IMG/VR virus record: IMGVR_UViG_3300025919_000136
Location: 1 to 64,000 of that record
Origin: a virus
Direction: 5' to 3' (one strand)
DNA length: 64,000 nucleotides
The position numbers were made by a program, and so were the translations under genes. Position 1 is the first letter of the stretch, and every line of letters starts with the position of its first letter. The notes beneath the pieces were generated by a model. That model had not been told where the DNA came from. It worked only from the letters and a program-made list of their open reading frames with translations, and ran no database searches. Positions 1 to 64,000 of the stretch are shown one piece after another.

Positions 1-1008
1 ATGAGCGCACCAGCTATTAACATTATTGGTGGGGATCAAGCAATTGTACGCTTCCTGCCCGAATCTACGGACCTAGGAGTATACCCGTTCTCCAGCATGC
101 CCAATCCATCGACAGGGCCTGGAGGCACGCCGCAGTTAATGGGCATCACGCGGGTGCCGCAGAAAGACCGTCAGCGGAGCAACAAGAAGCTGTTCTCTGC
201 CGGTTCTCCATTCGGTATCGCCAACGTTCGTGGCGTGCGGGCGTACATGGTGAACGTAGAGATCAATATTGCGAACCTCGCAGTGTTGGCTTACTGCGTT
301 CGCAACGGATACAATAACAGCGTCCAGACTACCGGCTATAAAGGTCTGCCCGACTTATGTTTGTTCATCGACTACGTAGATACCTACGGTGAAGGCAACG
401 GCTATTCCTGGATGATCCGCTATGCCAAGTGCGATACAGGCTCCATCTCCATCCAGATGAATGGGCCGGAAATCACCGCTCAACTTCGCTTCATTGGCAT
501 CGCGGAGTATCCGAATGGTTCTCCACTTTCGATGACGATGGCTCAGTTAGATACCGCCATCCGCACCTTCGGTGAAGCCCTGACATACCACCACTTAGTG
601 TCGCTCACAGTGGGCAGCGACCTCCGCCCAATCCTGAGCGGTATCAACTATCAGTTCAACAACAACGTTCACGGATCGCAAGCTGCGCGGCCATCTTCTG
701 GGAGCGATGCTCGCCTATGGAACACGCACTACTCGCTGAAGCCTGGGAACCTGAATGCTTCCGCAGACTTGTCCTTGGATAGTGATATTCCAGCTGCGCT
801 GGCCACAAGTGCTTTCACTTCGGACGCGTGGGGCGACATCATCGCTACCATCAATAACTACGGTACGGGCGGGGCCAAGCAACAAGTAATTACCTTGACG
901 GACGCACTGCTAGGCACCGACTCCGCTGGCGGCGGAGACTCTGGCCAGGATATACCGTTCTCTGCTAACGTGACCGGCGATGCACTGGTAATTGCGAATA
1001 CGTACTAG
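1..1008 (+). CDS. Probable major tail (tube) protein
   Basis: 335-aa ORF directly upstream of a frameshifting chaperone pair and tape measure; call is from synteny. Confidence 0.6.
   Translation: MSAPAINIIGGDQAIVRFLPESTDLGVYPFSSMPNPSTGPGGTPQLMGITRVPQKDRQRSNKKLFSAGSPFGIANVRGVRAYMVNVEINIANLAVLAYCVRNGYNNSVQTTGYKGLPDLCLFIDYVDTYGEGNGYSWMIRYAKCDTGSISIQMNGPEITAQLRFIGIAEYPNGSPLSMTMAQLDTAIRTFGEALTYHHLVSLTVGSDLRPILSGINYQFNNNVHGSQAARPSSGSDARLWNTHYSLKPGNLNASADLSLDSDIPAALATSAFTSDAWGDIIATINNYGTGGAKQQVITLTDALLGTDSAGGGDSGQDIPFSANVTGDALVIANTY
689..714 (-). repeat. 28-bp dispersed element copy (intragenic)
   Basis: ggccatcttctgggagcgatgctcgc, read as RPSSGSDAR. Confidence 0.75.
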
Positions 1009-1019
1009 TAGTTTAGAAA

Positions 1020-1112
1020 GCCAATCTTCTGGGAGAGATGCTCCGCGTTCTTGGCTGTAAGCAACCTTGGTTCGCTAGCAGTGTGTGCGGAGATCTCTCC
1101 CAGAAGAGGGCC
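1020..1112. repeat. Inverted pair of the 28-bp element, GCGG ends facing (1020-1047 -, 1087-1112 +)
   Basis: gccaatcttctgggagagatgctccgcg and gcggagatctctcccagaagagggcc. Confidence 0.9.
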
Positions 1113-1141
1113 ATAAAATCCACCGAGAAAAGAGTACCAAG

Positions 1142-1699
1142 ATGACTGATGTATCCGAGAAGATGGCCGAAGCCGCAGCGAACGATCCCGAGAGCCAAGC
1201 CTACCTAGAGCGCAAGGCCCGCGAAGCTGAACAACAGCAAACCAAGTCCGTTGTCGGTGATACCAAGCGGTTGAAGTTCACTTCGGTAAACGGCAAGCAG
1301 ATGAAGTACACCACGCGCCCCTCGCAGCGCAATCAAGATACCTACGAACTTGCCATCCACCTGGAACCTGGGTTCGCCGTGGCCATCGATGCGTTGGATG
1401 ACATCCCGCTGAAGGAACGTACTCGCGAACTCCAGCGCATCCAGGCAGAAGGTCGCGACCTAGCCAAAAGCGAAGATCTTGCCGCAGCGTATACCAGGGC
1501 CGACGAACTCGCCGATGAGGAAAAGGCCCTCTACGTAGAGGTCATTCGATCGCAATGCAAAGGCTGGACCAACCTAGAACCGTTCGACATCGAGGCATTG
1601 CTGGCGGATCTGAACGTGATTGGCCGCACTACACTCGGGGACGAAATCATTGGTTCTTCCTCGACCGGTCGTCCGGGCACCGTTCCGCTAAAAAACTGA
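1142..1699 (+). CDS. Tail assembly chaperone (G-like)
   Basis: Acidic helical ORF between tail tube and tape measure, ending CTA AAA AAC TGA. Confidence 0.75.
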   Translation: MTDVSEKMAEAAANDPESQAYLERKAREAEQQQTKSVVGDTKRLKFTSVNGKQMKYTTRPSQRNQDTYELAIHLEPGFAVAIDALDDIPLKERTRELQRIQAEGRDLAKSEDLAAAYTRADELADEEKALYVEVIRSQCKGWTNLEPFDIEALLADLNVIGRTTLGDEIIGSSSTGRPGTVPLKN

Positions 1700-1950
1700 C
1701 CTACCGGGTCGTTGAACAGGGTGAACCGGCACTCCAGAAACTTGGTCGTGGAGAGACTCAAGCTGATATAGACCTACTGAAAGACTTCCTGTGGTCCTTA
1801 GGCTCACCGGAAGTCTTTTGTTTAGATGAAATGACACGAGATAACCAACTCCGTCTACGTGAACTGGCAGTTTCCTGGCATTTGAACCAAGCACATATCA
1901 TGTTCGACATCAGGAAACTTCTACTCAAGTTGCTGAATAAGCCTGTCTAA
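1690..1950 (+). CDS. -1 frameshift extension of the tail chaperone (GT-like)
   Basis: Slippery heptamer A AAA AAC at 1690-1696; the -1 frame (ORF 1555-1950) stays open to 1950. Confidence 0.75.
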   Translation, partial: KKLTYRVVEQGEPALQKLGRGETQADIDLLKDFLWSLGSPEVFCLDEMTRDNQLRLRELAVSWHLNQAHIMFDIRKLLLKLLNKPV

Positions 1951-1977
1951 CCACTACTACCGCTACCGCTACCGCTA

Positions 1978-3786
1978 ATGGCTTGGTTTAACAACGTAGC
2001 TTCCATCCGCACCAGAGCCCGCATCTCTAGCCATGGGGTGGGCGGTACCATCTCCGGCAATGCACTCGGCGGCGCTATTGCGGCACGCGCCCGCTTAGGT
2101 GCCCATCCCAGCTTGATGTTAGGCGGCAATCCAGAGACAGCCTTAGGCAGCGTAGTGCAGATGTCGGTGTTGGCGTTGGGTCTGTTCGGCACTGCACTAG
2201 GTAGCATTGTGCTCACCGTCCACAAAGTCGAACGGGCGATGAGCGAGTTCTCCAGCAATATCCAAACCCTATCCAATAACACTGGTATGGGGTACGGACA
2301 ATCTATTGGCGTACAGGGTCGCTTCGGGGCGTTCGGCATGAATGCGGCGGAGATGTTCTCTGGGACGGAGAACATGCCGATGTTCTTCCGCGCCAAGGCC
2401 CAAGGCTATGGTCTGCCAGGATATGAGGATCCCAACTTCATCTCTCGGTTAGCGGAGCGCTATCAGGCTCAGGCCCGCCAAGGTCCCACTGGGCTGCTCA
2501 TGGCGCGGACCATGTTGCAGAACCTAGGGCTGGATTCACCGGAAATGCTGAACACGGTGAACCTCTCTCCCAGAAGAATCCGCGAACAACAGCAGTTCCA
2601 GAACCGGATGCAAGGTGCGTTCGGATTGGACCCAGCTGCTATACGCCGTTGGGCGGAGGAGTTTCCGCTGCTTCAAGCCAGAGTGGGGTCATTCTTCCAA
2701 TTGCTCTGGGTGAAGATTGGTACGTTGGTCAGCCCCTATATTCTGGGAGCGCTCAACCTTGCCACCAATTTGATGGAACGGTTCGGCGGTACGATCGGTA
2801 AGGGTCTTCAGAAAGGCGCGGAGATCGGTACCTACTGGATAGGCAAGGTGCTTGGTCTGTTCTATGTGTACGGTCCGATGGCTTTCCTTGCAGTAGAGTC
2901 CGCAGCCTTGAAGATGCTCTCCGTGGTAGGTCATATTGCTATCTCCATCGCGGCGCTATATAAGAACACGATAGGAAGATTCACTCCAGGCATATTAGGG
3001 GATATGGCCTCCAAAGTACCTCAGGCTCTAGGCGACGCTTCTTTAGGTGCGCAGGCAGTAACAGATTGGGTAACTGGACACGTGGCCGCACCTATGGAAG
3101 ACCACTTCATAGTTGACAGCGCCCACGGTATCGGAGCCTCGGCTACCACTCGGCGAAACACTCCCGCTGCAGTGAAGCATCGTGCTGCGAATACGGTGCA
3201 CCACCATATCAAGGCTAGCCACATGGGCTTGGGCGGCTGGATTGATGATACCTTAAACCCGTTCATAGCTCACGGTATAGATAACCTGAAGTTCTTCCTC
3301 CGTCCAATGCCAGGCCATCACTATGGACTAGATGATCTGAAGGAAGGTGCACACTACGTTGGCGGTGGTATGGGTAGCCATACACAATACGTTCAGAAGC
3401 GTTCCGCCGACATCCAACGCCAGCACCAAGCCATCCAAGCATGGAAGGCTAGCGGCGCTAACCCACGCAATCGACCGGTCACGCCCGACATTCCGGCGGA
3501 GCAAGGCGGCTATCAGGGGCCAGAAGATAGCAACTTCATCACTGCCTTCACCGACCCGAAGATCTCCGAAATCGATAAGCAAATCGCCCAAATCAACACC
3601 GGTCAACGCCAGCAGGAGTGGGACAAAATATGGGGCGATATGTTGAAAGAGATTAAGGGTCTTCGCCAAGACATTGACGAGAAATCTGGGGCCGTTGGCT
3701 TCCCTGAGTTCCGTGCGCTGATGAAACTACTTGGCCGAGAGATGGGTTCGGACATTCTGCGAACCTCGTATAAAGGCGGTGGGTAG
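1978..3786 (+). CDS. Tape measure protein
   Basis: 602 aa, Ala/Gly-rich with hydrophobic helices, follows the chaperone pair. Confidence 0.7.
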   Translation: MAWFNNVASIRTRARISSHGVGGTISGNALGGAIAARARLGAHPSLMLGGNPETALGSVVQMSVLALGLFGTALGSIVLTVHKVERAMSEFSSNIQTLSNNTGMGYGQSIGVQGRFGAFGMNAAEMFSGTENMPMFFRAKAQGYGLPGYEDPNFISRLAERYQAQARQGPTGLLMARTMLQNLGLDSPEMLNTVNLSPRRIREQQQFQNRMQGAFGLDPAAIRRWAEEFPLLQARVGSFFQLLWVKIGTLVSPYILGALNLATNLMERFGGTIGKGLQKGAEIGTYWIGKVLGLFYVYGPMAFLAVESAALKMLSVVGHIAISIAALYKNTIGRFTPGILGDMASKVPQALGDASLGAQAVTDWVTGHVAAPMEDHFIVDSAHGIGASATTRRNTPAAVKHRAANTVHHHIKASHMGLGGWIDDTLNPFIAHGIDNLKFFLRPMPGHHYGLDDLKEGAHYVGGGMGSHTQYVQKRSADIQRQHQAIQAWKASGANPRNRPVTPDIPAEQGGYQGPEDSNFITAFTDPKISEIDKQIAQINTGQRQQEWDKIWGDMLKEIKGLRQDIDEKSGAVGFPEFRALMKLLGREMGSDILRTSYKGGG

Positions 3787-3804
3787 CCCTGGCGGGCAGT
3801 CAGT

Positions 3805-5685
3805 ATGGGAAGCTTCGATAAGCCCATCATCGGTGGCAAGCAATACTATCGCGTGACGGCGAATGCGCTGCCAGCCACGGACAGCAAGTGGGCGGGGCTA
3901 TATGCACCAACCATTACCAACATGAACGATGGGGATTGGTTCCTCTTCCCTTCAGGCGGCGAAAATAACTACGACGGTTTCTATACACACTTCGACACCT
4001 TCACGATAGACCTGCTATCGATCCCCACTACGATTAGTACCTTCGTGCCCAACGTCCACAACCCTGCAGGTTATGTGGTGACAGTTGGGCCAGCCACCTT
4101 CAGTATTGCTATCGATGCGACTGGATTCAACTTACCACTACTGGGATTGCTCTACTTCAAGTACGGTGGAATTCTTTACAGAGCCTACGTACAATTCTAC
4201 AAGTTCTTCTTCGGACGCGGAGTTGACTTCCACTTCGTAGTACTGTCTGGTAGTGCGATGGACCGTAGGATCACGATCGATTTCGTGACAGACCCGGATA
4301 GTGTACACCAAGCCACCACGGTAGACTGGCAGCTGATTGGCACGGACGGCAGCGTCACACACTTAGGTAACAATAAGCTGCTGGATGTGAACCTGACACC
4401 CTCTCAGTCTGGAGTGTATAACCACTATACCATATCGTCTGGTTTTGGATTCCCGGTCGCCCCGTACATCCAAGCAGTATGTAATAATGCCTTGAATGAA
4501 GGCCCTGGACAACTTCTCCCACCTACGTTCGGCCTCAACTACTTCGTTCCCGTTGCGAAGCTGAAGGTGGATAATGGCACAAACCTAGGTTCCGGCAACT
4601 GGAGCGTGCCGGACACACTCGCTATCCTGGACGCGTCTGATTCGTTCGACCCGGACGGGACCATCGTGAACTATCACTGGATGATTGGTTCTCCCGTCCA
4701 GAAGACGTACGACACCACAAATCCCGTTCTTCCGTTGGACTTCGATGAAGGCTTCAAATCACTAATCCAAGTGCAGGTGACCGACAACGAAGGCTTCCAA
4801 GCTACCAGCCCGTTTATCTCACTCCAGGTGGGTATTCGTGCGCGACTACTATACAACAAGCACCTGCGCGCCCTACATTACTTCTACGCGGATGCCTCGA
4901 TGAACGTGCTATGCGCGAGCAGCCTGAATCTGACCAGCTTCGATATAGCTTCGGCTGTCAAGACCTATTTTCTAGGACACGGAGTTAGCTCCTTGGCAGC
5001 CTTCATGATAGGCTCCATGCCTGTCGTGGCATACTCGACTTCGGACTATGGGATTCGCTTGTGCTACTCGAAGGACCACGGAGCCTCGTTCACGAATGTT
5101 GCCCTCTTCCCCAGCGCTATCCTTCGCGGAGGACTTTACAACGAGCATACCCGCTCCCTGTTCATGCTTGGGGTATCGGTGACTGGTGGGCCTATTCGCC
5201 GCTTCTGCGCTCGGTACAACGGTATGAACTGGACTACTGATGATATCACTGATATCCCATCGCTGCCCTCGACAGGCGTGGCGAATTGGCATCTTTTCTG
5301 GAGAGGATCCACGCTCACAGTTGTAGTGGAGCATGACGCTGTAGTTGAAATGTACGCTTCCACCGATGATGGCTATACCTTCACCCTACAGCACTCCATC
5401 GAGGGTGGCTATAGCCCGATGAGCGCCAGGTGGGATCAGCACACACTATCTGCCTTCATCCTGTCCAGAAAAACGGGCGCTGAAGTTTACCGCATCGTGG
5501 CCCGTACTAATGGCGCTGGCATATGGGACCACGATGATATAGCCACGGTAGACGGCCTAGTGGCCGACTCTACGGGACTTGCCCACGAGCTAGGCCAAGG
5601 GTCCGTCTATGCGATCTCACGCGCTGGCGCTGTGCTGAACGCAGTTATTAGTACCGACGAAGCATATAGCTATAGTGGTATCTAA
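3805..5685 (+). CDS. Tail protein with PKD domain and Asp-box (BNR) repeats
   Basis: DASDSFDPDGTIVNYHW...VTDNEG (PKD); SKDHGASF, STDDGYTF, STDEAYSY (Asp-boxes). Confidence 0.7.
   Translation: MGSFDKPIIGGKQYYRVTANALPATDSKWAGLYAPTITNMNDGDWFLFPSGGENNYDGFYTHFDTFTIDLLSIPTTISTFVPNVHNPAGYVVTVGPATFSIAIDATGFNLPLLGLLYFKYGGILYRAYVQFYKFFFGRGVDFHFVVLSGSAMDRRITIDFVTDPDSVHQATTVDWQLIGTDGSVTHLGNNKLLDVNLTPSQSGVYNHYTISSGFGFPVAPYIQAVCNNALNEGPGQLLPPTFGLNYFVPVAKLKVDNGTNLGSGNWSVPDTLAILDASDSFDPDGTIVNYHWMIGSPVQKTYDTTNPVLPLDFDEGFKSLIQVQVTDNEGFQATSPFISLQVGIRARLLYNKHLRALHYFYADASMNVLCASSLNLTSFDIASAVKTYFLGHGVSSLAAFMIGSMPVVAYSTSDYGIRLCYSKDHGASFTNVALFPSAILRGGLYNEHTRSLFMLGVSVTGGPIRRFCARYNGMNWTTDDITDIPSLPSTGVANWHLFWRGSTLTVVVEHDAVVEMYASTDDGYTFTLQHSIEGGYSPMSARWDQHTLSAFILSRKTGAEVYRIVARTNGAGIWDHDDIATVDGLVADSTGLAHELGQGSVYAISRAGAVLNAVISTDEAYSYSGI
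5288..5314 (-). repeat. Degenerate 28-bp element copy (intragenic)
   Basis: ggcatcttttctggagaggatccacgc. Confidence 0.5.
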
Positions 5686-5688
5686 ATA

Positions 5689-8379
5689 ATGCCCTACAAC
5701 CAAGCTACCGAAAACCGAATACGCGTCTACAATGCGAACTCCATCCCGAACTTGGACCGCAACTCCTACGCACATGCGGTGGACCTCACCAGCGTAATGG
5801 GCCGCAACTTCGGACAGAGCGCGGACAACCAGAACGTAGGCATGGGTTTGGCCGGCATTGGCAACACGCCCAATACCTGGTACGGACAGCCACAGTTCAA
5901 CGCGAATGAACTTTCATGGTTCCGACTGGGTCCGGATGGCACCTTCTACCAGGGTATGGATTCGCTCGGCCATACCAACGAACTTGGGCTCCAAGGCTTC
6001 ATGCTGGTGCGGCGGGAGTTACCGTACAACTGCCAGATCATCCCGGCTAAGGCGGGGGATGCGCTCCCGATAGGTAGCCTGGGCTTCAATGCGATGCATT
6101 GGATCCCTACGACCGGACTTACCCTACCAAATGGACAGAGCGCATGGAAAACGGTGGGGTCTTCTACTTCTCCGCTGGCTACGCGTATTGCGCACCTAGT
6201 GCAAGCGCCCAACCAACGTGTAATTGCTACATCGGCGGAGGCTGCTCCAGCGGACCTAAGTTTTATGGTCCCGATCGACTTCATGGGGATTGCAGAGGGA
6301 CACTTAGTCCCGCCCTACCTTCGCTATACATGGGCGAACGGGAAGTATGCCATTACCTTCATGCACAATCACTATCCGGTGATTGAGCGCTGGACCAATG
6401 ACCCGGCCTGGAACAACGGCGTACCATCGTTGGCTCCTTGGCGAACGCTCTCCGCAACGGCCAAGATTCGTATGGACGGGCCGAAGGCCCACAGCCATAT
6501 GGTGCTCATCGTACGGCAAGTTGGCGGTATGCTGGTCGTAGACTTGGACTTCGGCGACTTCTGCTACCGCGAATGGATTGCGGACATCGTGACACCTACG
6601 CTCTCTGCGGACAGCCCATGGGGCTCTCCCGGCAGCCAGGATATCCGCATCAGGGACATCTCGTGGGACAGTGGAGTGTACTCCGTGGAACTTTACGGAG
6701 CGCTAGCTACGGTTGGCTACGCCGCTATCGTGTACCGAGATGTACTCGTCCCAGGACACGAGGCAACCGGACTGTCAGGGACCTTCGAACAGTATATAGC
6801 TACTACCTATGCCCCACCTTCTGGGAGCGCTACGGGTGGCGGCTACGCGGCTGGTTGGATTCGCAAGAACACCAACGTAGATGTTCAAAGCACCTGGACC
6901 ACGGCCAACAAAGGCGGACTGCTCCACACTCGTGTCACGCTGAAGGCCGACGATCCGGAATATGTAGGCGCGGCTCCAGGAGTGCATAGCCCTGTCGTGT
7001 ACAGATACGTGACTAGCGCCACCAATCTACTCACGCCGGGAGGCCCTCCATACCTAGAGCTCCAGCAGTTCCTGAAGGGGTCGGGCAGCATCCAGTCCGG
7101 TGAAGAGGATGCCGTAATGGCGGAGGCCGACTTCACCCTCGACCGTGATCGGATGCAGGACACGCCTGGATATAGCGGTTGGCAAAGCTACTTGCAAGAT
7201 CGACATCTGGTTACGTGGGAGCAGCGCTGGACGGACTCAGCCCAATCGGTAGGCCCGTTCACGGAACTCTTCCGTGGTTACATTGCATATACTGACAACA
7301 CCACTGGATCCGAACCATTTGAGTTTGATGCCACAGTCCACATGCAGGACATGCTCATGTGGCTGAGCGAAGGCTACGCCGTTGTAGATGAACGCTACTT
7401 GCCGTTGGATTTCCTAGTGATGCAATCCGGCGAGCCGCTCTACGGTACGGCTGGATTCCGCTATATGATTCAAATGGTCTTCGGGCAGGACGAAGCGGAC
7501 AAAGTCAACGGTGGGCCGGACAATGACCTACGCTGGTTCTCTGCAGGACACGCAGCCCTCATCGACGGCATCAACGACCAGAACGGTATCGTCCCTTCGC
7601 TGACCACGCTCCAACTTCAACCGGCTACGCGCAGCGGATTCAAGTACCCACCGCCACGCGGAGATAGCGTACTCTCATGGGCAAACACCATCCGCGAACA
7701 AGATCGGGCGGTTATCATCTATGGCATCCCTCCGGGCCAGACCACGCGGTGCTTCATGTATGGGCGGCTGGACCTTATCGAGGCGGAGCGGGCTGCCCAA
7801 CCCCTGATCGAACTATTCGACACGAACTATACCACCGCTTCTATAGATGGGCTGCTAGGCGAGATGTCTACGCATACCTTGCCGGGCACATCCTACAACG
7901 TAATCGAAATCATCTGGGGTGGTGGGGTGAAGGCCAGTCAGTTGGGTATCCTACCCCCAGCCTTCGTAGTATCGGCCCGGTTACCAGACACCGACCCATA
8001 CAACTCCCCAGCTTTGACCGGCGAGCGTAAGCTAATCATGCAGCTGGAGTGGGTCACGGATCGACGCATGGCGCAGGAAATTGCGGACTACACGGTGAGC
8101 CTGTTCGCCAATACCCGCCACGAGACGATTCAGTTAAACGCCCTACGCGGCGTGCAAGGGACGGACTTTGGCAGGCTCTGCGCCCCACGGTTGAACGGTA
8201 CCTACTCGGATACTACGATCAACCTGAACGCATATGCGAGTGGAAGTAGCCCGCAACCTGACAGCGAGTTGCTAATCATGCACTACCGACACGACTTCGC
8301 CTTCGATGGCGACAGTCCCGACCGCGCGTTCACAACTAATCTTACGTGTCGCTTCAAAACAAGAGTAGCGGGAGCATAA
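5689..8379 (+). CDS. Large tail tip / baseplate hub-like protein
   Basis: 896-aa beta-rich ORF in the tail operon; function from position only. Confidence 0.55.
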   Translation: MPYNQATENRIRVYNANSIPNLDRNSYAHAVDLTSVMGRNFGQSADNQNVGMGLAGIGNTPNTWYGQPQFNANELSWFRLGPDGTFYQGMDSLGHTNELGLQGFMLVRRELPYNCQIIPAKAGDALPIGSLGFNAMHWIPTTGLTLPNGQSAWKTVGSSTSPLATRIAHLVQAPNQRVIATSAEAAPADLSFMVPIDFMGIAEGHLVPPYLRYTWANGKYAITFMHNHYPVIERWTNDPAWNNGVPSLAPWRTLSATAKIRMDGPKAHSHMVLIVRQVGGMLVVDLDFGDFCYREWIADIVTPTLSADSPWGSPGSQDIRIRDISWDSGVYSVELYGALATVGYAAIVYRDVLVPGHEATGLSGTFEQYIATTYAPPSGSATGGGYAAGWIRKNTNVDVQSTWTTANKGGLLHTRVTLKADDPEYVGAAPGVHSPVVYRYVTSATNLLTPGGPPYLELQQFLKGSGSIQSGEEDAVMAEADFTLDRDRMQDTPGYSGWQSYLQDRHLVTWEQRWTDSAQSVGPFTELFRGYIAYTDNTTGSEPFEFDATVHMQDMLMWLSEGYAVVDERYLPLDFLVMQSGEPLYGTAGFRYMIQMVFGQDEADKVNGGPDNDLRWFSAGHAALIDGINDQNGIVPSLTTLQLQPATRSGFKYPPPRGDSVLSWANTIREQDRAVIIYGIPPGQTTRCFMYGRLDLIEAERAAQPLIELFDTNYTTASIDGLLGEMSTHTLPGTSYNVIEIIWGGGVKASQLGILPPAFVVSARLPDTDPYNSPALTGERKLIMQLEWVTDRRMAQEIADYTVSLFANTRHETIQLNALRGVQGTDFGRLCAPRLNGTYSDTTINLNAYASGSSPQPDSELLIMHYRHDFAFDGDSPDRAFTTNLTCRFKTRVAGA

Positions 8380-8412
8380 TTCACCGATGTATATGTTTGT
8401 ACGAGGTATATA

Positions 8413-8634
8413 ATGGCTGAAGTCACTCCTCATCAATGGCAAGAACGACTACGCAACATGGCCGTGCGTAAGTCCGTAGATCAGTCCATCAAACTTGGAC
8501 CGCTGCGAGAAGCCACCCTAGCTGGTTCAACTCCGCCGACAGTAGGCTCCAGCGGCATGTTCCAACAAGACGGCAGCTTCGTAAGCTGGATGCGTTGCGG
8601 AGATCTGCCTGGGTCTGCTAAGCCGCTTATATGA
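8413..8634 (+). CDS. Small tail-associated protein
   Basis: 73 aa, GAGG ribosome-binding site upstream. Confidence 0.55.
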   Translation: MAEVTPHQWQERLRNMAVRKSVDQSIKLGPLREATLAGSTPPTVGSSGMFQQDGSFVSWMRCGDLPGSAKPLI

Positions 8635-8648
8635 ATACTAATTGCTAA

Positions 8649-8699
8649 CGCGAAGGACTCTCTCCAGAAGATGGCCGCTCTTCTGGGACAGGTCTCCGC
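8649..8699. repeat. Inverted doublet of the 28-bp element sharing GGCC
   Basis: cgcgaaggactctctccagaagatGGCCgctcttctgggacaggtctccgc, intergenic. Confidence 0.9.
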
Positions 8700-8721
8700 C
8701 TAACTCGTATAGGATACCACC

Positions 8722-11115
8722 ATGACTGCCACGCCTGCACTACAATTAGAAAACGACTTCATTAGTGGGACTTCTGTTTCGTTCCCTAATGGTACTCCTA
8801 TACCAGGACCTTACCTGAACCAACTATCCAACGACTTGGATACGTTCAGCCAGAGTCTTTGTGCGGCGTTAGGTGCGGGGTTGCTATCTTGGCCGTCCGC
8901 GAACTCCTTCGCGCTGAGCGTTGGCACCGGGGCGAACGTGAACGCGGCAAGCGGTGCGGCCATTGCGTATTCTTCGGCTCACGGGGCTTGGGTGCCGCTA
9001 CGAAGCACTTCAGCCCGCACCAATGCAGTGACTGGTGGCATCCCAGCTGGTACGTGGTTCCTCTTCGCTTCGGCAGGATTCTCTAGCACCCCCACCCTTG
9101 ACTCCGCTCAAAGTGGGTATAATTCAATTGCCTATGGTGCCACAGCAGTCATGGACGGCGGAGTACTACTTGCTAAAGCAGTATCCACCGGCAGTGCCAT
9201 TACCAGTCTTGTGGACATGCGCGACCAGACGCGACTGGTGCCGTGGGATCCCTTCGGCATGGATCCGACCACTACGACAGGCCTCATCTTCGGCACCAAG
9301 AAAGGTGTGACTAAAGATAGTAGCAGTGTATATCACTTGGTAGCTGCCAGCACCAGTACTTTAGCTGCCAGCACCGCGAACCAATTCCTGCAAGTCAACC
9401 CAGCTAACGGAGCGCTGTCCGTCACCACCACGCCCAACAATGCCTACGTGTCGCTATGGAGTTTCGATACTGACGGAGCAAATATCACGCGGGCGGACCG
9501 TCTGTTCCCCGCAGCACAACTTGGCGGGGCTGCCGGAGTGGCTTCCTTCACGGCCACGGCCCCGCTAACCAACACAGGTACCTCTACGGATCCTGTCGTG
9601 GCAATCAGTGCTGGCGGCATTACGGATACCTATACAGGTAACCGTACTATCGACCAGACGCAAGTTCCGGCTACAGATACGGACACGCCTACGAAGTTGC
9701 TAAGTTACTTAGCGAACCGAATCAAGCATATCACCAACAAGGCTAACTGGAAGACGGACGGCGATATCCAGTTGGATGCCGTGGCAACTCACGTAGCTGC
9801 AGCGGCCCCACACTCCGGACACCTGAAGGCGGATGGCACTGTAGCTTCCACTGCTGATCAGAACTTAGGTGGGTTCAAATACACCAACGCGGCGGATGGC
9901 GTGGCAGCTACGGACCTAGCTACAGTGGGACAGATGTCTGCTTTGGCTGGAGGCTACATCCCGGCTCGCGGCGTGAAAGCAGCGGCCACCGGTAACGTCA
10001 ATATTGCTAACCCAGGGACGGCAGTGTTCGACGGCATCACTCTGACCAATCCTGGCGCGGATCGGGTCTTGCTGCCGAATCAAACTACAACCACGGAGAA
10101 TGGGGTCTACATTTGGAATGGGTCTGCGGTCGCCATGACTCGTTCCAGTGACCTTAACTCCAGTGGGGAACTCGTTCCTGGTGTACGTGTTCCAGTAGAA
10201 GCCGGACCTACATACGGACACTATGCGCTATACATATACTCCGCAGGTACGATGGGGACGGATCCCATCCTCTGGCAGGTGGACGCAGGAAGCGTGGGTG
10301 GAGAAGCCAATACTGCTTCCAACCAAGGTTCGGGACAATCTCTCTTCTACCAGAAGAGCGGTATCGATCTACAGTTCTACGGGATTGCTGCGGCAGACAG
10401 TACTATTGCAGTAGCGTTGGACGGCACCAATAAGAACGTGACGGTTGGTGTAAACCAAGCGAACCTGGATGTGGCGAACTTCACCAATCTGGTCGGGCCT
10501 ACGAAGGGTGGAACTGGGCTGAGCGCGTTCGGTATCGGTAGTTTCCTGATTGCCACGGCAGCGAACGTATGGAGTGCACTCGCGGGCAACACCACTACTA
10601 CGCGCAAGCTACTGTTTAGTGTTGGCGTTAGCGGCGTAGCAACCGCGCCTTTTCTGGACACAATCCAGTCTGGTGACCTACCTATCATGGGGGCTAGCGG
10701 TGGGAGCCACGCGCCGGGAGCGGTAGGGGATCCGGGAGCTACTGCTGGAGCTACGCGCTACTGGCGGGAAGATGGTTCTTGGTCGGTCCCCGCAGCAGCC
10801 ACTCCAGGCGTGGTGCCATTGGACGGGTCCGCCAGCCCAATTGCCATCATTCCAGCTAACGGTAATATATTCAAAGCTTCCAGTGCAGCGGACCGAACCT
10901 TGGATGCTCCAGGCTCGATGGCCGAAGGTCAATGGTTCGAGGTATGGTGGAAGAACACGGATAGCTCCAGCCATACCCTGACGTTGAACGCCGCCTATGC
11001 CTTCAGCGCTAATGTCAGCGCACTTCCTACAGTACCCGCTGGCAAGACGCTACTACTGGTGTTCCGCGTGATTGACGGCGTGGCTACTGTGGTAGCAGAT
11101 AACCTGACGATATAA
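8722..11115 (+). CDS. Tail fibre protein
   Basis: 797 aa, Thr/Ala/Gly-rich; VKAAAT..DGITL..DRVLL.NQT...ENGVY fibre module. Confidence 0.7.
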   Translation: MTATPALQLENDFISGTSVSFPNGTPIPGPYLNQLSNDLDTFSQSLCAALGAGLLSWPSANSFALSVGTGANVNAASGAAIAYSSAHGAWVPLRSTSARTNAVTGGIPAGTWFLFASAGFSSTPTLDSAQSGYNSIAYGATAVMDGGVLLAKAVSTGSAITSLVDMRDQTRLVPWDPFGMDPTTTTGLIFGTKKGVTKDSSSVYHLVAASTSTLAASTANQFLQVNPANGALSVTTTPNNAYVSLWSFDTDGANITRADRLFPAAQLGGAAGVASFTATAPLTNTGTSTDPVVAISAGGITDTYTGNRTIDQTQVPATDTDTPTKLLSYLANRIKHITNKANWKTDGDIQLDAVATHVAAAAPHSGHLKADGTVASTADQNLGGFKYTNAADGVAATDLATVGQMSALAGGYIPARGVKAAATGNVNIANPGTAVFDGITLTNPGADRVLLPNQTTTTENGVYIWNGSAVAMTRSSDLNSSGELVPGVRVPVEAGPTYGHYALYIYSAGTMGTDPILWQVDAGSVGGEANTASNQGSGQSLFYQKSGIDLQFYGIAAADSTIAVALDGTNKNVTVGVNQANLDVANFTNLVGPTKGGTGLSAFGIGSFLIATAANVWSALAGNTTTTRKLLFSVGVSGVATAPFLDTIQSGDLPIMGASGGSHAPGAVGDPGATAGATRYWREDGSWSVPAAATPGVVPLDGSASPIAIIPANGNIFKASSAADRTLDAPGSMAEGQWFEVWWKNTDSSSHTLTLNAAYAFSANVSALPTVPAGKTLLLVFRVIDGVATVVADNLTI

Positions 11116-11119
11116 GAAT

Positions 11120-11737
11120 ATGTCTAATATACTCGTGTCTGGTGCAGGCTCTGCAGACTACAACGGCACTTACGCGCCTTCTGGTACTCACGGAGGCGTG
11201 CCCATGTATGCGCTGGACGGAACACATGTCCTATACTGCAATGCAGGCACATGGTACCTGGCACCAGATGTGTTCACCGTTTCAGTTGCCTACCACTCGA
11301 CAGTTATATCAACTCCGAACGTGTCGTTAACTGGATGGGTTACTGATTTTGGTACGGCTCCTGTACCAATACTTACAGGGGACATTACCCCAGCTGCTCC
11401 AACCCTATTCCCATTCCACACTCCGGGACCACAACCATCAATCACCATTGACACTCCAGCACAGCCATCTGGTGCGGATACATACTGCGATATCCAATAC
11501 TCCGACGATGGCGGCAGTACCTGGCACGACTGGGACACAGCAAACGTTCCGTGGTCCGGGTCGCGGACCTATAACTGGCCTTCTCCGGTTCCGCTGGTGC
11601 CAGGCGCGACCTATCAGTTTCGTTGTGTAGCCTACACCACCTACCACAGTGCTGGTTCTACTCCTGGAACTGCAGCCTCTTGTACCCTTCTCGGACCCAT
11701 TCAAACCGGTGGCGCAGGATTCTTCTTCGGCCCCTAA
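11120..11737 (+). CDS. Tail-associated protein with FN3-like C-terminus
   Basis: IQYSDDGGSTW...LVPGATYQFRCVA motif. Confidence 0.55.
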   Translation: MSNILVSGAGSADYNGTYAPSGTHGGVPMYALDGTHVLYCNAGTWYLAPDVFTVSVAYHSTVISTPNVSLTGWVTDFGTAPVPILTGDITPAAPTLFPFHTPGPQPSITIDTPAQPSGADTYCDIQYSDDGGSTWHDWDTANVPWSGSRTYNWPSPVPLVPGATYQFRCVAYTTYHSAGSTPGTAASCTLLGPIQTGGAGFFFGP

Positions 11738-11764
11738 CTGTTCGCTATATACCAATTACTAAGT

Positions 11765-11818
11765 GCGGAGCACTCTCTCCAGAAAAACGGCCCCATCTTC
11801 TGGACAGGATGCTCCGCG
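11765..11818. repeat. Inverted doublet of the 28-bp element at the convergent operon junction
   Basis: gcggagcactctctccagaaaaacGGCCccatcttctggacaggatgctccgcg. Confidence 0.9.
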
Positions 11819-12011
11819 GTCCGTAAATAGTAGTAGTATGGGTGTATAGCGGGTGGTGTTGGTTGCTCCGTTCGGCTGTAGCCCGCTTGGGCCGACGGCT
11901 GGCGGCTTGCGCAAAACCGGCGAGCCCACTGGGGCGGTTGGGCGGAAACTCGGCGGTTTTGGAAGGCGAAGCGACACGGAGAACAGAAGCGAAAGTAGTC
12001 TTCGGGCCATT

Positions 12012-12221
12012 CTACGGCCCGCTGAGGTAGGGGCGGTTAGCAGGTTCCAATAAACGCAGATCTTCCTCGGGGAAGCGAACCTTCCACTCCAGGTTGTATC
12101 CGGCTAGGAGGACCGTTAGTCCGCTATGCTCCCCTAGTAGGGCTATGACTTCTCCGACATCTCCGTGGACCTCAGAGTGATCCAGCACCTGCACCATATC
12201 TCCAACTTCGAATTTCTTCAT
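12012..12221 (-). CDS. Small SH3/KOW-like protein
   Basis: KFEVGDMVQV...GDVGEVI pattern; ATGA overlap with upstream gene. Confidence 0.55.
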   Translation of the reverse strand: MKKFEVGDMVQVLDHSEVHGDVGEVIALLGEHSGLTVLLAGYNLEWKVRFPEEDLRLLEPANRPYLSGP

Positions 12222-14341
12222 TCAGCCCTCCGAACCTTCACGCGCCTAATACTAGGCTTAGTTGGTGGGGTGACCTTCTTCAGCCCAGCCGCTTCCCACA
12301 GATTTGCCACATGATCCGTGGCACCATACAAGTAACGCGGAGCGCCCCGCCCAAACGGATTCTCCGTTCGTGTCTTGGTGACGGCTCCCAGCAAGTAGAG
12401 ATCCTCTAGTTGGTCGCGCAGAGTCGTCAATGGGATATCCAACTTCTCGCACAGTGGTTCAATGAAGAAGTCTCCATCGTTACAAAAAGCTGCCACAGCT
12501 TCTAGGTTGAATCCTACGCAAGTATCCAGTGCTACCCGGCTCACTATGGCGTAGTTGTCCTCGTCCAGTTTGGGCACGTGGGATAGGAGCGACAGTCCGT
12601 AGGTCAACTTGGTAAGCTGCTTGCCAATGCGGGTACCCATCTCGTGCTGGGGACGGTACTGCAACTTCTCTTGCCCTCCCGACCACGCTCGGTTCACGTT
12701 AGCGCGAAGGATGCCGACCAGCGAAGCTAAAGCGACGATCTTCGTGATGAGCCACTCAGGCATCGTTGGCAGAGAGTATGGATCGATCTTGACTTCAACG
12801 AACCGCTGGACGATTTCGTGCAGTCCTTCGCGCATGCCAATCTCGTGACCTACGTTGCCAATGGCCGTGCGAATGGCCGCGTCCGCGTTGGGATTGTGTC
12901 CAACTCCCTTGACCAAGTGGAACATCAAGAACCGCTCGCCTAGGGCTGCGGTTCGCTCACCGAACACGGCATGAGTGACGCCGCTGATCATGTTGAATTG
13001 AACTTCATAGTTGCGCACCAATCCGTTCCCATAGTGCTTGGTGACAGAACCGTCGTAGGCACCGCGTAGGGTGCCGTAGATTTCGTCACGTTGGGTGGAG
13101 GGGAGGTTCAGGATCTCGGTGAAGTCCTTCAGTACGAAGGTCTTCTTGTTCAGCTTAGGTAGCAAGGATGGATCACCACCACCCCGCGTGGCAAATCCCG
13201 AAACCAAACTATGTGCCGTTAAGGTACTAGCGAAGTAGCACGACGGGCAACCACTAAGGGGCATCAGGAGTTCCGTTTTCGCGGTTCCTGGAGGGGATAC
13301 GATATGCATCCAGAGCGGATCACCACCAATCTGGTTCGAGAGTACCACCGCGAAGATTAGCTTGAGCCCCGTCACCATATCGTCCGACATCTTCAAGTGC
13401 TGACGGAACACAGCCAGGACTTCCTCGAAGGTTGGACGATCCGTGGAGTCTGGAGGCGGAAGCGATTCTATGTGGGCAGCTTGCTCCGCCTGTTCGTTTA
13501 TGTCGGCTTCGGAAACGTAGGTGGTTACTAGGGACTGCAATTCTTCGTAAGTGCCACCAGCAACCACGAAGTCCCGGACATCAAACTTGTTAGGTAGTGA
13601 CTCAGGCCACTTGAGGTGCAGAAACTGAGTGGCATGTCCGGCCAACTTGCCCGACAATCTATCAGTGCCTTTTACTCCACCCAAGTCATGGTCGTAGCAG
13701 CAGATGACGGTCCGCCCCGACACATACTCCGACCAGCGCTCCTTCCATACTCCCGCTCCAGGGACTCCTATCACGCAGCCAACTTCGTTGGCTGTCTCCA
13801 GAAGATGGCGCAACGCGATGGCATCCCATTCGCCCTCGCAAATATATACTGGTTCGCAGGATTTTTCTAGATCCAGCAGGGCAGATAGGTTCCATATAGA
13901 GAGTTCCAGTCCCCAAATGGATTCTAGCTTGAAATCTTCACCGCACCTGCGGAAGTTAACAATCTTGCCGTGGCCATTGTAGATTGGGATGTACCAATGG
14001 ACCCCATCGTGGACGACTCCGGTTTGTTGTAGGACTTGAGGCGGTAGGTGGCGGCTAGCAGCCAGTTCGGCTAGCCATTCGGGTATTGGAGTGGTAATGG
14101 GTAGGTGGTACATTTTGTACCACTCCGCTAAGAATGTATAGGTATTACCGTTCAACCCACAGGAGCCAGCCTTGCAATCCCACTGGCCCGTTGCGGCGTT
14201 GATGTACAGCTTCTTGCGTCCTCCACAAAAGAGGCAGTCGCCGTAGTATTCGTCTCCCGCATGATTGTCCGCGTGATATTCGAAGCCTAATGCGATGAAC
14301 GGTCTAAGTTTGGGAGGAACTTCGGATGAGCTCCTCGCCAT
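12218..14341 (-). CDS. Primase-helicase fusion: Zn finger + TOPRIM + MCM-like AAA+ ATPase
   Basis: CLFC...CKAGSC; EGEWDA, YDHDLGG (TOPRIM); IVSPPGTAKTELL, ALGERF, GTRIGKQL (MCM-like); start coupled by TAATG overlap. Confidence 0.8.
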   Translation of the reverse strand: MARSSSEVPPKLRPFIALGFEYHADNHAGDEYYGDCLFCGGRKKLYINAATGQWDCKAGSCGLNGNTYTFLAEWYKMYHLPITTPIPEWLAELAASRHLPPQVLQQTGVVHDGVHWYIPIYNGHGKIVNFRRCGEDFKLESIWGLELSIWNLSALLDLEKSCEPVYICEGEWDAIALRHLLETANEVGCVIGVPGAGVWKERWSEYVSGRTVICCYDHDLGGVKGTDRLSGKLAGHATQFLHLKWPESLPNKFDVRDFVVAGGTYEELQSLVTTYVSEADINEQAEQAAHIESLPPPDSTDRPTFEEVLAVFRQHLKMSDDMVTGLKLIFAVVLSNQIGGDPLWMHIVSPPGTAKTELLMPLSGCPSCYFASTLTAHSLVSGFATRGGGDPSLLPKLNKKTFVLKDFTEILNLPSTQRDEIYGTLRGAYDGSVTKHYGNGLVRNYEVQFNMISGVTHAVFGERTAALGERFLMFHLVKGVGHNPNADAAIRTAIGNVGHEIGMREGLHEIVQRFVEVKIDPYSLPTMPEWLITKIVALASLVGILRANVNRAWSGGQEKLQYRPQHEMGTRIGKQLTKLTYGLSLLSHVPKLDEDNYAIVSRVALDTCVGFNLEAVAAFCNDGDFFIEPLCEKLDIPLTTLRDQLEDLYLLGAVTKTRTENPFGRGAPRYLYGATDHVANLWEAAGLKKVTPPTKPSIRRVKVRRAE

Positions 14342-15324
14342 TAGATAGTTGCTCCCTCCAGAAGTAAGCCACACTCGCGCAACTTATCCAGCAGATAGCT
14401 TCCCATGCAGTCGTCCACTAACTTCATGGTGGTGCCGAGTTCGTCGTAGGAGGAAATCCACGAAGGCTTGAGTGGTTCAGGGAAGTACTGCTTCGCCCCT
14501 TCAATCCAGCCTTCGCGGATCCACCGGCCAAGTTGCTCAGCAGTGGGACGGTCCCTCATAGCTAGTTGGGCAAGGTCCGGCAGGGTTAGCCCGGTGTTCT
14601 TCTGGACCTGAACCACACGATCATCCCAGAGGGATTGCATGCGGAAGTCCTTTACGTTCGTCACCGGCAATTCCAAGCCAATGTGCTTCTCGCACCACTT
14701 CTCCACTACGTCTCGAGCCTTGGAAGCATCCCTCGTGGGGTCGTCGCGGACAGATACCCGACTAGTAAAGATGCGCACGTCGTGGCCGTTGTAGAGCCAT
14801 TCGCGGACACGATCTACCATAAGCGGGATCGGTTCGCCAATGTGGTTGATCCCCTTCCAAGCGTCATACTCGGCCAAGGTACCGTCCAAGTCCACTCCAA
14901 TCCAACCATGACGCTTAACCATCTCTCCCAGAAAAACGGACACCCCACTTCCACCGAATGTGGAAGCGTGGGCGGCGTTGGTTGGGTGTGTAGTGTCAGG
15001 AGTACCTGCCATCCACAAATAAATGTCCTTGGCCCCTTCATACATGCGAAGGTAGCTACAAAACTTCGCTAGCTCTAGGCTAGGGCGGACTATATTTTCT
15101 GGCTGGAGGAAGTATTCCTGTCTGAGCGCGAACATCTTCGCGGTGCCTGCGGGCGTCCACATCAACATCTGGTGCATGCGATCCGAACGGACCTTGCGAA
15201 TGGCGAATAGGCAGCCATCATACTGCCCAACGCCACTGGTAATTTGGAAGCGGTGATCGGCTTCCTCGAGTTGGATGCCTTTTGGCTGTGGGGCTGGTTG
15301 CGGGACTTCAGTTGTCTGACACAT
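14341..15324 (-). CDS. Multi-domain protein with HAD phosphatase (PNK 3'-phosphatase-like)
   Basis: WIGVDLDGTLA, IFTSR, K...LWDDR HAD motifs. Confidence 0.7.
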   Translation of the reverse strand: MCQTTEVPQPAPQPKGIQLEEADHRFQITSGVGQYDGCLFAIRKVRSDRMHQMLMWTPAGTAKMFALRQEYFLQPENIVRPSLELAKFCSYLRMYEGAKDIYLWMAGTPDTTHPTNAAHASTFGGSGVSVFLGEMVKRHGWIGVDLDGTLAEYDAWKGINHIGEPIPLMVDRVREWLYNGHDVRIFTSRVSVRDDPTRDASKARDVVEKWCEKHIGLELPVTNVKDFRMQSLWDDRVVQVQKNTGLTLPDLAQLAMRDRPTAEQLGRWIREGWIEGAKQYFPEPLKPSWISSYDELGTTMKLVDDCMGSYLLDKLRECGLLLEGATI

Positions 15325-15339
15325 AAATATAGACTCCTT

Positions 15340-15576
15340 CTACGGCTTTGAACTGCTTTTCTGCTTCATCCATCTACGCTTCTGTCCGGTGCTCCGCTCG
15401 TTGCGACGGGCACGGAATTCTACATTTCCATCTACTATCCGGAACTCAAACTCGTGGACCAGCCCACAGTCGCAACACGAAATCTTGTGAACTGGAGCGT
15501 CGGGTCTAATCCAATAGGTCCAGTTCCCGTCGCCTTTCTCCCCGTCAACGTGCTGTATGTATGGCTTAGACATCAA
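15340..15576 (-). CDS. Small Cys/His phage protein
   Basis: CCDCGLVH; overlaps polymerase stop. Confidence 0.6.
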   Translation of the reverse strand: MMSKPYIQHVDGEKGDGNWTYWIRPDAPVHKISCCDCGLVHEFEFRIVDGNVEFRARRNERSTGQKRRWMKQKSSSKP

Positions 15577-17719
15577 TCGCTACCTTCTCATCCCAGGACG
15601 ACACACACCGTTTGAACTCAACCGGCATGGGCACATCAATACGGCCTTCGTTGTCGGACATGATGTCAATCATGCCGCGAACCAGCCACTTGTATGCGTC
15701 CCGTTGGTGTACCTCGAAGATGATTTCGTCATGCACGGGCATGACAACGTAGGCCCTAGCCCCAACCTCCTTGAAGTACTTCTCGCAGCGGATCATGGAA
15801 TCCTTCACCATGCACGCTGCAGTGGATTGGATCATGTAGTTGACGGCCTTGTAGGGCTTGTCTTCCTCGATGTGAACCTTGCGGCCATACGGGTTCACGA
15901 TATACCCATCCCGCGACGCTTGCTTGATGAGCATATCCATATACTGCCGCATCTCTGGGAGCGCTCCGCTCAGTTCGCGCAGGAACTGGGTGGCTTCCTG
16001 GAGCGAACAGTAGAGCAGTTCCGTAATGGTGCTAGGGCCACCACCATAGATCATGGCAAACATGATAACTTTGGCCCGCCCACGGCTGTTACTCTTGCCG
16101 ACGGACTTCTCTGCCTTCACGATATCATATCCGTGTCGTGCCAGAAAATGGTCCGCCAACTCCTGGGAGCGTTGGGAGTAGAAGCCATAGGTCATAGCTG
16201 CTTTGGAGTTCCACTCATACTCCTGCCAGAGAGCGGCCACTTCTGGGGATGATGGTTCGTTGCGGCCCAAGTCCAGCGCGTATGAAGCGGCCTTCAATGC
16301 AGAGGGATTGTTGCGTCCACCCCATGCCTTATTCGCGCAAGCGGAGTTGGGGTCCCTACCAGCGGATATCTCTTGCAGTAGGAAGGGGATTTGGCCTATT
16401 GCGGCAAATAAGCGAAGTTCTTGTTGCGAATAGTCTCCGGTGTACCAGATGTGATTTGCACGAGGACCAAATGGAATGCGGGGGCGATAAGACCCTATAT
16501 TTGCATGGGCGGTGCGAGGGTTACCAACCTGCATCATGTTAGGGCTATTTGCGCTTAATCTAAATGTCGTGGTTCCGCACTGGTTCACCGAAGGGTGGAC
16601 ACACATACCTCCTGGTGCCAACGGATCCGGCAGCATGAGTTCGAGGTACTTATCGAAGAACAGTTTAATGGCTTGCTCCGCAGCCCGGTAGCCTACAAGC
16701 TCCAACACAAACGGCTCCGTCATCAGTTCGCGGAGCGCATTCTTGTCGGTGGAGTATTCGCCGCTATCCGACGTCCGCGTGGTCGTCAGGCCAAGTCCGC
16801 CTTGTTCGGGCGCATTGTATAACAAGCGGCGAAGTTGGAGCGGGGAGTTGGGGTTGAATTCCAACGAAGTGGCGTCCGCTCCAGCAACGTATGCATCGGG
16901 ATTGTGTGGCCGTAGACCTTTCTCCGCAATCATGCCGAGCATAGACTGGTGGTGCTTGTTCAGCGCAGTAAGTGCCTTATCGTGCTCTTCCTTGACCTTA
17001 GTGGGGTCCAGACGCATACCTCGACGTTCCAACTTCACCATGATCGGCCACAGTTCTCGCTCTGCTTCGTACCCGGCACTAAGGACTTCGTCGTTGTCGA
17101 ACTTCTCCTGGTAGTACAGATGCAGCCCCATGGTGCGGAAGGTATCCATGCGACAGTACTTCTCGCAGCCTTCGGAATCCAGATCGAAACACTTAGGGAG
17201 CCAATAGTCTTGCTCCGCCACTTCGCCGAGTTTGATGAGTGGGCGGTTAGCTTTGGCCGCTACTCGGTTCAACGACTGGCAATGCCGTCGCCACTTCTTG
17301 ACTTCCTCGCGGAGCGTGGATTCGTCATCAATGGGGATGCCGAGATACTTACGGGCAAGTGCCTTCAAGCCGTAGGTATACTCCAGGTTATATGCCACGC
17401 GGGCCTCGATGTGGGTATCGTGGATTGGCCCGGCCATGGGGATACCCAGCGTCTCCAGCATGAAGCAGTCGAACTTGGCGTTATGGAAGATTTTGGGTAG
17501 GTCCTCGCGCGAACAGAGTTCGCGCAGCCACTCAATATCCTCCTCCACCACTTCCGGTTCCCTAGTATATGGATCCACGCCCCACTCGACGTAGGCCGTG
17601 TTGCCATCCTGATCACACAGTCCCACAGCGAACGGTTTGTCGCCATGCCAATGCATAATTCCGGTTGTCTCACAGTCTATAGCGACGGCCTCGGTTGGGT
17701 TGAACTTACCTATGTCCAT
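15566..17719 (-). CDS. Family A DNA polymerase with 3'-5' exonuclease
   Basis: DCETTG, HNAKFD, YCRMD (Exo I-III); DYSQQELR, RGRAKVIMFAMIYG, VHDE (motifs A-C). Confidence 0.95.
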   Translation of the reverse strand: MDIGKFNPTEAVAIDCETTGIMHWHGDKPFAVGLCDQDGNTAYVEWGVDPYTREPEVVEEDIEWLRELCSREDLPKIFHNAKFDCFMLETLGIPMAGPIHDTHIEARVAYNLEYTYGLKALARKYLGIPIDDESTLREEVKKWRRHCQSLNRVAAKANRPLIKLGEVAEQDYWLPKCFDLDSEGCEKYCRMDTFRTMGLHLYYQEKFDNDEVLSAGYEAERELWPIMVKLERRGMRLDPTKVKEEHDKALTALNKHHQSMLGMIAEKGLRPHNPDAYVAGADATSLEFNPNSPLQLRRLLYNAPEQGGLGLTTTRTSDSGEYSTDKNALRELMTEPFVLELVGYRAAEQAIKLFFDKYLELMLPDPLAPGGMCVHPSVNQCGTTTFRLSANSPNMMQVGNPRTAHANIGSYRPRIPFGPRANHIWYTGDYSQQELRLFAAIGQIPFLLQEISAGRDPNSACANKAWGGRNNPSALKAASYALDLGRNEPSSPEVAALWQEYEWNSKAAMTYGFYSQRSQELADHFLARHGYDIVKAEKSVGKSNSRGRAKVIMFAMIYGGGPSTITELLYCSLQEATQFLRELSGALPEMRQYMDMLIKQASRDGYIVNPYGRKVHIEEDKPYKAVNYMIQSTAACMVKDSMIRCEKYFKEVGARAYVVMPVHDEIIFEVHQRDAYKWLVRGMIDIMSDNEGRIDVPMPVEFKRCVSSWDEKVAIDV

Positions 17720-17742
17720 GGTTTACCAATGCCATTGCGGAG

Positions 17743-17793
17743 CGCGGAGATCTCTGCCAGAATACGGCCCCATCTTCTGGACAGAGTCTCTGC
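17743..17793. repeat. Inverted doublet of the 28-bp element upstream of the polymerase
   Basis: cgcggagatctctgccagaatacGGCCccatcttctggacagagtctctgc. Confidence 0.9.
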
Positions 17794-18111
17794 CTATAGT
17801 TCCCAGAACTTGTCGTACAATGCTAGTGTGCTCGCCCGTTCGTCGAGCGACATAGCCCGAAGTAGGTTAATACAGCGCTGGCACACATCGGCAAGGTGAG
17901 TGGATTCGCTTGGATCGGTTCGCGCTAGGTTTACTTGCTGCTGGCAGAAGTCTAGGTGCTCGTCTTCAAGGTTCCAGTCATCGATTACGATATGCAGGTG
18001 GCCACCAGTACTGTGCAGCTTGTATACCTCAGCGATCGCGGTGGCCGCCTGGTATACTAACGTAGATTGTATGGTTGGCGATCCATACTCCTGCCAGCAA
18101 CCATAGCACAT
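17794..18111 (-). CDS. Hypothetical protein (GGHLHIVIDDWN motif)
   Basis: ATG coupled to the SDR stop (TAATG). Confidence 0.6.
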   Translation of the reverse strand: MCYGCWQEYGSPTIQSTLVYQAATAIAEVYKLHSTGGHLHIVIDDWNLEDEHLDFCQQQVNLARTDPSESTHLADVCQRCINLLRAMSLDERASTLALYDKFWEL

Positions 18112-18902
18112 TAGACGCCCATCCCTCCCGGCATGGTCAGTACAGTGCCGGAGCATTGTTCGGGCAGACTGTTCACGGCGAAGTCATACAGCTTCCAGAC
18201 TTCGTCGAAAGTACATCCGCGCCCGAATGGGCTCTGGGAGAAGTACTTGGTGGCTTGCTCTTCGGACATACCTCGCGTCCGCTGAAGTTCGCGGATGGCT
18301 TGCGCCTTCATCTCCGTATCGTCAATGCCACCAGGGGCGATGGAACAGATGACGATAGGCAGCCGCCCCGCGAACTCCTTCGCGAAGACCTTCGTCAAGG
18401 CATCCAAACCAGCCTTCGAAGCACAGTACCCAGGGCTAGCCCGGAGGCTAATCTTGGTGCCCATGGACGAAGTATTCACGATGCGGCGCACTCCACTAAC
18501 AACGGCTTCATTACGGACTTGGCCGGTGCGTGTTTGCTCCGTTGAAACTTCGTTTTTAACCCGACGAGCGAATTCCCGGCAGAAAAGGAACGGAGCGACC
18601 AGGTTCACATTTAAAACGGCGCTGAAATCCCCCAAGGAGTGGTTCTCGAGGAAGTCGATCTTGGTCATCCCAGCGTTGTTGATGAGGCCGTCGATGGGGC
18701 CACCCATAGCGGCTTCGGCTTGGTCGAAGACGTGGTGGACTTCCTGCTCCATTGAGTACGGTTCGGGGTAGGTGGCGTTGAAGTCGCTCTCGAACTCCGG
18801 TCCGCCCAAACCCACTCCAAATACTGCATGCCCTTGCTCCAGCAGCCGTTCCCGGATATAGGCTCCAATGCTGCGCGAGCAGCCCGTCATTAAGATTCGC
18901 AT
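18111..18902 (-). CDS. Short-chain dehydrogenase/reductase (SDR)
   Basis: TGCSRSIG, NNAG, NTSS, YCASK, IAPGGIDD. Confidence 0.9.
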   Translation of the reverse strand: MRILMTGCSRSIGAYIRERLLEQGHAVFGVGLGGPEFESDFNATYPEPYSMEQEVHHVFDQAEAAMGGPIDGLINNAGMTKIDFLENHSLGDFSAVLNVNLVAPFLFCREFARRVKNEVSTEQTRTGQVRNEAVVSGVRRIVNTSSMGTKISLRASPGYCASKAGLDALTKVFAKEFAGRLPIVICSIAPGGIDDTEMKAQAIRELQRTRGMSEEQATKYFSQSPFGRGCTFDEVWKLYDFAVNSLPEQCSGTVLTMPGGMGV

Positions 18903-19270
18903 TCGTTCCCCTTGGTATTGTTTGTTGGGTTTCTCTGGTCTACACGCTTCGACAAGCGGGAGAAGTTCTCCATGTCATCGTAGGTATCTTCGTTATAGTT
19001 GTACGGTCGGGCCGCACGGATGGCCTTGACCATGACCATGACCAGTCCCGCTACGTGCGGTGGAATGGCGTGCGGCAACTTGATGTTGTAGTGTGCCTCG
19101 ATGAGCCCGGTGAGCGCGATGCCCGTAGCGCGGAAGGAGTCGTTGGGGTCGCCGTAGACCTTGGACCGTTCAGCGGTGATGGCATCCAGCTTGCTGTTGC
19201 CATTTAAATGGGGCTGAGCGCCATTTACAGGCGACTTGGACGGCTTGGCGAAGGAAGCGCCGTGGCTCAT
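18890..19270 (-). CDS. DUF6378-like protein
   Basis: ERSKVYGDP.DSF...MVMVKAIR...EDTYDD pattern. Confidence 0.6.
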   Translation of the reverse strand: MSHGASFAKPSKSPVNGAQPHLNGNSKLDAITAERSKVYGDPNDSFRATGIALTGLIEAHYNIKLPHAIPPHVAGLVMVMVKAIRAARPYNYNEDTYDDMENFSRLSKRVDQRNPTNNTKGNECES

Positions 19271-20481
19271 GATTGATCTCCTGGAAGGCCATTCATGGCG
19301 TCGAATCCCCATACCTCAGAGAACTTGGCCGCGTTGCGGTCGAGCATCTCGGCTTCGACGGGTCGGGTGGGGGTCCAGTTGCGGATGTCCTTAGCCTTGA
19401 GCGAGTCGGGTTCGTCCTCGAAAATCTCCTCCATCGGTGGCTTCCACGCTATGTCAACTCCAGATTCGGCAGCCTCTATCGCAGCCTGAGTCTCGTATCG
19501 CACCCACAAGGGGCAAGGTGGCATACCATCAGTACCTTGAATCCGCTCCACGTTCGTCCCAGCGACGGGGCAGCCCACGTACTTCCCCTTCTTGATGCAC
19601 TTGGGCAGGCCTACCACTGCGAACAGCGGGTCGACTTCCACCAAGCATTTGCGCATGCCCATGATGACAGGTTCCCAAAGGCCAGCCTGAGACACCCACG
19701 ACGAGCGCTTCCCCAGAATATGTATCATCGCGGCTAGGTTGACGGACCACGTGATATCTCCGGTGGCACCGACGGGGACGAGTTGGCGGCAGTCTTCGAT
19801 GTGGACGCCAGCTTTCTGGAGCGCACGGTAGGCTTCTTGAAGCGAAGCCATAGTGTTGCGGTAGTACTCCTCTGCGTCTATCGTAAGCGGTTCGCAGCCA
19901 GGGTGGTGCGCGATTTGTACTTGCTTTCCTTTCAGCGACTCCGGTACAATGTACCGACCTTCGTCGTAGAAGGTGTCGAACGGCACTACGCGGCTGGTTT
20001 GCGCCCACCACGAGGAATCGTGGAAGTTGGGAACCTGGTCCATGTGCTGCAAGTCGCCGTCCGCTAGCAGACCTTGGATAGGTTCGGGGATGATGTCGAT
20101 GCCGACGCGAGGGTCCAACTTGGTCCCCAGGCGGTGCCTGACTAGCTGTTCGCGAAGGGATATGGGAATGCCCTGCAAGTGGAAGACGAAGTTGAGGTTC
20201 TCCACGACCGGGATGCTCTCGGCAAGGATCATCTCAACTTCGGCGCGGATAGAGGCGGCGCAGTCCTGAGATTGACCACGCTTGAAACCCAACATTTCGA
20301 TAGCTTCGTAGTGCTCAGGCTCGAAGATGTCGGAGTCGTATTGGGCGGAAGCGTTCGGATACTTCAATAGCTGTTCTATCTGGCGTGGGCTCGGCAGTGG
20401 CTTGTTGCTGCGGCTTTGGCGCCAAATATAGAAAAGTGTGCCGACGGGGTGGGATGGGGCGGAGATGAGACTGACTTTCAT
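19267..20481 (-). CDS. thyX: Divergent flavin-dependent thymidylate synthase (ThyX-fold) protein
   Basis: FVFHLQGIPISLREQLVRHR, GVHIEDCRQLVP, VNLAAMIHILGKR; insertion after RHR and a Cys-rich tail. Confidence 0.75.
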   Translation of the reverse strand: MKVSLISAPSHPVGTLFYIWRQSRSNKPLPSPRQIEQLLKYPNASAQYDSDIFEPEHYEAIEMLGFKRGQSQDCAASIRAEVEMILAESIPVVENLNFVFHLQGIPISLREQLVRHRLGTKLDPRVGIDIIPEPIQGLLADGDLQHMDQVPNFHDSSWWAQTSRVVPFDTFYDEGRYIVPESLKGKQVQIAHHPGCEPLTIDAEEYYRNTMASLQEAYRALQKAGVHIEDCRQLVPVGATGDITWSVNLAAMIHILGKRSSWVSQAGLWEPVIMGMRKCLVEVDPLFAVVGLPKCIKKGKYVGCPVAGTNVERIQGTDGMPPCPLWVRYETQAAIEAAESGVDIAWKPPMEEIFEDEPDSLKAKDIRNWTPTRPVEAEMLDRNAAKFSEVWGFDAMNGLPGDQS

Positions 20482-20514
20482 GATTCTCGGTTCCTTTTTA
20501 ACGGCTTGGATTTG

Positions 20515-20541
20515 GGGCGGTTTTCTGGGCAGAGTCTCCGC
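20515..20541 (-). repeat. 28-bp element copy (intergenic)
   Basis: gggcggttttctgggcagagtctccgc. Confidence 0.75.
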
Positions 20542-21164
20542 TACAGACTAATGGAATGCCCTGCCCGCTTCATGATTTCCTTAACGAGATCTATCGTCTG
20601 GTCAACTAATGGACGGATGAAGTCGTATCGAGGGTTCATGAATATGGCGGTGTAGTCGCGCATAGTTTGGTAGTTCTCTACCACAGTGGAGTTAGCGTTC
20701 GTGACCTCCGCGTAGAGGTAGCTTACTACGGATAGGTAGTCGGCGAAGGCCACGATGGCCCCTTCATTAGTGGAGTCCTTCGCGTTGGCCCACATTACCG
20801 CCATGCGCGTGGCGTAGGTTGGTTCGTCGAACAGACTGAGAACGAGAGCCTCGATCTCTTGCTCGGCGGCTGCATCCAGCATGTCTTTGAGTTGCGGATT
20901 GGAGTATTTGAACGGGCGTTGAAAATCGCCTGTGCGGGCTTCGTCCATGTCATGGATTAACGCACGGCGGAGCACTTGGAGTTCATTGATGTCGCGGCGC
21001 TCCGTCTCCTTGCGAATCCAGTCGCAAATGAACATAGAGTAGATGGCGACGTACGCCGTATGCTCCGCTACTCCCTCTCGGTGCAATACCAAGCTGGTCG
21101 AATGTCTGGTAACGTATCTTAGCCTGTTAACATCTCCGGTTAACATAACTCTAATGTTTAGCAC
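20541..21164 (-). CDS. HD-domain deoxynucleotidase (YfbR/DatZ-like)
   Basis: VTRH, EGVAEH, ALIHDMDEARTGD, FADYL. Confidence 0.85.
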   Translation of the reverse strand: MLNIRVMLTGDVNRLRYVTRHSTSLVLHREGVAEHTAYVAIYSMFICDWIRKETERRDINELQVLRRALIHDMDEARTGDFQRPFKYSNPQLKDMLDAAAEQEIEALVLSLFDEPTYATRMAVMWANAKDSTNEGAIVAFADYLSVVSYLYAEVTNANSTVVENYQTMRDYTAIFMNPRYDFIRPLVDQTIDLVKEIMKRAGHSISL

Positions 21165-21684
21165 TGTTTTCCTCTCTTTTTCTGGCCCATCTTAGCTTGG
21201 CTGCCTCGCTAATCTTCTTTTTCGCTTCTTCTGAAACGGGCCTGCTCGTCATACTCATAGATGTGAGTAGTCTGGTATATTCAGATGCTGGTGGCCTTGC
21301 CCTTCGCTTCTCTCCAATCTTCTTTTTGGTCTCCTCAGAATGGTTGAATCCTGGAGGACGTCCCCCTAGTTTGTTTCCGTTGCGCAAAGCATCCAGTTGA
21401 TTCTCACGTCTACTACCCCAGTATAGGTTCTCCAACCTATCATCGTCTGGGATATCATTTTTATGGCATGCGCAGTATCCTGGAGGTCTAGGCCCAACAA
21501 ACGTTTCCAAAACGCCAGCAGCGACTCGTATAGCGGTGCGGGACGAGAATCCAAACCCTCTATAGTTGCCGCTAGGGTAGATGTGGACAGGCTCCTTAGT
21601 ATCCCAAGATCTGACATTCCCTTGATCGGAGATCTCAAAGTATGGGATTTCTGGATACTCTTCCCACCTTTCCTCGTCTGCCAT
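21151..21684 (-). CDS. HNH homing endonuclease (NUMOD4-HNH-NUMOD3)
   Basis: FEISDQGNVRS, FVGPRP, CHKNDIPDDDRLENLYW, HSEETKKKIG. Confidence 0.85.
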   Translation of the reverse strand: MADEERWEEYPEIPYFEISDQGNVRSWDTKEPVHIYPSGNYRGFGFSSRTAIRVAAGVLETFVGPRPPGYCACHKNDIPDDDRLENLYWGSRRENQLDALRNGNKLGGRPPGFNHSEETKKKIGEKRRARPPASEYTRLLTSMSMTSRPVSEEAKKKISEAAKLRWARKREENSAKH

Positions 21685-21686
21685 AT

Positions 21687-22394
21687 CTACGCCCCCACTT
21701 CGGCCCCACGCGGAGCACTTTCTCCAGAAGATGGGCCAACTTCCTGCTGGGCAGCCCAGGCCTCGCAAGCTGACCAATTGAAGTATTGAGCCTTCACTGG
21801 CAGATTGGCGAGCGCACCGCTAATGCCGTATACGCTGGTGAGGCGGCTACGCTCGTAGATAGAGTTGGGGATGTAGCCGCTGAGCGAAGCATCCAGGAAC
21901 TTCTCCAACGCGAAGTACCCAGACAGGAGTCCGTCTGTCCCGTGCGTCAACATAACGTTGAGGTGCTCGGCCTTCTTTGTGGGGTGGAAGCCGACGACCA
22001 GCTTACCCAAGCCACGCGCCAAGCCCATCTCCCAGGTGGCGCCGAGGTCAGGAAGTTCTAGCTCTCGTACGGGGATCGTGATATCTACACGGAGTCCGGT
22101 AGTGGCGGATTCCTTCGGTTCCAACTTGCAAGCGCAAATGCGCTCGTTGGGCGGCAAGGCGTAGGCCAACACTGCCAGGAGCAGATCGCATTCCTGGATG
22201 GAGTCTTCGTTCCAGTTGAAAAGTGGAAGCCAAGCGGCGGGATTGGATTTCTGATCGGGAGCAGGGAGGAACGGTTCGCTACCGAGTCGTGGAGAGAGGA
22301 ATTTGTGGCCGGAAGCGGTGATTATGTCTTCGATCGTGGTGATGATGCCACGTTGGGGCTCGTTGAAGAGCGGTGCGGCTATGTAGATTTTCAT
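21687..22394 (-). CDS. Nucleoside 2-deoxyribosyltransferase / dNMP N-glycosidase family
   Basis: IYIAAPLF, DLGATWEMGLARGLGK, NVML. Confidence 0.85.
   Translation of the reverse strand: MKIYIAAPLFNEPQRGIITTIEDIITASGHKFLSPRLGSEPFLPAPDQKSNPAAWLPLFNWNEDSIQECDLLLAVLAYALPPNERICACKLEPKESATTGLRVDITIPVRELELPDLGATWEMGLARGLGKLVVGFHPTKKAEHLNVMLTHGTDGLLSGYFALEKFLDASLSGYIPNSIYERSRLTSVYGISGALANLPVKAQYFNWSACEAWAAQQEVGPSSGESAPRGAEVGA
21709..21737 (+). repeat. 28-bp element copy (in NDT 3' end)
   Basis: cgcggagcactttctccagaagatgggcc, read as GPSSGESAPR. Confidence 0.9.
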
Positions 22395-22415
22395 TGTACT
22401 CCTTGAACGGCTTAC

Positions 22416-22448
22416 CCAGTAGGAAGCGCCTACGGCGCTTCCTACTGG
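22416..22448. terminator. Perfect 15-bp hairpin
   Basis: ccagtaggaagcgcc tac ggcgcttcctactgg; no U-tract on the coding strand. Confidence 0.6.
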
Positions 22449-22475
22449 TTTAGTTGTGTAACGAACAAACGACTA

Positions 22476-23237
22476 CTACGCCGCAGCTGGTACTTCCAGA
22501 CCTTCCGGTTCAACCTCGAGGTCGGAGTAAGCCACTTCATGCTTCACGAACTTACCGTTCGCACCCGGTACTTTGACCAGCGCGATCTCGGTGTCGTCGT
22601 CGAGGGAATCAACGACGCCTTCGGTGCGTGCACCGTCCAAGTCGAAGAATGCCTTCATACCCTTGCGGAGCTCCACTTCTTCTGGAGCGGATGGGGTGGC
22701 GGGTGCGGCAGCCGACCCATTCTGGTTCGACGGCTGTGCCGTCGCACCGGAACTGGACTGGGCGGGATCGGGGCGTGGCGTCGGAGCCGGTTCCCCTTCG
22801 TCCTCGGCATTGTAGTTGGGGAGCAGCTTCACGATGCGAAGATTCTGGAAGTCGGAGTTGGGTGGGGTCTTGAGCGTGAGCTTCATCACGAGGTGCCGCT
22901 CCACCAGTTCTTCCAGTACTGTCTCGAGTTGGGTCAGGTCGATTGCAGCGGCGTCCACGCCGAGGGCACTGAGCCGCCATACCAGCGGTTCCAGGCCACG
23001 CTGGCCTTCGAGACCAAGGTACTCGTACTTCGTGGTGCCAGCCTTATCGCCCTCAAGGAAGGTGTAGCCCCAGCGGATCTGGATCTTGCCGGAGTTCTTG
23101 GACTCGTCCAAGTCGGCGCTGGTGAGCTCGGCGATGTAGGCTCCGTCCGGTGGATTTTCGAAGTTGCCCTTCTTGGCCTTCTCGACGGTTTCAGCCCATT
23201 CTTGGTTCGCTGTCTTGAGGAATCTGTTGAGGTTCAT
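22476..23237 (-). CDS. Single-stranded DNA-binding protein (DUF669-like)
   Basis: PPDGAYIAEL...ESKNSGK OB-fold start, acidic tail, follows AAA gene. Confidence 0.65.
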   Translation of the reverse strand: MNLNRFLKTANQEWAETVEKAKKGNFENPPDGAYIAELTSADLDESKNSGKIQIRWGYTFLEGDKAGTTKYEYLGLEGQRGLEPLVWRLSALGVDAAAIDLTQLETVLEELVERHLVMKLTLKTPPNSDFQNLRIVKLLPNYNAEDEGEPAPTPRPDPAQSSSGATAQPSNQNGSAAAPATPSAPEEVELRKGMKAFFDLDGARTEGVVDSLDDDTEIALVKVPGANGKFVKHEVAYSDLEVEPEGLEVPAAA

Positions 23238-23317
23238 TTTGTCGGTTCCTTAACCTTTGTAGGTTACCTTTGCGTAGATTTGTTGGCATTGTGGTGCCTG
23301 TCATGTGGCAGAAAGTA

Positions 23318-23345
23318 GGCCCATCTTCTGGGAGAGGTACTCCGC
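23318..23345 (-). repeat. 28-bp element copy (intergenic)
   Basis: ggcccatcttctgggagaggtactccgc. Confidence 0.9.
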
Positions 23346-23381
23346 AGTCCATAGGTAGTTGGGTGCGCTGTGCGCACCCAA

Positions 23382-24299
23382 CTAACGACGGCCCGCAGGA
23401 AGCTTCGCCTTCGTCTCAGAGAGGCCGGTGCGGACCTTGGGTTCGTTGGTGTCCGTTTGCAAGTTATTGAAGGCGTCCAGGATGTTGGAGTAGCCCTCGG
23501 CGGCAGAGTTGCCCATGGGGATAGAGTGGATCCGCTTCTTGGGATCCTCAGAAGAAACGAAGTGACCATCGACACGGTGGCCAGCGTCAACCATATCGCT
23601 CCCAGAAATCGTGAGCAACCGGTCGTGACCGTAGTAGCCATAGTAGGCAATGATATCCACGAAGCCGGTCACGAACTTGCGCGCTTGTCCGGGCATGGTG
23701 GGGATAATCTTGTTGTACTTCCCGCCAGAAGCTTCCTGGAATTCGGACTCCGTAGCGTGACTGAGGAACATGACGCCAACACCGACCGCGATCAGGTCGA
23801 GAATGACGCTGGTGAACTCCTTCTTGATCATGCTCCAGGTCTTGCCGAAGTCGTTCATCTCGGATGGGTGGTCGAAGCCTTCACGTCGACCCACGTAGTC
23901 CGTGCACTTCTCGTAGGCGATGTCAATCGTGTCGATTACGATCGTGGAGTACTGTGATGGGTTGGCCTTGATCGCCTTGACGTAGCCCTTGAAGGCATCC
24001 CAGGAACCAATCTCCACTTGGTAGATGGAGAGCCCCTTGCCACCAGGCTCGAACATCATGAAGAGCGCGTCAGGGAACTGCGCTGCCAGGGAGGTCTTGC
24101 CGATCTTCCGCTCCCCGTAGATGAGCCAGGTGTAGTCGCCGAGTTCGTCGCGCGGCGTGGACTTGGTGGTTGGAAGAGCGAATGCACCGCCACCACTACC
24201 ACCAGATGGGGCGGGTGGTTGGGCACCGTTCGTTGCGAGTTGGTTGGTGGTGGGTGGTTGGTTGAGCGGGGTACTACTTCTTACGGGGATGGATGCCAT
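23382..24299 (-). CDS. AAA_24 ATPase (Sak4-like recombinase)
   Basis: LIYGERKIGKTS, TIVIDTID, FLSH. Confidence 0.8.
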   Translation of the reverse strand: MASIPVRSSTPLNQPPTTNQLATNGAQPPAPSGGSGGGAFALPTTKSTPRDELGDYTWLIYGERKIGKTSLAAQFPDALFMMFEPGGKGLSIYQVEIGSWDAFKGYVKAIKANPSQYSTIVIDTIDIAYEKCTDYVGRREGFDHPSEMNDFGKTWSMIKKEFTSVILDLIAVGVGVMFLSHATESEFQEASGGKYNKIIPTMPGQARKFVTGFVDIIAYYGYYGHDRLLTISGSDMVDAGHRVDGHFVSSEDPKKRIHSIPMGNSAAEGYSNILDAFNNLQTDTNEPKVRTGLSETKAKLPAGRR

Positions 24300-24651
24300 T
24301 GAAATACATCTCCTTTAACTGCTTGCTTGAAACGATGCTACGCTGTTGGTTGATTGGAAGTGGGATGTCAACGTCGTAGCGTATGTAAATGAAACGACAG
24401 TCTTCGTAGCCGGATCGATGACGATTAGGACATTGGGTGCGGATCTCTGACGGTGTCAGCTTCTTGAAGAGATTCTTATGGTCGTCCTCCCGTTCCAAGA
24501 CGATAGTTGCCCCGCAAGCTGAACACCTTCCACTTCGGCCCACCCACCATTTGTTAGGTAGACGAACAGGAGTGGAAGAGTTCAGCTTGCGTTGCCCACT
24601 ACTTATAGTTGTGGTGGTAGTGTGGGTCGAACTACACGACATTGTCCGCAC
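24274..24651 (-). CDS. Zn-ribbon hypothetical protein
   Basis: CSAC...CPN; start uncertain. Confidence 0.45.
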   Translation of the reverse strand: MRTMSCSSTHTTTTTISSGQRKLNSSTPVRLPNKWWVGRSGRCSACGATIVLEREDDHKNLFKKLTPSEIRTQCPNRHRSGYEDCRFIYIRYDVDIPLPINQQRSIVSSKQLKEMYFNGIHPRKK

Positions 24652-24934
24652 CTACCAAAGGCTCGCCGTCCGTGCCGACCGCAACCACATTCTGTTCCTG
24701 AAGGATTTGCTGATCCTCTGGAGAGAGCTTGGGTTGCTTGCTGGTCGCCTTGCGCTCCGCAATAGCTTTGGTACAAGTCGGGCACAGATCGATAATCGAC
24801 TGCAGCTTCCAACCTGCAGCGACGGCTTGCTGCTTCGCTTCAGCTGCCGAGGCAGCCTCGTAGTTAGCAGTGGAGCCCTCGTGCGGGTCGCCATTGGAAC
24901 ACTGGAGCGAGAGAACGAATCGTCCGTTTTTCAT
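24632..24934 (-). CDS. Hypothetical protein
   Basis: AGWK...DLCPTC; GGTG ribosome-binding site. Confidence 0.55.
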   Translation of the reverse strand: MKNGRFVLSLQCSNGDPHEGSTANYEAASAAEAKQQAVAAGWKLQSIIDLCPTCTKAIAERKATSKQPKLSPEDQQILQEQNVVAVGTDGEPLVGADNVV

Positions 24935-24942
24935 AATATCAC

Positions 24943-25104
24943 CTACTTCCGTTGCGTTCGATACATATCCGAAGGTTGAGTTGTCTTAGTAAGTTCTTCC
25001 AGCGCCTTCGCTATCCTAGTGAGCGGTTCGTGGACGTACATCGCTCCCAGAAAAACGGAGGCCGCAAGAAGAAAGATGGCGGTGGCTACAAGAATGGATT
25101 CCAT
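24943..25104 (-). CDS. Small membrane protein (53 aa, not in ORF track)
   Basis: MESILVATAIFLLAASVFLGAM... translated by hand. Confidence 0.5.
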   Translation of the reverse strand: MESILVATAIFLLAASVFLGAMYVHEPLTRIAKALEELTKTTQPSDMYRTQRK

Positions 25105-25116
25105 ATCTATTTATAG

Positions 25117-25593
25117 TTAGAATACATGAACCGAACAACACATAGCGGCAAGTTCAATTGCATTTTCTGGGGAGGGATCATCGTACCGTTCAGCGGTACT
25201 GAGAGCCTCCAGCATGGTTAGTTCGAACCGCTTCTGGTTCGGGTCGTCCTTGCAGGGTACATACGCCGAGTACTCTCCAGCCACCCACTTGCGTGAACCA
25301 CGGTGGGTGTTAGAGTTCAGTGTTTGCACTGCACCCCTCAATTGGGTGCGAAGGGTTTCCACCAGCGATCGGTGGGCCAAGTACGGTGGTTCCATTGGCG
25401 AGCATTCCTTGCACATCGGGCAGCGCCAAGAACCATCTACGTACTCGTTGGTAGTGATCCAACTTGTATCCATCTGGAACACGCAGTCACACTTGGGGCA
25501 TTCTTCCTGCCGAATGAGGGCTACATACTCCGTTGGCGGATAGTAGAACTCGTTCAAGTCGGCGTGAGTGTAGACTTTCTTGATTAGGTCCAT
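25117..25593 (-). CDS. Zn-finger hypothetical protein
   Basis: CPKC...CPMC. Confidence 0.55.
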   Translation of the reverse strand: MDLIKKVYTHADLNEFYYPPTEYVALIRQEECPKCDCVFQMDTSWITTNEYVDGSWRCPMCKECSPMEPPYLAHRSLVETLRTQLRGAVQTLNSNTHRGSRKWVAGEYSAYVPCKDDPNQKRFELTMLEALSTAERYDDPSPENAIELAAMCCSVHVF

Positions 25594-25699
25594 GGTTAGT
25601 CCACCGTCGCTACCAAATCACTGTTATCCAAACTACAACGCCTCTGAGTTCGTAATACAACTTGCAGTGCGTGCTCTCCGGGTAGCGCACGGTCGCCAA

Positions 25700-25999
25700 C
25701 TATCCATTCTGGTAAATCTGAATGTTGATGAAGTCGCGACTGACACCCTCACGCTCCAGTTCGTTGCCGGGATTGGCGTGACCCGACATCGAAACGCTGT
25801 AGGAATGGTCTCCTCCGCCCAAGGCGGTGCTCCTAAGAATCTCATAAACGGCACGCTTGGCACTCGCCGCCGCTGCGTCGCGCTCAGTCGGGCAGTCCGT
25901 GTTGCCCAACACTTCGGCGTCCATAATGGTCGCCTCTAGTGCCTCGACAGGAACCGTCCCTTTCGGGATTGTTACGCTTGCACTCCAACTCATAAACAC
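25700..25999 (-). CDS. Hypothetical protein
   Basis: SMSGHANPG motif; GGAGG ribosome-binding site. Confidence 0.55.
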   Translation of the reverse strand: MFMSWSASVTIPKGTVPVEALEATIMDAEVLGNTDCPTERDAAAASAKRAVYEILRSTALGGGDHSYSVSMSGHANPGNELEREGVSRDFINIQIYQNG

Positions 26000-26004
26000 C
26001 TCCG

Positions 26005-26208
26005 TTACAACCTTCTCAACCTCTCTCGCAACACACCCTCAACCGCCGCCACGCTCAGTTCCTCGCGCTCCGCGATGTCAAAGATGGTATCACCCGACAG
26101 AAACCGCTCAACGACTCTGCGATTGACTGAAGGCGCTACGCGTGTCAGTTGCGATAAGTCCCAGTCCGACTCGTCCATCTCGTGAGTGAGCCAGTCACCT
26201 GCGGTCAT
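26005..26208 (-). CDS. Small HTH-like protein
   Basis: GDTIFDIAEREELSVAAVEGVLR. Confidence 0.45.
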   Translation of the reverse strand: MTAGDWLTHEMDESDWDLSQLTRVAPSVNRRVVERFLSGDTIFDIAEREELSVAAVEGVLRERLRRL

Positions 26209-26437
26209 ATTGCGCTCCGTGCATTGCGCCAGACACCACCAGATAGGGCGAGTTGCGGTGACTTTCCTCAATCCACTGAGCCGATGCCGCCCCCATCTCA
26301 ATCAGCGCGGCCTGAATTGCCTCCCGCGCGGCTTTCTCGTGCTCCTGCGGTAGCCCCAACTCAATCATTTTTTCCAATAGGATTTTTGTCCGTTCTGTGT
26401 AATCCATTGCAGTCATCTCCATATGGTTTTGCAGCAA
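26195..26437 (-). CDS. Hypothetical protein
   Basis: Fills the gene chain. Confidence 0.45.
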   Translation of the reverse strand: MLQNHMEMTAMDYTERTKILLEKMIELGLPQEHEKAAREAIQAALIEMGAASAQWIEESHRNSPYLVVSGAMHGAQYDRR

Positions 26438-26455
26438 CCATACTGCGTGTTCGTC

Positions 26456-26665
26456 TTACCGTGCTCCCCAAACCTCGTCCACACGCTCGACACAGGCGTC
26501 TGTCACCTGTACCCAACGATGCCCATACAGCCAGCCGCCCACCTTGGCCCAACGTCCACCACGATTTCGGCGATACCACCGCAACTGCGACGGCTCAATA
26601 CCAAACAGCGGACCTATTAGCTGTATAATAAGGTACACTAAGATAACGTTTATGATAAACTTCAT
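26456..26665 (-). CDS. Small membrane protein (paralogue of 33013-33213)
   Basis: N-terminal TM + WYRRNRGGRWAK...RWVQVTD. Confidence 0.6.
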   Translation of the reverse strand: MKFIINVILVYLIIQLIGPLFGIEPSQLRWYRRNRGGRWAKVGGWLYGHRWVQVTDACVERVDEVWGAR

Positions 26666-26671
26666 TTAGTG

Positions 26672-28072
26672 TTAGTCTACCGTCGCTACCAAATCTCCGT
26701 CCAACTCTGGGAACACATGCTCCCGCGTCGTCAGGTTAACAGGGTCCTTGTAGGCGCAGAGGCGAAGGTATTCGCAGGGACGGTTCCACATCTGGCAGGC
26801 GCCTGAGTTGCGGTAGGTGCCTTCGTTGGAATTGGCCCAACGATATAGGTGGGCCATCATACGGGTGAGGTCGCGAGCGGCCCATTCGTCCAGTTCATCA
26901 GGCGTGATGGATACGTTATAGCGAACGAAGTATTCTTCTGGACGAGACTGGACGTCCGCCGTGATGCGGTCGCAGAAATCGTCGAGGGACTCCTTCACCT
27001 TCTGACGAAGCATGGGGCGCTTCACGATGTTATACAGCACTCCACGCGGAGTCTCGCCGTAGGTTTGTTTCATCGCCCACAGATACAGCATGACTTGCAG
27101 TTCGAAGTTCAGCCGGTCGGACAGGGACTGCTCATCAATGTAAGATTTCGTCTTGGTCTCGAAGAGCCACAAGTGGCCTGTAGGGGCCTCGGTGGTGGGG
27201 GCGGAGCGGAATACCCCGTCATACTTGCCACGAACGGGGAAGGTAACTAGGTTCTGTGGCCCGTTGAACGGATAGGTGAAGTTTACGTCACCAGGACCAA
27301 TTTTATATGTATAGGAAACACGGAAGGTCCGCTCCAGATCTACCCAGTTCAATTCGCGGAAGTCCGTCTCCCAATGGCGGAAGTACATCCGTAGCATAAC
27401 CTTCGCCAAGGAACAGTTTACCTCGAGGGCGATGAGTTCCGTGGGCGAAGCCGTCCCCTGCAGGAGGGCTTCACGGTCCGTCTGGTAGATCTGAATGATG
27501 GCATCTTCCACGAACGAGTCCATGTTGGTGATGAAGAACTCCGGAACGTATTCCGTTTGGGTGTCGTTGGCTTCCGCCTTCGCCAATCCGTAGACGTTAT
27601 CTAGGGCGCGGTGGAATACATCGCCGAAGGCTAAGGCTCCGGACTTGCTTGGGCTGGATAGGCCCTGCTTCATTTTGATTGCCGCTTTTTCTGGGCAGAG
27701 TGCCACAAGGGCAAGTAGTCCTTGCGTCACACCATCGCGGGTTAGTTGCCAGAAGTCGGTGGGCGGTTGGGTGGAGGTTATCGGTAATGTAGTAAGGAAC
27801 GTCTTCGATCCGTCGGAGGCGTAGTATTGCGAGCCGAGAGCCACTTTGTCTAGTATTTCGAGTTCTTCGCGCTGATCATCAACTCCGAAGAACTCCGCTT
27901 GGCTAGCCACCACTATAGGGTCCGGCGTGCCAACCGTCGCAGCCACGAGGTCCATGGCTTCCTTAGCGGAGAGACCGTCCAGGTTGGGCTGTCCGGTTGG
28001 TTGGGTCGAGCGGACTTTAACTTTAGCCACGATTCTCGCCTGCCTTTGTAAACTGTGCTCTGAATTCTTCAA
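26672..28072 (-). CDS. PD-(D/E)XK exonuclease (RecB/Cas4-like)
   Basis: GDVFH, GKYDG, FETKT, QVMLY, C-terminal Cys cluster; start uncertain. Confidence 0.8.
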   Translation of the reverse strand: MKNSEHSLQRQARIVAKVKVRSTQPTGQPNLDGLSAKEAMDLVAATVGTPDPIVVASQAEFFGVDDQREELEILDKVALGSQYYASDGSKTFLTTLPITSTQPPTDFWQLTRDGVTQGLLALVALCPEKAAIKMKQGLSSPSKSGALAFGDVFHRALDNVYGLAKAEANDTQTEYVPEFFITNMDSFVEDAIIQIYQTDREALLQGTASPTELIALEVNCSLAKVMLRMYFRHWETDFRELNWVDLERTFRVSYTYKIGPGDVNFTYPFNGPQNLVTFPVRGKYDGVFRSAPTTEAPTGHLWLFETKTKSYIDEQSLSDRLNFELQVMLYLWAMKQTYGETPRGVLYNIVKRPMLRQKVKESLDDFCDRITADVQSRPEEYFVRYNVSITPDELDEWAARDLTRMMAHLYRWANSNEGTYRNSGACQMWNRPCEYLRLCAYKDPVNLTTREHVFPELDGDLVATVD

Positions 28073-28301
28073 GGTCAGCTAGCTCCAAACCTAACGAATT
28101 ACCAATTCCTTGCCACTTCTCGGATATTCGCTTAACCGTCGCTGGAGATTGTTTAAGCCCACGGACGTAGGCATAATCTATTACGGAGTAGATGCCGAAC
28201 TCTGGTATTGCTAACTGCAACCCAACACGATAGTCGGTGTCGTCGTGCTCGACATACTGAATAATCCGCAATTCTCTATCTACGTTATTGTCAGTTGCCA
28301 T
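28023..28301 (-). CDS. Hypothetical protein
   Basis: Overlap-coupled ORF. Confidence 0.5.
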   Translation of the reverse strand: MATDNNVDRELRIIQYVEHDDTDYRVGLQLAIPEFGIYSVIDYAYVRGLKQSPATVKRISEKWQGIGNSLGLELADLEEFRAQFTKAGENRG

Positions 28302-28623
28302 TAGATTGATTATTCACCAGCTGTTCAATACGTACGTTACCTTCGTCGGTGAGTGGATTCCACCACAGGACCATACCAGGGTCTTCTCCATTCAGGAACT
28401 GCAACACGTCTTCAATGGCGCGTTCGTACCCATTATCGAAGCCTTGCTTCATACAAGTACCAGGGTGTCCGCTATTATAGTGCTTCGAGGTCACTAATTG
28501 TACTTCGATCAGCACTTCTCGCAGCTTTACCTTTAACTCCGTAACCTTCGTTGTAGGCGGGGGCGGAGTAGGCGGTGGTTTCGGTGGGTATACGCCTCCG
28601 GGCGGCGGGTTGTATATCTTCAT
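28291..28623 (-). CDS. Hypothetical protein with Pro-rich N-terminus
   Basis: ATGA overlap with upstream gene. Confidence 0.5.
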   Translation of the reverse strand: MKIYNPPPGGVYPPKPPPTPPPPTTKVTELKVKLREVLIEVQLVTSKHYNSGHPGTCMKQGFDNGYERAIEDVLQFLNGEDPGMVLWWNPLTDEGNVRIEQLVNNQSNGN

Positions 28624-28838
28624 TCGGAGGTAATTCGCTTCCTGGAAACCACTTTATATTGATCGGGGCGGAGCACCATACGGTAGCCTTTCATCACGAC
28701 TTCTACTGAACCGTTCGCTAGAAGCTGCTTAACCTGGTACTCCGACCCCTTCCAGAAAAGCTGCTCGTTCCGGCGAACATTGCAGCGGAGTTGGATACGA
28801 GTTGGAACCCTACGAAGTATGGGGACTGGTTGTGCCAT
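28620..28838 (-). CDS. Hypothetical protein
   Basis: 72 aa with ribosome-binding site. Confidence 0.5.
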   Translation of the reverse strand: MAQPVPILRRVPTRIQLRCNVRRNEQLFWKGSEYQVKQLLANGSVEVVMKGYRMVLRPDQYKVVSRKRITSE

Positions 28839-28889
28839 TCTAAATTATCCCTCTTTCAGCGGCCTTTGAGGGGCCTTTCAGAAAATAGA

Positions 28890-29186
28890 TTATGAGTTAT
28901 TTTGATACTTGTTGGCGTGGTGCGGCGTATGTAGAAACTTTCTACGCAAGCGAGCCGTAGCGTCCGCTTGATAGCGGGCGCGTTGCGCCTCAGGCACCAC
29001 GTTCGCCAACGCCTCGGTGGATTGCTTGGGTTGATCCAGCTGCCAAGCTGCAATTACCATCGCCACGGCTTGATCTTGGGTGTAGCGAAGCGTACGTAAG
29101 CAGTTCAGTATGGATTGTATGTCCTCCGCCGTATAAAGCGGTGCGGTGTGGCGGGCCAGTTTAATCGCCGTTCGTGAGAGGTTCAT
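28890..29186 (-). CDS. Hypothetical protein
   Basis: Gene chain. Confidence 0.45.
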   Translation of the reverse strand: MNLSRTAIKLARHTAPLYTAEDIQSILNCLRTLRYTQDQAVAMVIAAWQLDQPKQSTEALANVVPEAQRARYQADATARLRRKFLHTPHHANKYQNNS

Positions 29187-29754
29187 GGTTAATTGGTGGA
29201 GTTGTAGAAGAGAGATCTTCGGTTAGCTTGTCGCCGGGGATAGGTTCGTAGCGGATGGGGTCTTGGTCTAGGAACTTACTGGTGAAGCTACCGATGATTG
29301 GGTCTGGTATCCGAACGGGTTGAACTTTGTACTTCGGATATCGAACCTTCACTCCTGTTTGCAAGTTCCACGTTTCAAAGTACTCTCTATACTCCAGCAC
29401 CACGTGCACGTTATCCAGCCACGGACACAGCACCACTTCGATCGGGCGAAGGTAACTGGTGGGTTTGGACGGAGCGGTTCGTTCCTCAAGCATCGAGAGA
29501 AGATGGTGGTTCAACCGTACGGAGAGCGGGATGGTGTCGGCTATATGGCGGAGTTCCTCCATCCTCGTGTGCAAGTCGGCGAAGGTTATATGCGGAGTTG
29601 GTGCGGCGGAAGCCGTGGTAGCATTTAGGGCGAACAGACCGGATGGCGAATCGGTGGTAGGACGGATACCAACGAATTCGGCAAACTCCGCCGGTACGAC
29701 TGGCTTAGGTGGTGTAGTTGGTGTAGTTAGTTCAGAGTTCATTGTTTGTAGCAA
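29161..29754 (-). CDS. Hypothetical protein
   Basis: 197 aa in gene chain. Confidence 0.5.
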   Translation of the reverse strand: MLQTMNSELTTPTTPPKPVVPAEFAEFVGIRPTTDSPSGLFALNATTASAAPTPHITFADLHTRMEELRHIADTIPLSVRLNHHLLSMLEERTAPSKPTSYLRPIEVVLCPWLDNVHVVLEYREYFETWNLQTGVKVRYPKYKVQPVRIPDPIIGSFTSKFLDQDPIRYEPIPGDKLTEDLSSTTPPINHEPLTNGD

Positions 29755-30037
29755 ACCTTTCCATTCGTTCTATCTCTTCCATCGTCTGCGCGATGGGACC
29801 GGAGAAACCCAGGTATTGGTCCGGGGCTGCAGGTGACACCCATACAGTAATGCCAGCCTGAGCAAGATCTATCAAAGTTTCGCGCCACTGATCTGGGCAG
29901 GATACCCATGCATTCAACGACACTACAATCATACCTTCCGGTGGCGGGTCGCTGGGGCGGACGGGTATGAGTTGCCTCAGCTTGCCCATCGTGAGCAGGC
30001 CGATTTCGCGGGTGTGGTTCGGGTCGAAGAAGGGCAT
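29732..30037 (-). CDS. Hypothetical protein
   Basis: Gene chain. Confidence 0.5.
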   Translation of the reverse strand: MPFFDPNHTREIGLLTMGKLRQLIPVRPSDPPPEGMIVVSLNAWVSCPDQWRETLIDLAQAGITVWVSPAAPDQYLGFSGPIAQTMEEIERMERFATNNEL

Positions 30038-30040
30038 TGG

Positions 30041-30688
30041 TTACTGAGAACCTTTCGGTAGTGCAGCTGGCGGCATTGGCCCTGGAGCCATCGCTTCGCG
30101 GAGGTCTTCCACGTATTGCGCCTTGGCTGCTTCAAGGTCCAGTTGGCGGACCACCCACGACGGATGCCGCACGGCACGCAGGCGGAAAGTATGGCCGGAC
30201 AGCTTGGCAATATGCGGAGCATAGTCCAGCGGAACTTTGCCAGTTACGATGATTATCTTCGGTTGGAGCAGGCGCACGAGTTCGGTTAGGCGCGGTGCGC
30301 ATGCCTCGATTTCGTTATGGTCTGGGGCGCGGTTCGCTGGATGACTAGGGCGGAGCGCCCACGGACGGCAAGCCAGCAGATTCGTCAGGGTATACGGGGA
30401 CGTATTCCCTGTAGCCGCAATGCACTCCCGCAACAGCTGCCCTGCCGGGCCTACGAAGGGCCGTCCAAGGACGTTCTCCCCCACTCCAGGCCCCTCGCCG
30501 ATGAACATGAATGGTGGGCGTAGATTGGCGTAGAACGGTGTAGCATTGGTGGCTGGGTCGGGGGGCACCACAATTTCGAACAGTACATGATGCTTCGCGG
30601 AGGCTCCCAACGGGCATCGTTGGCAGGTAGACCACTCCTGGACGAGTGGTTCGAGGATAGGCAGGGAGCAAATGGAGGTGTCTGGCAT
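30041..30688 (-). CDS. Uracil-DNA glycosylase family 4
   Basis: CQRCPL, IGEGPG, PFVGPAG, TNLLACRP, NRAP..E...C, HPS. Confidence 0.9.
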   Translation of the reverse strand: MPDTSICSLPILEPLVQEWSTCQRCPLGASAKHHVLFEIVVPPDPATNATPFYANLRPPFMFIGEGPGVGENVLGRPFVGPAGQLLRECIAATGNTSPYTLTNLLACRPWALRPSHPANRAPDHNEIEACAPRLTELVRLLQPKIIIVTGKVPLDYAPHIAKLSGHTFRLRAVRHPSWVVRQLDLEAAKAQYVEDLREAMAPGPMPPAALPKGSQ

Positions 30689-30696
30689 TAGATGAT

Positions 30697-30912
30697 TTAT
30701 GGTTCCTTTGATCTATGGTGAATAATTCCACTTTTAGTAATGTAGGATGCAAATAGTGGATTTGGACTGACAGGAGTACGTCTCACACCCTCCATTGTCT
30801 GTGCTGCTTTGACAGCTTTGTTACTCAGTAACCTCATACAGTATGGGCACATCGTCGGATTGGATACAACCGGTTCGAACTCCTTGCTGCACGATGGATG
30901 AGGACATGTCAT
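30697..30912 (-). CDS. Small Zn-finger protein
   Basis: CPHPSC...CPYC. Confidence 0.5.
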   Translation of the reverse strand: MTCPHPSCSKEFEPVVSNPTMCPYCMRLLSNKAVKAAQTMEGVRRTPVSPNPLFASYITKSGIIHHRSKEP

Positions 30913-31196
30913 TAGATTGGTTCGTAGGACTGGGCGAATTCGTCTGGAGTTAGGACTCCAAAATGCCTACCTTCTACATGTTGAACTACCCAGTAGTCCG
31001 GTGGGATTTCTAGTGTGTCGGTTCCCAGCTGAATCACGAACATACCATTGTCGTGTGCGAACACCGCGCCGAAAGTCTCCGGAGCACGATAGAACCGATC
31101 GCGGAACCACGTTGGCCATTCCAAGTGAGCGTTCGCTTCGTACTTCATCTGGAAGGCTTCAACTTCGATTGGGCGATGGCGGTACTTATTCACCAT
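30912..31196 (-). CDS. Conserved-type phage hypothetical protein
   Basis: KYRHRPIEVEAFQ...PDEFAQSYE pattern. Confidence 0.6.
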   Translation of the reverse strand: MVNKYRHRPIEVEAFQMKYEANAHLEWPTWFRDRFYRAPETFGAVFAHDNGMFVIQLGTDTLEIPPDYWVVQHVEGRHFGVLTPDEFAQSYEPI

Positions 31197-31416
31197 TAGC
31201 TGGATCCTCTCCTCGATGATAGTTGTCGGCAAGCAACTGACGACGCAGAAACCCAGCGGCTCCCTCTAGGTACCTGACCCTCGGATACCCTACCACGAAC
31301 TCCGGCAGCCCAAGCGCCGCACAGCATCGTTCCTCCGCGAAGTGCTGCAAGCGGAGGAGCTCCTCCAGCGAAGGGGCATCCGGATTTAGTGGGATGAACT
31401 GGATTTGGATAGACAT
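31186..31416 (-). CDS. Hypothetical protein
   Basis: TAATG-coupled start. Confidence 0.4.
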   Translation of the reverse strand: MSIQIQFIPLNPDAPSLEELLRLQHFAEERCCAALGLPEFVVGYPRVRYLEGAAGFLRRQLLADNYHRGEDPANGE

Positions 31417-31646
31417 TAGGATTGCTTCGGTAATTGTAGCGGAACATTTGCCTCGCACCCTGGCGTCGGGCAGCCAATGTACCGCTTCAGGACCTTGTCG
31501 TGGTGGTCCTTCACTTCCACTACGCGCTGCGTATCGGTGGGTTCGATTTCGAACTGTGTGCCGCACTGGGGACAGGTACCAGTTGCGCCCACCAGGGGCG
31601 ATACGGATTTATGCTGGGAGATCTTGCCTGGCTTGGTGATTTTCAT
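31416..31646 (-). CDS. Zn-ribbon protein
   Basis: CPQC...CPTPGC. Confidence 0.55.
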   Translation of the reverse strand: MKITKPGKISQHKSVSPLVGATGTCPQCGTQFEIEPTDTQRVVEVKDHHDKVLKRYIGCPTPGCEANVPLQLPKQS

Positions 31647-31653
31647 TTGATTT

Positions 31654-31682
31654 GGCCTTCCTCTGGGAGAGATGTCTCCGCG
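31654..31682 (-). repeat. 28-bp element copy (intergenic)
   Basis: ggccttcctctgggagagatgtctccgcg. Confidence 0.9.
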
Positions 31683-31703
31683 AATAGTAAATACGAACAG
31701 TGG

Positions 31704-31907
31704 TCAGTTAACTACAATAATCGTCTTCTGCAGAACGGGTGTTGGCTTGCCGTTGGCTCCCCTGATGGCGAAGTAGCGGCCTTTGCCGGTGTAGTAAATG
31801 GAGAGTTGACCTTCGACTTCGACGGACTGCTTGCCGAAGAAGGGTACCGTCTTGGCGCGAATGGTGGTCTTTTGGTTGACGAGTTCTTCGAGTTGGTTCG
31901 TGGTCAT
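31704..31907 (-). CDS. Hypothetical protein
   Basis: ATGA overlap. Confidence 0.5.
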   Translation of the reverse strand: MTTNQLEELVNQKTTIRAKTVPFFGKQSVEVEGQLSIYYTGKGRYFAIRGANGKPTPVLQKTIIVVN

Positions 31908-32440
31908 GGGTTGGGCTTAGGCTTGGTCTGATCAAGTAGCGTAGCTACCTGTCCTAGTCGACGGGAGTTCCGCTCCAAGTCCTCGGTGATCTCGTGGATT
32001 GGGCGGAGTCCTATGTAGGTAGTAAGTGCGTCCTGGGTTTGCTGGGAGTTGATCACCATCCAGTAGTTGGGGCGGGTGATGGCGTCCAGCCCGGATAGTT
32101 TCTTCTTGAGTTCCGCGAAGGCTTCGAAGTAGTCGGTGAGTTCGGCGCGGAGTTGCTGAAGCTTATCGTGCAGAGACTCCTGCTCCGCTAGGAGTAGCGC
32201 CCGCTGGAGTATGGTGAGCGATTGTGGTTCGGTATTATCCGGATTGGTAATCGTGCTCTGCAGCCATTCGTGCATTGCGGAGTCGTAAGCGAGTTGAGCA
32301 GTTTCGTCTGCCTGGTAGTACTCCTGACAGGCTCCGGGCTGGTCCTGGAACTCCAACATGCACGACTGTAGGCGTTGCGCGGCTACGATGCGGCGTTGGT
32401 TGAGTTCGAGCAGGTCGTCGGGTAGTTTGGAGGTAGACAT
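31904..32440 (-). CDS. Coiled-coil hypothetical protein
   Basis: Leu/Gln/Glu heptads. Confidence 0.5.
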   Translation of the reverse strand: MSTSKLPDDLLELNQRRIVAAQRLQSCMLEFQDQPGACQEYYQADETAQLAYDSAMHEWLQSTITNPDNTEPQSLTILQRALLLAEQESLHDKLQQLRAELTDYFEAFAELKKKLSGLDAITRPNYWMVINSQQTQDALTTYIGLRPIHEITEDLERNSRRLGQVATLLDQTKPKPNP

Positions 32441-32444
32441 AATG

Positions 32445-33026
32445 TTAGTACTTCTTGCCACCTTCCTTGGCGCGAACGTGTGGCTTATGATCCTCGCGGA
32501 CGGAGTTGTAGGCCAACTTCTCCGCCATGATCTCCGGCAACTCCGGAGCATATTCGCCCGCTAGGTCGTAGATGCGAATGAGAGTATCCGCAAGTTCGCA
32601 AGCGAACATGGAGCGGTGGGGCAACTTGTCGTCGGGTAGACCCTTGCGGTGGCCTTCCATGGCCTCGGCGAGTTCGCTGACGGCAAGCATGAGCAGTTCG
32701 CCAATGTTGCGCTGAACGTATTCGCCAGTATGTGGGTCGTTCCACCAGCCGCAAGCGACGGCGTTGCCGTGGCATTGGGCGACTAGGATTTGGGTGGCAC
32801 CAGAGATCGCGACTGGATCCAGAGCGAAGGTTCCAGTAGAGGGATACGGCGCGGCTTCGAAGCGGTCGGTTTGGTAGAGCGGTTGCGGGGTGTTCGGATG
32901 ATCTGCTGGTGCGGACGGGTCGTTCAACGGAAGTCGGTGGATTTCTGGTTGGTTGGGCATCTCGGTTCCTTTTAAGTATTGTTCGCCTAAGTACTCTAAA
33001 TATGGCGAAGGTTCAGTATTGCTCAT
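32445..33026 (-). CDS. MazG-like NTP pyrophosphohydrolase
   Basis: SELAEAMEGHRK...ELADTLIRIYD...EKLAYN. Confidence 0.8.
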   Translation of the reverse strand: MSNTEPSPYLEYLGEQYLKGTEMPNQPEIHRLPLNDPSAPADHPNTPQPLYQTDRFEAAPYPSTGTFALDPVAISGATQILVAQCHGNAVACGWWNDPHTGEYVQRNIGELLMLAVSELAEAMEGHRKGLPDDKLPHRSMFACELADTLIRIYDLAGEYAPELPEIMAEKLAYNSVREDHKPHVRAKEGGKKY

Positions 33027-33213
33027 CTATTCGCTCCCGACACTGGTCGGTTACTCGGACCCAACGGTAGCCTGCAATACGACCTTGCAACTTGGCCCAA
33101 CGACCCCGCCTACGTCGGCGGTACCACTGGAACATCGATAGTTCCAAGCCTACGGACCAAGCGGTGGCGTATAGCAGAGCTATAGTAAATAGAATGCTGG
33201 CGATTGTGTTCAT
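33013..33213 (-). CDS. Small membrane protein (paralogue of 26456-26665)
   Basis: WYRRRRRGRWAK...RWVRVTD. Confidence 0.6.
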   Translation of the reverse strand: MNTIASILFTIALLYATAWSVGLELSMFQWYRRRRRGRWAKLQGRIAGYRWVRVTDQCRERIDEQY

Positions 33214-33764
33214 TAATAGTATACTCCTGGCTGTGGTTCTGGAGTGAGTTCGAAGGTGATCGGGATCTCGGTACTATGGCTATATGGTGCTCCGTAAGCC
33301 AGTTTGTATGATGTTTGATCGCTGTCCAGATGATACGGCGGTAGCAGCGTGTATGTAGGTAATTGGGCTTGGAGCGCCATATTGGTCTCTTCGGTCAGGC
33401 CAACAGAATTCTCCCAGCCGTCCAGTTGCAGTATGAAGAGCGCATTGCAACGGGCAAGCATACGTACATCGAAGGTTCGCCAGTAGTTCCAGCCGCGCCG
33501 CTTGCGTTCGGCTTGAACGGAGTCGGGCGGAGTGGTGGTTTCGATTAGCTTCGCCAGAGGATGGTTATGTACGATAGGGCTGTATACTACGTAGCCCTGC
33601 TCCATCAGGTAAGCGGTGGCGTGGAGGGCCGCTTCGAAGCGTTGCTCCATGATGTGGCCGAAGGGGTGGTTGTATGGGCTGGCAAGGTAGATCACGCCAC
33701 GGTTGCCGATGTAGCGGAGGGCCTGAATGGATTGTTCTCGGGAGTACTCCGTAGTAGTATTCAT
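33213..33764 (-). CDS. DUF1937-like protein (NDT-related fold)
   Basis: IYLASPY, VYSPIVHNH, LDGWENSVG..EE. Confidence 0.7.
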   Translation of the reverse strand: MNTTTEYSREQSIQALRYIGNRGVIYLASPYNHPFGHIMEQRFEAALHATAYLMEQGYVVYSPIVHNHPLAKLIETTTPPDSVQAERKRRGWNYWRTFDVRMLARCNALFILQLDGWENSVGLTEETNMALQAQLPTYTLLPPYHLDSDQTSYKLAYGAPYSHSTEIPITFELTPEPQPGVYY

Positions 33765-34252
33765 GCTTGGTTAAAATGTCCTTTAAGATGTAGTCCCATT
33801 CCCACTGCATCAGATATGTGTTCGTCGAACTTCATGCCAAGACGATGCTTAATGCGGCGATCAACGACCTTCTTCGGCATGGTTCCCTTCCATTCGTTAA
33901 CTGGGAGGAAGTGGTACTTGACTCCGTTGGTATGGCAGCACTGCGCTAATCGGCCTACCATTACGGACAGCTTCACTAAGTCACCTCTAGTGGCCGACGC
34001 AGCACCGGATCCGGTTGCTACCATGAGCGCAGGATACTCAATATGGGCGTCGGTAACCTTGCCGGTTAGCTGGAGTAGTAGCTGAGTAAACTGAACTACG
34101 ATACTATCGCAGCGCTCATCCCACTCAGCAGATGGCCGCTTAGGAGCGAAGCAATCCACGGCTACTGGCGGAACTAGTTGCTTCCACAGTGGATTGCTCC
34201 ATTGGGCAACTCCGGTGCCGCCTACGCCTGGATCAACGGTTAGGGTGAACAT
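33761..34252 (-). CDS. RuvC-like Holliday junction resolvase
   Basis: VDPGVGGTG, HIEYP, EWKG, SDAVGMG. Confidence 0.8.
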   Translation of the reverse strand: MFTLTVDPGVGGTGVAQWSNPLWKQLVPPVAVDCFAPKRPSAEWDERCDSIVVQFTQLLLQLTGKVTDAHIEYPALMVATGSGAASATRGDLVKLSVMVGRLAQCCHTNGVKYHFLPVNEWKGTMPKKVVDRRIKHRLGMKFDEHISDAVGMGLHLKGHFNQA

Positions 34253-34301
34253 TACTTGGTCTGTAGGGCCGTCGGCCCATTCTCGGTTCCTTTGTATATG
34301 G

Positions 34302-34646
34302 TTATTGGGTTGGGGGTTGGTTCCTCGGCAGCAACCGGCTATGTGCCTCTACGGAGGCAATCTCGTTGGAGTGGTTCACCTTCAGCAGTGGTTCGCAGAA
34401 CTTGGCATCATATGCGGCAATCCATGCCTCCACTACCGCAATCACGAAGGACTTCGTAATGTGGCCGCTGGTTCGCTGGAAGCGAATGCAGGCTCGCGTT
34501 AGCACCGCTTGGAGGCGTGGATTGAGTCTCCACAGTTCGAACGGCGGATCGTCGGTATGCTGGTCGTAAAGGTAGGTACGCGCATAGTCCAGCGATTCGG
34601 ACAGCGTGAGCCTGGTTATAGACTTCGTGACAGGGTTAAGTGGCAT
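34302..34646 (-). CDS. Hypothetical protein
   Basis: Gene chain. Confidence 0.45.
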   Translation of the reverse strand: MPLNPVTKSITRLTLSESLDYARTYLYDQHTDDPPFELWRLNPRLQAVLTRACIRFQRTSGHITKSFVIAVVEAWIAAYDAKFCEPLLKVNHSNEIASVEAHSRLLPRNQPPTQ

Positions 34647-34684
34647 GTTGGTGAAGGGACGTTTGGAGTGGGGTGAAGGCTCCG

Positions 34685-35167
34685 CTATGTATTGGTGGTG
34701 GGGTCGGGCGGCTCCGCGATGGGGCCGTACCAGAGACCTACCAAGTTAGTGATTGGACGTCCGACTTGATCGTGAAGGACGTTGGGATCTTGACACATTA
34801 TCCTTACTCCCCAGCCCAAGTTCAGTAGTATAGGGTTCCGACACTCGTTCATAAATACATATAATCCTGATTCGCAAGGGGAGTACTTAGACCAGTAAGG
34901 ACCGCTCTGTTTTGGCCCATCTTCTGGGAGAGATGCTCCGCCTGATTCATTCGCGTGGGGTTGGGCGTTGGCGTCAATGAAGTCCGCGATTTGACGGAGG
35001 AACTTTGCCCGTTCGTGACCGAAATAATGAGGTCTACCTTCAGGTGACTCATCGTCGTATATGGTAGTAAAGATCAATGTATTTATCACTTGTTCGGTGT
35101 CGAGCTCGACGTATTCGTACGGTGGGTCTTGGTCGGGGCGCGGAATACAAAGTTTGGTTCGGTGCAT
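34685..35167 (-). CDS. Hypothetical protein
   Basis: Two modules joined at a 28-bp element copy. Confidence 0.5.
   Translation of the reverse strand: MHRTKLCIPRPDQDPPYEYVELDTEQVINTLIFTTIYDDESPEGRPHYFGHERAKFLRQIADFIDANAQPHANESGGASLPEDGPKQSGPYWSKYSPCESGLYVFMNECRNPILLNLGWGVRIMCQDPNVLHDQVGRPITNLVGLWYGPIAEPPDPTTNT
34914..34941 (-). repeat. 28-bp element copy (intragenic)
   Basis: ggcccatcttctgggagagatgctccgc, read as GASLPEDGP. Confidence 0.9.
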
Positions 35168-35172
35168 GGTGG

Positions 35173-35199
35173 GCGGAGACTCCTTCCAGAAGATAGGCC
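35173..35199 (+). repeat. 28-bp element copy (intergenic)
   Basis: gcggagactccttccagaagataggcc. Confidence 0.85.
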
Positions 35200-35200
35200 T

Positions 35201-35434
35201 TCAATTATAGGTGGGTCTGTCGTCGTTGTTATCGCTGTTGGTATCGCCCCCAGAACAGTCCAAAACCCACGCCAGGGCCACCGCTGGCCAGAACAGAACC
35301 CAGCCCACGAAGCAGCATCCAGCCGCTGTGGCAGCCAAGATACGGCTGGGGGCGGAGTGTTGGTGGACGAACATCCGGATACTGAACAGGATGGAAACGA
35401 CGATGCCCGCGACGAGGTAGAGGAATAGGAGCAT
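35201..35434 (-). CDS. Small two-TM membrane protein
   Basis: Two hydrophobic stretches, LFWP motif. Confidence 0.5.
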   Translation of the reverse strand: MLLFLYLVAGIVVSILFSIRMFVHQHSAPSRILAATAAGCCFVGWVLFWPAVALAWVLDCSGGDTNSDNNDDRPTYN

Positions 35435-35436
35435 GA

Positions 35437-35673
35437 CTATTCGTACCTCTCGTAATGTCCTGGCAGGAGGAAGTAGTGACACCCGCCACTGAGCCGAACT
35501 ACGCGTCGGTTTGGATGCAACCACTTGGCGATCTCCTCGCCAGTCATGATGAGACCGTGACGCCTCATAACGCTTTGCAGGTTAGCGGTAGTAAAAACGT
35601 TGTCAGCGTTATCAAAGAATGATATGGCTTCTTCTATCGCGTTCATCTGGCTCGCTTCTAGGTCGTTTATCAT
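35437..35673 (-). CDS. Hypothetical protein
   Basis: TAATG-coupled to helicase. Confidence 0.5.
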   Translation of the reverse strand: MINDLEASQMNAIEEAISFFDNADNVFTTANLQSVMRRHGLIMTGEEIAKWLHPNRRVVRLSGGCHYFLLPGHYERYE

Positions 35674-37295
35674 TAGTTGTTTAGTTGCCTCCTCCAGAAG
35701 TTCGCATCAATCGCCGCCATGAATAGCTTCGCGTTAGTTACCTTAGCGTTGACAGCGGCTACGATGTCTTCGTCGATGGTGCGTTCGGTGACCAGATCTA
35801 TGTAGAGGAGCGGAGTAGTTTTCTTGGGGTGGTAGATCCGATCCTCGCTTTGGGCATTCACTTCACAGGAATACGAACGGCTGTAGTTGATGATGGTATC
35901 CGCTGCGGAGAGGTTCAGGCCCATCTTCACCAAGGCTACTTGGCAAAGCAGTACGCGGTTGGGCGGGCTGGCGGGGGACTGGAACCACTCCAGAATAGCG
36001 GAGCGCTCCTTGGTTGGCGTTGAGCCGACCAGGATATCGTTCGGTATATTGTTAGCGTTCAGTAGTTCGGCCACGTGACGCAGTTCGCTGTTGAAGCGGA
36101 AGTAGACTACGACGGGTTGGCCTTGGAGTTCGCCCGTTAGAAGACGATATAGTTCGTTCCGCTTGCCGGGGTAGAGTAGGTTACCTTCGATGTCGCATCC
36201 ACCGGCAAGGCGGGCGAGCCACAGCTGCTTCACTATGACGTGTTGGGTTTCGTGGCGAACCGTGTCCGTCTCGTGGCGGGTGGTGGCGGGGGTGTTGTGG
36301 TTGTCGGCGGTGATTTCGCTGTCGCTATCTGGTAAATCCAAAATGGCCGGGGGCGGTGGTTGGGCTGGGTTGTGCTGCGTTGTTGCTGCGATGGTGTGGT
36401 TGGCGTGTTCGGTAACTAGAGTGGCGAATTCGCGTTCAATCATCCGATACTGCTTGAGTTGTTCTGGAGTGGGGGGTATTGTGTATGTCTCTCGTACTTT
36501 ATGGTTCGGTAGGTTCACATCCTGACGACGGAGCACGAAGGCCTTGCTGTGGACGGCATCGTGAATGGTTTGGCGGGTGTCTGGTTTGGGGTCCCATCCG
36601 TCGCGCGAATCTACGCCGTTGGCCGGTTCGTAGAACTTAGCGCGGAAGTGGTAGTAGTTGTCGCAACCGAGGAACGTGTTGTGGAGGAACTTGAACTGTT
36701 GGAATAGGTCTAGGTCAGATTCAGGGCTGGGTAGGCCGCTTAGAATCATGCGATGGGGGACCATCCTAAAGCCCTTTGTCATTACCTTCGATATCTGGGC
36801 AGAGGGGTTACGGAATGTAGTTGATTCATCAGCGATCACAACTTTCCAGGCCATCGCGGCAATGGTGGGATCAGCACGAAGTGCCTCGTAGTTAAGGAGA
36901 ACCCAACGGCGTTGGTAGAGTGGCGTGGCCGGGTGGATTGGTCGTGATGGGGGGCGGTAGGCTGTAGGCTTGAAGGCCCACTGCATGCGGAAGCGCCGCT
37001 TCTCTGGAGAGAGTCCAGTTGATAGGATGAAGGTTTCTCGTTCCTCGGTTAGTTCGAGCCTCCAGGCGTTGAGTACGGTTAATGGGGCTAGCACTAGTAT
37101 GGGCATGGGTGTGGTGGTCGGGGTAGGATACCAACCTTGGACGGTCCTTATAGCTGTGAGGCTCTTCCCCAATCGCATATCCATGAGCCAAGCCGGATGG
37201 CGAACGGAATCTGTGGTCAGCCACCGCAGCGCATCCTGCTGGTGAGGCATGAGCGGGCGCTTGCTGGTTGGTGCGGTGGCGGTTGGAGTTGGCAT
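35673..37295 (-). CDS. SNF2-family helicase
   Basis: LMPHQ, DMRLGKS, NYEAL, ADES, LSGLP, GLNLSAA, QSEDR. Confidence 0.85.
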   Translation of the reverse strand: MPTPTATAPTSKRPLMPHQQDALRWLTTDSVRHPAWLMDMRLGKSLTAIRTVQGWYPTPTTTPMPILVLAPLTVLNAWRLELTEERETFILSTGLSPEKRRFRMQWAFKPTAYRPPSRPIHPATPLYQRRWVLLNYEALRADPTIAAMAWKVVIADESTTFRNPSAQISKVMTKGFRMVPHRMILSGLPSPESDLDLFQQFKFLHNTFLGCDNYYHFRAKFYEPANGVDSRDGWDPKPDTRQTIHDAVHSKAFVLRRQDVNLPNHKVRETYTIPPTPEQLKQYRMIEREFATLVTEHANHTIAATTQHNPAQPPPPAILDLPDSDSEITADNHNTPATTRHETDTVRHETQHVIVKQLWLARLAGGCDIEGNLLYPGKRNELYRLLTGELQGQPVVVYFRFNSELRHVAELLNANNIPNDILVGSTPTKERSAILEWFQSPASPPNRVLLCQVALVKMGLNLSAADTIINYSRSYSCEVNAQSEDRIYHPKKTTPLLYIDLVTERTIDEDIVAAVNAKVTNAKLFMAAIDANFWRRQLNN

Positions 37296-37377
37296 TGGAG
37301 TGGTCTGGGTAGGTTAAGCGTTCAGGATATCCCAACCGAACGGATCATACAAGTCGTGGTAGTCAGATCCGCCGTCA

Positions 37378-37404
37378 GCGGAGTCCTCTCCAGAGAAGTG
37401 GGCC
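37378..37404 (+). repeat. 28-bp element copy
   Basis: gcggagtcctctccagagaagtgggcc. Confidence 0.8.
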
Positions 37405-37465
37405 AAAACTGCGAACACGAGGCCTGCTAAGAGTAGGGAAGCGAAGGCAAGGATGAGTTTTGGTT

Positions 37466-37837
37466 TCATGACATTTTGGAGGTAGGTTCGTAATCAGTAG
37501 AGTTAGTTGGTTTTCCAGCTGCCTTGGTCTTGAACTTCGAATCTACCTTGTTCAGGTCTAGTACTTGGTTCCCTGGCTTCGAGAGTTCGTTGATCAAGAT
37601 GCGCGCTAGCTTATGGCCCGTCTCGGTAGAGGGAACGGAGATAAGCGGGATTGGGCGCTCATCGTCGGTTAGCTTGCAGTACAAGACCGGAGTCTTGGAA
37701 TTGGTAGTGTGGGCCGTCCACAGCTTCGATATGTGGGCGCAGTTAACAATGGTATGGAGTGTGGTGATCAGCCACTTCTGGGTGAGCTCCATCGGCATTG
37801 GTACTAGGGGCGGTTCGGGCTTCGGGTGGAGGGCCAT
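37466..37837 (-). CDS. Hypothetical protein
   Basis: TAATG-coupled. Confidence 0.5.
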   Translation of the reverse strand: MALHPKPEPPLVPMPMELTQKWLITTLHTIVNCAHISKLWTAHTTNSKTPVLYCKLTDDERPIPLISVPSTETGHKLARILINELSKPGNQVLDLNKVDSKFKTKAAGKPTNSTDYEPTSKMS

Positions 37838-38016
37838 TAGGATTGGTTCGGTAACTTAGATGGGAACTGGTTGTCCTTGGATAGGGCCGCATCCGTTCGC
37901 TTGCGGCGGAGCGAGTCGCGAAGCCGGGGCACGAAGAATGGGGCGTGGGAATCCATACCGACGCGGTAGGATAGGTAACAGATTAGGATGGTAAGCGGCG
38001 GGAGGATGTAGTTCAT
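37837..38016 (-). CDS. Small membrane protein
   Basis: N-terminal hydrophobic helix. Confidence 0.4.
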   Translation of the reverse strand: MNYILPPLTILICYLSYRVGMDSHAPFFVPRLRDSLRRKRTDAALSKDNQFPSKLPNQS

Positions 38017-38187
38017 AGGTTTAGTCTCCGGTACAGAATACGTAGAACAGGAACTCCCAAACGAGCGCCACGACCACCAACGACGCAACCAGACTGTAAT
38101 CACCTTGGCAGAGCAGATAAGTGTAGGCGCTGCCTTGAATGAAGCGGAGTACTTCCAGTGGTAACGTCTGGCGGCGGAATTTGCGGA

Positions 38188-38433
38188 TCATGGGCTTGTG
38201 GTGGTATGGAATGGTTCGTTCGCCTCGGCGGTGTATAGTCTGCGGTTGATGATTTCGATGACGAGATCGATACGTTGCCAGACGGATAGGTCGGTGTTCG
38301 GATGGAAATGGAACAGCTTTGCACGGCGGACTAGGGTTCGTTTCGGGTATAGCTTCATCATCCGCCGTGCGATTGCACGCTCCTTGTGGTCGAAGCCCTC
38401 GCAGGCTAGCAAGTATTCGTACGATGGTCTCAT
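38188..38433 (-). CDS. Hypothetical protein
   Basis: ATGA overlap. Confidence 0.45.
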   Translation of the reverse strand: MRPSYEYLLACEGFDHKERAIARRMMKLYPKRTLVRRAKLFHFHPNTDLSVWQRIDLVIEIINRRLYTAEANEPFHTTTSP

Positions 38434-38816
38434 GACTCAATCAGCGACTGGAGCACCTTCATATCGCCTTCGAGGAAAGTATAGCCGTTAGCGATCTTGT
38501 TCAGAAGGTAGATGGCGGAGATCTTCCAATTGCGGTTGTTGTCTTCGACTGCAAGTTTCCAGTCGTACTTGAATATGTATCGTTCGGCTTCCAGCGAAGC
38601 CAAGGATTTCTCCCGTTCGCATTCGTCTTCGATACCCAGGATCTGGTGGACGATGTTGCTCGTGATTTGGGCCGCTTCTCTGGGAGAGATCTCCGCTGTG
38701 GCAGACTGCTTTACGTGCCTGTCGGTGGTTTTCTTCTGTCCGCCGTATATGGTGGCGAACGTGCTGATCTGCGCTTGCTTGCGACGGCGCTGCATTTCTT
38801 GGGCGGTGATTGGCAT
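38430..38816 (-). CDS. Hypothetical protein
   Basis: AAGGAG ribosome-binding site. Confidence 0.55.
   Translation of the reverse strand: MPITAQEMQRRRKQAQISTFATIYGGQKKTTDRHVKQSATAEISPREAAQITSNIVHQILGIEDECEREKSLASLEAERYIFKYDWKLAVEDNNRNWKISAIYLLNKIANGYTFLEGDMKVLQSLIES
38669..38696 (-). repeat. 28-bp element copy (intragenic)
   Basis: gggccgcttctctgggagagatctccgc, read as AEISPREAA. Confidence 0.85.
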
Positions 38817-38863
38817 GGTTGGTTGGACTCCTTAGTAGGATTGTGGCTTGGTTACTTGAACGG

Positions 38864-39223
38864 CTAATCTATGCTGCTAACGTAGTAGACTCCAGTGAAT
38901 CGGCCTTTACTGAGTTGGACGGTACAAGGGTCGCCGTCCTTCAACGAACGGTATCGTTCAACGTAGGTCTCGGCTTCGTAGGAATGATGGTCGAAGCTGG
39001 TTTGGACGCGGATGTAGTAATGTTCGGGATTGTACTGCGGCATCATTTGCTTGCCGGTGTACATGTAGGTGGTAGACGGCGGAACGTAGCGGTGGCCGAG
39101 TACTATGGCTGCGGTGCTGTTAGACGGAGCCAGCAGCATGTCGGCGGCGAAGAATACTACCGACAGTATGATCAGTGCGAGCACGAGGCCGATGAGTTTC
39201 GTAGTCCGATCGTAGGTTTCCAT
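38864..39223 (-). CDS. Membrane-anchored hypothetical protein
   Basis: N-terminal TM, ends KGRFTG. Confidence 0.55.
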   Translation of the reverse strand: METYDRTTKLIGLVLALIILSVVFFAADMLLAPSNSTAAIVLGHRYVPPSTTYMYTGKQMMPQYNPEHYYIRVQTSFDHHSYEAETYVERYRSLKDGDPCTVQLSKGRFTGVYYVSSID

Positions 39224-39341
39224 GGCTAGGGTGGTTGTGGTAGTCTCGGTTACCGGATCCGGGGTCGGCTTGCCTACGCGTCCGGTCGCAAGCAGCCAAC
39301 GGCCTCTATATGGGTGGGTAGGCGTGGTTGGTGCGGGTTGG

Positions 39342-40226
39342 TTAGTTAAAAGACAGATGGATTTCCTGCTGGTCGGCGGCGACTTGGGTATAATCATCGA
39401 CCAAGGAGCGGAGTCGCTTGAGAGTGTTGAATTGTACGGCGGGACTGAACGACTTCACGACTTCGGTAGCTGAGTTGTAGAAGCTATATAAGGTGCGCGG
39501 TTCGAACTCGTCGTGGGTGGGGTTCTGCCAATTGTGGTAGACGGACTCAAGGTGCCGCCACTTGAAGATCCCTCGCTCCCCCGCCTTCATGATGGCATAA
39601 GAGGCATCGCGGTCGTCCATCGGGACTTGCTGCATGCCAACCGCTAGGAGTTGGACGGAGTCCAACTCTTGGAGGTAGTTTTCCACGCCTTCGGCGACGG
39701 TCTCTTCGAGATTGCGCTGGGAAAGTTCGCGGAGTTGGGCGTCGGTAAGCTGGGACAGGCCCGGAATGGGTTCGTTGTAGTTAGTGGTGGATTTGGACTG
39801 TAGATGTTGGTTTATTGATTGGGTGTTGGGGCGAAGGTGCCGATGCTTCAGCACGAAGTCCCCGGAGAACATGCCATTGGCGCAGACCGCAATGCGCGCA
39901 CCCACCGCGAAGGAGATCGCGTAGCGACCCAAATTATCATGGCGGACGCCAAGGGAGAACGTGGCCGGGGAGCCAGGGATATTGAGGGCGAAGTCGGTAT
40001 TGGAAGTGTCCAGGTCCAGCGCGCCGAAGAGGGCGCTGCCGTTGGGGTTGGTGTACCAACCTTCGTTGGTGATTTGGAGGCCGATCTTCTGGACATAGGA
40101 GGTAATGGTGTCCGCTAGGACACCGTGGTTGACGCCTTCCCACAGGCGACCTACGTCGGTTCGCGGTGGGACTGGGATGTCGTGGAGTTGGGCGCGGGTC
40201 TGGGCAATACCGGAGTTGTACAGCAT
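39342..40226 (-). CDS. DUF932-like protein
   Basis: RHDN, RIAVCANG, KHRH, TLYSFYNSATE; own promoter and AAGGAG site. Confidence 0.65.
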   Translation of the reverse strand: MLYNSGIAQTRAQLHDIPVPPRTDVGRLWEGVNHGVLADTITSYVQKIGLQITNEGWYTNPNGSALFGALDLDTSNTDFALNIPGSPATFSLGVRHDNLGRYAISFAVGARIAVCANGMFSGDFVLKHRHLRPNTQSINQHLQSKSTTNYNEPIPGLSQLTDAQLRELSQRNLEETVAEGVENYLQELDSVQLLAVGMQQVPMDDRDASYAIMKAGERGIFKWRHLESVYHNWQNPTHDEFEPRTLYSFYNSATEVVKSFSPAVQFNTLKRLRSLVDDYTQVAADQQEIHLSFN

Positions 40227-40280
40227 GGGGTGGGCTCCTTTGGTAGGGTCGGTCTTGGTATGACTTGGTTGACAGAGTAT

Positions 40281-40339
40281 ATTATGCCCGATCTTGGGGC
40301 GTTTGGGTGGGGTTTATTGGGGTATTTTCGGAATTATTT
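40281..40339 (-). promoter_or_regulatory. Repeated phage promoter copy 1
   Basis: AT tracts - CCCAAAC - GATCGGGCATAAT. Confidence 0.75.
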
Positions 40340-40533
40340 GTAGGTAGGTTTCGTACCCAGAAATCTTTGATGGCCGATTCTTGGTTCTCGTAAGTATATA
40401 GCGGAGTGGTATTGAACGGATACGAGGTTTGGTATAGCCTGGTGGTATAATAGTTGATCACGCGGAGAACGGCGCGGAGTTGTTTCCGGTGACGTTGGCT
40501 GCGGCGGTATAGGTGATGTGGGTTGCGGAGTTT

Positions 40534-40561
40534 GGGCGCTCTTCTGGGAGAGATGCTCCGC
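40534..40561 (-). repeat. 28-bp element copy
   Basis: gggcgctcttctgggagagatgctccgc. Confidence 0.85.
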
Positions 40562-40625
40562 TGTCCATAGATAGCATTCGATTGCCGCGTTGACGTGGGG
40601 TGGCCGTATGTGGTGGAGGGGTACT

Positions 40626-41705
40626 TCATTGTGGGTTGGGGTCGGGCTCGGGTTCGCTTGGCTGGCTGTGGTGATAGTGAACGGCACTTTGGATAAAGTC
40701 TTGGACGTGGTTCGCCAGCTGCACGTGATTAATGAACTGGACGTCCTTCACCTCTATGCAATTCAAATTGCCTGGGTGGCGGGATTCTGCCTCGCGGAGG
40801 AGGTCAAGCGGAAGGACGATATAGAAAAGGTGGATTTGGTAATTAGTTGGGTTAGTTGGTTGGACTGGGAACGCTGAGTAGTAGATCCAATCATCATAGT
40901 TGGTGGAAAGGCCGGTCGTGGCTTCGAAGGCTTCGGCCATAGCGTGGTTGAATGAGTATGATGGGTCGGGCTGGTCGGCTGGGTAGACGGTAGCTACTCC
41001 GCTCCACAAGTGATCGTCGTTGAGCGGAGGTAGGGTCAGCTTGTTGGACTTGCGCAGGAGTACTCGTTTGAAGTCGGGCGTGAAGGCGAAGCCGAGAACG
41101 TAGTCGGTGCGTGGGGTGGACTCGTTTGTTTGGGGTTGGGTGTTTGTAGCTATCTCCCCTAGTAGCTGGTCGTATATCTGCTCTGTCTGATGGTCTGATA
41201 ATAGACCTACTTCTTGGATGCTGGGACCACAGATACAAACTACGCGGAGGCTTGGGTATGTTTTATTGACTGATACCTGCAACTGGTGAGCTATTTCTTG
41301 TAGCTGCTCTAGACGGAAGTACTCAGCTGTATCTATACCAAAGTTTAGTAGAAGAAGTCCCGCTGATTCTAAGGCTTCGTTGGATAACAGTTGAGCGTTC
41401 GCCGACGGCACCACCATTAGGTTTATGTGTTGGGCTGGTGTGGCTGGTTGGGTGTCGGTGGGTGTGGGCGTAGGTTGGGCGAATGGATTCGGGGCGGGGC
41501 GGGGTAGGTCATATGGTGCGGAGGAATCGGTGGTGGCGTTGGCTTCTAGCATGGTTAGATAGTCTAGGAAGCCTTCGTAGGGGAAGGTCAGGTATTCTTC
41601 CTTGCCTAGCTCATGGCAACGCACCCTACCTTCAAGAATACTAGCCCTTAAGCCCAAGGCCTCAGCGCGAGCTAACGTTGATTGTTCGTTAGTAGTCGGT
41701 TCCAT
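40626..41705 (-). CDS. Multi-module protein with degenerate Nudix-like C-terminal domain
   Basis: YVLGFAF...VLLRK...WSG...AMAEAFEATTGL; Nudix box not intact. Confidence 0.55.
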   Translation of the reverse strand: MEPTTNEQSTLARAEALGLRASILEGRVRCHELGKEEYLTFPYEGFLDYLTMLEANATTDSSAPYDLPRPAPNPFAQPTPTPTDTQPATPAQHINLMVVPSANAQLLSNEALESAGLLLLNFGIDTAEYFRLEQLQEIAHQLQVSVNKTYPSLRVVCICGPSIQEVGLLSDHQTEQIYDQLLGEIATNTQPQTNESTPRTDYVLGFAFTPDFKRVLLRKSNKLTLPPLNDDHLWSGVATVYPADQPDPSYSFNHAMAEAFEATTGLSTNYDDWIYYSAFPVQPTNPTNYQIHLFYIVLPLDLLREAESRHPGNLNCIEVKDVQFINHVQLANHVQDFIQSAVHYHHSQPSEPEPDPNPQ

Positions 41706-41735
41706 TATATTAGTTCCTTTAGCTAGATACCGGAG

Positions 41736-41876
41736 TCAATCGTTGCCTAGTTCGTGGGAGCGAACTTTGCCTTCGAGGATGGTTGCCTGAAGTCCGAGGG
41801 CTTTGGCACGGTTGATAGTGTTTTGTTCGGAGGTTGTGGTTGGTTCAACGTTGGATGTAGACGTGGTTGGTTCCAT
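41736..41876 (-). CDS. 46-aa truncated duplicate of the N-terminus of 40626-41705
   Basis: ...INRAKALGLQATILEGKVRSHELG, translated by hand. Confidence 0.55.
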   Translation of the reverse strand: MEPTTSTSNVEPTTTSEQNTINRAKALGLQATILEGKVRSHELGND

Positions 41877-42093
41877 GGAGAGTGGGTTCCTTTGCTGGCT
41901 TGTTGGGTTTATAAACGGATTGTATGGATCGACCTAGGTTCTGCAGGTTAAGTGTTACGAACATGACCAACGCAGACCCAATTATGGTTTCTATGCTTCG
42001 GCCAGGGAAGATGTAGAGCGACAGAGCCAGAAGTGGCAGCATTTCTAGCCAGATGCCGAAGCCGTAGACTAGATAGCGAGCGAGTTTGTTCAT
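41845..42093 (-). CDS. Two-TM membrane protein
   Basis: Two hydrophobic helices. Confidence 0.5.
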   Translation of the reverse strand: MNKLARYLVYGFGIWLEMLPLLALSLYIFPGRSIETIIGSALVMFVTLNLQNLGRSIQSVYKPNKPAKEPTLHGTNHVYIQR

Positions 42094-42512
42094 TGTAGTT
42101 TTGGGCCGTCCTCTGGGAGAGATGTCTCCGCGTCAATATTCGGTGTGGGCGTGGTCTTGGGCGGAGCTAACGCTGCTACGTTTTCTAATGCTTGACGAGC
42201 GATGGATTTCAGATAGTTTGGGTCGTTGGCGTTGTAGATGGCCATAACTCCGTTCAGGCGGTGGGTTGGTGGCAGCTTGCGTATGATGGCGGCAATAGGA
42301 TCTACGATATCTTGTAGTGCTTGCGTAGCTAATTCAAGTTGGCGGTTAGCGGTGGTGGCGTTCCATTTGGTTGTAGCTAGTTCGGGTGTGGGTGCGGAGG
42401 GGCCGGTTGCGTCGCAGGTGTAGCAACCGGTCTGGACGTTGCCGTTGGATAAGGAGGCGTAGGATGGGTCTGTGTCGGTAGAGCCGCAGAAGGGGCAGGG
42501 GTTGGGTTTCAT
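42090..42512 (-). CDS. Lar-like (restriction alleviation) Zn-finger protein
   Basis: PCPFCGS...CYTCDATGP...KWN. Confidence 0.7.
   Translation of the reverse strand: MKPNPCPFCGSTDTDPSYASLSNGNVQTGCYTCDATGPSAPTPELATTKWNATTANRQLELATQALQDIVDPIAAIIRKLPPTHRLNGVMAIYNANDPNYLKSIARQALENVAALAPPKTTPTPNIDAETSLPEDGPKLQ
42103..42132 (-). repeat. 28-bp element copy (gene 3' end)
   Basis: gggccgtcctctgggagagatgtctccgcg, read as AETSLPEDGP. Confidence 0.9.
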
Positions 42513-42754
42513 TTTGTATCGGTTTGGGGTTTGGGCGGCATCTCTCCGTACTTGAAGAAGTATATAAGGCAGTCTTCGCAGAGATCAGGGAGCTCAGACT
42601 TCGGCCGATCATTAGTGCCGATGAATAGATGTACCTCCAGCGGGCGTGGAGACTTGAGAAGTGAGGGATTTGGATAGTAGTTGTGGGTGTGCTGGTAGCT
42701 CGCACCAGAATGCTTGAGGAGGGTACCGCAACCGTCGCATTTGATTTCTATCAT
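42509..42754 (-). CDS. Small Zn-finger protein
   Basis: CDGC...DLCEDC. Confidence 0.55.
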   Translation of the reverse strand: MIEIKCDGCGTLLKHSGASYQHTHNYYPNPSLLKSPRPLEVHLFIGTNDRPKSELPDLCEDCLIYFFKYGEMPPKPQTDTK

Positions 42755-42786
42755 AAGGTTTGGTGGACTTGTGGACTATGGATGAG

Positions 42787-43437
42787 TTACGTATTCGCCA
42801 GCAGATCATATAACGATGCAGTTCGTTCGCCGGATTCGTAGCGAAGAATACCTTCGTATAGTTGAACGGCGGTTGTGACTGAGATGCTGTGGTCGGCGAG
42901 GGTGGTATAGGTTCGTTGGGCGATGGCTTCCCACTGGGCTTCGACTCGACTGGTGGAGTTGGTTGGCTTAGTGGAACGGTAGTTCCAAGTGTGGCGGGCT
43001 GCACTGTGGGTGTAGCATTCGGGGCCGCGTGCGTTGCAGCCGGGGCATCGAACATAGTATATTGGTTCGTTGTAGGACGGGTGGTGTTCCTCGACGCAAA
43101 CTCGTGGGCTGGTGTGGTTGCAGAACGGGCAAGCGGAGAGTGGTGGGTGGGTTGGCTGTGGGGTTGGGGTGGGTTGGGATTGTATATTGGTTGGTTGTTC
43201 GGTCGTTAGTATGAGTATGTTGGTTGGCTTATAAATCGCTTGGAAGTAGACCGGCGGATATGGATCTCCGGGGTGGGCTTCGTTGGAGTTGGGTGGAAGG
43301 ATAGCAATGCCGCCGATAGGTTGCCAACCGGTGTTGTAGGTGGCTTGGGCGACTTGCTGGCATAGTTCGTAGCAGCCGTCAGCGGAGAGGATGCGGTAGT
43401 TTAGGTCGGGTGTGGGTTGGTTCATTTGGTTTGGCAT
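42787..43437 (-). CDS. DUF1737-like domain fused to a Lar-like domain
   Basis: YRIL...GWQPIGG...YFQAI; CPFC...CPGCNARGP...WN. Confidence 0.6.
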   Translation of the reverse strand: MPNQMNQPTPDLNYRILSADGCYELCQQVAQATYNTGWQPIGGIAILPPNSNEAHPGDPYPPVYFQAIYKPTNILILTTEQPTNIQSQPTPTPQPTHPPLSACPFCNHTSPRVCVEEHHPSYNEPIYYVRCPGCNARGPECYTHSAARHTWNYRSTKPTNSTSRVEAQWEAIAQRTYTTLADHSISVTTAVQLYEGILRYESGERTASLYDLLANT

Positions 43438-44066
43438 TCCTCGCTTGCATTAGTAGGTGGTGTAGGCGGCGCGATCGCTTCTATATTGTCTATAGCTTGG
43501 TGGGCGATGCATTTCAGGTAGTTAGGGTCGTTGGAGTTATATACGGCCATGGCACCCTCTAGCTTTTGATCTGGGAGTAGCTTGCGAGATATAGCCGCGA
43601 TAGGATCTATAATATCTTGTAGGGCTTGGGTGGCAAGCTGGAGTTGGTGCGATTGGGCGGCAAGGGTGGTTTGGAGGGCTTGGATGGTGTCGTTCTGTTG
43701 TTCGATGATGATTGGTAATGTGGTGCTGCGTGTCTTTACCTTCACTAACCGGTTGGGCGGTGGGCTGCGCTTGGGTAGCTTTGGACGGATAGTCAGGAGG
43801 TCGCGAACTTCGATGTACAGGTCTTCCAGTTTAGCTTCGTCTTGGCTGAAGTCCTCGACCTTCACCAGCAGCTTGAATAGGTCCAGGATGTAGGCTATGG
43901 CTGGGTATGGCAGGGCGGGGTCACAGAGTTCAAGGAGAACGTTGCGGGCCTCTTCGAATTTGGCTTCCCACTTCGCTTTGCGCCGCTTCTGCAAGTGAGG
44001 CGTGTCGAAGGGAGCGGCTTGAGGAGTGGTGAACTTACTAAGGTCAATTGGGGTTGGTTGGGTCAT
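43422..44066 (-). CDS. Hypothetical protein sharing a domain with 42090-42512
   Basis: LATQALQDI.DPIAAI.RKL...NDPNYLK.IA.QA. Confidence 0.55.
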   Translation of the reverse strand: MTQPTPIDLSKFTTPQAAPFDTPHLQKRRKAKWEAKFEEARNVLLELCDPALPYPAIAYILDLFKLLVKVEDFSQDEAKLEDLYIEVRDLLTIRPKLPKRSPPPNRLVKVKTRSTTLPIIIEQQNDTIQALQTTLAAQSHQLQLATQALQDIIDPIAAISRKLLPDQKLEGAMAVYNSNDPNYLKCIAHQAIDNIEAIAPPTPPTNASEECQTK

Positions 44067-44424
44067 CTGGAGACCTCTTGGGTGGGTTTTCGTATGGGAA
44101 GGCGGCTTCTAACCGTTCGTTGTCTTCGATATATTTTGCTCGGCGAATTGCAGTTCGGTAGGCTTCGCAGTTCTTTCTAAGGTTGTATTCGACTATAGCA
44201 ACCGCTTTCTTGTGACAGTTCTCACAAACCATACGTTGCTTGGTCATGAAACGGTCATTCAGATGATTGTGGAAAGTGTTAATCCGTTGGACGTATTCGG
44301 TAATGTAGCAGAAGTTGTACGAGCCACAGTAGTGGCAGCACATTAGCCGGTTCAGTTGATTTCTTACTTCACCTTCGCCCTCGAGCGTGACATCGGCGAC
44401 GGGCAAGTGGATATCGTCAGACAT
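44044..44424 (-). CDS. Zn-ribbon hypothetical protein
   Basis: CHYC...CENC. Confidence 0.5.
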   Translation of the reverse strand: MSDDIHLPVADVTLEGEGEVRNQLNRLMCCHYCGSYNFCYITEYVQRINTFHNHLNDRFMTKQRMVCENCHKKAVAIVEYNLRKNCEAYRTAIRRAKYIEDNERLEAAFPYENPPKRSPDDPTNPN

Positions 44425-44458
44425 TGGATGATTGGCCGAATCTTAGATTCTGGAACGA

Positions 44459-44932
44459 TCATAAATTTGGCTTTGGTTTCGGCCGCTGCTTGTAACCTTC
44501 GATTAGCTCATGGCAAAGAGAGGCTAGAAACTCGCCGTGGAGTTCCTGGGGTATTTGGTTGAAGAAGAATTTGAGACGATCTATGGTCTCGGTGCAGTTG
44601 TCGGTTAGTTGGCTGGCGTCGCCGTTGAGCTCCTTATATAAGGCTAAGGGGCGGATTTGCGTGATGACCTTGGCCCAACCGGAACGTCGCCCCATACGAA
44701 GGGCTCGCTGGGTTGGCGGCTTGCCAAATACGATATCGCCCGGATCCGCATCGCAAAGCGGGAATTCAGTAGCCAGCGAATGGTCCTTGAGCAGTTCAGC
44801 GGCGTTGCGGGTTTCCGGTGCTTGGCCGCGTAGGAACGCACATTCACGCGCCACCTCCGTGTAAACGTGGCGCTTCGGCAAGTCCTCGACCAGCTGGTGG
44901 TAGCCCAGGTACACGTAGTTTTTGCTTTGCAT
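44459..44932 (-). CDS. Hypothetical protein
   Basis: GGAGG site; first gene after promoter copy 2. Confidence 0.55.
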   Translation of the reverse strand: MQSKNYVYLGYHQLVEDLPKRHVYTEVARECAFLRGQAPETRNAAELLKDHSLATEFPLCDADPGDIVFGKPPTQRALRMGRRSGWAKVITQIRPLALYKELNGDASQLTDNCTETIDRLKFFFNQIPQELHGEFLASLCHELIEGYKQRPKPKPNL

Positions 44933-44948
44933 CGCGCCTCCACCAGAA

Positions 44949-45009
44949 ATTATGCCTCAATTTGAAGCGGCTGCGGGGACTGGGAGAAAATAAATCGAAG
45001 GTTATTTTC
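44949..45009 (-). promoter_or_regulatory. Repeated promoter copy 2 (divergent)
   Basis: GAAAATAA..TTATTTT tracts and GGCATAAT. Confidence 0.55.
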
Positions 45010-45037
45010 ATACCACCATGAGTATAGATTTGATTTT

Positions 45038-45065
45038 GGCCGTTCTCTGGGAGCGATACTCCGCG
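45038..45065 (-). repeat. 28-bp element copy, left flank of the non-coding centre
   Basis: ggccgttctctgggagcgatactccgcg. Confidence 0.85.
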
Positions 45066-45322
45066 TCGGGCGGGCCGTTTGGGGCCGGTAAGGCGGGTGG
45101 TCGTTCGCTACCCCACGATTCTTTTGATTGGTAAGGCGCAAAGCTGGGCTGGCCTAAACGCTTTTACGGAATTCGAGCAAATCGAGCAATAACTTTAAAA
45201 CGGCGTTTCGACCCCACGTACAGCCTTCGTTTCTGGGCGAATTTCGTAGATTTCCATCGGTGGCTTCGTGGGTCTACAACGCCGTTTAAATGCTTATTAC
45301 CCGATTTAGCCATAAATCGACT

Positions 45323-45711
45323 AAATCGGTCAACCCGTCTAAAAACGGCTGGGGGCGCGAAGACGGATGGCGCTCATGAAAACGCGTTATTTGTCGTATT
45401 TTCCGGTTTTGGTCGTATTTTGTGTTTTCGTATTTTTAGGCTTTGAAAATCTTGTTTTTTCGTAATTATTTACTAAACTTGACCATATCTTCAGATATGA
45501 TATTTATAAAATATAATATGACAAAAAGCAGACAGCGCATGACGAACGATACCACCAATTAAGGAGTCGACGCTGGACTCCCTGTTGCCGCTAACTTAAG
45601 ACGGATCAAGCAGAAGCCGGGCTGGCTCTTTTGGCTCAAACGATTTTGTAGAAAACAGACGCGCCATCCGTCTTCACCCCCCCAGCCGTTTTTAAGCGGT
45701 TTTACCGATTT
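45323..45711. other. Candidate origin (or terminus / packaging site): 51-bp inverted repeat around an AT-rich core
   Basis: Arms 45323-45373 and 45661-45711 match 45/51; TCGTATTTT x3; AT-rich 45440-45530. Confidence 0.6.
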
Positions 45712-45795
45712 GGCCCAAAACCGATATTCCGTAAATCCGCCAAAACCGCCCACTTCGCGCCCCCGCCCAACCCACCATCATTCGCTAACTATCAA

Positions 45796-45824
45796 CGCGG
45801 AGGATCTCTCCCAGAAGATGGGCC
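45796..45824 (+). repeat. 28-bp element copy, right flank of the non-coding centre
   Basis: cgcggaggatctctcccagaagatgggcc. Confidence 0.95.
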
Positions 45825-45860
45825 AAAAGAAAACCCCAGCAGCGCATAGCTGCTGGGGTT
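45825..45860 (-). terminator. Rho-independent terminator
   Basis: 12-bp stem aaccccagcagc/gctgctggggtt followed by a U-tract on -. Confidence 0.85.
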
Positions 45861-45878
45861 CACTCCGCCGACCACACC

Positions 45879-46256
45879 CTACATTCGATCCAACAACCCG
45901 CCCAACAGATGTACCATCATCGCGGCAGCCGCCGCCTCGCGGAAGTGGGAGACTTGCCAGCCGTCGCCGTTGTGGGAGACGGAGCCGGTGTGCAAGCCAA
46001 GCAACTTGTTCAAGGCGTAGTCGTAATCGCGCTGGACGGATTCCTTCAACTTGTCCTGCTCTGGGTACTGCAGCGCGATTTCGGTGGAGCGAATGTAGCT
46101 CAGCTTCGCCTTGGCGACGATCCAGGCTTCCACGTAGTTCTCGATCGATCCGGGATGGGCATAGCTGTCGGCAGCTTCGTTGACCGCCATATTCTTCGCG
46201 GCAACCTCTGCTTGGTGCAACGCCTCTACGACTTCGGCCACGTTCAATAGGTTCAT
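45879..46256 (-). CDS. Early hypothetical protein
   Basis: AAGGAG site. Confidence 0.6.
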   Translation of the reverse strand: MNLLNVAEVVEALHQAEVAAKNMAVNEAADSYAHPGSIENYVEAWIVAKAKLSYIRSTEIALQYPEQDKLKESVQRDYDYALNKLLGLHTGSVSHNGDGWQVSHFREAAAAAMMVHLLGGLLDRM

Positions 46257-46359
46257 GATGTCTCCTTTGTTTTCGCTGTCGGTTTCAAGTCAGGATTCCG
46301 CCCCAAGGCCGGTCTGGGGCACTGGGGCGGAATGCGGTAAAAGTGGGGCTAGCTTGGTG

Positions 46360-46659
46360 CTAAGGCCGGTTACAGTCCGCTGGAACGCCGCCCCACACGC
46401 CCAAGCAAGCGTTGGCATAGTCGTATGCTTTGATGCAACTATCGAAGCGGACGGTGGCGGTTATTGGGCTGCCCATCTCGATGTAGTACAACCCCTTCTT
46501 GTACAGGCGAGACGCGAACCGGGCGTATTCCGTGGCGTCCTTCAGCATGTTTGGGGTGCAGGTTGCGCGCAGTTCCTTGCGCTTGGCCTGGTAGAATTCC
46601 TTGGCCCGATCGGCATCGGTGCGAGCCTGGTTTAGCTTCGCTTCGGTAGTTGGGTGCAT
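46360..46659 (-). CDS. Early hypothetical protein
   Basis: AGGAGG site. Confidence 0.6.
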   Translation of the reverse strand: MHPTTEAKLNQARTDADRAKEFYQAKRKELRATCTPNMLKDATEYARFASRLYKKGLYYIEMGSPITATVRFDSCIKAYDYANACLGVWGGVPADCNRP

Positions 46660-46749
46660 CTTGTTTCCTCCTTGGATTCGGTTCCCCTTCGCGGGGACGG
46701 AGCGGCCCGGTCAAGTTGGGTCGCTCCCGCACGGATTGCACGCCACCGA

Positions 46750-46917
46750 TCACAGATTGTGCATGCGGCATTCCGCAGCGTAGGCGGCACGCTCTGCAGC
46801 TTCCTGGCCTTCGGCTTCCAGCCGCTTGGCTTCACGTTCGGAAATCTCGCGGGTGAACCAGACAACCTTGCCATTGGTCTCGGTACGGCAATCGTGAATG
46901 CGAACGGTCTTTTCCAT
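46750..46917 (-). CDS. 55-aa early protein (not in ORF track)
   Basis: MEKTVRIHDCRTE..., AGGAG site, directly after promoter copy 3. Confidence 0.55.
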   Translation of the reverse strand: MEKTVRIHDCRTETNGKVVWFTREISEREAKRLEAEGQEAAERAAYAAECRMHNL

Positions 46918-46950
46918 TGAATTCTCCTGTAATTGGTTCCGTCATCATTA

Positions 46951-47011
46951 ATTATAACCGATCGGTACAGGTTTGGGGGCCTTTTCCGAAAGTATTTTCG
47001 AAAATACTTTC
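46951..47011 (-). promoter_or_regulatory. Repeated promoter copy 3
   Basis: GTATTTTCGAAAATAC palindrome - CCCCCAAAC - CCGATCGGTTATAAT. Confidence 0.85.
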
Positions 47012-47157
47012 GGGCCGCTACCTGCCTGGGGCCTGTAGAAGGTGTCGCTGCTGAAAACGTTGCCTGTAGTGGGCCTAGAACGCGATAGATTCGTGCGACC
47101 GAAGGCTGTTACCGAAACGGGCCTAAGTCGCCGGGAAGCGGCCTCTAAACCAATTTA

Positions 47158-47190
47158 TAGCCTCACCACGCTTGAGGCATGGTGGGGCTA
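47158..47190 (-). terminator. Hairpin / probable terminator
   Basis: tagcctcaccacgc / gcatggtggggcta. Confidence 0.55.
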
Positions 47191-47199
47191 GGCGCGACA

Positions 47200-47228
47200 C
47201 GCGGAGCATTCTGCCCAGAGGATGGGCC
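47200..47228 (+). repeat. 28-bp element copy
   Basis: cgcggagcattctgcccagaggatgggcc, abuts a stop codon. Confidence 0.9.
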
Positions 47229-47740
47229 TATTCGACGCGGACCCACCGCTCCACGGTGCCATCAGTGTTGTAGATCACGAAATCGTTGGTCTTGTCGTTG
47301 TAGGTGATCAGGTCGATGTGGTTGGTGAGGCCTCCGGTGGAGATCCACCATTCGTCTCCTACGGGCTGGTTAGCCTCGACCCATTGCTGGCAGCGACCAC
47401 CGAAATCGGCGTAGCCGTTGACGTGATACAGGTGGTGGCCTGCCACCTTCATCGCGTAGACGGGGATGGGCTGTTGGCAATCGGTGACGATGGATTCGAT
47501 GTCTTCAGGTAGCATCTCGTTGGCGAGCAATTCGCGGAGCAGCGGCCAATTGCTGGCTTCGATGGCTTGGTTCAGCGAGACCACGAGCTCGTTAGCGGAG
47601 CGGAAATGGGGTGCGGGATCTTCGTTGCGATGCTTGACGGCGCGTAGGTTGCCACGCAATTTGGTGCCGTCTTCCAATGTGTAGAGAGCGTTGTTCTTGC
47701 CGATAGAACATTCTACGGCGAAGCGTCGGGTGATCTTCAT
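47228..47740 (-). CDS. Early hypothetical protein
   Basis: 170 aa, AAAGGT site. Confidence 0.6.
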   Translation of the reverse strand: MKITRRFAVECSIGKNNALYTLEDGTKLRGNLRAVKHRNEDPAPHFRSANELVVSLNQAIEASNWPLLRELLANEMLPEDIESIVTDCQQPIPVYAMKVAGHHLYHVNGYADFGGRCQQWVEANQPVGDEWWISTGGLTNHIDLITYNDKTNDFVIYNTDGTVERWVRVE

Positions 47741-47794
47741 ATAGGTACCTTTCAGCCCAGCCCCAAACGGGGCTGGGCTTGGTCGTTGTGGCGG

Positions 47795-48190
47795 TTATAG
47801 ATTCTCAGCGATTCGGGCTAGCTTCTCGAAGAAGCCCAGGTCATCCACACGGAGGCTGTCTTCCAGCAAGACGAATTCCTCCTTGGTGAGCACGGTGCGC
47901 AGCTTCTCCAGCAGCGCCTCCTGTTCGGGGCTGATAGAGCCGAACGGTTTGTGCATCCAGAAATGGGCCTTGGTTACCTGGTCGGGGGAGACCACGTAGC
48001 CCAATTCGGTTAGCTTCTTGCCGACAACTTCGGGGTTGGGGTCCTTGGCAGCTTCTTCAAGCTGGTCGCGGACGAGCACCGCTTGGGTGTAGCTGGGGAA
48101 GGAATCCACCTTCACGCTGCGGATCTCGTCCAGCTGCATGCAGACCATGGTGTGGCTGCCGGGCTCGGTTGGGGTGCTGGTGTAGAACAT
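47795..48190 (-). CDS. Early hypothetical protein
   Basis: TAATG-coupled. Confidence 0.55.
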   Translation of the reverse strand: MFYTSTPTEPGSHTMVCMQLDEIRSVKVDSFPSYTQAVLVRDQLEEAAKDPNPEVVGKKLTELGYVVSPDQVTKAHFWMHKPFGSISPEQEALLEKLRTVLTKEEFVLLEDSLRVDDLGFFEKLARIAENL

Positions 48191-48444
48191 TAATCGATCT
48201 CCTTTAGGCTGTCTGTAAATGGCTTGATGGATTTGGCTACGTCGGTACGACTGACCCTATGAGAGCCCCTGTGCCCAGGGTTTTCATGGTCTGGTCCGGT
48301 CGGTACGGCCCACACGCTGCACAGAGCGGTGGTATGGTCCCTGTAAATCCCCACAGCCTTCAGGTAGGCTTCGAGGATGGTGTCGTGGCGATTTGGGCTC
48401 AGGCTACCCGAATTGCAGACCGTTGTGTACTTCTCATTTTTCAT
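48190..48444 (-). CDS. Early hypothetical protein
   Basis: AAGGAGG site after promoter copy 4. Confidence 0.55.
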   Translation of the reverse strand: MKNEKYTTVCNSGSLSPNRHDTILEAYLKAVGIYRDHTTALCSVWAVPTGPDHENPGHRGSHRVSRTDVAKSIKPFTDSLKEID

Positions 48445-48467
48445 GTGGATTGGCCTCCTTACCTTAC

Positions 48468-48528
48468 ATTATGCCTGACGCGAACGGCTTTGGGTAGTAA
48501 ATCTGAAAATATTTTCAGGAATATTTTC
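48468..48528 (-). promoter_or_regulatory. Repeated promoter copy 4
   Basis: GAAAATATT x2 - CCCAAAG - TCAGGCATAAT. Confidence 0.8.
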
Positions 48529-48553
48529 TGGGGCTGTTCGCTGGGTATGGTTA

Positions 48554-48582
48554 GCGGAGGTATCTCTCCCAGAAGATGGGCC
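48554..48582 (+). repeat. 28-bp element copy
   Basis: gcggaggtatctctcccagaagatgggcc. Confidence 0.95.
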
Positions 48583-48662
48583 TAAAGCTGGATGCCTTCC
48601 CAGCCGCCATTGTAGCGGGTTGCGCCGATTTCCTTGGGGATGTTCACGAGAATTGGTTCCAT
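48582..48662 (-). CDS. 26-aa peptide with its own promoter
   Basis: MEPILVNIPKEIGATRYNGGWEGIQL, AGGAG site. Confidence 0.45.
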   Translation of the reverse strand: MEPILVNIPKEIGATRYNGGWEGIQL

Positions 48663-48703
48663 TTGCTGCACGCTCCTGTTGGTTTTAACGACTTACAAGA
48701 GAT

Positions 48704-48764
48704 ATTATAACTGATTCGTAGGCGTTTGGGTGGGTTTTGGAGAAGTATTTTCGAAAATATTTTT
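48704..48764 (-). promoter_or_regulatory. Repeated promoter copy 5
   Basis: TATTTTCGAAAATA - CCCAAAC - ATCAGTTATAAT. Confidence 0.85.
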
Positions 48765-48767
48765 ACG

Positions 48768-48800
48768 AAAATACCAGCCCACCTTGCGGTGGGCTGGTAT
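48768..48800 (-). terminator. Rho-independent terminator
   Basis: 13-bp stem with GCAA loop, then TTT. Confidence 0.8.
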
Positions 48801-48823
48801 CGTGGCTTAGCAGTTTGGTTGGC

Positions 48824-49849
48824 TTATCCCTCGGCGGGTGCTTCCGTCGGCTCCGCATGGGCTTCGGTAGTCGCTTCCGCCGACTCTGTTGATTCAGGCG
48901 CGTTCTCCGGCGTGGCCTGCTTGCCCTTGGGCGCATTCACCTTCAGCGAGTAGTCGTACGGATGGCCACCGTTGGCTACGAACTCGTCGGCCTTCGCCTT
49001 GGCTTCCTCCGCCATCTGGACCCGTTCGCGAGCGGACTTGACCTTCTTCGCGGCGATAGGACTGAAGGGATGGATGCGCTGGTCCATCAGGGCCCAGTTC
49101 AACGAAGCGGTGGCGTTCTCCACGCGGGCCTGAGCCAGTTCGACCACGGTCGGCTTGGGGCCGATACCCTCGGCCTTGGGGCCGAACTTCGCGGCGAACT
49201 TCTCTTCGCGGAGGCGCAGCTTCTCTTCGCGGATGGCGGCGAGCTCTTCCGGCGACTTCGCAGGCTTGGGCGTGCGCGGCTGCTTCGGCTCACGTGGTTG
49301 GCGCACCTTGTTGTTCTGCACGTCGACGTAGATGGCATGCGCTTCGCGACCCTTGTCGGTGAGCGTGACCTCGTTGGTGGTCTGGTCCACTTCGATCAGC
49401 TTGCGGTTGCCCAACGAACCGATGATGGCTACGGCCGTCAGCGCATCGCCGTACTCGCGGGTGACGTTCTGCAGCTGGATGGACGGATTGTCCTGCACGA
49501 TCGTCAGCACCTTGAAGTCACGCGTGGTGATGGTGGGCTGCTTACGTTCCTGGCGAGTGGGGTCTCCATCGGCTCCGGGCTTCGGTGCGTTGTCGGTACC
49601 ATCGCCAGCGGTGGACTGGGTGGGCGTGGCCGCTTCGGGGTTGGTTGCTTCCTGGGTATCCGTACCCAGATGGCCATTTAGTGCGGCTTCGGCTTCGGCA
49701 CGCGACTTGAACTTATCGCCGATGACATGATCGCCATGGGTTGCGGTCCAGGTCTTGCGGTCCTTGTTCACTGCGACGCGGACATCGGTGCCTTCGTGGG
49801 TGCCAGCATAGATATGCTTTCCCTCCGCCAACTTACTTAATTGTAACAC
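48824..49849 (-). CDS. Charged early protein with winged-helix-like segment
   Basis: GTG start after AAGGAG; LGNRKLIEV...VTLTDKGRE wing pattern. Confidence 0.6.
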   Translation of the reverse strand: MLQLSKLAEGKHIYAGTHEGTDVRVAVNKDRKTWTATHGDHVIGDKFKSRAEAEAALNGHLGTDTQEATNPEAATPTQSTAGDGTDNAPKPGADGDPTRQERKQPTITTRDFKVLTIVQDNPSIQLQNVTREYGDALTAVAIIGSLGNRKLIEVDQTTNEVTLTDKGREAHAIYVDVQNNKVRQPREPKQPRTPKPAKSPEELAAIREEKLRLREEKFAAKFGPKAEGIGPKPTVVELAQARVENATASLNWALMDQRIHPFSPIAAKKVKSARERVQMAEEAKAKADEFVANGGHPYDYSLKVNAPKGKQATPENAPESTESAEATTEAHAEPTEAPAEG

Positions 49850-49928
49850 TTTCGGCTCCTTTTGGAGGGGTGGGATATAGTTGGTCCCTCCAGATCTACT
49901 AAACACATGCGAACGGCTTGTACACTAT

Positions 49929-49989
49929 ATTATGCCTGATCCGCCAGCCTCTGAGTAGGTATTATCATGATATTCAAAATAATATTTGA
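49929..49989 (-). promoter_or_regulatory. Repeated promoter copy 6
   Basis: AT tracts and GATCAGGCATAAT; divergent -35. Confidence 0.65.
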
Positions 49990-50123
49990 GTATTTTTATT
50001 ACCTTATGGTACACATACCGATGATGATGATAGTGTCGGCACATGCTCTAGAAGTAGGAAAAGTAGCGCATCTTTTTGCCGGAGGATTCGTCGGGATTTA
50101 TAGTTCGCTCAAGTGGAGGTTGT

Positions 50124-50816
50124 ATGGAAGGACGAATTTCTATTGCTGGAGTATACAGCATATGCTGCACTTCTAACGGTGCGTTGTATGTAGGTAGTAG
50201 TATCAATTTATATGGTAGGTTGAACAGGCACTTGCAGGCGTTGAGAAACGGGGATCACCAAAATAAACGTATGCAAGGATGCTGGAACAAATACGGGGAG
50301 GCTTCGTTTAAAATTGAGATACTGACGGCTTGTCACGTAGACAAGCTGCTTGAAGAAGAGCAGAATTGGATAGACAAGTTGGAACCTTGTCTTAATGGCA
50401 AGAAGATAGTTGCGATCTCTCCAGAGGATTTAAGTAGGTTTACTCGAGGCACCAAAAGAGGCCCAATGTCGGACGAGGCTAGGCGAAACATGTCTCTCGC
50501 TAAATTAGGCAAACCAAGGAAAACTCCGATCACTGAGGAAGCCAAGATGAGAATGTCGGAGGCTGCCAAGCGAAGAGGGATGAATATGTCTGCTGAGTCC
50601 CGGAGGAAGGCTGCTGAGAGTAGACGGGGCAAGAAGCGTGGTCCAATGTCTGACGAGACTAGAGCTAAAATGTCCGAATCAGCAAAGAAGCGACCAATGC
50701 CATTCACAGCCGAATCTAGGCGAAAAGCAGCAGAAACAAAACGGAGCAAGACAGCGCTCAGGAGATTGGAAAAGGAGGCTCAGCTCATTACGCCTTTGGC
50801 TGAGCCTCAATCCTAA
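50124..50816 (+). CDS. GIY-YIG homing endonuclease with NUMOD3 repeats
   Basis: GVYSI...YVGSS...RLNRH...EEQNWI; repeated MSDE.R.KMS; opposite strand, AT-richer. Confidence 0.85.
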   Translation: MEGRISIAGVYSICCTSNGALYVGSSINLYGRLNRHLQALRNGDHQNKRMQGCWNKYGEASFKIEILTACHVDKLLEEEQNWIDKLEPCLNGKKIVAISPEDLSRFTRGTKRGPMSDEARRNMSLAKLGKPRKTPITEEAKMRMSEAAKRRGMNMSAESRRKAAESRRGKKRGPMSDETRAKMSESAKKRPMPFTAESRRKAAETKRSKTALRRLEKEAQLITPLAEPQS

Positions 50817-50832
50817 CTGTTTTGTCTTGGCT

Positions 50833-51207
50833 TTACCTATATGAGTCGGGGCCGAGATCGGTGTCGTCGGCCTGGAACTTCGCGGGTACGGAGCATATCT
50901 CGGTCACGGCGTCGCCCACCTGCAGCCGGAGCGCAAAGTAGAGCGTGGAGTCGTTGGGAATCAAGAAGCGGAGTTCGGGGCGGGCGTCCACTAGTTGCTT
51001 CCAGGTTTTGGTGGTGGATTCGACGGTTGGGCTGGTTTCGCGGTATTGGCGGACGTCGAACTTTGCGGCTGCTTGGGCGCAAGCCGATTCGTAGTCGCGG
51101 CCTTGTGCAGCCAATTCGCGGGCTTCGGTCACCTGCGGTTTGGTCAGGCCATGCTTCCGCTCCACGGCGGCACGGAACACAGGTGGTTCGATCGTGATGG
51201 TGTTCAT
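50833..51207 (-). CDS. Early hypothetical protein
   Basis: GAGGA site supplied by a 28-bp element copy. Confidence 0.55.
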   Translation of the reverse strand: MNTITIEPPVFRAAVERKHGLTKPQVTEARELAAQGRDYESACAQAAAKFDVRQYRETSPTVESTTKTWKQLVDARPELRFLIPNDSTLYFALRLQVGDAVTEICSVPAKFQADDTDLGPDSYR

Positions 51208-51216
51208 GGTGTAGTG

Positions 51217-51241
51217 TGGATCCTCTCCAGAAGACGGGGCC
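51217..51241 (+). repeat. Degenerate 28-bp element copy
   Basis: tggatcctctccagaagacggggcc. Confidence 0.7.
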
Positions 51242-51247
51242 TGAAAA

Positions 51248-51664
51248 TTACAGGTCGTCGGGTACTGTGTCGTAGGGGAAGCTGCGAACGTAGTTCCAGG
51301 TGCTATTGCCGGAGCGTTCGTACTGCAGGACTACTGTGCCAGCAAGCTGCAACCGGAAGAATCGGCCATCGGCCATGACCCGCTCCAGTTTGCCAGACAC
51401 TGCCTTGTAGCCACGTTCGCGCATTCGGTTTACGAAGTCGAAGCGTACAATGTGCATTGGATCTTCCGACGAAGGTGGATTGATAGCTGCGCTTTCCGCT
51501 AAGGCCAATTTCAGTAGATACTTCGCGGAGAGTACAATCGACCCTTCAGGGCATAGGAAGCGGAGCTCGATATCTCCGTCGTGGGTACCGCCAACGTATA
51601 CGTGGTTCGGCATCCCGCCAAGGTTCCTTATGTGTTGGCGTAGACGTTGCTTGTCTTGTTCCAT
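51248..51664 (-). CDS. Early hypothetical protein
   Basis: Gene chain. Confidence 0.5.
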   Translation of the reverse strand: MEQDKQRLRQHIRNLGGMPNHVYVGGTHDGDIELRFLCPEGSIVLSAKYLLKLALAESAAINPPSSEDPMHIVRFDFVNRMRERGYKAVSGKLERVMADGRFFRLQLAGTVVLQYERSGNSTWNYVRSFPYDTVPDDL

Positions 51665-51669
51665 AGGAT

Positions 51670-51900
51670 TTATAACTTCATTCCGACCAGCTGATCCTTT
51701 TCGTTCAGCGACAGTTGCGAGTAGTATCCGGAGGTGATACGGATCCATCCGGTGCCGTGCTTCACTTCGTTGCGGGCCGCAACTTTGGACAGCTTCATCC
51801 GGCGGACGGAACCGCTACGGTCGATTTTCTGGTAGTGGCCGAAGCGATCCTTCTTGTAGTCGTGGCGGATGCACCACGCTTCGAACTCTTGTTGTGTCAT
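51670..51900 (-). CDS. Early protein (paralogue of 59842-60063)
   Basis: MT.Q....W...H......R.KL.....R.E.....GW......Y..L......L.G. Confidence 0.6.
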   Translation of the reverse strand: MTQQEFEAWCIRHDYKKDRFGHYQKIDRSGSVRRMKLSKVAARNEVKHGTGWIRITSGYYSQLSLNEKDQLVGMKL

Positions 51901-51988
51901 GTGAACTCCTTAGGTGGCTTGGGTATGAGGGCCTGGGCTTGGAACCAGGGCTGCCGCATTACGGCCCGGATGGGGCCGTCCTCTGCGA

Positions 51989-52339
51989 TTAGAAGGAATC
52001 GTCCTCCACGTCGTCGGCAAACTCCGCGAAGGCCAGTTCCTGCGCTTCGATGTAGGCATCGAAGGCGGCTTCGTTGGCGTCCGTTTCGGTCGGACTAGGA
52101 ACGAATACGGAATCGTTCGCCATATCGAACACGCGGATGCCGTTGGAGCGGCAATACGGTGCGTTCACGTTGCAAGGGCCATACACACCCAACATGGCAT
52201 CTGGGTGGAAGATGCACATTTCGCGCATAGCGGCGTCGGCATAGGCTTTGTCGCCCACTACGACGGCAATGGCGGCTCCAGCCACCAAACGCCCGTTCCC
52301 TGCATCTTCGCATAGCACGATCGAATAACCCTGTTGCAT
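51989..52339 (-). CDS. Early protein with acidic tail
   Basis: AGGAG site after promoter copy 7. Confidence 0.6.
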   Translation of the reverse strand: MQQGYSIVLCEDAGNGRLVAGAAIAVVVGDKAYADAAMREMCIFHPDAMLGVYGPCNVNAPYCRSNGIRVFDMANDSVFVPSPTETDANEAAFDAYIEAQELAFAEFADDVEDDSF

Positions 52340-52379
52340 TGTTCGCTCCTGAAAACGTTGGAATTGCCTTACAAGAGAT

Positions 52380-52439
52380 ATTATGACTGATCGGTATGAG
52401 TTTGAGGGGATTTTTCAGGAAAATTATTAATTATTTTCC
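52380..52439 (-). promoter_or_regulatory. Repeated promoter copy 7
   Basis: GGAAAATAATTAATAATTTTCC - CTCAAAC - CCGATCAGTCATAAT. Confidence 0.85.
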
Positions 52440-52544
52440 GGATTTCTTTCGCCCGCCTACGAAGCAGGTACTCATCGATGTTCGGTAGGAGGTCCGCGCC
52501 AAGCAGCCCGACCAAGTCTAGGCGCAATCTGCCGTCGGCGGATA

Positions 52545-52571
52545 GCGGAGGTATCTCCTCCAGAGAATGGG
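52545..52571 (+). repeat. 28-bp element copy
   Basis: gcggaggtatctcctccagagaatggg. Confidence 0.75.
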
Positions 52572-52574
52572 AGT

Positions 52575-52808
52575 TCACAGTTCACCAAGATCCTTCATGA
52601 TGCGGTCCAGGTCCAGCTTGCTCAGGTCTTCGGGGCCGAGCAGATGGCGGACGGCGGCTAGATCGCCAGCCTCGACGAAGTCGTTCAATACTTCACCGAA
52701 CATGTCGATTCGGAATAGCTTGTCGTCTGAGACGATGCGAATCTTGTCTTTCGCAACGGTGACGTAGTCCAAGGCGAAGCCTTGGGTAATGGTGGAAACT
52801 TCGAACAT
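52575..52808 (-). CDS. Acidic early protein
   Basis: Follows the protease gene. Confidence 0.55.
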   Translation of the reverse strand: MFEVSTITQGFALDYVTVAKDKIRIVSDDKLFRIDMFGEVLNDFVEAGDLAAVRHLLGPEDLSKLDLDRIMKDLGEL

Positions 52809-52809
52809 A

Positions 52810-53592
52810 TCAATACCCTTTCAGTTGTTCCAGTCGCTGTGCGGCGAGCTCCAGCGGGATGCATTTCAGCTTGCCCGCCCCAGTTGCACTGGCAAGAAGA
52901 TCGGCGCTAGAAAGGCCTCCAAACCGCTCCAGTAGCACTATGTAGATCCCCACCCATCCTGGACCGTGGCCCGGCTCGGAGTCTTCATGGCGGCGGTTGA
53001 TATTTTGTATTTTGTACTCCCAGCGCGTTTGGAAGATGTGGGCTAGCTCGTGGATGACAATCCACGGACATAGGTCGCGGGGCGTGGAGTAGCGGATCAG
53101 GTAGTCGCCGCGAGCGATGGAGGTTCGGGCGTTGCGCAGGAATTCGATACGCGGCGGAGCAATACCTAACTCACGACAGATGTGCGCTGTTAGCGCAGCT
53201 GTAGAAGCCTCGTCGAACTTGGTTGCCAGCGGAGTTGGCTTGATGGTTAACCGCTCCCAGGCGTAGGCCTTGGCGCGTTGCGAATCGCGGGCGAAGTAGA
53301 AGGATGATTTCGGTTCGAAGCCTTCGGGTTGCCACCCTATCGCCGTCCACCACAGGAACTTACCACAATTGGGGCACTTCTGGCAGAAGCGAGCGTAGTC
53401 GTCGGTGGAGTCATAGACCCGCTCCAGCCAATAGGTCAGCTGACCTTCGGGGTGCTTACAGCGGGTGCACCAGGTATAGGTGACGCGGCCTTGCACGCCA
53501 CGCCGCAGAATCATGAGGCGCTTGACCTCTGCGTAGGTTAGATCGCGGAAGTTTTCGCCAGGAGCCAAAATGGATTCGGTGGGTTTGCTCAT
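52810..53592 (-). CDS. Zn-finger + SprT-like zinc metalloprotease
   Basis: CTRC...CPNC; IHELAH...GHGPGW. Confidence 0.7.
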   Translation of the reverse strand: MSKPTESILAPGENFRDLTYAEVKRLMILRRGVQGRVTYTWCTRCKHPEGQLTYWLERVYDSTDDYARFCQKCPNCGKFLWWTAIGWQPEGFEPKSSFYFARDSQRAKAYAWERLTIKPTPLATKFDEASTAALTAHICRELGIAPPRIEFLRNARTSIARGDYLIRYSTPRDLCPWIVIHELAHIFQTRWEYKIQNINRRHEDSEPGHGPGWVGIYIVLLERFGGLSSADLLASATGAGKLKCIPLELAAQRLEQLKGY

Positions 53593-53639
53593 TGGTATGA
53601 ACCTTTCTTGAGACGGCTTGGAGTTCAACGACACCAATC

Positions 53640-53699
53640 ATTATAACTGATCGGTAGGGGTTTGGGGGCCTTTTCTGGAAATATTTTCTAATATTTCTG
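53640..53699 (-). promoter_or_regulatory. Repeated promoter copy 8
   Basis: GAAAATATTTC - CCCCCAAAC - CCGATCAGTTATAAT. Confidence 0.85.
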
Positions 53700-53834
53700 G
53701 TTGGCCTTGAGCAGCCAGCGAATTGAAGCTATCCGACTTGTAGCCTCCATGCGGTTGGATCGGGTGATGCGGGCGTATTCCGCAGCGGTGGCAGCGTTGG
53801 AGTGGGCTAATGTTGAGTACTACCAGTTGGGTGC

Positions 53835-54224
53835 TTATGATATCCTCCGCCATATGTCTTTGGTTACATGGATGAACTGCTTGCCATCGATCTTCATTGG
53901 CCGTTGGTCCGTCGGTTCCCAAACCGTGCAGCATTCCTCCTCGATGGCGGCATCCTGCCAGTTGCGAAGCAGTACGGTACAGCGGAGTTCCAGTTGGGTG
54001 TACTTGATTTGGAAGTCGGGGCCTTGGCCGGTCGTGTCGGTGATGGGGTAGGTGCGTACGATGTATTCGCGACCATCCCGCAGAATATCCCACAGCTTTT
54101 GCTGCATCGAAGAGTGCATATAACCTTCGAAGCGAGTGCGATCATTGCCCTCGAAGGACATCTTTATGTCGAACCAACCAGTGCGTTTAATCATCTTCGA
54201 TCGACTCCCCATGTTCCAGCTCAT
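53835..54224 (-). CDS. Early hypothetical protein
   Basis: Gene chain; start uncertain. Confidence 0.5.
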   Translation of the reverse strand: MSWNMGSRSKMIKRTGWFDIKMSFEGNDRTRFEGYMHSSMQQKLWDILRDGREYIVRTYPITDTTGQGPDFQIKYTQLELRCTVLLRNWQDAAIEEECCTVWEPTDQRPMKIDGKQFIHVTKDIWRRIS

Positions 54225-54522
54225 CCTTGAACTTAGCCAGCCCTAGCATCAGCGCCCGGCACACTTCCTGTCCGCTATATGCCCCGGCGGAGATCCGGTC
54301 CAGAAAAGTGGGCTCCGGGATTCCGAGGGCCTCCGCCGTCCACATGGCCGCATCGAAGCCGTACCTTGGCAACGCCTGGACGATGGCTTTCTGGCGGATT
54401 GGGTCGTCCCAGTCGCGTACCTTGTTCAGTGCCACATAGAGGTTGTGTTGGGCTTCTGGCGGCCACTCCGCAAGTAAGGCCGTGGCCTCCACGAACTGCT
54501 TGATTTGAAGGTGGTTCATCAT
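54187..54522 (-). CDS. Early hypothetical protein
   Basis: ATGA overlap. Confidence 0.55.
   Translation of the reverse strand: MMNHLQIKQFVEATALLAEWPPEAQHNLYVALNKVRDWDDPIRQKAIVQALPRYGFDAAMWTAEALGIPEPTFLDRISAGAYSGQEVCRALMLGLAKFKDELEHGESIEDD
54287..54313 (+). repeat. Degenerate 28-bp element copy (intragenic)
   Basis: gcggagatccggtccagaaaagtgggc. Confidence 0.65.
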
Positions 54523-54761
54523 ATTATCATTCCAAGCGCGAAGTCGATGGATTCTTCATCGTGAATTGGGGCGGCTATGTCGAGCTCGGCCTCGTTCGGT
54601 TCGATGAGGGCTGGAGTGAATATATAGCCCTTGCCCGCACCTAGGTCGGCCACGAAGACGATGTGCTCGCCCTGTGGTCCGACCATTGGTGTGGCTTGGG
54701 TGGTGCTATTGGCGACGAACCCACGCTTGGTGAGTTCGACCATGATTTCGTTTGGGTTCAC
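54519..54761 (-). CDS. Acidic early protein (paralogue of 60060-60293)
   Basis: L...GF...T...G...V.V...YIF...P..D.E.ID.A. Confidence 0.55.
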   Translation of the reverse strand: MNPNEIMVELTKRGFVANSTTQATPMVGPQGEHIVFVADLGAGKGYIFTPALIEPNEAELDIAAPIHDEESIDFALGMII

Positions 54762-55300
54762 GAATGCTCCGTTCTCCGCTTATTGGCGTTATATTCCTTC
54801 AGCTTCCGCGATTGTTCGGCGCGTTGTTCGGGCGTCCAGGGACGGGCGTATTTGCTGCGGGCTGTTTTCTGGAGCGAAGGCGGGGTCGTAGCCGGTTGGT
54901 TCAATTCCGTAATCAGCCTGTAGGTGCTGTCCAAGTGACGCTCCACTTCGTCGCGGTGGAGCATGTAAAGGCAGCCACGCAGCGATTTGAGTTCGGCGGT
55001 GTTCTCGGCAACGGCCTGCACTAATTCAGCTTGGGCCTCCGCGTTCAGCACCATAGCGGCGGAGACGTCTTGCAGCTGCCGGAGCAGGGCCTGATGTTGG
55101 GTGGTTTGCTCGGCGCGAAGCTGACGGTCAGCGGCTTGCTGCTGGTCGTCCAGGGCTTCGAGCAGGTTGCTTAGCTTGGCGGAGATGCCTTGCTGGGAGA
55201 CCAGGTGGCGAATGGCTAGCTCAGCGATGCCGTTAGCATCGGAGACGTCTTCGCCAATTTGGTAGACGAGGTTGGGTCGGGGTGGATACTTGTTGCTCAT
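54758..55300 (-). CDS. Coiled-coil early protein
   Basis: Gln/Ala heptads, WTPEQRAEQS tail. Confidence 0.55.
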   Translation of the reverse strand: MSNKYPPRPNLVYQIGEDVSDANGIAELAIRHLVSQQGISAKLSNLLEALDDQQQAADRQLRAEQTTQHQALLRQLQDVSAAMVLNAEAQAELVQAVAENTAELKSLRGCLYMLHRDEVERHLDSTYRLITELNQPATTPPSLQKTARSKYARPWTPEQRAEQSRKLKEYNANKRRTEHS

Positions 55301-55509
55301 GATCTAGGATACCCCTCAGACTCGTCGTCCGAGGTGCCCAGAGTCCACTCTATGGGGTCTAGCTCTGCGGCGTGCTTGGCTACTGCCACTAGTAGCTGCT
55401 CGTCCTGCTCGTCCATCAGTTCGGCCAGGTCTAGGAATTCCTGCTTGGTCAGCTTCTGCTTCAACGTCTCTACTGTCTGTTCTACAGTTGCCATGGTAGG
55501 CTCCTTCAT
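55297..55509 (-). CDS. Acidic early protein
   Basis: AAGGAG site. Confidence 0.5.
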   Translation of the reverse strand: MKEPTMATVEQTVETLKQKLTKQEFLDLAELMDEQDEQLLVAVAKHAAELDPIEWTLGTSDDESEGYPRS

Positions 55510-55549
55510 GTTTAAATGGCTCTATACGGTCGATCGTAATGGAGGTAAC

Positions 55550-55702
55550 TTAGCGGTCCTTCCGGCCACGGTTGAAGCGAATCTCGTCGATGATTGCATC
55601 TCGCGCATCGATGATCCGGCAGACCAGATGATGGGTCGCACCGAGAATGAGGAGCATTATGAGAACGCTCATCGCGCAGATACAATTGATGATGCTGTCC
55701 AT
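55550..55702 (-). CDS. Small membrane protein
   Basis: AAAGGA site, hydrophobic N-terminus. Confidence 0.45.
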   Translation of the reverse strand: MDSIINCICAMSVLIMLLILGATHHLVCRIIDARDAIIDEIRFNRGRKDR

Positions 55703-55743
55703 GTCGTTGGTTCCTTTTGGGATCGGGGAGCTGGGCAACGGCC

Positions 55744-56034
55744 CTACTCGCCTAGAATGCTGTCTCTAAGAGTTTGCAGACTCTCGTCTCGCTCCTTATC
55801 TAGTTGTGCCTGCAAGACTGCTCCGTCCGGGGTATGATCCGGGTGAACGCTCAGGTAGACTCTGACTTCTTCTCCCTTCTTGTTGGCGAAGTAAAGCCTG
55901 CCGGTCGCAGTGGACTGAACCGATAGACCACGGCGTGCTTGTGTCGCTGCTTGGTCGTAGGTTTTACAGTGGGTCATTCCGCCCACCGTCTTGACGTCTT
56001 TTGTATTGCGGTGGTGATAGCAGTTGGTTTTCAT
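55744..56034 (-). CDS. Early hypothetical protein
   Basis: Gene chain. Confidence 0.5.
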   Translation of the reverse strand: MKTNCYHHRNTKDVKTVGGMTHCKTYDQAATQARRGLSVQSTATGRLYFANKKGEEVRVYLSVHPDHTPDGAVLQAQLDKERDESLQTLRDSILGE

Positions 56035-56087
56035 GATTTTCCATGGCGCTCCGGGGAGGGGCCACTCACGCACCCCCCTATAGCACG

Positions 56088-57110
56088 CTAGCTAGCGGCC
56101 TCCGCGAAGAACTGATCCAACGCCCGCCCACTCAGCGAACAACCCATTAGCAACTCCGGAGCAATGTGGCCTTCGTACCGCATGGGATGGCGGCGGGATT
56201 TCTTGGTGGGTTTGGGTGTGGGAGCACATTGAATGGCAGGCTTTGCGGCACGCCCACGCGGAGCATCCGTCCCAGAAGAGGGGCCATCTACGTTCAGCTT
56301 CGCCACAACCTGATGGCGAATCTCTACACGATCCGGCGCACGCTCGTAGACTGGATAGGAATTCAATACATTCTGGACTTCCTGCTGGATCTCGGCTTCG
56401 GTTGGGGCCAACGGCAACGGATCGCTTAGATCGATCGCCGGGACTTCCACGGCCACCGCCCCACCATGCTGCGGGTGGGGCAAGCCGTAGTGCTCGGCGC
56501 AGACCGGGCCGTAGCCAACTTCCACGGAACCTTCCTCTTCCAGCGTCCGACTGCAGAAGCAACAGGCCCCTAGCAGCTTGCCATACTCGGCGGCAACTTG
56601 TACCGGGTTGGCGGCGAACCGCAGCACTACTTCGCGAATGGCAGGAGTCATGGACTTGCCCTCCACCAGACGGCCATCAGGGTCGATGCGCCCGAACCAG
56701 GTACGGTCTTCGTATGAACCGGACGAGACAACCGAGAGGGATTGTGGGTGCTTGCTAGCCGAAGTATTCGGCAAGATGCGGAAGTCTACAACCTCCCCGG
56801 ACGGGGTGGTGGCTTGCAGCCGAACCTTGGGTCGCTTGAGTGCTTTGGCAGCCACCGCAAATAACTCGTAGATTTTGGCGACTTCGCCAACGGAAATGGG
56901 GGTGGACTTGGCGGCATCCATGGCCAGCTTGTGTACCCACCACCATTGTTCGCTGCTCAGTTGGCCCTTAGAGGTGAAGTCCGCGACCAACTTCGCGGCG
57001 AAGGAGTCGGGTTTACCTTCGGCCAACCCTACCAACGCTTCCATAGCTTCCCGGTACGTAAACGGCGATTCCAACGTTCCCCGCTTGCCTGCTACACGAT
57101 TCCGAATCAT
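56088..57110 (-). CDS. DUF6011-containing protein
   Basis: CCFCSRTLEEEGSVEVGYGPVCA; AAGGAGG site. Confidence 0.7.
   Translation of the reverse strand: MIRNRVAGKRGTLESPFTYREAMEALVGLAEGKPDSFAAKLVADFTSKGQLSSEQWWWVHKLAMDAAKSTPISVGEVAKIYELFAVAAKALKRPKVRLQATTPSGEVVDFRILPNTSASKHPQSLSVVSSGSYEDRTWFGRIDPDGRLVEGKSMTPAIREVVLRFAANPVQVAAEYGKLLGACCFCSRTLEEEGSVEVGYGPVCAEHYGLPHPQHGGAVAVEVPAIDLSDPLPLAPTEAEIQQEVQNVLNSYPVYERAPDRVEIRHQVVAKLNVDGPSSGTDAPRGRAAKPAIQCAPTPKPTKKSRRHPMRYEGHIAPELLMGCSLSGRALDQFFAEAAS
56257..56285 (+). repeat. 28-bp element copy (intragenic)
   Basis: cgcggagcatccgtcccagaagaggggcc, read as GPSSGTDAPR. Confidence 0.9.
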
Positions 57111-57140
57111 ATCACGACCTCCTTGACTGACTTACCATTA

Positions 57141-57200
57141 AGTATAACTCATCAGAGAAGGTTTGGGGGCCTTTTTATCGAAAATAATTTAATTATTTTC
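57141..57200 (-). promoter_or_regulatory. Repeated promoter copy 9
   Basis: GAAAATAATTAAATTATTTTC - CCCCCAAAC - GTTATACT. Confidence 0.8.
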
Positions 57201-57222
57201 CAAGAGATTTGGGAGCGTGGCC

Positions 57223-57768
57223 CTACTGGTCCGCCTGACGAAGGCGACCTTGGCGCTTCTGAGCAGGGTTGCTCCATGCGGAATGGGCCGTATGCTTCGG
57301 ACCGAAAACACCCACTTCGGTGGCTGTCCCAACTTCAGGAAAGTCGCTGCGGTCCAAGTCGTGGGAAGCAAGCGGCTTGCGCAAGCATCCACAGGACTTC
57401 GCCACGCCTTGGATCATTTTTCCAACTGCAACCCTGGCGGTATTACCACAGTCACATTGACAGAGCCACATGGTGCTCTGGTTACCTGACTTTGAGATTC
57501 GCTTGCCGTCGTAGCGCACCGCCGTCAGCAGACCACTCCGAAGGCCGGTGATATCTTTGCGTTGGCATTGGGGTAGAGTGCTCTTGTAGCAACCGCTCAT
57601 GCCGCAGGACTTCACCCGACCAAGGCGCAAGTTTTGGGAGACTTGGGTCGTAATACGACCGCAATCACAGCGACAAATCCAATGGGCTCCGCCACGATTA
57701 TTCGAAGTCTGCTCGATGGCAACCAGTCTTCCAAATCGCTGCCCGGCAAGGTTAATGGCTTTTGGCAT
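57223..57768 (-). CDS. Homing-endonuclease-type Zn-binding repeats without a nuclease domain
   Basis: Two G.R.G.L...W.C.CDCG...KSCG repeats; no HNH follows. Confidence 0.65.
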   Translation of the reverse strand: MPKAINLAGQRFGRLVAIEQTSNNRGGAHWICRCDCGRITTQVSQNLRLGRVKSCGMSGCYKSTLPQCQRKDITGLRSGLLTAVRYDGKRISKSGNQSTMWLCQCDCGNTARVAVGKMIQGVAKSCGCLRKPLASHDLDRSDFPEVGTATEVGVFGPKHTAHSAWSNPAQKRQGRLRQADQ

Positions 57769-57802
57769 ATTCGTTCCTTTTGGTTTTAACGACTTACCTT
57801 AT

Positions 57803-57862
57803 ATTATGACTGATTGGGATGGGTTTGGGGGACTTTCAGAAAATATTCTCAACTATTTTTCC
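57803..57862 (-). promoter_or_regulatory. Repeated promoter copy 10
   Basis: AT tracts - CCCCCAAAC - ATCAGTCATAAT. Confidence 0.85.
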
Positions 57863-57866
57863 AACG

Positions 57867-57896
57867 AAAAGGGGCAGGGGCCGAAGCCCCCGCCCC
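57867..57896 (-). terminator. Rho-independent terminator
   Basis: GC stem with cUUCGg loop, then TTTT. Confidence 0.8.
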
Positions 57897-57912
57897 CAAA
57901 GCACCACGCCAA

Positions 57913-58116
57913 CTAAACATTGCGGGCAACGGCTTCGCCCATTTCTTCGTGAAACCACTCGGCCATCGCCGGGATTTCGAGCAACCGGGCAACCTCTTCG
58001 AGGATCACGATTTGATTTTCCTCACCTTCGCACAGATTCGGCTTCGCGCGCAAGGTTTGCGCCTTTTCGCGGCAGGCCAGGATGACCAATTCGGTGGTTC
58101 GGGTTTCGACGATCAT
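57913..58116 (-). CDS. Early hypothetical protein
   Basis: Single gene between promoter copy 11 and a terminator. Confidence 0.55.
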   Translation of the reverse strand: MIVETRTTELVILACREKAQTLRAKPNLCEGEENQIVILEEVARLLEIPAMAEWFHEEMGEAVARNV

Positions 58117-58161
58117 GGATTTCTCCCAGAAAACCGGCGCTACATTCTGCCGGCACCAAAC

Positions 58162-58222
58162 AGTATAACCGATCGGGACGGGTTTGAGTGGGTTTTGGAG
58201 AAGTATTTTGGAAAATATTTTC
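58162..58222 (-). promoter_or_regulatory. Repeated promoter copy 11
   Basis: TATTTTCCAAAATAC - CTCAAAC - CCGATCGGTTATACT. Confidence 0.85.
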
Positions 58223-58230
58223 GGAGCAAT

Positions 58231-58260
58231 GAGGGGAGCGCCTGAAAGCGCTCCCCACTC
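58231..58260 (-). terminator. Hairpin / probable terminator
   Basis: ggggagcgc / gcgctcccc. Confidence 0.55.
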
Positions 58261-58264
58261 CCCA

Positions 58265-58522
58265 CTAGAACGTTTGCTCAATCCCTGTAGGCTGCCAGTA
58301 GGATTCGTCCTTGCCTCCGCCACCGTTGGCAGAGTCGTCATGCTCCGGACGGATTACCAAACCGAGAACTTCGGGATTGTTCGGCTGGGCTACCACCATC
58401 AACCCTGTTACCGAATTCTCCTCGGGCGTCCACCACTGGCAAGGAACGCCCACGAGAACGGGCGTGTCCTCAGGAATCGGGAGTTCCTGCAGGGCCTTTA
58501 CGAATTGCTTCAACGTAATCAT
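58265..58522 (-). CDS. Early hypothetical protein
   Basis: MITLKQFVKALQELP, AAAGGAG site. Confidence 0.6.
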   Translation of the reverse strand: MITLKQFVKALQELPIPEDTPVLVGVPCQWWTPEENSVTGLMVVAQPNNPEVLGLVIRPEHDDSANGGGGKDESYWQPTGIEQTF

Positions 58523-58562
58523 TCTGTCTCCTTTGAACGGCTTGAATTGAACAACAAGCATC

Positions 58563-58635
58563 AGTATAACCGATCGCGCAGCGTTTGGGACATAAGCCCT
58601 TACGTCGAATTTGGGAATTTTCCAAAGTATTTTTC
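58563..58635 (-). promoter_or_regulatory. Repeated promoter copy 12
   Basis: CCCAAAC - CGATCGGTTATACT. Confidence 0.8.
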
Positions 58636-58680
58636 TTGACCTATATTCTGGAGCGAGCACCCCCCAAACTGCTCGCTATT

Positions 58681-58708
58681 CGCGGAGCATCCTGCCCAGA
58701 GGATGGCC
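58681..58708 (+). repeat. 28-bp element copy
   Basis: cgcggagcatcctgcccagaggatggcc. Confidence 0.9.
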
Positions 58709-58815
58709 CAACCATTTAAAGCGGTCTAGCAGCCGGTTTAAAGCGACTTTATAGCAGTAGGCCTTAGTGGTCCGGGGGCGCGAAAATCGTTTTTACGGCT
58801 CTATACGTCAAAAGG

Positions 58816-59049
58816 TTACTCCGTGTAGTCATCCACGATCGCTTGGATTTCGAAGGTTTGGAGTGGCGCAGCCAAGGTTAGCGAACAGATGCTCAAGTGG
58901 AAGGTAAGCGAGTCGTGGTCCTGGTGTTCGCGGGAGAGGCATTCCAGTTGAGTCTCGGCATTGTTATCGTGGTTATACTTTCCCACCAACACCTGCTCGC
59001 CAGAGCCATTGAACGAATAGTAGATCAAGTTGCCTTCGCGAATGAACAT
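58816..59049 (-). CDS. Early hypothetical protein
   Basis: TAATG-coupled. Confidence 0.5.
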   Translation of the reverse strand: MFIREGNLIYYSFNGSGEQVLVGKYNHDNNAETQLECLSREHQDHDSLTFHLSICSLTLAAPLQTFEIQAIVDDYTE

Positions 59050-59255
59050 TAGTCCTCTTCGTCCCCTTCCCGCTTCACGGTGCGATCGATCGAAATCACG
59101 ACCGTGGCTCCAGCGGCATCCTCAACCCTCAACCAATTGCGGCCAATGGTTCGCACGATGCCGCGTTGCGGGGTGGTGTTGCCATGTCCGTTTTCGTACT
59201 GCACGATGTCGTACTCGTTGAAGTCGGCGGCTGTGGGTATAGCGGTGGATTTCAT
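59049..59255 (-). CDS. Small SH3-like early protein
   Basis: FNEYDIVQY...RGIVRTIG; AAAGGA site. Confidence 0.5.
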   Translation of the reverse strand: MKSTAIPTAADFNEYDIVQYENGHGNTTPQRGIVRTIGRNWLRVEDAAGATVVISIDRTVKREGDEED

Positions 59256-59264
59256 ATTTGTCCT

Positions 59265-59450
59265 TTAGCGGAACCGAATGACGTCTGCAATGTGCAGCGC
59301 ACGTTCGGTGTCGGTCATGTGCGGGTGGCGGAAGGCGTAGGTCATCTCGGCTACGAAGAAGAATGCTGCTAGAGTCCAAAGTAGGTAAATGGCAGCCTTC
59401 CACAGCTTGATCTCGGTTTGGATGTCTATCCTTGGCTTTTTCATGGTCAT
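59265..59450 (-). CDS. Small membrane protein
   Basis: TM + FRHPHMTDTER. Confidence 0.5.
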   Translation of the reverse strand: MTMKKPRIDIQTEIKLWKAAIYLLWTLAAFFFVAEMTYAFRHPHMTDTERALHIADVIRFR

Positions 59451-59845
59451 CCTGAAGAATCTACTCGGTTCGACACGCCGCACTTCGAGCAGGTATTCGT
59501 GTGGTCGAACATAGCATGGGTGACCGTCGTCCAGATGTGCTCGCAGCCAATGTAGAAGTAGCGCGTATGCTCGTTCTGGTTGCGTGGACGCATGCGGCCT
59601 ACCGCCCACTGGTCGAACCAGACGATGTCGAGCGCACGGAAGGACAAGCCTTGGTCCCCCTCAAAGTTCATCAGTTGGCGGTGCTCTTCGAAGCGGGACT
59701 GCGGATAGATTCGGCCGTAGTACTCGTGCTCCGAGATCTCGACCATTGGTTGCGGTGGTCGGTTGTGGTTGCCAAACTCTTGCAGCCAAGGCCGATCGAC
59801 GAATTCGATTTCGGGCGTCTGGCACCAGACCAAGCGGTAGCTCAT
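59447..59845 (-). CDS. Hypothetical protein with C-terminal Zn motif
   Basis: GCEHIW...CSKCG...VDSSG. Confidence 0.6.
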   Translation of the reverse strand: MSYRLVWCQTPEIEFVDRPWLQEFGNHNRPPQPMVEISEHEYYGRIYPQSRFEEHRQLMNFEGDQGLSFRALDIVWFDQWAVGRMRPRNQNEHTRYFYIGCEHIWTTVTHAMFDHTNTCSKCGVSNRVDSSG

Positions 59846-60063
59846 TTAATCTCCTGCAGCCCGGACAGCTTCCCCTCTGGAGAAATGGTTAGCTTCCTAT
59901 ACTCGCCATACTTCAGCCCCATCCAACCGCCACCAGCGCGCGACTCCAGGCGAACGTAGCGCTCGTTCAGCTTCAGCCGCTTGTTAGCCTTATATAAGTG
60001 GTTGTTCTGGCCGACGGTCCAACCTTTGGACTTGGCCCAGTCTACCAGTGCTTGCTTGGTCAT
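59842..60063 (-). CDS. Early protein (paralogue of 51670-51900)
   Basis: Alignable by eye over its full length. Confidence 0.6.
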   Translation of the reverse strand: MTKQALVDWAKSKGWTVGQNNHLYKANKRLKLNERYVRLESRAGGGWMGLKYGEYRKLTISPEGKLSGLQEIK

Positions 60064-60293
60064 TCACGCCCCCATACGGCTTCGTCGATTTCTTCCTTAT
60101 CCTCGACCGGTTGCGGCGTGTTGGTGCTCTCTTCCTCCGCAAAGTAGGTCACGAAGATGTATGGCTCCCCGTCCATTTCGACCAACACTACAACATCACC
60201 TTCGTCGTTGGAAAGTACTTGGGCGGTGGAACCGTCGGTGGTGGGCGTGAAGCCCAAAGTGGAGAGATGAAATGCTGCTTCGGAGACTTTCAT
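60060..60293 (-). CDS. Acidic early protein (paralogue of 54519-54761)
   Basis: TAAGGA site. Confidence 0.55.
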   Translation of the reverse strand: MKVSEAAFHLSTLGFTPTTDGSTAQVLSNDEGDVVVLVEMDGEPYIFVTYFAEEESTNTPQPVEDKEEIDEAVWGRE

Positions 60294-60315
60294 TGGATTC
60301 CTTAAGATAGAGGTA

Positions 60316-60592
60316 GCAAGGCTGGTTGAGCTACTGACGATCATCGCACTACGCTGCAGCGCGTAGGCTCCCGAGGTTCGCTCTCAGTCGGGTTATCAGC
60401 AAGTCGAACACTGCATGTATACGACAGCGGCAGCAAACTTGCTCTCGCCGGACCATGCCGACTCTCCACGGAACCAGCCTTGCCCCATGCAAGCAAACCA
60501 GGAGGCAGGACTCAACTACCTAGCGGGATAGCTGGGGTACAATCGCGAAGTCTTACGACCGTGCCATACGTCCCGAATTGTTCCTGGTTGCT
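60316..60592 (-). ncRNA. Candidate two-domain structured non-coding RNA
   Basis: Closing helices AGCAACCAGGA/TCCTGGTTTGCT and GCAAGGCTGGTT/AACCAGCCTTGC with nested stems; no credible ORF. Confidence 0.6.
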
Positions 60593-60593
60593 C

Positions 60594-60670
60594 TGGGAAC
60601 TCCGATCGGGCTCGAACCGATACTGTAGCCGAATTACTCGGGTGCCTCTGCCAGTTGGGCTACGAAGTTC
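60594..60670 (-). tRNA. tRNA-like gene with aberrant anticodon arm
   Basis: Acceptor AACTTCG/CGGAGTT, D arm TAGCCCAACTGGCAGAGGC, T arm ATCGG TTCGAGC CCGAT, encoded CCA; anticodon loop only GTAAT. Confidence 0.75.
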
Positions 60671-60698
60671 TTAGGAGCCACAGCAGGCTCCACCGTAT

Positions 60699-60768
60699 AT
60701 TATGCCCCAAGCGAACAGCTTTGGGGGCCGTTTTCTCTTGTATACGAAAATAACTGGGTAGTTATTTT
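60699..60768 (-). promoter_or_regulatory. Repeated promoter copy 13 (drives tRNA-like / ncRNA unit)
   Basis: AAAATAACT..AGTTATTTT palindrome - CCCCCAAAG - GGCATAAT. Confidence 0.75.
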
Positions 60769-60871
60769 GATAGGACCCTGCCAGAACCGCTCAGGATCCG
60801 CTAATTAAGGCATACTTGCTGCGGTAGCGAGAACCGCACCGAGCCCCTAACCAGCCCAGGAAACTGTTGGC

Positions 60872-61249
60872 ATGGAATACAGCAACGACACTATCACATA
60901 CTGGGAATGTCCAGTATGCTTGCGGCAAATAGACTCTTGGGAATTCGATGTTCACCTCTTCCGTCACTTAGCGGAGGACACCCCAACTACTAACGGCAAC
61001 GGACATTGTGGGCACGACCACGGAACCTTAGTAGCTGCAGCTATAGATTTGCTAGGGGCGGGCGCTACGAATGGCTTCGGCGTGGTGGAAGTTGGTGATC
61101 CCGGACTGGAAGAGTTCCTGACGAAGCAAGAGGCGGAACTGATGGAGTTCGACGTCTGGTTGAGTTGCGAACAGTTACGACGCTACCGCATCTACTGGGA
61201 GCGACACTACAGGAAATACCGAGCCGAGGAAGATGGAGGGGATGATTAG
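60872..61249 (+). CDS. Protein with C2H2-like Zn finger
   Basis: CPVC...HLFRH. Confidence 0.55.
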   Translation: MEYSNDTITYWECPVCLRQIDSWEFDVHLFRHLAEDTPTTNGNGHCGHDHGTLVAAAIDLLGAGATNGFGVVEVGDPGLEEFLTKQEAELMEFDVWLSCEQLRRYRIYWERHYRKYRAEEDGGDD

Positions 61250-61674
61250 TGGCCATAATAGACCCTGGATGGAACCGAGCCAACTTCAGCTCCGACCCAT
61301 TCCGTCTCATGTTCGACAATTACTTCCTTCGAACCGGGACGCGCCACCCAGCAGACCCCAAGTACAAGGAATGGCAGGAAGCACAAAGCGTACCACCTGG
61401 CAACCCTTCGGCTGGACGTGGAGCATCTCCTCCAGAAGATGGGCCAAAATCCAAAGTTCCATACGTATCGCTAGAGGTTCGCAGGGCTGCAGATTTTCTG
61501 GCAGCGAACTCGACGGTGCGCTCTGACTACATAACCACATCGCCAGAGCGAATGAAAGCGGCTTTCCGCGAAGCGACTCAGAAGTTACGCCCCGACCTTG
61601 GCCGCAACCACGAAGCTTCGGTTCAGTTGAACGCAGCCTACGCCACGCTGAAGCGATTCCATGGTGTTCGGTGA
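61249..61674 (+). CDS. Protein with C-terminal J-domain-like module (RPD in place of HPD)
   Basis: MKAAFREATQKLRPDLG...VQLNAAYATLK. Confidence 0.6.
   Translation: MAIIDPGWNRANFSSDPFRLMFDNYFLRTGTRHPADPKYKEWQEAQSVPPGNPSAGRGASPPEDGPKSKVPYVSLEVRRAADFLAANSTVRSDYITTSPERMKAAFREATQKLRPDLGRNHEASVQLNAAYATLKRFHGVR
61417..61445 (+). repeat. 28-bp element copy (intragenic)
   Basis: cgtggagcatctcctccagaagatgggcc, read as RGASPPEDGP. Confidence 0.9.
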
Positions 61675-61725
61675 AGGGTCCAATAAGTACGGCAGCCGTT
61701 TCTGACAGCAAACGACTAAACCTTA

Positions 61726-62004
61726 ATGGAATCCGTAACTCGCCGTACTACTATGACGGTTTCGGGAGTGTGGGTGCGTGGAGCACTCTACGTAGGTGCG
61801 GCGATGCTGAACGATATTTATGCGTTCCTAACCAGCGATGCAGTTCCTCGATGGTCGGTTATAGTGTGCAAACTTGCCCTGACTTGTGTCATCACAGTCC
61901 GCACTTTTATCGATCAGTCGCCAACTCAGCAAACTGTTGCAGGACAGGTACGGGCGGGGGAATCCAACGCGGTTGTAGTCTCGGGTATCGAAGGGAATAA
62001 GTGA
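61726..62004 (+). CDS. Putative holin
   Basis: 92 aa, two hydrophobic helices, precedes the lysins. Confidence 0.5.
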   Translation: MESVTRRTTMTVSGVWVRGALYVGAAMLNDIYAFLTSDAVPRWSVIVCKLALTCVITVRTFIDQSPTQQTVAGQVRAGESNAVVVSGIEGNK

Positions 62005-62008
62005 GATT

Positions 62009-62722
62009 ATGAAGGGCAACCAACTCGAAGGTGACGGAACTTGGTCGTGGTTAAAAGTCGAGGTTGATGGCGCTGACCTGGTGCTGCGTAGTGCTACTTC
62101 CACTTGGTTCGGTGGCGCTCACGATCCTGAGGACTCCGGTGCTACGGCTAGCGGCGTCTCCACGAAGTTGCACCCTGACATATTGGGATGCGCACTCCCC
62201 ATGGCCGGATTCGGTCATGCTACGCAAGGTTCCCCGATTCCCCGCTTGCCGTGGCACACCCTCGTGAAGGTCTTCTGCTACGAGACGCACAAGGAAGTGG
62301 AGGTCGAACTCATCGATCTCGGCCCTTCCAAGTACACCCACCATGGGCTGGACTTGACTGTAGCCGCCTTCGCGGAGTTGGGCATTTCGCTGGACCAGGG
62401 AACTTGTCGCTGCGATGCCCGCATTGTGGATGGGGCGCGGCACATTAAAGGCTTCCACGCGGCGCTAAGCGGCGTAGTGGAAGGGGCCGAACTAGCCAAC
62501 GGCGAACCGCAGCCGGACTATAATCCACAGCGAGTCTTGCCGCTGGAGGAGTCCGAGGAAGAGCCCACTAACGAAGCGGACCCGAACCACGGGATTCCCG
62601 CCTCCGTGCTACGCGGAGCGTCTCGACCCAACTTAGTTGAGAGTGGCACTCCAGCCACCGCGAACGACCAAGCGGACACAGACGGAGTGGCGGAACCAGC
62701 TACTTCCACCACCACCGACTAA
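62009..62722 (+). CDS. RlpA/DPBB-like lytic enzyme with acidic tail
   Basis: STWFGG, CALP, VELIDLGP, LDLTVAAF. Confidence 0.6.
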   Translation: MKGNQLEGDGTWSWLKVEVDGADLVLRSATSTWFGGAHDPEDSGATASGVSTKLHPDILGCALPMAGFGHATQGSPIPRLPWHTLVKVFCYETHKEVEVELIDLGPSKYTHHGLDLTVAAFAELGISLDQGTCRCDARIVDGARHIKGFHAALSGVVEGAELANGEPQPDYNPQRVLPLEESEEEPTNEADPNHGIPASVLRGASRPNLVESGTPATANDQADTDGVAEPATSTTTD

Positions 62723-62725
62723 CCC

Positions 62726-63283
62726 ATGCTCGATACCCTCACCCAGAAAATACGCGAGTTCTTCGCACCGCAGCCCGTTGCGGCCAACCATGGCATGTCG
62801 CGCCCTCCGGGAATGCAAGTTCACGAGTGGGAAGCGTACCTGGCAGCTTGCGCGGAAGCAGGCGTATCGCCAGATAGAATCATCCAGGTAGTAGGGGATG
62901 CACCCGCTTCCCAAGGCTTCCACCTACCGGACGGCAGATTCACTAACTCCAACGGCCAACTTGAAGACTATACTGCGGCGCTGGACCTTTCCGTCAAGCA
63001 CCCTAACGGACACTTGACGGTCGAACAGATTAAGCGACTCCTTGACTGTCTAGCGAAGCGTGGGTTCATTGGTTGGTATCGGCCCTGGGGCGATAACGAG
63101 CACATTCACGTCGTCTACTGCGGATTGCCGATGAAGGAAAAGCTGCGCAACCAAGTACATGACTGGTTCAAGCACTTGGACGGTTTAGTGGACCACTCCT
63201 ATGATGGATTCGTGTTGCCGACCGCAGCCGAGATGAACTTCTGTCGGGCATTGTTCTTGGCCCACAACCCGGCGAACGGGTAG
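62726..63283 (+). CDS. M15-like zinc peptidase endolysin
   Basis: SQGFH...ALDLS...EHIHV (H-D-HxH). Confidence 0.6.
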   Translation: MLDTLTQKIREFFAPQPVAANHGMSRPPGMQVHEWEAYLAACAEAGVSPDRIIQVVGDAPASQGFHLPDGRFTNSNGQLEDYTAALDLSVKHPNGHLTVEQIKRLLDCLAKRGFIGWYRPWGDNEHIHVVYCGLPMKEKLRNQVHDWFKHLDGLVDHSYDGFVLPTAAEMNFCRALFLAHNPANG

Positions 63284-63292
63284 AGGTATATT

Positions 63293-63466
63293 ATGGTTGC
63301 TGCTATCGTCGAGATCATCTTCATCGGTCTGATTGTATGGGCGGTGAACGCCTTCCTACCCATCCCAGCCACCTTCAAGAACATCGTTATGTTCCTCGGA
63401 GTGTTGGCCGTCATCATGGTACTGTGGGGCTTATTCGGCGGACACCCAATCGTATCGGTTCGATAG
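63293..63466 (+). CDS. 57-aa two-TM membrane protein (not in ORF track)
   Basis: MVAAIVEIIFIGLIVWAVNAFLPIPATFKNI..., GAGGT site. Confidence 0.6.
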   Translation: MVAAIVEIIFIGLIVWAVNAFLPIPATFKNIVMFLGVLAVIMVLWGLFGGHPIVSVR

Positions 63467-63475
63467 GAATGGTCA

Positions 63476-63503
63476 GCGGAGGACCTGTCCCAGAAGATGG
63501 GCC
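63476..63503 (+). repeat. 28-bp element copy (intergenic)
   Basis: gcggaggacctgtcccagaagatgggcc. Confidence 0.9.
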
Positions 63504-63540
63504 CTAAATCATATAGACTACTGTAGGGGAGGTGATTTGA

Positions 63541-63924
63541 ATGAACTATATGTCAATCGTAATCCAGGGTGTCCTCGCTTGGATTGCCGCTCACAAGGAC
63601 ATGAGCGATCGGTTGCTGCAGATCAAGCCAGTGCTAGTCAAGCTGCACGACATCATCGAGGTGGTCTACCCGGATATCGCTCAACGCTCTGGCGATCAGC
63701 ATCTGCTAGCTGCACGACGCGAGTTGGATAGTGGGTCGATCGGAGTTGATGGCAGCGATAGTACATCGGAAGTCGGAGCTACTGCACCGGATTCTGACGT
63801 TACTGCCGTCTCCGGCAAGGATTCCACCGGAACTGGTGCACAGGACACTCCTGCCAACGCAGGTGCAGCCCCGCAGAATGCGGGCGATGTTCAGCGCGTA
63901 CCGGATGTACCGGGCGCGGAGTAA
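63541..63924 (+). CDS. Hypothetical protein with low-complexity tail
   Basis: GGAGGTG site. Confidence 0.55.
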   Translation: MNYMSIVIQGVLAWIAAHKDMSDRLLQIKPVLVKLHDIIEVVYPDIAQRSGDQHLLAARRELDSGSIGVDGSDSTSEVGATAPDSDVTAVSGKDSTGTGAQDTPANAGAAPQNAGDVQRVPDVPGAE

Positions 63925-64000
63925 TCTAGTACTAGTAACTCTGTACCTGAGGTTACTGGACAACAGTAGTCGTATAGACCGCTCCCAGCTGACTTGATTA

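Follow-up and report, generated by a model that had tools for sequence, protein, structure and literature searches.

What makes a short sequence, scattered through a phage genome, change strand at a single non-coding point, and which machinery would read its direction? The question is raised by a 28-bp bipartite element (GCGGAG-N7-9-CCAGAAGATGGGCC, with a spacer of 7–9 nt) that is dispersed through the 88.4-kb genome of a soil phage (G000), the first 64,000 nucleotides of which make up the window analysed here. A first-pass annotation had reported that the element flips in orientation across a non-coding centre at 45.4 kb, and had proposed replication forks, a translocase, packaging or ejection as possible readers of this polarity. 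With up to three mismatches, GCGGAG-N8-CCAGAAGATGGGCC occurs 14 times in the window against 0.01 expected, a number reached by none of 100 shuffles. Across the whole record (88,424 bp), an nhmmer profile allowing the 7–9-nt spacer identified 36 copies at or above our threshold of 15 bits (21 + and 15 -), or about one per 2–3 kb; weaker copies are given below with their bit scores. Arrows leaving one non-coding hub in both directions suggest a signal of direction, read in DNA replication or in late transcription. The explanation that we favor, tentatively and with a little less than even confidence, is that the element acts as a strand-specific cis DNA signal for the phage's own replication/recombination machinery.

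The element is a phage motif and not a host-genome motif, with CCAGAAGATGG present at 0–15 copies per 2.4–8.0 Mb in 26 genomes of the Abditibacteriaceae, the likely host family. Copies are mainly intergenic (21 of 36, versus 11.4% non-coding DNA; p = 1.6e-11), and the frames at in-gene copies spell flexible linkers, with (S/L)PEDGP at 10 of the 15 sense matches and GPSSG at five of the 11 antisense ones. The core CCAGARRA occurs 90 times in the genome compared with 46.6 +/- 3.6 times in synonymous-codon shuffles, and in-gene copies were above the shuffle level in all five genomes tested; since in-gene cores exceed what protein sequence and codon usage account for, it is the nucleic acid, rather than the protein, that is under selection. 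Spacing along the right arm is more even than random (CV 0.40, p = 0.00025), while regularity in the left arm is not significant (CV 0.63, p = 0.08).

The reported polarity was confirmed. All 10 copies listed right of 45.4 kb in the window were found again on +, as was an additional weak one at 54287 (9.2 bits), and between 20.5 and 45.1 kb eight of 11 copies lie on -, with the same three + exceptions (21708, 35170 and 37375). The gene strands, taken from a crude gene caller, also agree with the earlier description, with - genes from 60293 down to 12012 and + genes from 60872 on and at 1–11737. In the whole record, copies of at least 15 bits number 15 + and 2 - right of 45.4 kb, and 6 + and 13 - left of it (Fisher p = 8e-4). 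When weak sites are counted, the bias survives for all 90 cores (+/- 29/16 right and 17/28 left, p = 0.02) but is absent from the 53 bare CCAGARRA sites outside full elements (12+/14- right, 12+/15- left), and polarity is thus a property of the full 28-bp element. That arrows follow position and not transcription, as had been claimed, holds for the early block (45.8–60.3 kb), where five of five copies at 15 bits or more, and nine of nine at 8 bits or more, are antisense to the genes. Elsewhere position and gene direction coincide, nine of the 13 middle-block copies and 10 of the 12 late-block copies (60.9–88.4 kb) being sense, and only the early block shows a polarity that does not depend on gene direction. 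Packaging or ejection is a poor fit as the reader, because both proceed in a single direction and the arrows flip.

The position rule fits 28 of the 36 copies, as does the rule "sense in middle and late, antisense in early"; given that arrows also follow transcription outside the early block, a promoter reading fits 28 copies equally well. The element would then be a middle/late promoter at which host RNA polymerase is redirected by a phage factor, a possibility that we regard as real but rather doubtful. The block CAGAAGAT would be -10-like, GGGCC a discriminator and GCGGAG an activator box at about -27, with transcripts starting in the A-rich bases that follow GGCC. Sense copies would drive middle and late genes, and early-block copies would fire rightward, antisense, shutting off the early genes and reading into the late genes at 60.9 kb. 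The intergenic enrichment and the mostly sense orientation of middle and late copies support this reading, as does the element being the sole recurrent motif of late intergenic regions (in six of 18 regions of at least 35 nt), the late module showing no further recurrent promoter-like motif; promoters of an early type (CCCCAAAC-N14-15-TATAAT) are found only on the - strand, at 44.9–60.7 kb. Against it, searches for a T7-like polymerase and for a sigma70-type domain found neither (the polymerase search having run without a positive control), and only 47 of 74 aligned copies have a T where position -7 would be. Temporal antisense control has phage precedent in PAK_P3, for which passages of PMC4933390 describe early antisense RNAs against structural genes.

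At the flip itself, a functional-looking site is present, at about 45.5 kb. This non-coding hub (45323..45711) is flanked by a 51-nt inverted repeat (45323–45373 and 45661–45711, 88% complementary) with an AT-rich core, in which a promoter scan located a sigma70-like promoter, TTGTCA-16-TATCAT, that faces left (45524 to 45497). In G001, a relative with ~80% nucleotide identity, the promoter is conserved and the inverted repeat is kept with a different sequence; the iteron-like TCGTATTTT 9-mers of the hub are not conserved there. The nearest copies bracket the hub with their GGCC ends pointing away on both sides, as annotated, at 45034..45066 (-, 20.6 bits; 104 nt upstream of the first middle gene, 44932; conserved in G001) and 45793..45827 (+, 36.2 bits; one base different in G001), but the near symmetry ascribed to them is only rough, their distances to the inverted-repeat midpoint being 451 and 276 nt. 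The right-hand copy abuts the early-block terminator (45861–45831 on -, from a terminator scan), and as a promoter it would run directly into the terminator hairpin.

Right of the hub all copies in the window are +, and those of the early block are antisense to its genes. Four of them lie between a gene stop and the next early promoter: 47198..47232 (29.9 bits) abuts the stop of gene 47228–47740, 48550..48586 (28.8 bits) is just upstream of early promoter 48468 (-), 52541..52571 (14.5 bits, 28.7 bits in G001) lies 3 nt past the stop of gene 52575–52808, and 58678..58712 (30.2 bits) is upstream of early promoter 58563 (-). Such placement would suit a polar protein roadblock, i.e. a stoperator-like operator at which a bound phage protein stops RNA polymerase from the GGCC side only, so that accumulating protein switches early units off while middle and late transcription reads through. 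Also in keeping with a roadblock, classical terminators are no commoner than in shuffles (13 versus 14.1 expected at 1–20 kb; 16 versus 21.0 at 44–64 kb). We nevertheless consider it very unlikely, as no integrase was found and no repressor was identified, and the distributions in the distant relatives G003 and G004, described below, are left unexplained. Stoperators of Cluster A mycobacteriophages, which are temperate and have an immunity repressor, are oriented with transcription throughout; they resemble the element in being ~30 dispersed, asymmetric and mostly intergenic sites, and the contrast drawn earlier between the two was fair, since early-block copies oppose transcription. The other early-block copies are 56256..56290 (30.4 bits, conserved in G001), inside early gene 56088–57110 in the frame GPSSGTDAP, and, besides 54287, weak ones at 51219..51242 (12.4 bits; its G001 equivalent scores 29.9 bits) and 58117..58141 (11.6 bits). 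Beyond the block, 61414..61450 (32.0 bits), inside + gene 61249–61674 in the frame ASPPEDGPK, and 63472..63508 (31.5 bits), 37 nt upstream of gene 63541, are sense and conserved in G001.

Left of the hub, most copies run sense to the - genes: 20510..20544 (-, 16.6 bits; intergenic, at the edge of a G000/G001 homology block), 23313..23349 (-, 34.6 bits; intergenic, conserved in G001), 34910..34943 (-, 35.7 bits; in called gene 34685–35167, frame ASLPEDGPK), 38665..38697 (-, 19.9 bits; in gene 38430–38816, where G001 has no alignable region) and 40530..40565 (-, 29.9 bits; conserved in G001). Two further copies, 31651..31685 (-, 21.7 bits) and 42099..42135 (-, 23.8 bits), end 7 and 10 nt before the ATG of genes 31416–31646 and 41845–42093, respectively; together with 69255 and 86924 they make up four sense copies that end 5–10 nt before start codons lacking a Shine-Dalgarno sequence. 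Such genes resemble those of short-leader mRNAs, in favor of a promoter, and the short distance from element to start codon looks like that of a transcription start, which counts against a replication signal. The exceptions on + are 21708..21742 (32.9 bits; antisense in the 3' end of - gene 21687–22394, same strand in G001), 35170..35204 (25.6 bits; antisense between two - genes, conserved in G001) and the weak 37375..37407 (9.8 bits). Among the + genes at the left end, 687..715 (-, 21.2 bits; G001 trace of only 7.6 bits) is antisense in gene 1–1008 within a GPSSG-type linker, and a divergent pair follows, 1016..1050 (-, 31.8 bits; just 3' of the stop of the same gene, same strand in G001) and 1084..1117 (+, 24.8 bits; 28 nt upstream of gene 1142, conserved in G001), whose members are 40 nt apart and fold at -55.5 kcal/mol (z -7.85). 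If the element were a promoter, middle or late genes would have antisense promoters at 687(-), 1016(-), 21708(+), 35170(+) and 84235(-).

Inverted doublets occur only at 8.6, 11.8, 17.7 and 83.8 kb, all within ~18 kb of the point opposite the hub, as reckoned on a roughly 94-kb circle. The first (8646–8682 + and 8668–8703 -; 22.7 and 23.2 bits) lies between two + genes, has a GGCC end common to both copies and is conserved in G001, with a hairpin of -21.1 kcal/mol (z -1.6). The second (11762..11821; 18.1 and 28.0 bits; hairpin -31.0/-35.3 kcal/mol, z -4.6/-4.9) lies at the convergent junction of the +/- gene blocks and contains the only terminator-like match there, as would suit the roadblock, for which doublets would be two-way terminators. 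The third (17740..17796; 19.4 and 19.1 bits; conserved in G001; hairpin -25.7 kcal/mol, z -2.3) is just 5' of the DNA polymerase gene (start 17719). One doublet sits in frame inside a 962-aa late gene, whose transcription a roadblock would stop; promoters, for their part, would face each other in the doublets, including inside this gene.

Element positions and strands are kept in G001, with a same-strand copy no more than 60 nt from the expected place for 29 of 39 copies. Its arms carry 18+/2- on the right and 9+/12- on the left, and its early block is + and antisense in eight of eight, including copies at 73227 and 74813 that have no counterpart in G000. In the distant relative G006, copies in the - gene block are + in six of six cases, and one strand holds 11 of all 13. 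Conserved positions and a strand independent of early transcription, together with the 11 of 13 in G006, would also be expected of sites that a phage enzyme recognizes and nicks, as happens in T5, phiKMV-like phages and tf; one strand of packaged DNA would then be interrupted at the element, the + strand to the right of the hub and the - strand to its left. Passages of PMC3517423 supply the precedent: 14 of 14 nick sites of tf lie on one strand although its genes converge, four related phages have putative nick sites at comparable positions, and motif and phage group evolve together. According to the same passages, the nick motifs of T5, phiKMV-like and tf/LUZ24-like phages are, like the element, dispersed, short, group-specific, conserved in position among relatives and on a strand chosen regardless of gene direction; they are 9–19 nt long and keep to one strand genome-wide, whereas the copies here are more numerous (36), flip at mid-genome and form two-strand doublets, a flip and doublets not being reported in those passages (PMC3517423). 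Nicks at the element are hypothetical, no nickase was identified, the core is on both strands in G003 and G004, and regular spacing and closeness to start codons would be left unexplained; we regard nicking as improbable.

The core CCAGARRA is a property of a phage clade, being over-represented in distant phages found via their polymerase: CCAGAGAA occurs 30 times in G003 versus 1.6 expected (reversed control 0), TTCCAGAG 61 times in G004 (reversed control 0), and YYCCAGARRA 26+/6- in G033, a genome of mostly + genes (control 0/0). In some of these phages the core lies within genes and on both strands. G003 has 96 of 98 called genes on one strand, yet its copies of at least 15 bits are 13-/10+ and mostly mid-gene, which is hard to square with a promoter or a terminator. 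The ~100 copies of G004, on both strands, likewise count against promoters, although its best in-gene copies are sense by 12 to 3, in their support. In G033, one copy in a divergent intergenic region faces left and two face right, toward both gene blocks; this arrangement, as promoters would have it, counts against a replication signal, and a G033 copy also ends shortly before a start codon without a Shine-Dalgarno sequence. The relatives share with G000 almost only replication/recombination genes, namely those for a primase-helicase, PolA, a Sak4-like ATPase and a PD-(D/E)XK nuclease (each at 29–44% identity in G003, G004 and G006), as well as an SNF2 helicase, a RuvC-like protein and a UDG-like protein; the shared replication module is partly ascertainment, because the relatives were found through PolA. 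Small regulators of the relatives could be too diverged for detection by tblastn.

The phage recombination system could read the core as a hotspot, at which junctions are cut preferentially or a nuclease that comes in from the genome ends is stopped in a Chi-like manner; its actors would be the RuvC-like resolvase, the PD-(D/E)XK nuclease and the Sak4-like annealing protein. The RuvC-like protein (33761–34252), matched in G003, G004 and G006, has catalytic-type motifs read by eye and no family hit; non-polar core enrichment on both strands and in genes suits a junction-cutting preference, and the mid-genome flip would fit enzymes that come in at two fixed ends. The sequences preferred by known resolvases, and Chi sites, span 4–8 nt, much shorter than the element, and closeness to start codons is unexplained; we consider a hotspot very unlikely.

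In the replication/recombination reading that we favor, the arrow from GCGGAG to GGCC would give the travel direction of the machinery, outward on both sides from the ~45.5-kb hub. In its most concrete version, the element would be a site on the lagging-strand template at which priming or replisome loading preferentially occurs: forks would leave an origin in the hub, which on this view is neither a terminus nor a genome end, and this would place the element on + in the right arm and on - in the left, and the fork-meeting zone opposite the hub would carry the two-way doublets. The putative reader is the zinc-finger primase-helicase (12218–14341). Its primase carries a CxxC...CxxxxC zinc ribbon, and in T7 gp4 a domain of this kind reads template sequence (PMC5517523). 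This reading is favored by the antisense rule of the early block in G000, G001 and G006, the clade-wide core alongside shared replication/recombination genes, the two-strand and mostly mid-gene copies of G003, the in-gene excess in linker frames, the even right-arm spacing, the rarity of the motif in host-family genomes, and the doublets near the point opposite the hub, one of them in frame where a terminator would not be tolerable. Against it stand the GC skew, which does not flip at 45.4 kb, the unconserved hub iterons, the non-polar bare cores and the left-arm spacing. Known primases recognize 3–5 nt, not 28.

Phage-specific middle/late promoters, such as the T4 MotA-box and late promoters and the SPO1 gp28 promoters, are like the element bipartite, upstream of many middle/late genes, co-oriented and followed by short leaders; unlike them, the element is solely antisense in one gene block, often mid-gene and found in face-to-face doublets, with related motifs on both strands of G003, where nearly all called genes share one strand, and no accompanying polymerase or sigma factor found. 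The single-strand initiation (ssi, G4-type) and primosome assembly signals of small phages and plasmids share the proposed mechanism, being strand-specific and recognized by a primase or primosome once the template is single-stranded. They are one or a few hairpin-rich sites of 40–100 nt per replicon, unlike the 36 short sites here, whose hairpin tendency is weak (G000/G001) or nil (G003/G004). KOPS/AIMS, Chi skew and Ter sites are the replichore-polar sequences of bacterial chromosomes, and like the element they flip at one point and again roughly opposite on the circular map, independently of local genes in part of the genome; KOPS and Chi are 8-nt host signals and Ter lies near the terminus only, whereas the element is 28 bp long, phage-specific and not enriched in genomes of the likely host family.

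Using our own simple and rather crude codon-usage gene caller, on which all gene maps here are based, we divided the 88,424-bp IMG/VR virus record (G000; the window is its positions 1-64 kb) into three gene blocks. Late genes run on the + strand from 60872 to the record end and over 1-11737, and include those for the terminase (72833), the portal (76522) and the major capsid protein (85230). Middle genes run on the - strand from 44932 down to 12012, and encode a SNF2 helicase, a PD-(D/E)XK nuclease, a Sak4-like ATPase and nucleotide-metabolism proteins, together with PolA (15566-17719, -) and a Toprim primase, i.e. a primase-helicase with a zinc ribbon (12218-14341, -). Small early genes occupy the - strand from 60293 down to 45879, each unit downstream of an early-class promoter, and are separated from the middle block by a 946-bp non-coding stretch (44933-45878) that contains the centre at ~45.4-45.5 kb, here termed the hub. 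For the early promoter class, CCCCAAAC-N14-15-TATAAT, we count 12 distinct intergenic sites, which are confined to the - strand within 44.9-60.7 kb (44949-60727), and a pattern scan found none in the late module. Palindromes of the type GTATTTTCGAAAATAC lie downstream of several of these sites.

The profile of the 28-bp element was built from an alignment of 74 copies from this genome and a close relative (G001), the two being mutually non-independent. In this alignment, a nearly invariant GCGGAG and a pyrimidine-rich spacer of 7-9 nt form the 5' part, and the 3' part consists of an invariant CCAGA, two purines and an invariant A (the core, CCAGARRA), after which follow T (in 47 of the 74 copies), GG, S, CC and an A/T-rich tail. 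The window holds 14 matches with three or fewer mismatches, against 0.01 expected, and the whole record holds 36 copies scoring at least 15 bits, 21 of them intergenic, in a genome with 11.4% non-coding DNA (p = 1.6e-11). The core itself occurs 90 times, compared to 46.6 +/- 3.6 in synonymous-codon shuffles. Sense matches inside genes read CCA GAA GAT GGG CC and encode (S/L)PEDGP in 10 of 15 cases, one of which is in the portal, and antisense in-gene copies read GPSSG in 5 of 11.

The first-pass annotation had counted strands in the window, and had claimed that the strand of the element flips at the 45.4-kb centre and follows genome position, not transcription; its counts were reproduced exactly. 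Across the whole record (at least 15 bits), with the arrow drawn from GCGGAG to GGCC, 15 of 17 right-arm copies (15+/2-) and 13 of 19 left-arm copies (6+/13-) face away from the hub (Fisher p = 8e-4). All copies in the early block are antisense, at both 15 bits or more (5/5) and 8 bits or more (9/9), and co-orientation with local genes accounts for only 23 of the 36 copies, which bears out the proposed difference from the stoperators of Cluster A mycobacteriophages, whose orientation tracks transcription genome-wide. The claim that position rather than transcription sets the strand stood for the early block; elsewhere it could not be separated from its alternative, as a position rule and a rule of sense in middle and late genes, antisense in early genes, each fit 28 of 36 copies (tallies in which 11762(+) is assigned to the + gene block). 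By block, 9 of 13 middle copies, 10 of 12 late copies at 60.9-88.4 kb and 0 of 5 early copies are sense. The sole disagreement between the two rules is at 0-12 kb, where orientation is mixed and + and - copies are balanced (687-, 1016-, 1084+, and inverted doublets at 8.6 and 11.8 kb). Since the rules differ only there, one solid fact remains as the core of the finding, namely that an entire block of - strand genes bears only + copies. GC skew does not flip at 45.4 kb and was rejected as a marker of fork direction.

This arrangement is largely conserved in G001 (85,035 bp), which is 69-91% identical to the record at the nucleotide level across collinear blocks and in which 41 copies score 12 bits or more (right arm 18+/2-, left arm 9+/12-), including eight in the early block that are all +. 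At the same threshold, 29 of the 39 copies in G000 have a same-strand counterpart within 60 nt of the expected place, and two early-block copies of the relative that lack a G000 counterpart (73227 and 74813) are again +. Eleven of the 39 copies, e.g. 20510, 45034 and 48550, lie at the edges of blocks alignable between the two genomes, where elements coincide with mosaic joints. An exact 17-mer scan of viral contigs gave more than one match only in G001, with single matches in L011-L013, and among the at least 120 loci listed in a pattern scan of metagenomes, more than one copy was present only in L170 and L205; the L170 contig (85,035 bp) is probably that of G001.

Megablast of positions 40-50 kb against a phage collection returned no close relatives, and the best polymerase matches were 23-26% identical; distant relatives were IMG/VR contigs retrieved by alignment of polymerase homologues. 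In G003 (68 kb, complete, where 96 of the 98 called genes share a strand) the motif is TCTTCTA-CCAGAGAA-aACGGnAAACC, with 30 exact cores against 1.6 expected and 0 in a reversed control, and its copies of at least 15 bits are 13-/10+ and mostly mid-gene. G004 (67 kb) carries yTTCCAGAG(AT) on both strands (61 copies, compared to 0 in the reversed control), and its best in-gene copies are predominantly sense (12 vs 3). The motif of G033 (58 kb, complete), GCCT-N-TCTCTC-CCAGAAAAAA, occurs 26+/6- against 0/0, and one divergent intergenic region there has one copy facing left and two facing right. In G006 (45 kb), TCCAGAAAA occurs 11+/2-, with 6 of 6 copies on the + strand in a block of - genes, a recurrence of the early-block pattern of G000, and 5+/2- in the block of + genes. 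By eye, these motifs have the core TCT-NCC-AGA in common, and we judge them homologous to the element only from this core and the architecture. Enrichment of CCAGARRA is found at loci with polymerase identity of ~28% or more, and fades below that value. Many TTCCAGAG copies in G004 appear by eye to sit inside short inverted repeats with arms that vary by copy (e.g. TTACC...GGTAA and GTTATCTCT...AGAGATAAC), with a mean fold energy not different from random.

In tblastn comparisons, the genes that G000 has in common with these distant relatives are almost only those of replication and recombination, a result that is partly built in because the relatives were found through the polymerase. They include a gene for a UDG-like protein and the gene at 33761-34252, matched in G003, G004 and G006; matches in G003 also extend to two late products, the large terminase and that of 81649-82281 (25% and 22% identity). 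The 163-aa product of 33761-34252 (-) has RuvC-like motifs by eye, IDPG...G near the N-terminus and H..DA.G.GL near the C-terminus, and gave no family match in protein-family searches.

Several results point to G000 being lytic and having a circular map of ~94 kb. An identical capsid protein is present on a 94,285-bp contig, G001 joins the end of the record to its start via ~6 kb of + strand genes, and the tyrosine integrase family PF00589 has no match in G000 or G001 (the control was positive in 14 of 14 genomes); for these reasons, the IMG/VR label of provirus is probably wrong. The missing PF00589 match also sets the element apart from stoperators, which belong to temperate phages with an integrase and an immunity repressor that binds them. 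As the closest capsid relatives are in Abditibacteriaceae and Abditibacterium MAGs (55, 43 and 41% identity), the host may belong to the phylum Abditibacteriota. A 95.7-kb contig (C8 of G002, an Abditibacteriaceae MAG) was rejected as a relative, having only the portal, the capsid and one other head protein in common with G000, and no element.

Dispersed motifs in phages are usually classified as promoters or operators, and several other known classes were compared with the element. In 26 genomes (2.4-8.0 Mb) of the Abditibacteriaceae, the host family suggested by the capsid relatives, CCAGAAGATGG occurs 0-15 times per genome (reversed control 0-2); this argues against a host-derived motif such as an uptake sequence, Chi or KOPS, the latter two being enriched in the host chromosome and used by the host's own machinery, whereas the element is not enriched in this likely host family. 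A mobile repeat of the REP/BIME or MITE type appears unlikely, given that positions are conserved in G001 and one copy alone does not form a palindrome. Stable single-strand hairpins mark ssi and primosome assembly signals, and here the comparison was mixed: upstream of the core, the mean fold energy is -4.5 in G000 and -4.7 in G001, compared to -2.6 and -3.0 in shuffles; in G003 and G004 it does not differ from random genomic windows, and GCGGAG is invariant in the 74-copy alignment and so offers no covariation, which led us to reject a hairpin or RNA structure of single copies as a family feature. Within the window, Rfam 15 at gathering score has a sole match, a Twister-P5 ribozyme (RF02684) between two early genes (51933-51987, -; 50.6 bits vs a gathering score of 37.6), and none on elements. 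Single copies lack a T run and are thus not intrinsic terminators. Four inverted doublets, in which two copies share the GGCC end, are found at 8.6, 11.8, 17.7 and 83.8 kb, each a long way from the hub. They fold strongly, and none has a T run, the one exception being a weak match in the 11.8-kb doublet, which lies at a convergent gene junction, its two strands folding at -31 and -35 kcal/mol.

The closest documented case for such strand and position behavior, as described in the accessible text of PMC3517423, is the nick motifs of T5, phiKMV-like phages and tf, which take their strand without regard to transcription and keep their positions among relatives, as do 29 of the 39 copies here. These motifs show no mid-genome flip in that text, whereas the element does; they occupy one strand per genome and the element one strand per arm (in relatives, 11+/2- in G006 and 13-/10+ in G003). 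We consider it improbable that the element represents nick sites, and very improbable, in either case, that it is a polar roadblock or a recombination hotspot. A phage motif that is polar and flips in mid-genome did not turn up in searches of open-access literature.

The ranking is headed by a DNA-level signal for replication or recombination, to which we give somewhat less than an even chance, and the second place goes to a middle/late promoter that would also fire antisense through the early block, a reading we hold as possible and rather doubtful. A promoter reading fits the preference for intergenic DNA, the divergent region of G033, the failure to see any other late promoter motif, and the short-leader genes, where sense copies at 31651, 42099, 69255 and 86924 end 5-10 nt before start codons without a Shine-Dalgarno sequence (a Shine-Dalgarno-like motif is present at 83 of 121 called genes). 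The early-block copies at 47198, 48550, 52541 and 58678 each lie between a gene stop and the next early promoter, and temporal antisense control is documented in PAK_P3 (PMC4933390). The blocks of the element misfit, by eye, the -24/-12 and -35/-10 spacing of sigma54- and sigma70-type promoters, which were rejected. Family searches of early, middle and late proteins failed to turn up a polymerase, a sigma factor, a nickase or any protein that obviously binds DNA site-specifically, and most early proteins had no family match; PF04542, PF08281 and, in a search run without a positive control, PF00940 gave no match. Against a promoter, a terminator or an RNA element, and in line with a signal read as DNA, stand several features. 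In G003, copies lie mid-gene on either strand; the 83.8-kb doublet is in frame within a 962-aa gene; in-gene copies are retained as linker peptides; 45793(+) adjoins and faces the strong terminator of the early block; and the right-arm + copies are evenly spaced (CV 0.40, p = 0.00025), more so than the left arm (CV 0.63, p = 0.08). The two readings are not mutually exclusive, because promoters active at replication time would be selected to face the direction of the fork.

In the most concrete form of the replication signal, the zinc-ribbon primase-helicase would prime or load at the element; a PDB sequence search with the primase gave no match. Tentatively, and with the balance against it, one may picture two replichores marked every 2-3 kb by a 28-bp polar signal, one strand of which would be read by the primase-helicase or another part of the replisome, kept inside genes as linker peptides, and present in a shorter form (TCT-NCC-AGA, CCAGARRA) in uncultured phages of a wide clade that has this replication module as well. 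If true, no replication-orienting sequence family would have been described in a virus before this one, and the recognition site of the primase or replisome involved would be long. What matters more generally is that the element does not simply track transcription, and that its core persists within genes throughout a clade of diverse, uncultured phages. Should it report fork direction, then origin, terminus and replication mode could be read from metagenomic phage sequence alone, and a primase or replisome of unusually long sequence specificity would be indicated; should it be a promoter, it would reveal that late-type promoters are systematically arranged to cap early transcription units from the antisense side, and provide the late promoter consensus of a phage group without cultured members. 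Under either reading, the element is a ready experimental handle.

The first-pass annotation had also expected a functional site at ~45.4 kb. A leftward sigma70-like promoter, TTGTCA-16-TATCAT (45524 to 45497), and a block of ~130 bp to its right are conserved between G000 and G001, and both are flanked by an inverted repeat (51-nt arms in G000, 45323-45373 and 45661-45711) that is in the same place in G001 with different arm sequences, so that pairing is kept and sequence is not. On the strength of these conserved features the hub holds a functional site, and nothing marks it as an origin. The hub repeats TCGTATTTT are not conserved in G001. Between 45497 and 45640, sigma70-like promoters stand face to face, the + strand one being followed by a terminator-like hairpin (45615-45627), and a small RNA of ~100 nt from this promoter is possible. 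The divergent pair 1016/1084 mirrors the hub layout: its antisense copy follows the end of one gene, and its sense copy precedes the next.

Further observations concern the late genes. A 1052-aa gene at 69292-72450 (L009:5292-8450) contains an intein with an HNH endonuclease (PF14890, PF13392), and the contig ends of G001 flank this region on either side. A response-regulator receiver domain (PF00072) is present in the phage protein at 64158-64796 (L009:158-796). Between terminase and portal, a 545-aa protein (74346-75983; L009:10346-11983) has an ADP-ribosyltransferase domain (PF03496, E = 1.5e-7), and may be a virion-carried modifier of host proteins.

Follow-up and report, generated by a model that had tools for sequence, protein, structure and literature searches.

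A solitary tRNA-shaped gene in a variable slot

The DNA analyzed here (the window) comprises the first 64 kb (64,000 nucleotides) of an 88,424-base virus record in IMG/VR, which labels the record a provirus and estimates it to be 71% complete. A first-pass annotation, made from the sequence alone, had described a tRNA mimic in it and named ARAGORN among the means of checking it. This program calls a single gene on the minus strand at 60594–60669, a tRNA-Leu(taa) of 76 nt including an encoded CCA, and with four option sets it found no other tRNA in the full 88,424-base record. The parts of the gene given below are all read on the minus strand. The acceptor stem, AACUUCG/CGGAGUU, forms seven of seven pairs, one of them G·U, and positions 8 and 9 are UA. 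The D arm (60644–60660), GCCCAACUGGCAGAGGC, consists of GCC-CAACUGGCAGA-GGC, where the GCC/GGC stem forms all three pairs and encloses an 11-nt loop; it is followed by A, CCCGAGUAAUUCGGCU, and ACAGU. The anticodon arm CCCGA-GUAAU-UCGGC (60628–60642) was located by RNAfold, ARAGORN, the Rfam tRNA model, and the family model introduced below, and ACAGU (60622–60626) forms the variable loop. The T arm (60605–60621), AUCGG-UUCGAGC-CCGAU, has five of five pairs in ARAGORN and both covariance models and carries a canonical T loop, UUCGAGC, of the form UUCRANY. The gene ends with C at the discriminator position 73 (60597) and the encoded CCA (60594–60596), both evident in the sequence and in the ARAGORN call, and a G at position −1 (60670) stands opposite C73. 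The intact acceptor, D, and T arms and the encoded CCA reported in the first-pass annotation are thus all present, as are its anticodon arm CCGA-GTAAT-TCGG and its extra 5′ G able to pair with the C discriminator. The Rfam tRNA model RF00005 gave the element 26.7 bits in a 96-base search (E = 3.9e-4), below its gathering threshold of 29, and the element was listed by Rfam neither in a gathering-threshold run over the whole window nor in an E-value run over 501 bases. Four nucleotides upstream of G−1, a leader hairpin, GGAGCC-UGCUGU-GGCUCC, can be read from the sequence (60674–60691, minus strand).

Parts of a 701-base stretch around the gene were found in nine public runs, none of them recorded as RNA. 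We compared the contigs, not the reads, of four runs (X2 to X5), leaving out a possible source sample; their depths are low (3 to 5). The contigs of X2 (60574–61000), X3 (60455–60667), and X5 (60527–60677) cross the anticodon arm with no differences and no gaps within the gene, the X3 contig ending 3 nt before G−1, and the contigs of X4 do not cover the gene. The sole difference among the contigs is at 60561, outside the gene. X5 is a soil sample from 2024, and the others date from 2017. A 7-nt loop in other samples would have marked the short arm as an assembly error, as the first-pass annotation had pointed out; instead, the short arm is identical in contigs of three of the four other samples and is not an assembly error. 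The identity between the 2017 and 2024 samples mainly shows a young lineage.

The phage, which comes from soil, is itself new. With its DNA polymerase and two neighboring proteins as queries, IMG/VR yielded one sister contig only, with 93% amino acid identity in the polymerase and 86% in the neighboring genes. The polymerase is only 23 to 26% identical to those of GenBank phages, and neither a megablast search with 5 kb nor a blastn search with 601 bases matched any GenBank phage. In blastn, homology to the sister covers window positions 60689–65479 and resumes at 59942–60348. The breakpoints, together with the open reading frames (ORFs) and Pfam searches, delimit a variable cargo slot of 340 bases (60349–60688) that holds, besides the tRNA-like gene, a small ORF of 51 amino acids listed at 60341–60496 on the minus strand. 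At the same slot, the sister carries 1.7 kb that encodes a DUF6745 protein and includes a 120-amino-acid ORF; ARAGORN found no tRNA at this locus, and the family model had no match at E ≤ 1 in the 85 kb of the sister. Repeats around the slot are short and imperfect, apart from one perfect 12-nt inverted repeat (60316–60327 and 60472–60483), and no target-site duplication was seen in the repeat search. The neighbors have no Pfam or PHROG matches, and the adjacent 125-amino-acid protein has one homolog cluster in 5.8 billion proteins.

The leader hairpin straddles the homology breakpoint, upstream of which lies a divergent intergenic region common to the sister in blastn (60689–60871; 87% identity over 183 nt). 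The gene is placed 18 nt downstream of this region and oriented as the leftward genes, and the shared region is presumed to be the source of a leftward transcript beginning with the tRNA-like gene. No sigma-70 consensus promoter was found in 59900–61100, and we therefore only infer the promoter and the transcription. Searches of the 88-kb, 71% complete record for tRNA-related partners found no match to TROVE (Ro), which was matched in control genomes, and none to RtcB, RNA ligase, CCA-adding enzyme, or Thg1. Tyrosine and serine recombinases (Phage_integrase and Resolvase) were likewise absent from that record.

It is very improbable that the element is no gene of the tRNA family at all, that is, an assembly artifact, the remnant of an attachment site, or a tRNA-like module of the YrlA type. 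The provirus label of the IMG/VR record would suit the attachment site. However, the gene is full length and lies in the middle of a 71% complete record lacking the two recombinase families, among neighbors without database matches, and an artifact is at odds with an identical sequence in three independent samples. The YrlA module is taken up with the known systems below.

A phage family of short tRNA-Leu genes

The first-pass annotation had likened the D arm and variable region to tRNAs of the Leu(TAA) type. A blastn search of GenBank phages with the 77-nt element matched 142 records, none of them spanning 80% of the query, and the best matches had 96 to 100% identity over 23 to 26 nt of the D arm. 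The genes containing these best matches are annotated tRNA-Leu genes of 75 to 76 nt, found in Gordonia phages GodonK and Phendrix, in Streptomyces phage SparkleGoddess and its relatives, and in Rhodococcus phage Francesca. In their ARAGORN folds, the D stem has 3 bp and the D loop 11 nt, the anticodon stem has 5 bp and the anticodon loop 7 nt, the variable loop has 5 nt, and the discriminator is A73.

A pattern consisting of the D arm, 14 to 18 arbitrary nucleotides, and ACAGT had 70 matches in 68 IMG/VR loci, with a spacing of 17 nt in 69 matches and of 14 nt in one (locus L032). Sixty-six matches were evaluable, of which 51 were unique. Every one of the 51 has a Leu anticodon (TAA 22, CAA 12, TAG 11, GAG 5, and CAG 1). 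A73 and U33 are each found in 49, both exceptions to A73 being register-shifted, and a purine at position 37 in 50. Position −1 is T in 39 members, A in 8, C in 2, and G in 2, and 24 of the 51 encode CCA. The D arm corresponds to invariant columns of the alignment, and the variable loop ACAGU, present in the pattern matches and the alignment, is a signature of the family.

From 49 canonical members, we built a covariance model, R1. The window element scores 62.0 bits against it (E = 3e-17), in comparison with 69.9 to 80.3 bits for held-out canonical members, 59.3 to 63.1 bits for other aberrant members, and at most 48.3 bits for non-Leu tRNAs of the same phage arrays. The window element matches exactly the family features of a D arm GCCCAAYUGGCAGAGGC, R26, ACAGU, and no long variable arm. 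It is an aberrant, UAA-type member of a widespread phage family of short tRNA-Leu genes, which are about 74 nt long and have a 5-nt variable loop. The D arm, ACAGU, and the R1 scores of the family therefore bear out the proposed Leu(TAA)-type resemblance, which blastn, the pattern, and R1 all trace to this family.

When R1 was run against 82 sources, it matched 120 sequences, of which 102 were unique. Unique short tRNA-Leu genes lacking the long variable arm number at least 90 in this analysis, and a G1·U72 pair is frequent among them. Our full-text literature search, limited in reach, found no paper on a short phage tRNA-Leu family or on a phage tRNA whose anticodon loop has 5 nt.

The anticodon arm and the discriminator

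Models disagree on the size of the anticodon loop. The Rfam tRNA model and the minimum-energy structure of RNAfold give a 5-nt loop, in which a C·C mismatch and four base pairs (CCCGA/UCGGC) surround GUAAU and U60627 becomes an extra, sixth nucleotide of the variable loop. ARAGORN and R1 align a 7-nt loop, AGUAAUU, on a stem in which A pairs with U and one C·C mismatch is accepted, with nucleotide 26 deleted; this reading takes in A60643 and U60627 and, with G33 and U37, lacks nucleotide 26, U33, and a purine at 37. The cloverleaf with the 5-nt loop was evaluated at −16.0 kcal/mol, a 3-bp stem with a 7-nt loop at −14.3 kcal/mol (1.7 worse by the nearest-neighbor model), and the ARAGORN form, the least stable of those evaluated, at −12.7 kcal/mol. 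Addition of the G−1:C73 pair to the 5-nt-loop cloverleaf contributes −3.0 kcal/mol, at a pair probability of 0.98, and gives −19.0 kcal/mol. The anticodon helix is weak in every register, with pair probabilities of about 0.43, and the folding energy of the whole molecule is ordinary (z = −0.39, 61 of 200 shuffles being as stable or more so). A GNRA-like reading of GUAAU was dropped after inspection by eye, as the register does not pair.

A 7-nt anticodon loop with a U-turn is a standard requirement for decoding. The canonical combination of a 7-nt loop, U33, a purine at 37, and a 5-bp stem is absent from the window arm, and U33 and a purine at 37 occur together in none of its registers. The arm is also short: 16 nt separate nucleotide 26 from ACAGU, in comparison with 17 in 69 of the 70 pattern matches, and among the 102 unique R1 matches only the window element and one other (L085) have a 16-nt arm with nucleotide 26 absent. 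The claim that the tRNA is non-decoding is a reasonable one, as no reading combines U33 with R37 and 100 of the 102 family matches have an arm longer by 1 nt; judged by standard loop geometry, decoding has very probably been lost.

The discriminator is the second departure. A73 is found in 97 of the 102 unique R1 matches; in the remainder, the discriminator is C in the window element, U in L032:781, and G in two tRNAs whose anticodons are not Leu, and one match is truncated. The window element is alone among the 102 in combining a Leu anticodon with a discriminator other than A. We scanned IMG/VR for further cases and found no family member with both a non-A73 discriminator and CCA, no match to exact patterns of the T arm plus acceptor or of the anticodon arm, and no match to an AGTAATT loop with covarying stems. 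The AGTAATT-loop pattern had one match in the genome collection, in Rhodocytophaga (L089), which we rejected as chance since there is no tRNA there. The element derives from phage short tRNA-Leu genes but lacks two features that define the family. ARAGORN nevertheless calls it an ordinary tRNA-Leu(taa), even though it has neither the Leu discriminator nor an anticodon loop that could be used, which is a warning for annotation.

Broken members of the family occur elsewhere. A metagenome scan for short arms gave 14 loci, of which 11 are canonical in another register, one (L081) is canonical as it stands, and one (L078) is the L032 contig again. The only true 16-nt arm is that of L085, on a 1.2-Mb metagenome contig, with the same layout as the window element (GGC-G-CCGGU-CGCAG-GCCGG-U-ACAGU); L085 retains A73, and one additional base lies between its T stem and acceptor. 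The anticodon arm is wrecked in L032:781–851, the T arm is lost in L073:1346–1410, and the T stem of the Leu(tag) gene of GodonK is bulged. Such members are sporadic, a few percent of the family, and different arms are affected. Other members are canonical apart from one deviation: A33 in L008, C33 in L041, and U37 in one.

These single deviations would be in keeping with an odd but working decoder, with the 7-nt loop AGUAAUU and the anticodon UAA, which reads UUA and UUG and is charged despite C73. The alignments of ARAGORN and R1, with a 7-nt loop centered on UAA, point the same way, and the phage does use UUA, 93 times in the 17,725 codons of 40 long ORFs. We regard such a decoder as improbable, however. 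It has to accommodate G33, U37, a missing nucleotide 26, a C·C mismatch, and C73 in a single molecule whose score is below the Rfam gathering threshold for tRNAs, and its fold is the least stable evaluated (−12.7 against −16.0 kcal/mol). In addition, A73→C abolished leucylation in the system tested in the work covered by the available part of PMC9976931.

Loss of function or a new role

According to the same part of PMC9976931, bacterial LeuRS relies on A73 and the tertiary core formed by the D and T arms, with no dependence on the anticodon arm: Escherichia coli tRNA-Leu variants are active without an anticodon arm, whereas A73→C73 abolishes aminoacylation even of a minimal tRNA-Leu. By analogy with these published identity rules, the window element would no longer be charged with leucine.

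Our preferred reading, to which we give a probability of about one half, is that the element is a tRNA-Leu(UAA) cargo gene that neither decodes nor accepts leucine any longer and is probably a relic. A short tRNA-Leu(UAA) gene would have been acquired recently as solitary cargo in the variable slot. The parts that build the L shape (acceptor, D arm, T arm, variable loop, and CCA) would have stayed intact, while an anticodon arm 1 nt short could no longer offer a 7-nt loop containing both U33 and R37, and the change of A73 to C73 would have removed leucine acceptance. We infer transcription and processing of the gene; transcription of the relic, and its trimming by RNase P and 3′ processing enzymes, may continue while it plays no role in translation. 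Several observations are consistent with such a history. The variant is unique, with no second copy found in our scans, and the sister phage has no such gene. Other members of the family are broken sporadically and in different arms, UUA is the rarest Leu codon of the phage (93 of 1,489 Leu codons), and tRNA-related partner genes are absent from the record. Simple loss of function accounts for the data no less well than the roles proposed for the element.

The distribution of the changes fits less easily with decay, as the damage is uneven. At least five edits lie between the 17-nt anticodon arm and any canonical ancestor that we wrote out. Elsewhere, the acceptor, D, and T stems keep all of their 15 pairs, the sequences of the D arm and the variable loop are those of the consensus, and the only deviations are at position 60 in the T loop and at position 73. 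A rough binomial calculation, which assumes independent edits, gives about 0.01 for at least five of seven edits falling within 18 of 74 nt. Most of this effect disappears if one complex mutation altered the arm, and the contrast with the intact arms is partly one of ascertainment because the family was found through an intact D arm; the clustering is only suggestive. Also at odds with a relic, positions −1 and 73 have both changed in the sole way that gives a Watson–Crick G:C pair, and the gene comes first behind an intergenic region that the sister has retained and is identical in the 2017 and 2024 samples.

The same observations can be taken to suggest a repurposed, non-decoding tRNA mimic, whose body has been selected and whose anticodon loop and discriminator have been remodeled, so that it is either charged with histidine via G−1:C73 or serves uncharged as a decoy. 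Following the analogy with tRNA-His, RNase P would cut one position upstream and HisRS would charge the product; if uncharged, the RNA could act as a sponge or decoy for anticodon nucleases or for modification or processing enzymes. The anticodon arm and position 73 are where the changes cluster, with the remaining arms intact, the G−1:C73 pair is predicted to form almost always (0.98, −3.0 kcal/mol), and the family has G−1 in only 2 of 51 members and C73 only in one register-shifted member. The gene also lies directly behind the intergenic region common to the sister. In its available text, PMC9976931 sets out HisRS rules that would favor such charging: the enzyme charges mini- and microhelices with G−1:C73, and the pair confers His acceptance when moved to a tRNA-Ala minihelix. 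Changes in the anticodon loop have moreover been proposed as a means by which phage tRNAs evade tRNA-targeting defenses (PMC10264068, as far as its available text goes).

We nevertheless consider the mimic doubtful. It occurs once: there is no non-A73 member with CCA in IMG/VR, no copy with the same loop, and no counterpart in the sister. Its anticodon is UAA and not GUG, and GUG also contributes to His identity in bacteria in vivo (PMC9976931, same part). Some alpha-proteobacteria use no G−1/C73 according to that part of PMC9976931. In new flanking DNA, a G at position −1 has a chance of roughly 1 in 4. The weak anticodon helix, with pair probabilities of about 0.43, speaks against the mimic, and the 88-kb record, at 71% completeness, contains none of TROVE, RtcB, RNA ligase, CCA-adding enzyme, or Thg1. 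As to the His-like end put forward in the first-pass annotation, G−1:C73 is present in the DNA and could confer His acceptance by the published rules, but it has been seen in one occurrence and with an anticodon other than GUG. The further roles it had suggested, a processing tag, a decoy for nucleases, or an amino acid donor, found no comparative or contextual support, the sister being without the gene and the record without partner genes.

A more specific version, which we think unlikely, joins these elements: a short tRNA-Leu would have turned non-decoding, keeping its body and CCA while the loop collapsed to escape decoding or cutting, and its G−1:C73 end would make it His-like or a decoy, produced first from an early leftward transcript. 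The targets of the decoy would, on this same unlikely joint account, be HisRS, RNase P, or a tRNA-targeting defense protein. If functional, the element would be a case of natural, identity-swapped, non-decoding tRNA mimicry in a phage and would bear on the purpose of phage tRNAs and on their conflict with tRNA-targeting defenses; if a relic, it would represent the ordinary decay of a tRNA gene in a phage cargo slot.

Among known systems, the element shares with the short tRNA-Leu genes of GodonK (genes 142 and 150) and SparkleGoddess (151 and 157) the same D arm, A26, ACAGU, and a canonical T loop, and likewise has no long variable arm and a Leu-type triplet in the center of the anticodon arm. 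It differs from them in its 16-nt arm (17 in those genes), the lack of U33 and R37, C73 in place of A73, and G−1 in place of U or A, and it is solitary whereas they stand in tRNA arrays. With bacterial tRNA-His, it has in common a genomic G−1 opposite a C discriminator followed by CCA, but its body is that of the Leu family and its anticodon is UAA, not GUG; it thus shares one defining feature of tRNA-His and lacks another. Like the phage tRNAs with altered loops described in the available text of PMC10264068, it concentrates its departures in the anticodon loop; those tRNAs apparently keep a decoding loop, whereas the window element is without U33 and R37 and is 1 nt short. The degenerate tRNAs L032:781–851 and L073:1346–1410 resemble it in having one arm broken, the rest intact, and R1 scores of 59 to 63 bits, but they lie inside working arrays, whereas the window gene stands by itself and, uniquely, pairs a C discriminator with G−1.

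YrlA (Rfam RF02553) is a comparable case of a non-decoding RNA that mimics the D, T, and acceptor core of a tRNA. It is permuted and longer, has a Ro-binding stem, and lies beside a Ro gene, none of which applies here: the arms of the window element are in normal order, the 71% complete record has no TROVE match, and Rfam found no YrlA match in the window. The element is not a YrlA-type RNA. What had favored such a module is Rhodococcus phage Trina, where the same D arm as in the window lies within a weak YrlA match (23.7 bits against a gathering threshold of 69) that adjoins an annotated Ro protein. The presence of this D arm within a YrlA-like match shows that non-decoding RNAs can also make use of this tRNA core.

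A family of short phage tRNA-Leu genes

Phage tRNA-Leu genes of ~74 nt form a large family found at many loci (L007–L088, L004 and L006). The D arm is invariant within this family, the discriminator base is A73, and a five-nucleotide variable loop, ACAGU, replaces the long variable arm. We found G1·U72 in 27 of the 51 unique members, and Leu anticodons in 90 of the 101 unique matches to the family covariance model that had a 7-nt loop. Full-text searching of the literature returned no description of the family.

In Rhodococcus phage Trina (NC_042040.1; L005), a 209-nt pseudogene annotated as "tRNA-OTHER", which adjoins the gene for a Ro RNA-binding protein, gave a weak match to YrlA, a Y-RNA-like model, at L005:1434–1543 (+), with a score of 23.7 bits (E = 0.009) that lies below the model's gathering score of 69. 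The D arm in the permuted tRNA-like module of this pseudogene is nearly identical to that of the short tRNA-Leu family.

Aberrant members at other loci

Like the tRNA-like gene of the window, the family member at L085:317–390 (–), on a 1.2-Mb metagenome contig, has an anticodon arm of 16 nt. ARAGORN labels it tRNA-Cys(gca), with C33; the gene has A73 and one additional base ahead of the 3' acceptor strand. Approximately 100 nt away, L085:498–585 (+) holds a long-arm tRNA of 88 nt whose anticodon loop (ggaa) measures 8 nt. The anticodon arm is wrecked and 14 nt long in the member at L032:781–851 (+), which has a U discriminator, is labeled tRNA-Asp(atc) by ARAGORN, and resides within a 17-gene tRNA array on a 9.3-kb viral contig. 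Another member, at L073:1346–1410 (+), has a UAA anticodon and A73; although ~8 nt take the place of its T arm, its score against the family model is still 63.1 bits.

Surroundings of the tRNA-like gene

In the sister phage (L003), the slot corresponding to window positions 60349–60688, which in the window holds the tRNA-like gene (60594–60669, –), contains a 120-aa ORF and the gene for a DUF6745-domain protein of 371 aa (L003:4318–5433, –; E = 1.2e-48 for the domain). To the left of window position ~60310, contigs from two other samples (X2 and X3) depart from the window, their loose ends being 255 letters long; this divergence suggests a strain-level indel or rearrangement adjoining the slot.

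The intergenic region common to the window and the sister phage contains a terminator-like hairpin followed by a T run (60705–60735, +), located just past the antisense of the tRNA-like gene. It is the sole terminator-like site in 59900–61100, the mean for shuffled sequences being 1.0.

A twister ribozyme match

Elsewhere in the phage genome, a search with Rfam models found a Type-P5 twister ribozyme match at window positions 51933–51987 (–). The match spans the entire length of the model and scores 50.6 bits (E = 1.4e-7), the gathering score being 37.6.
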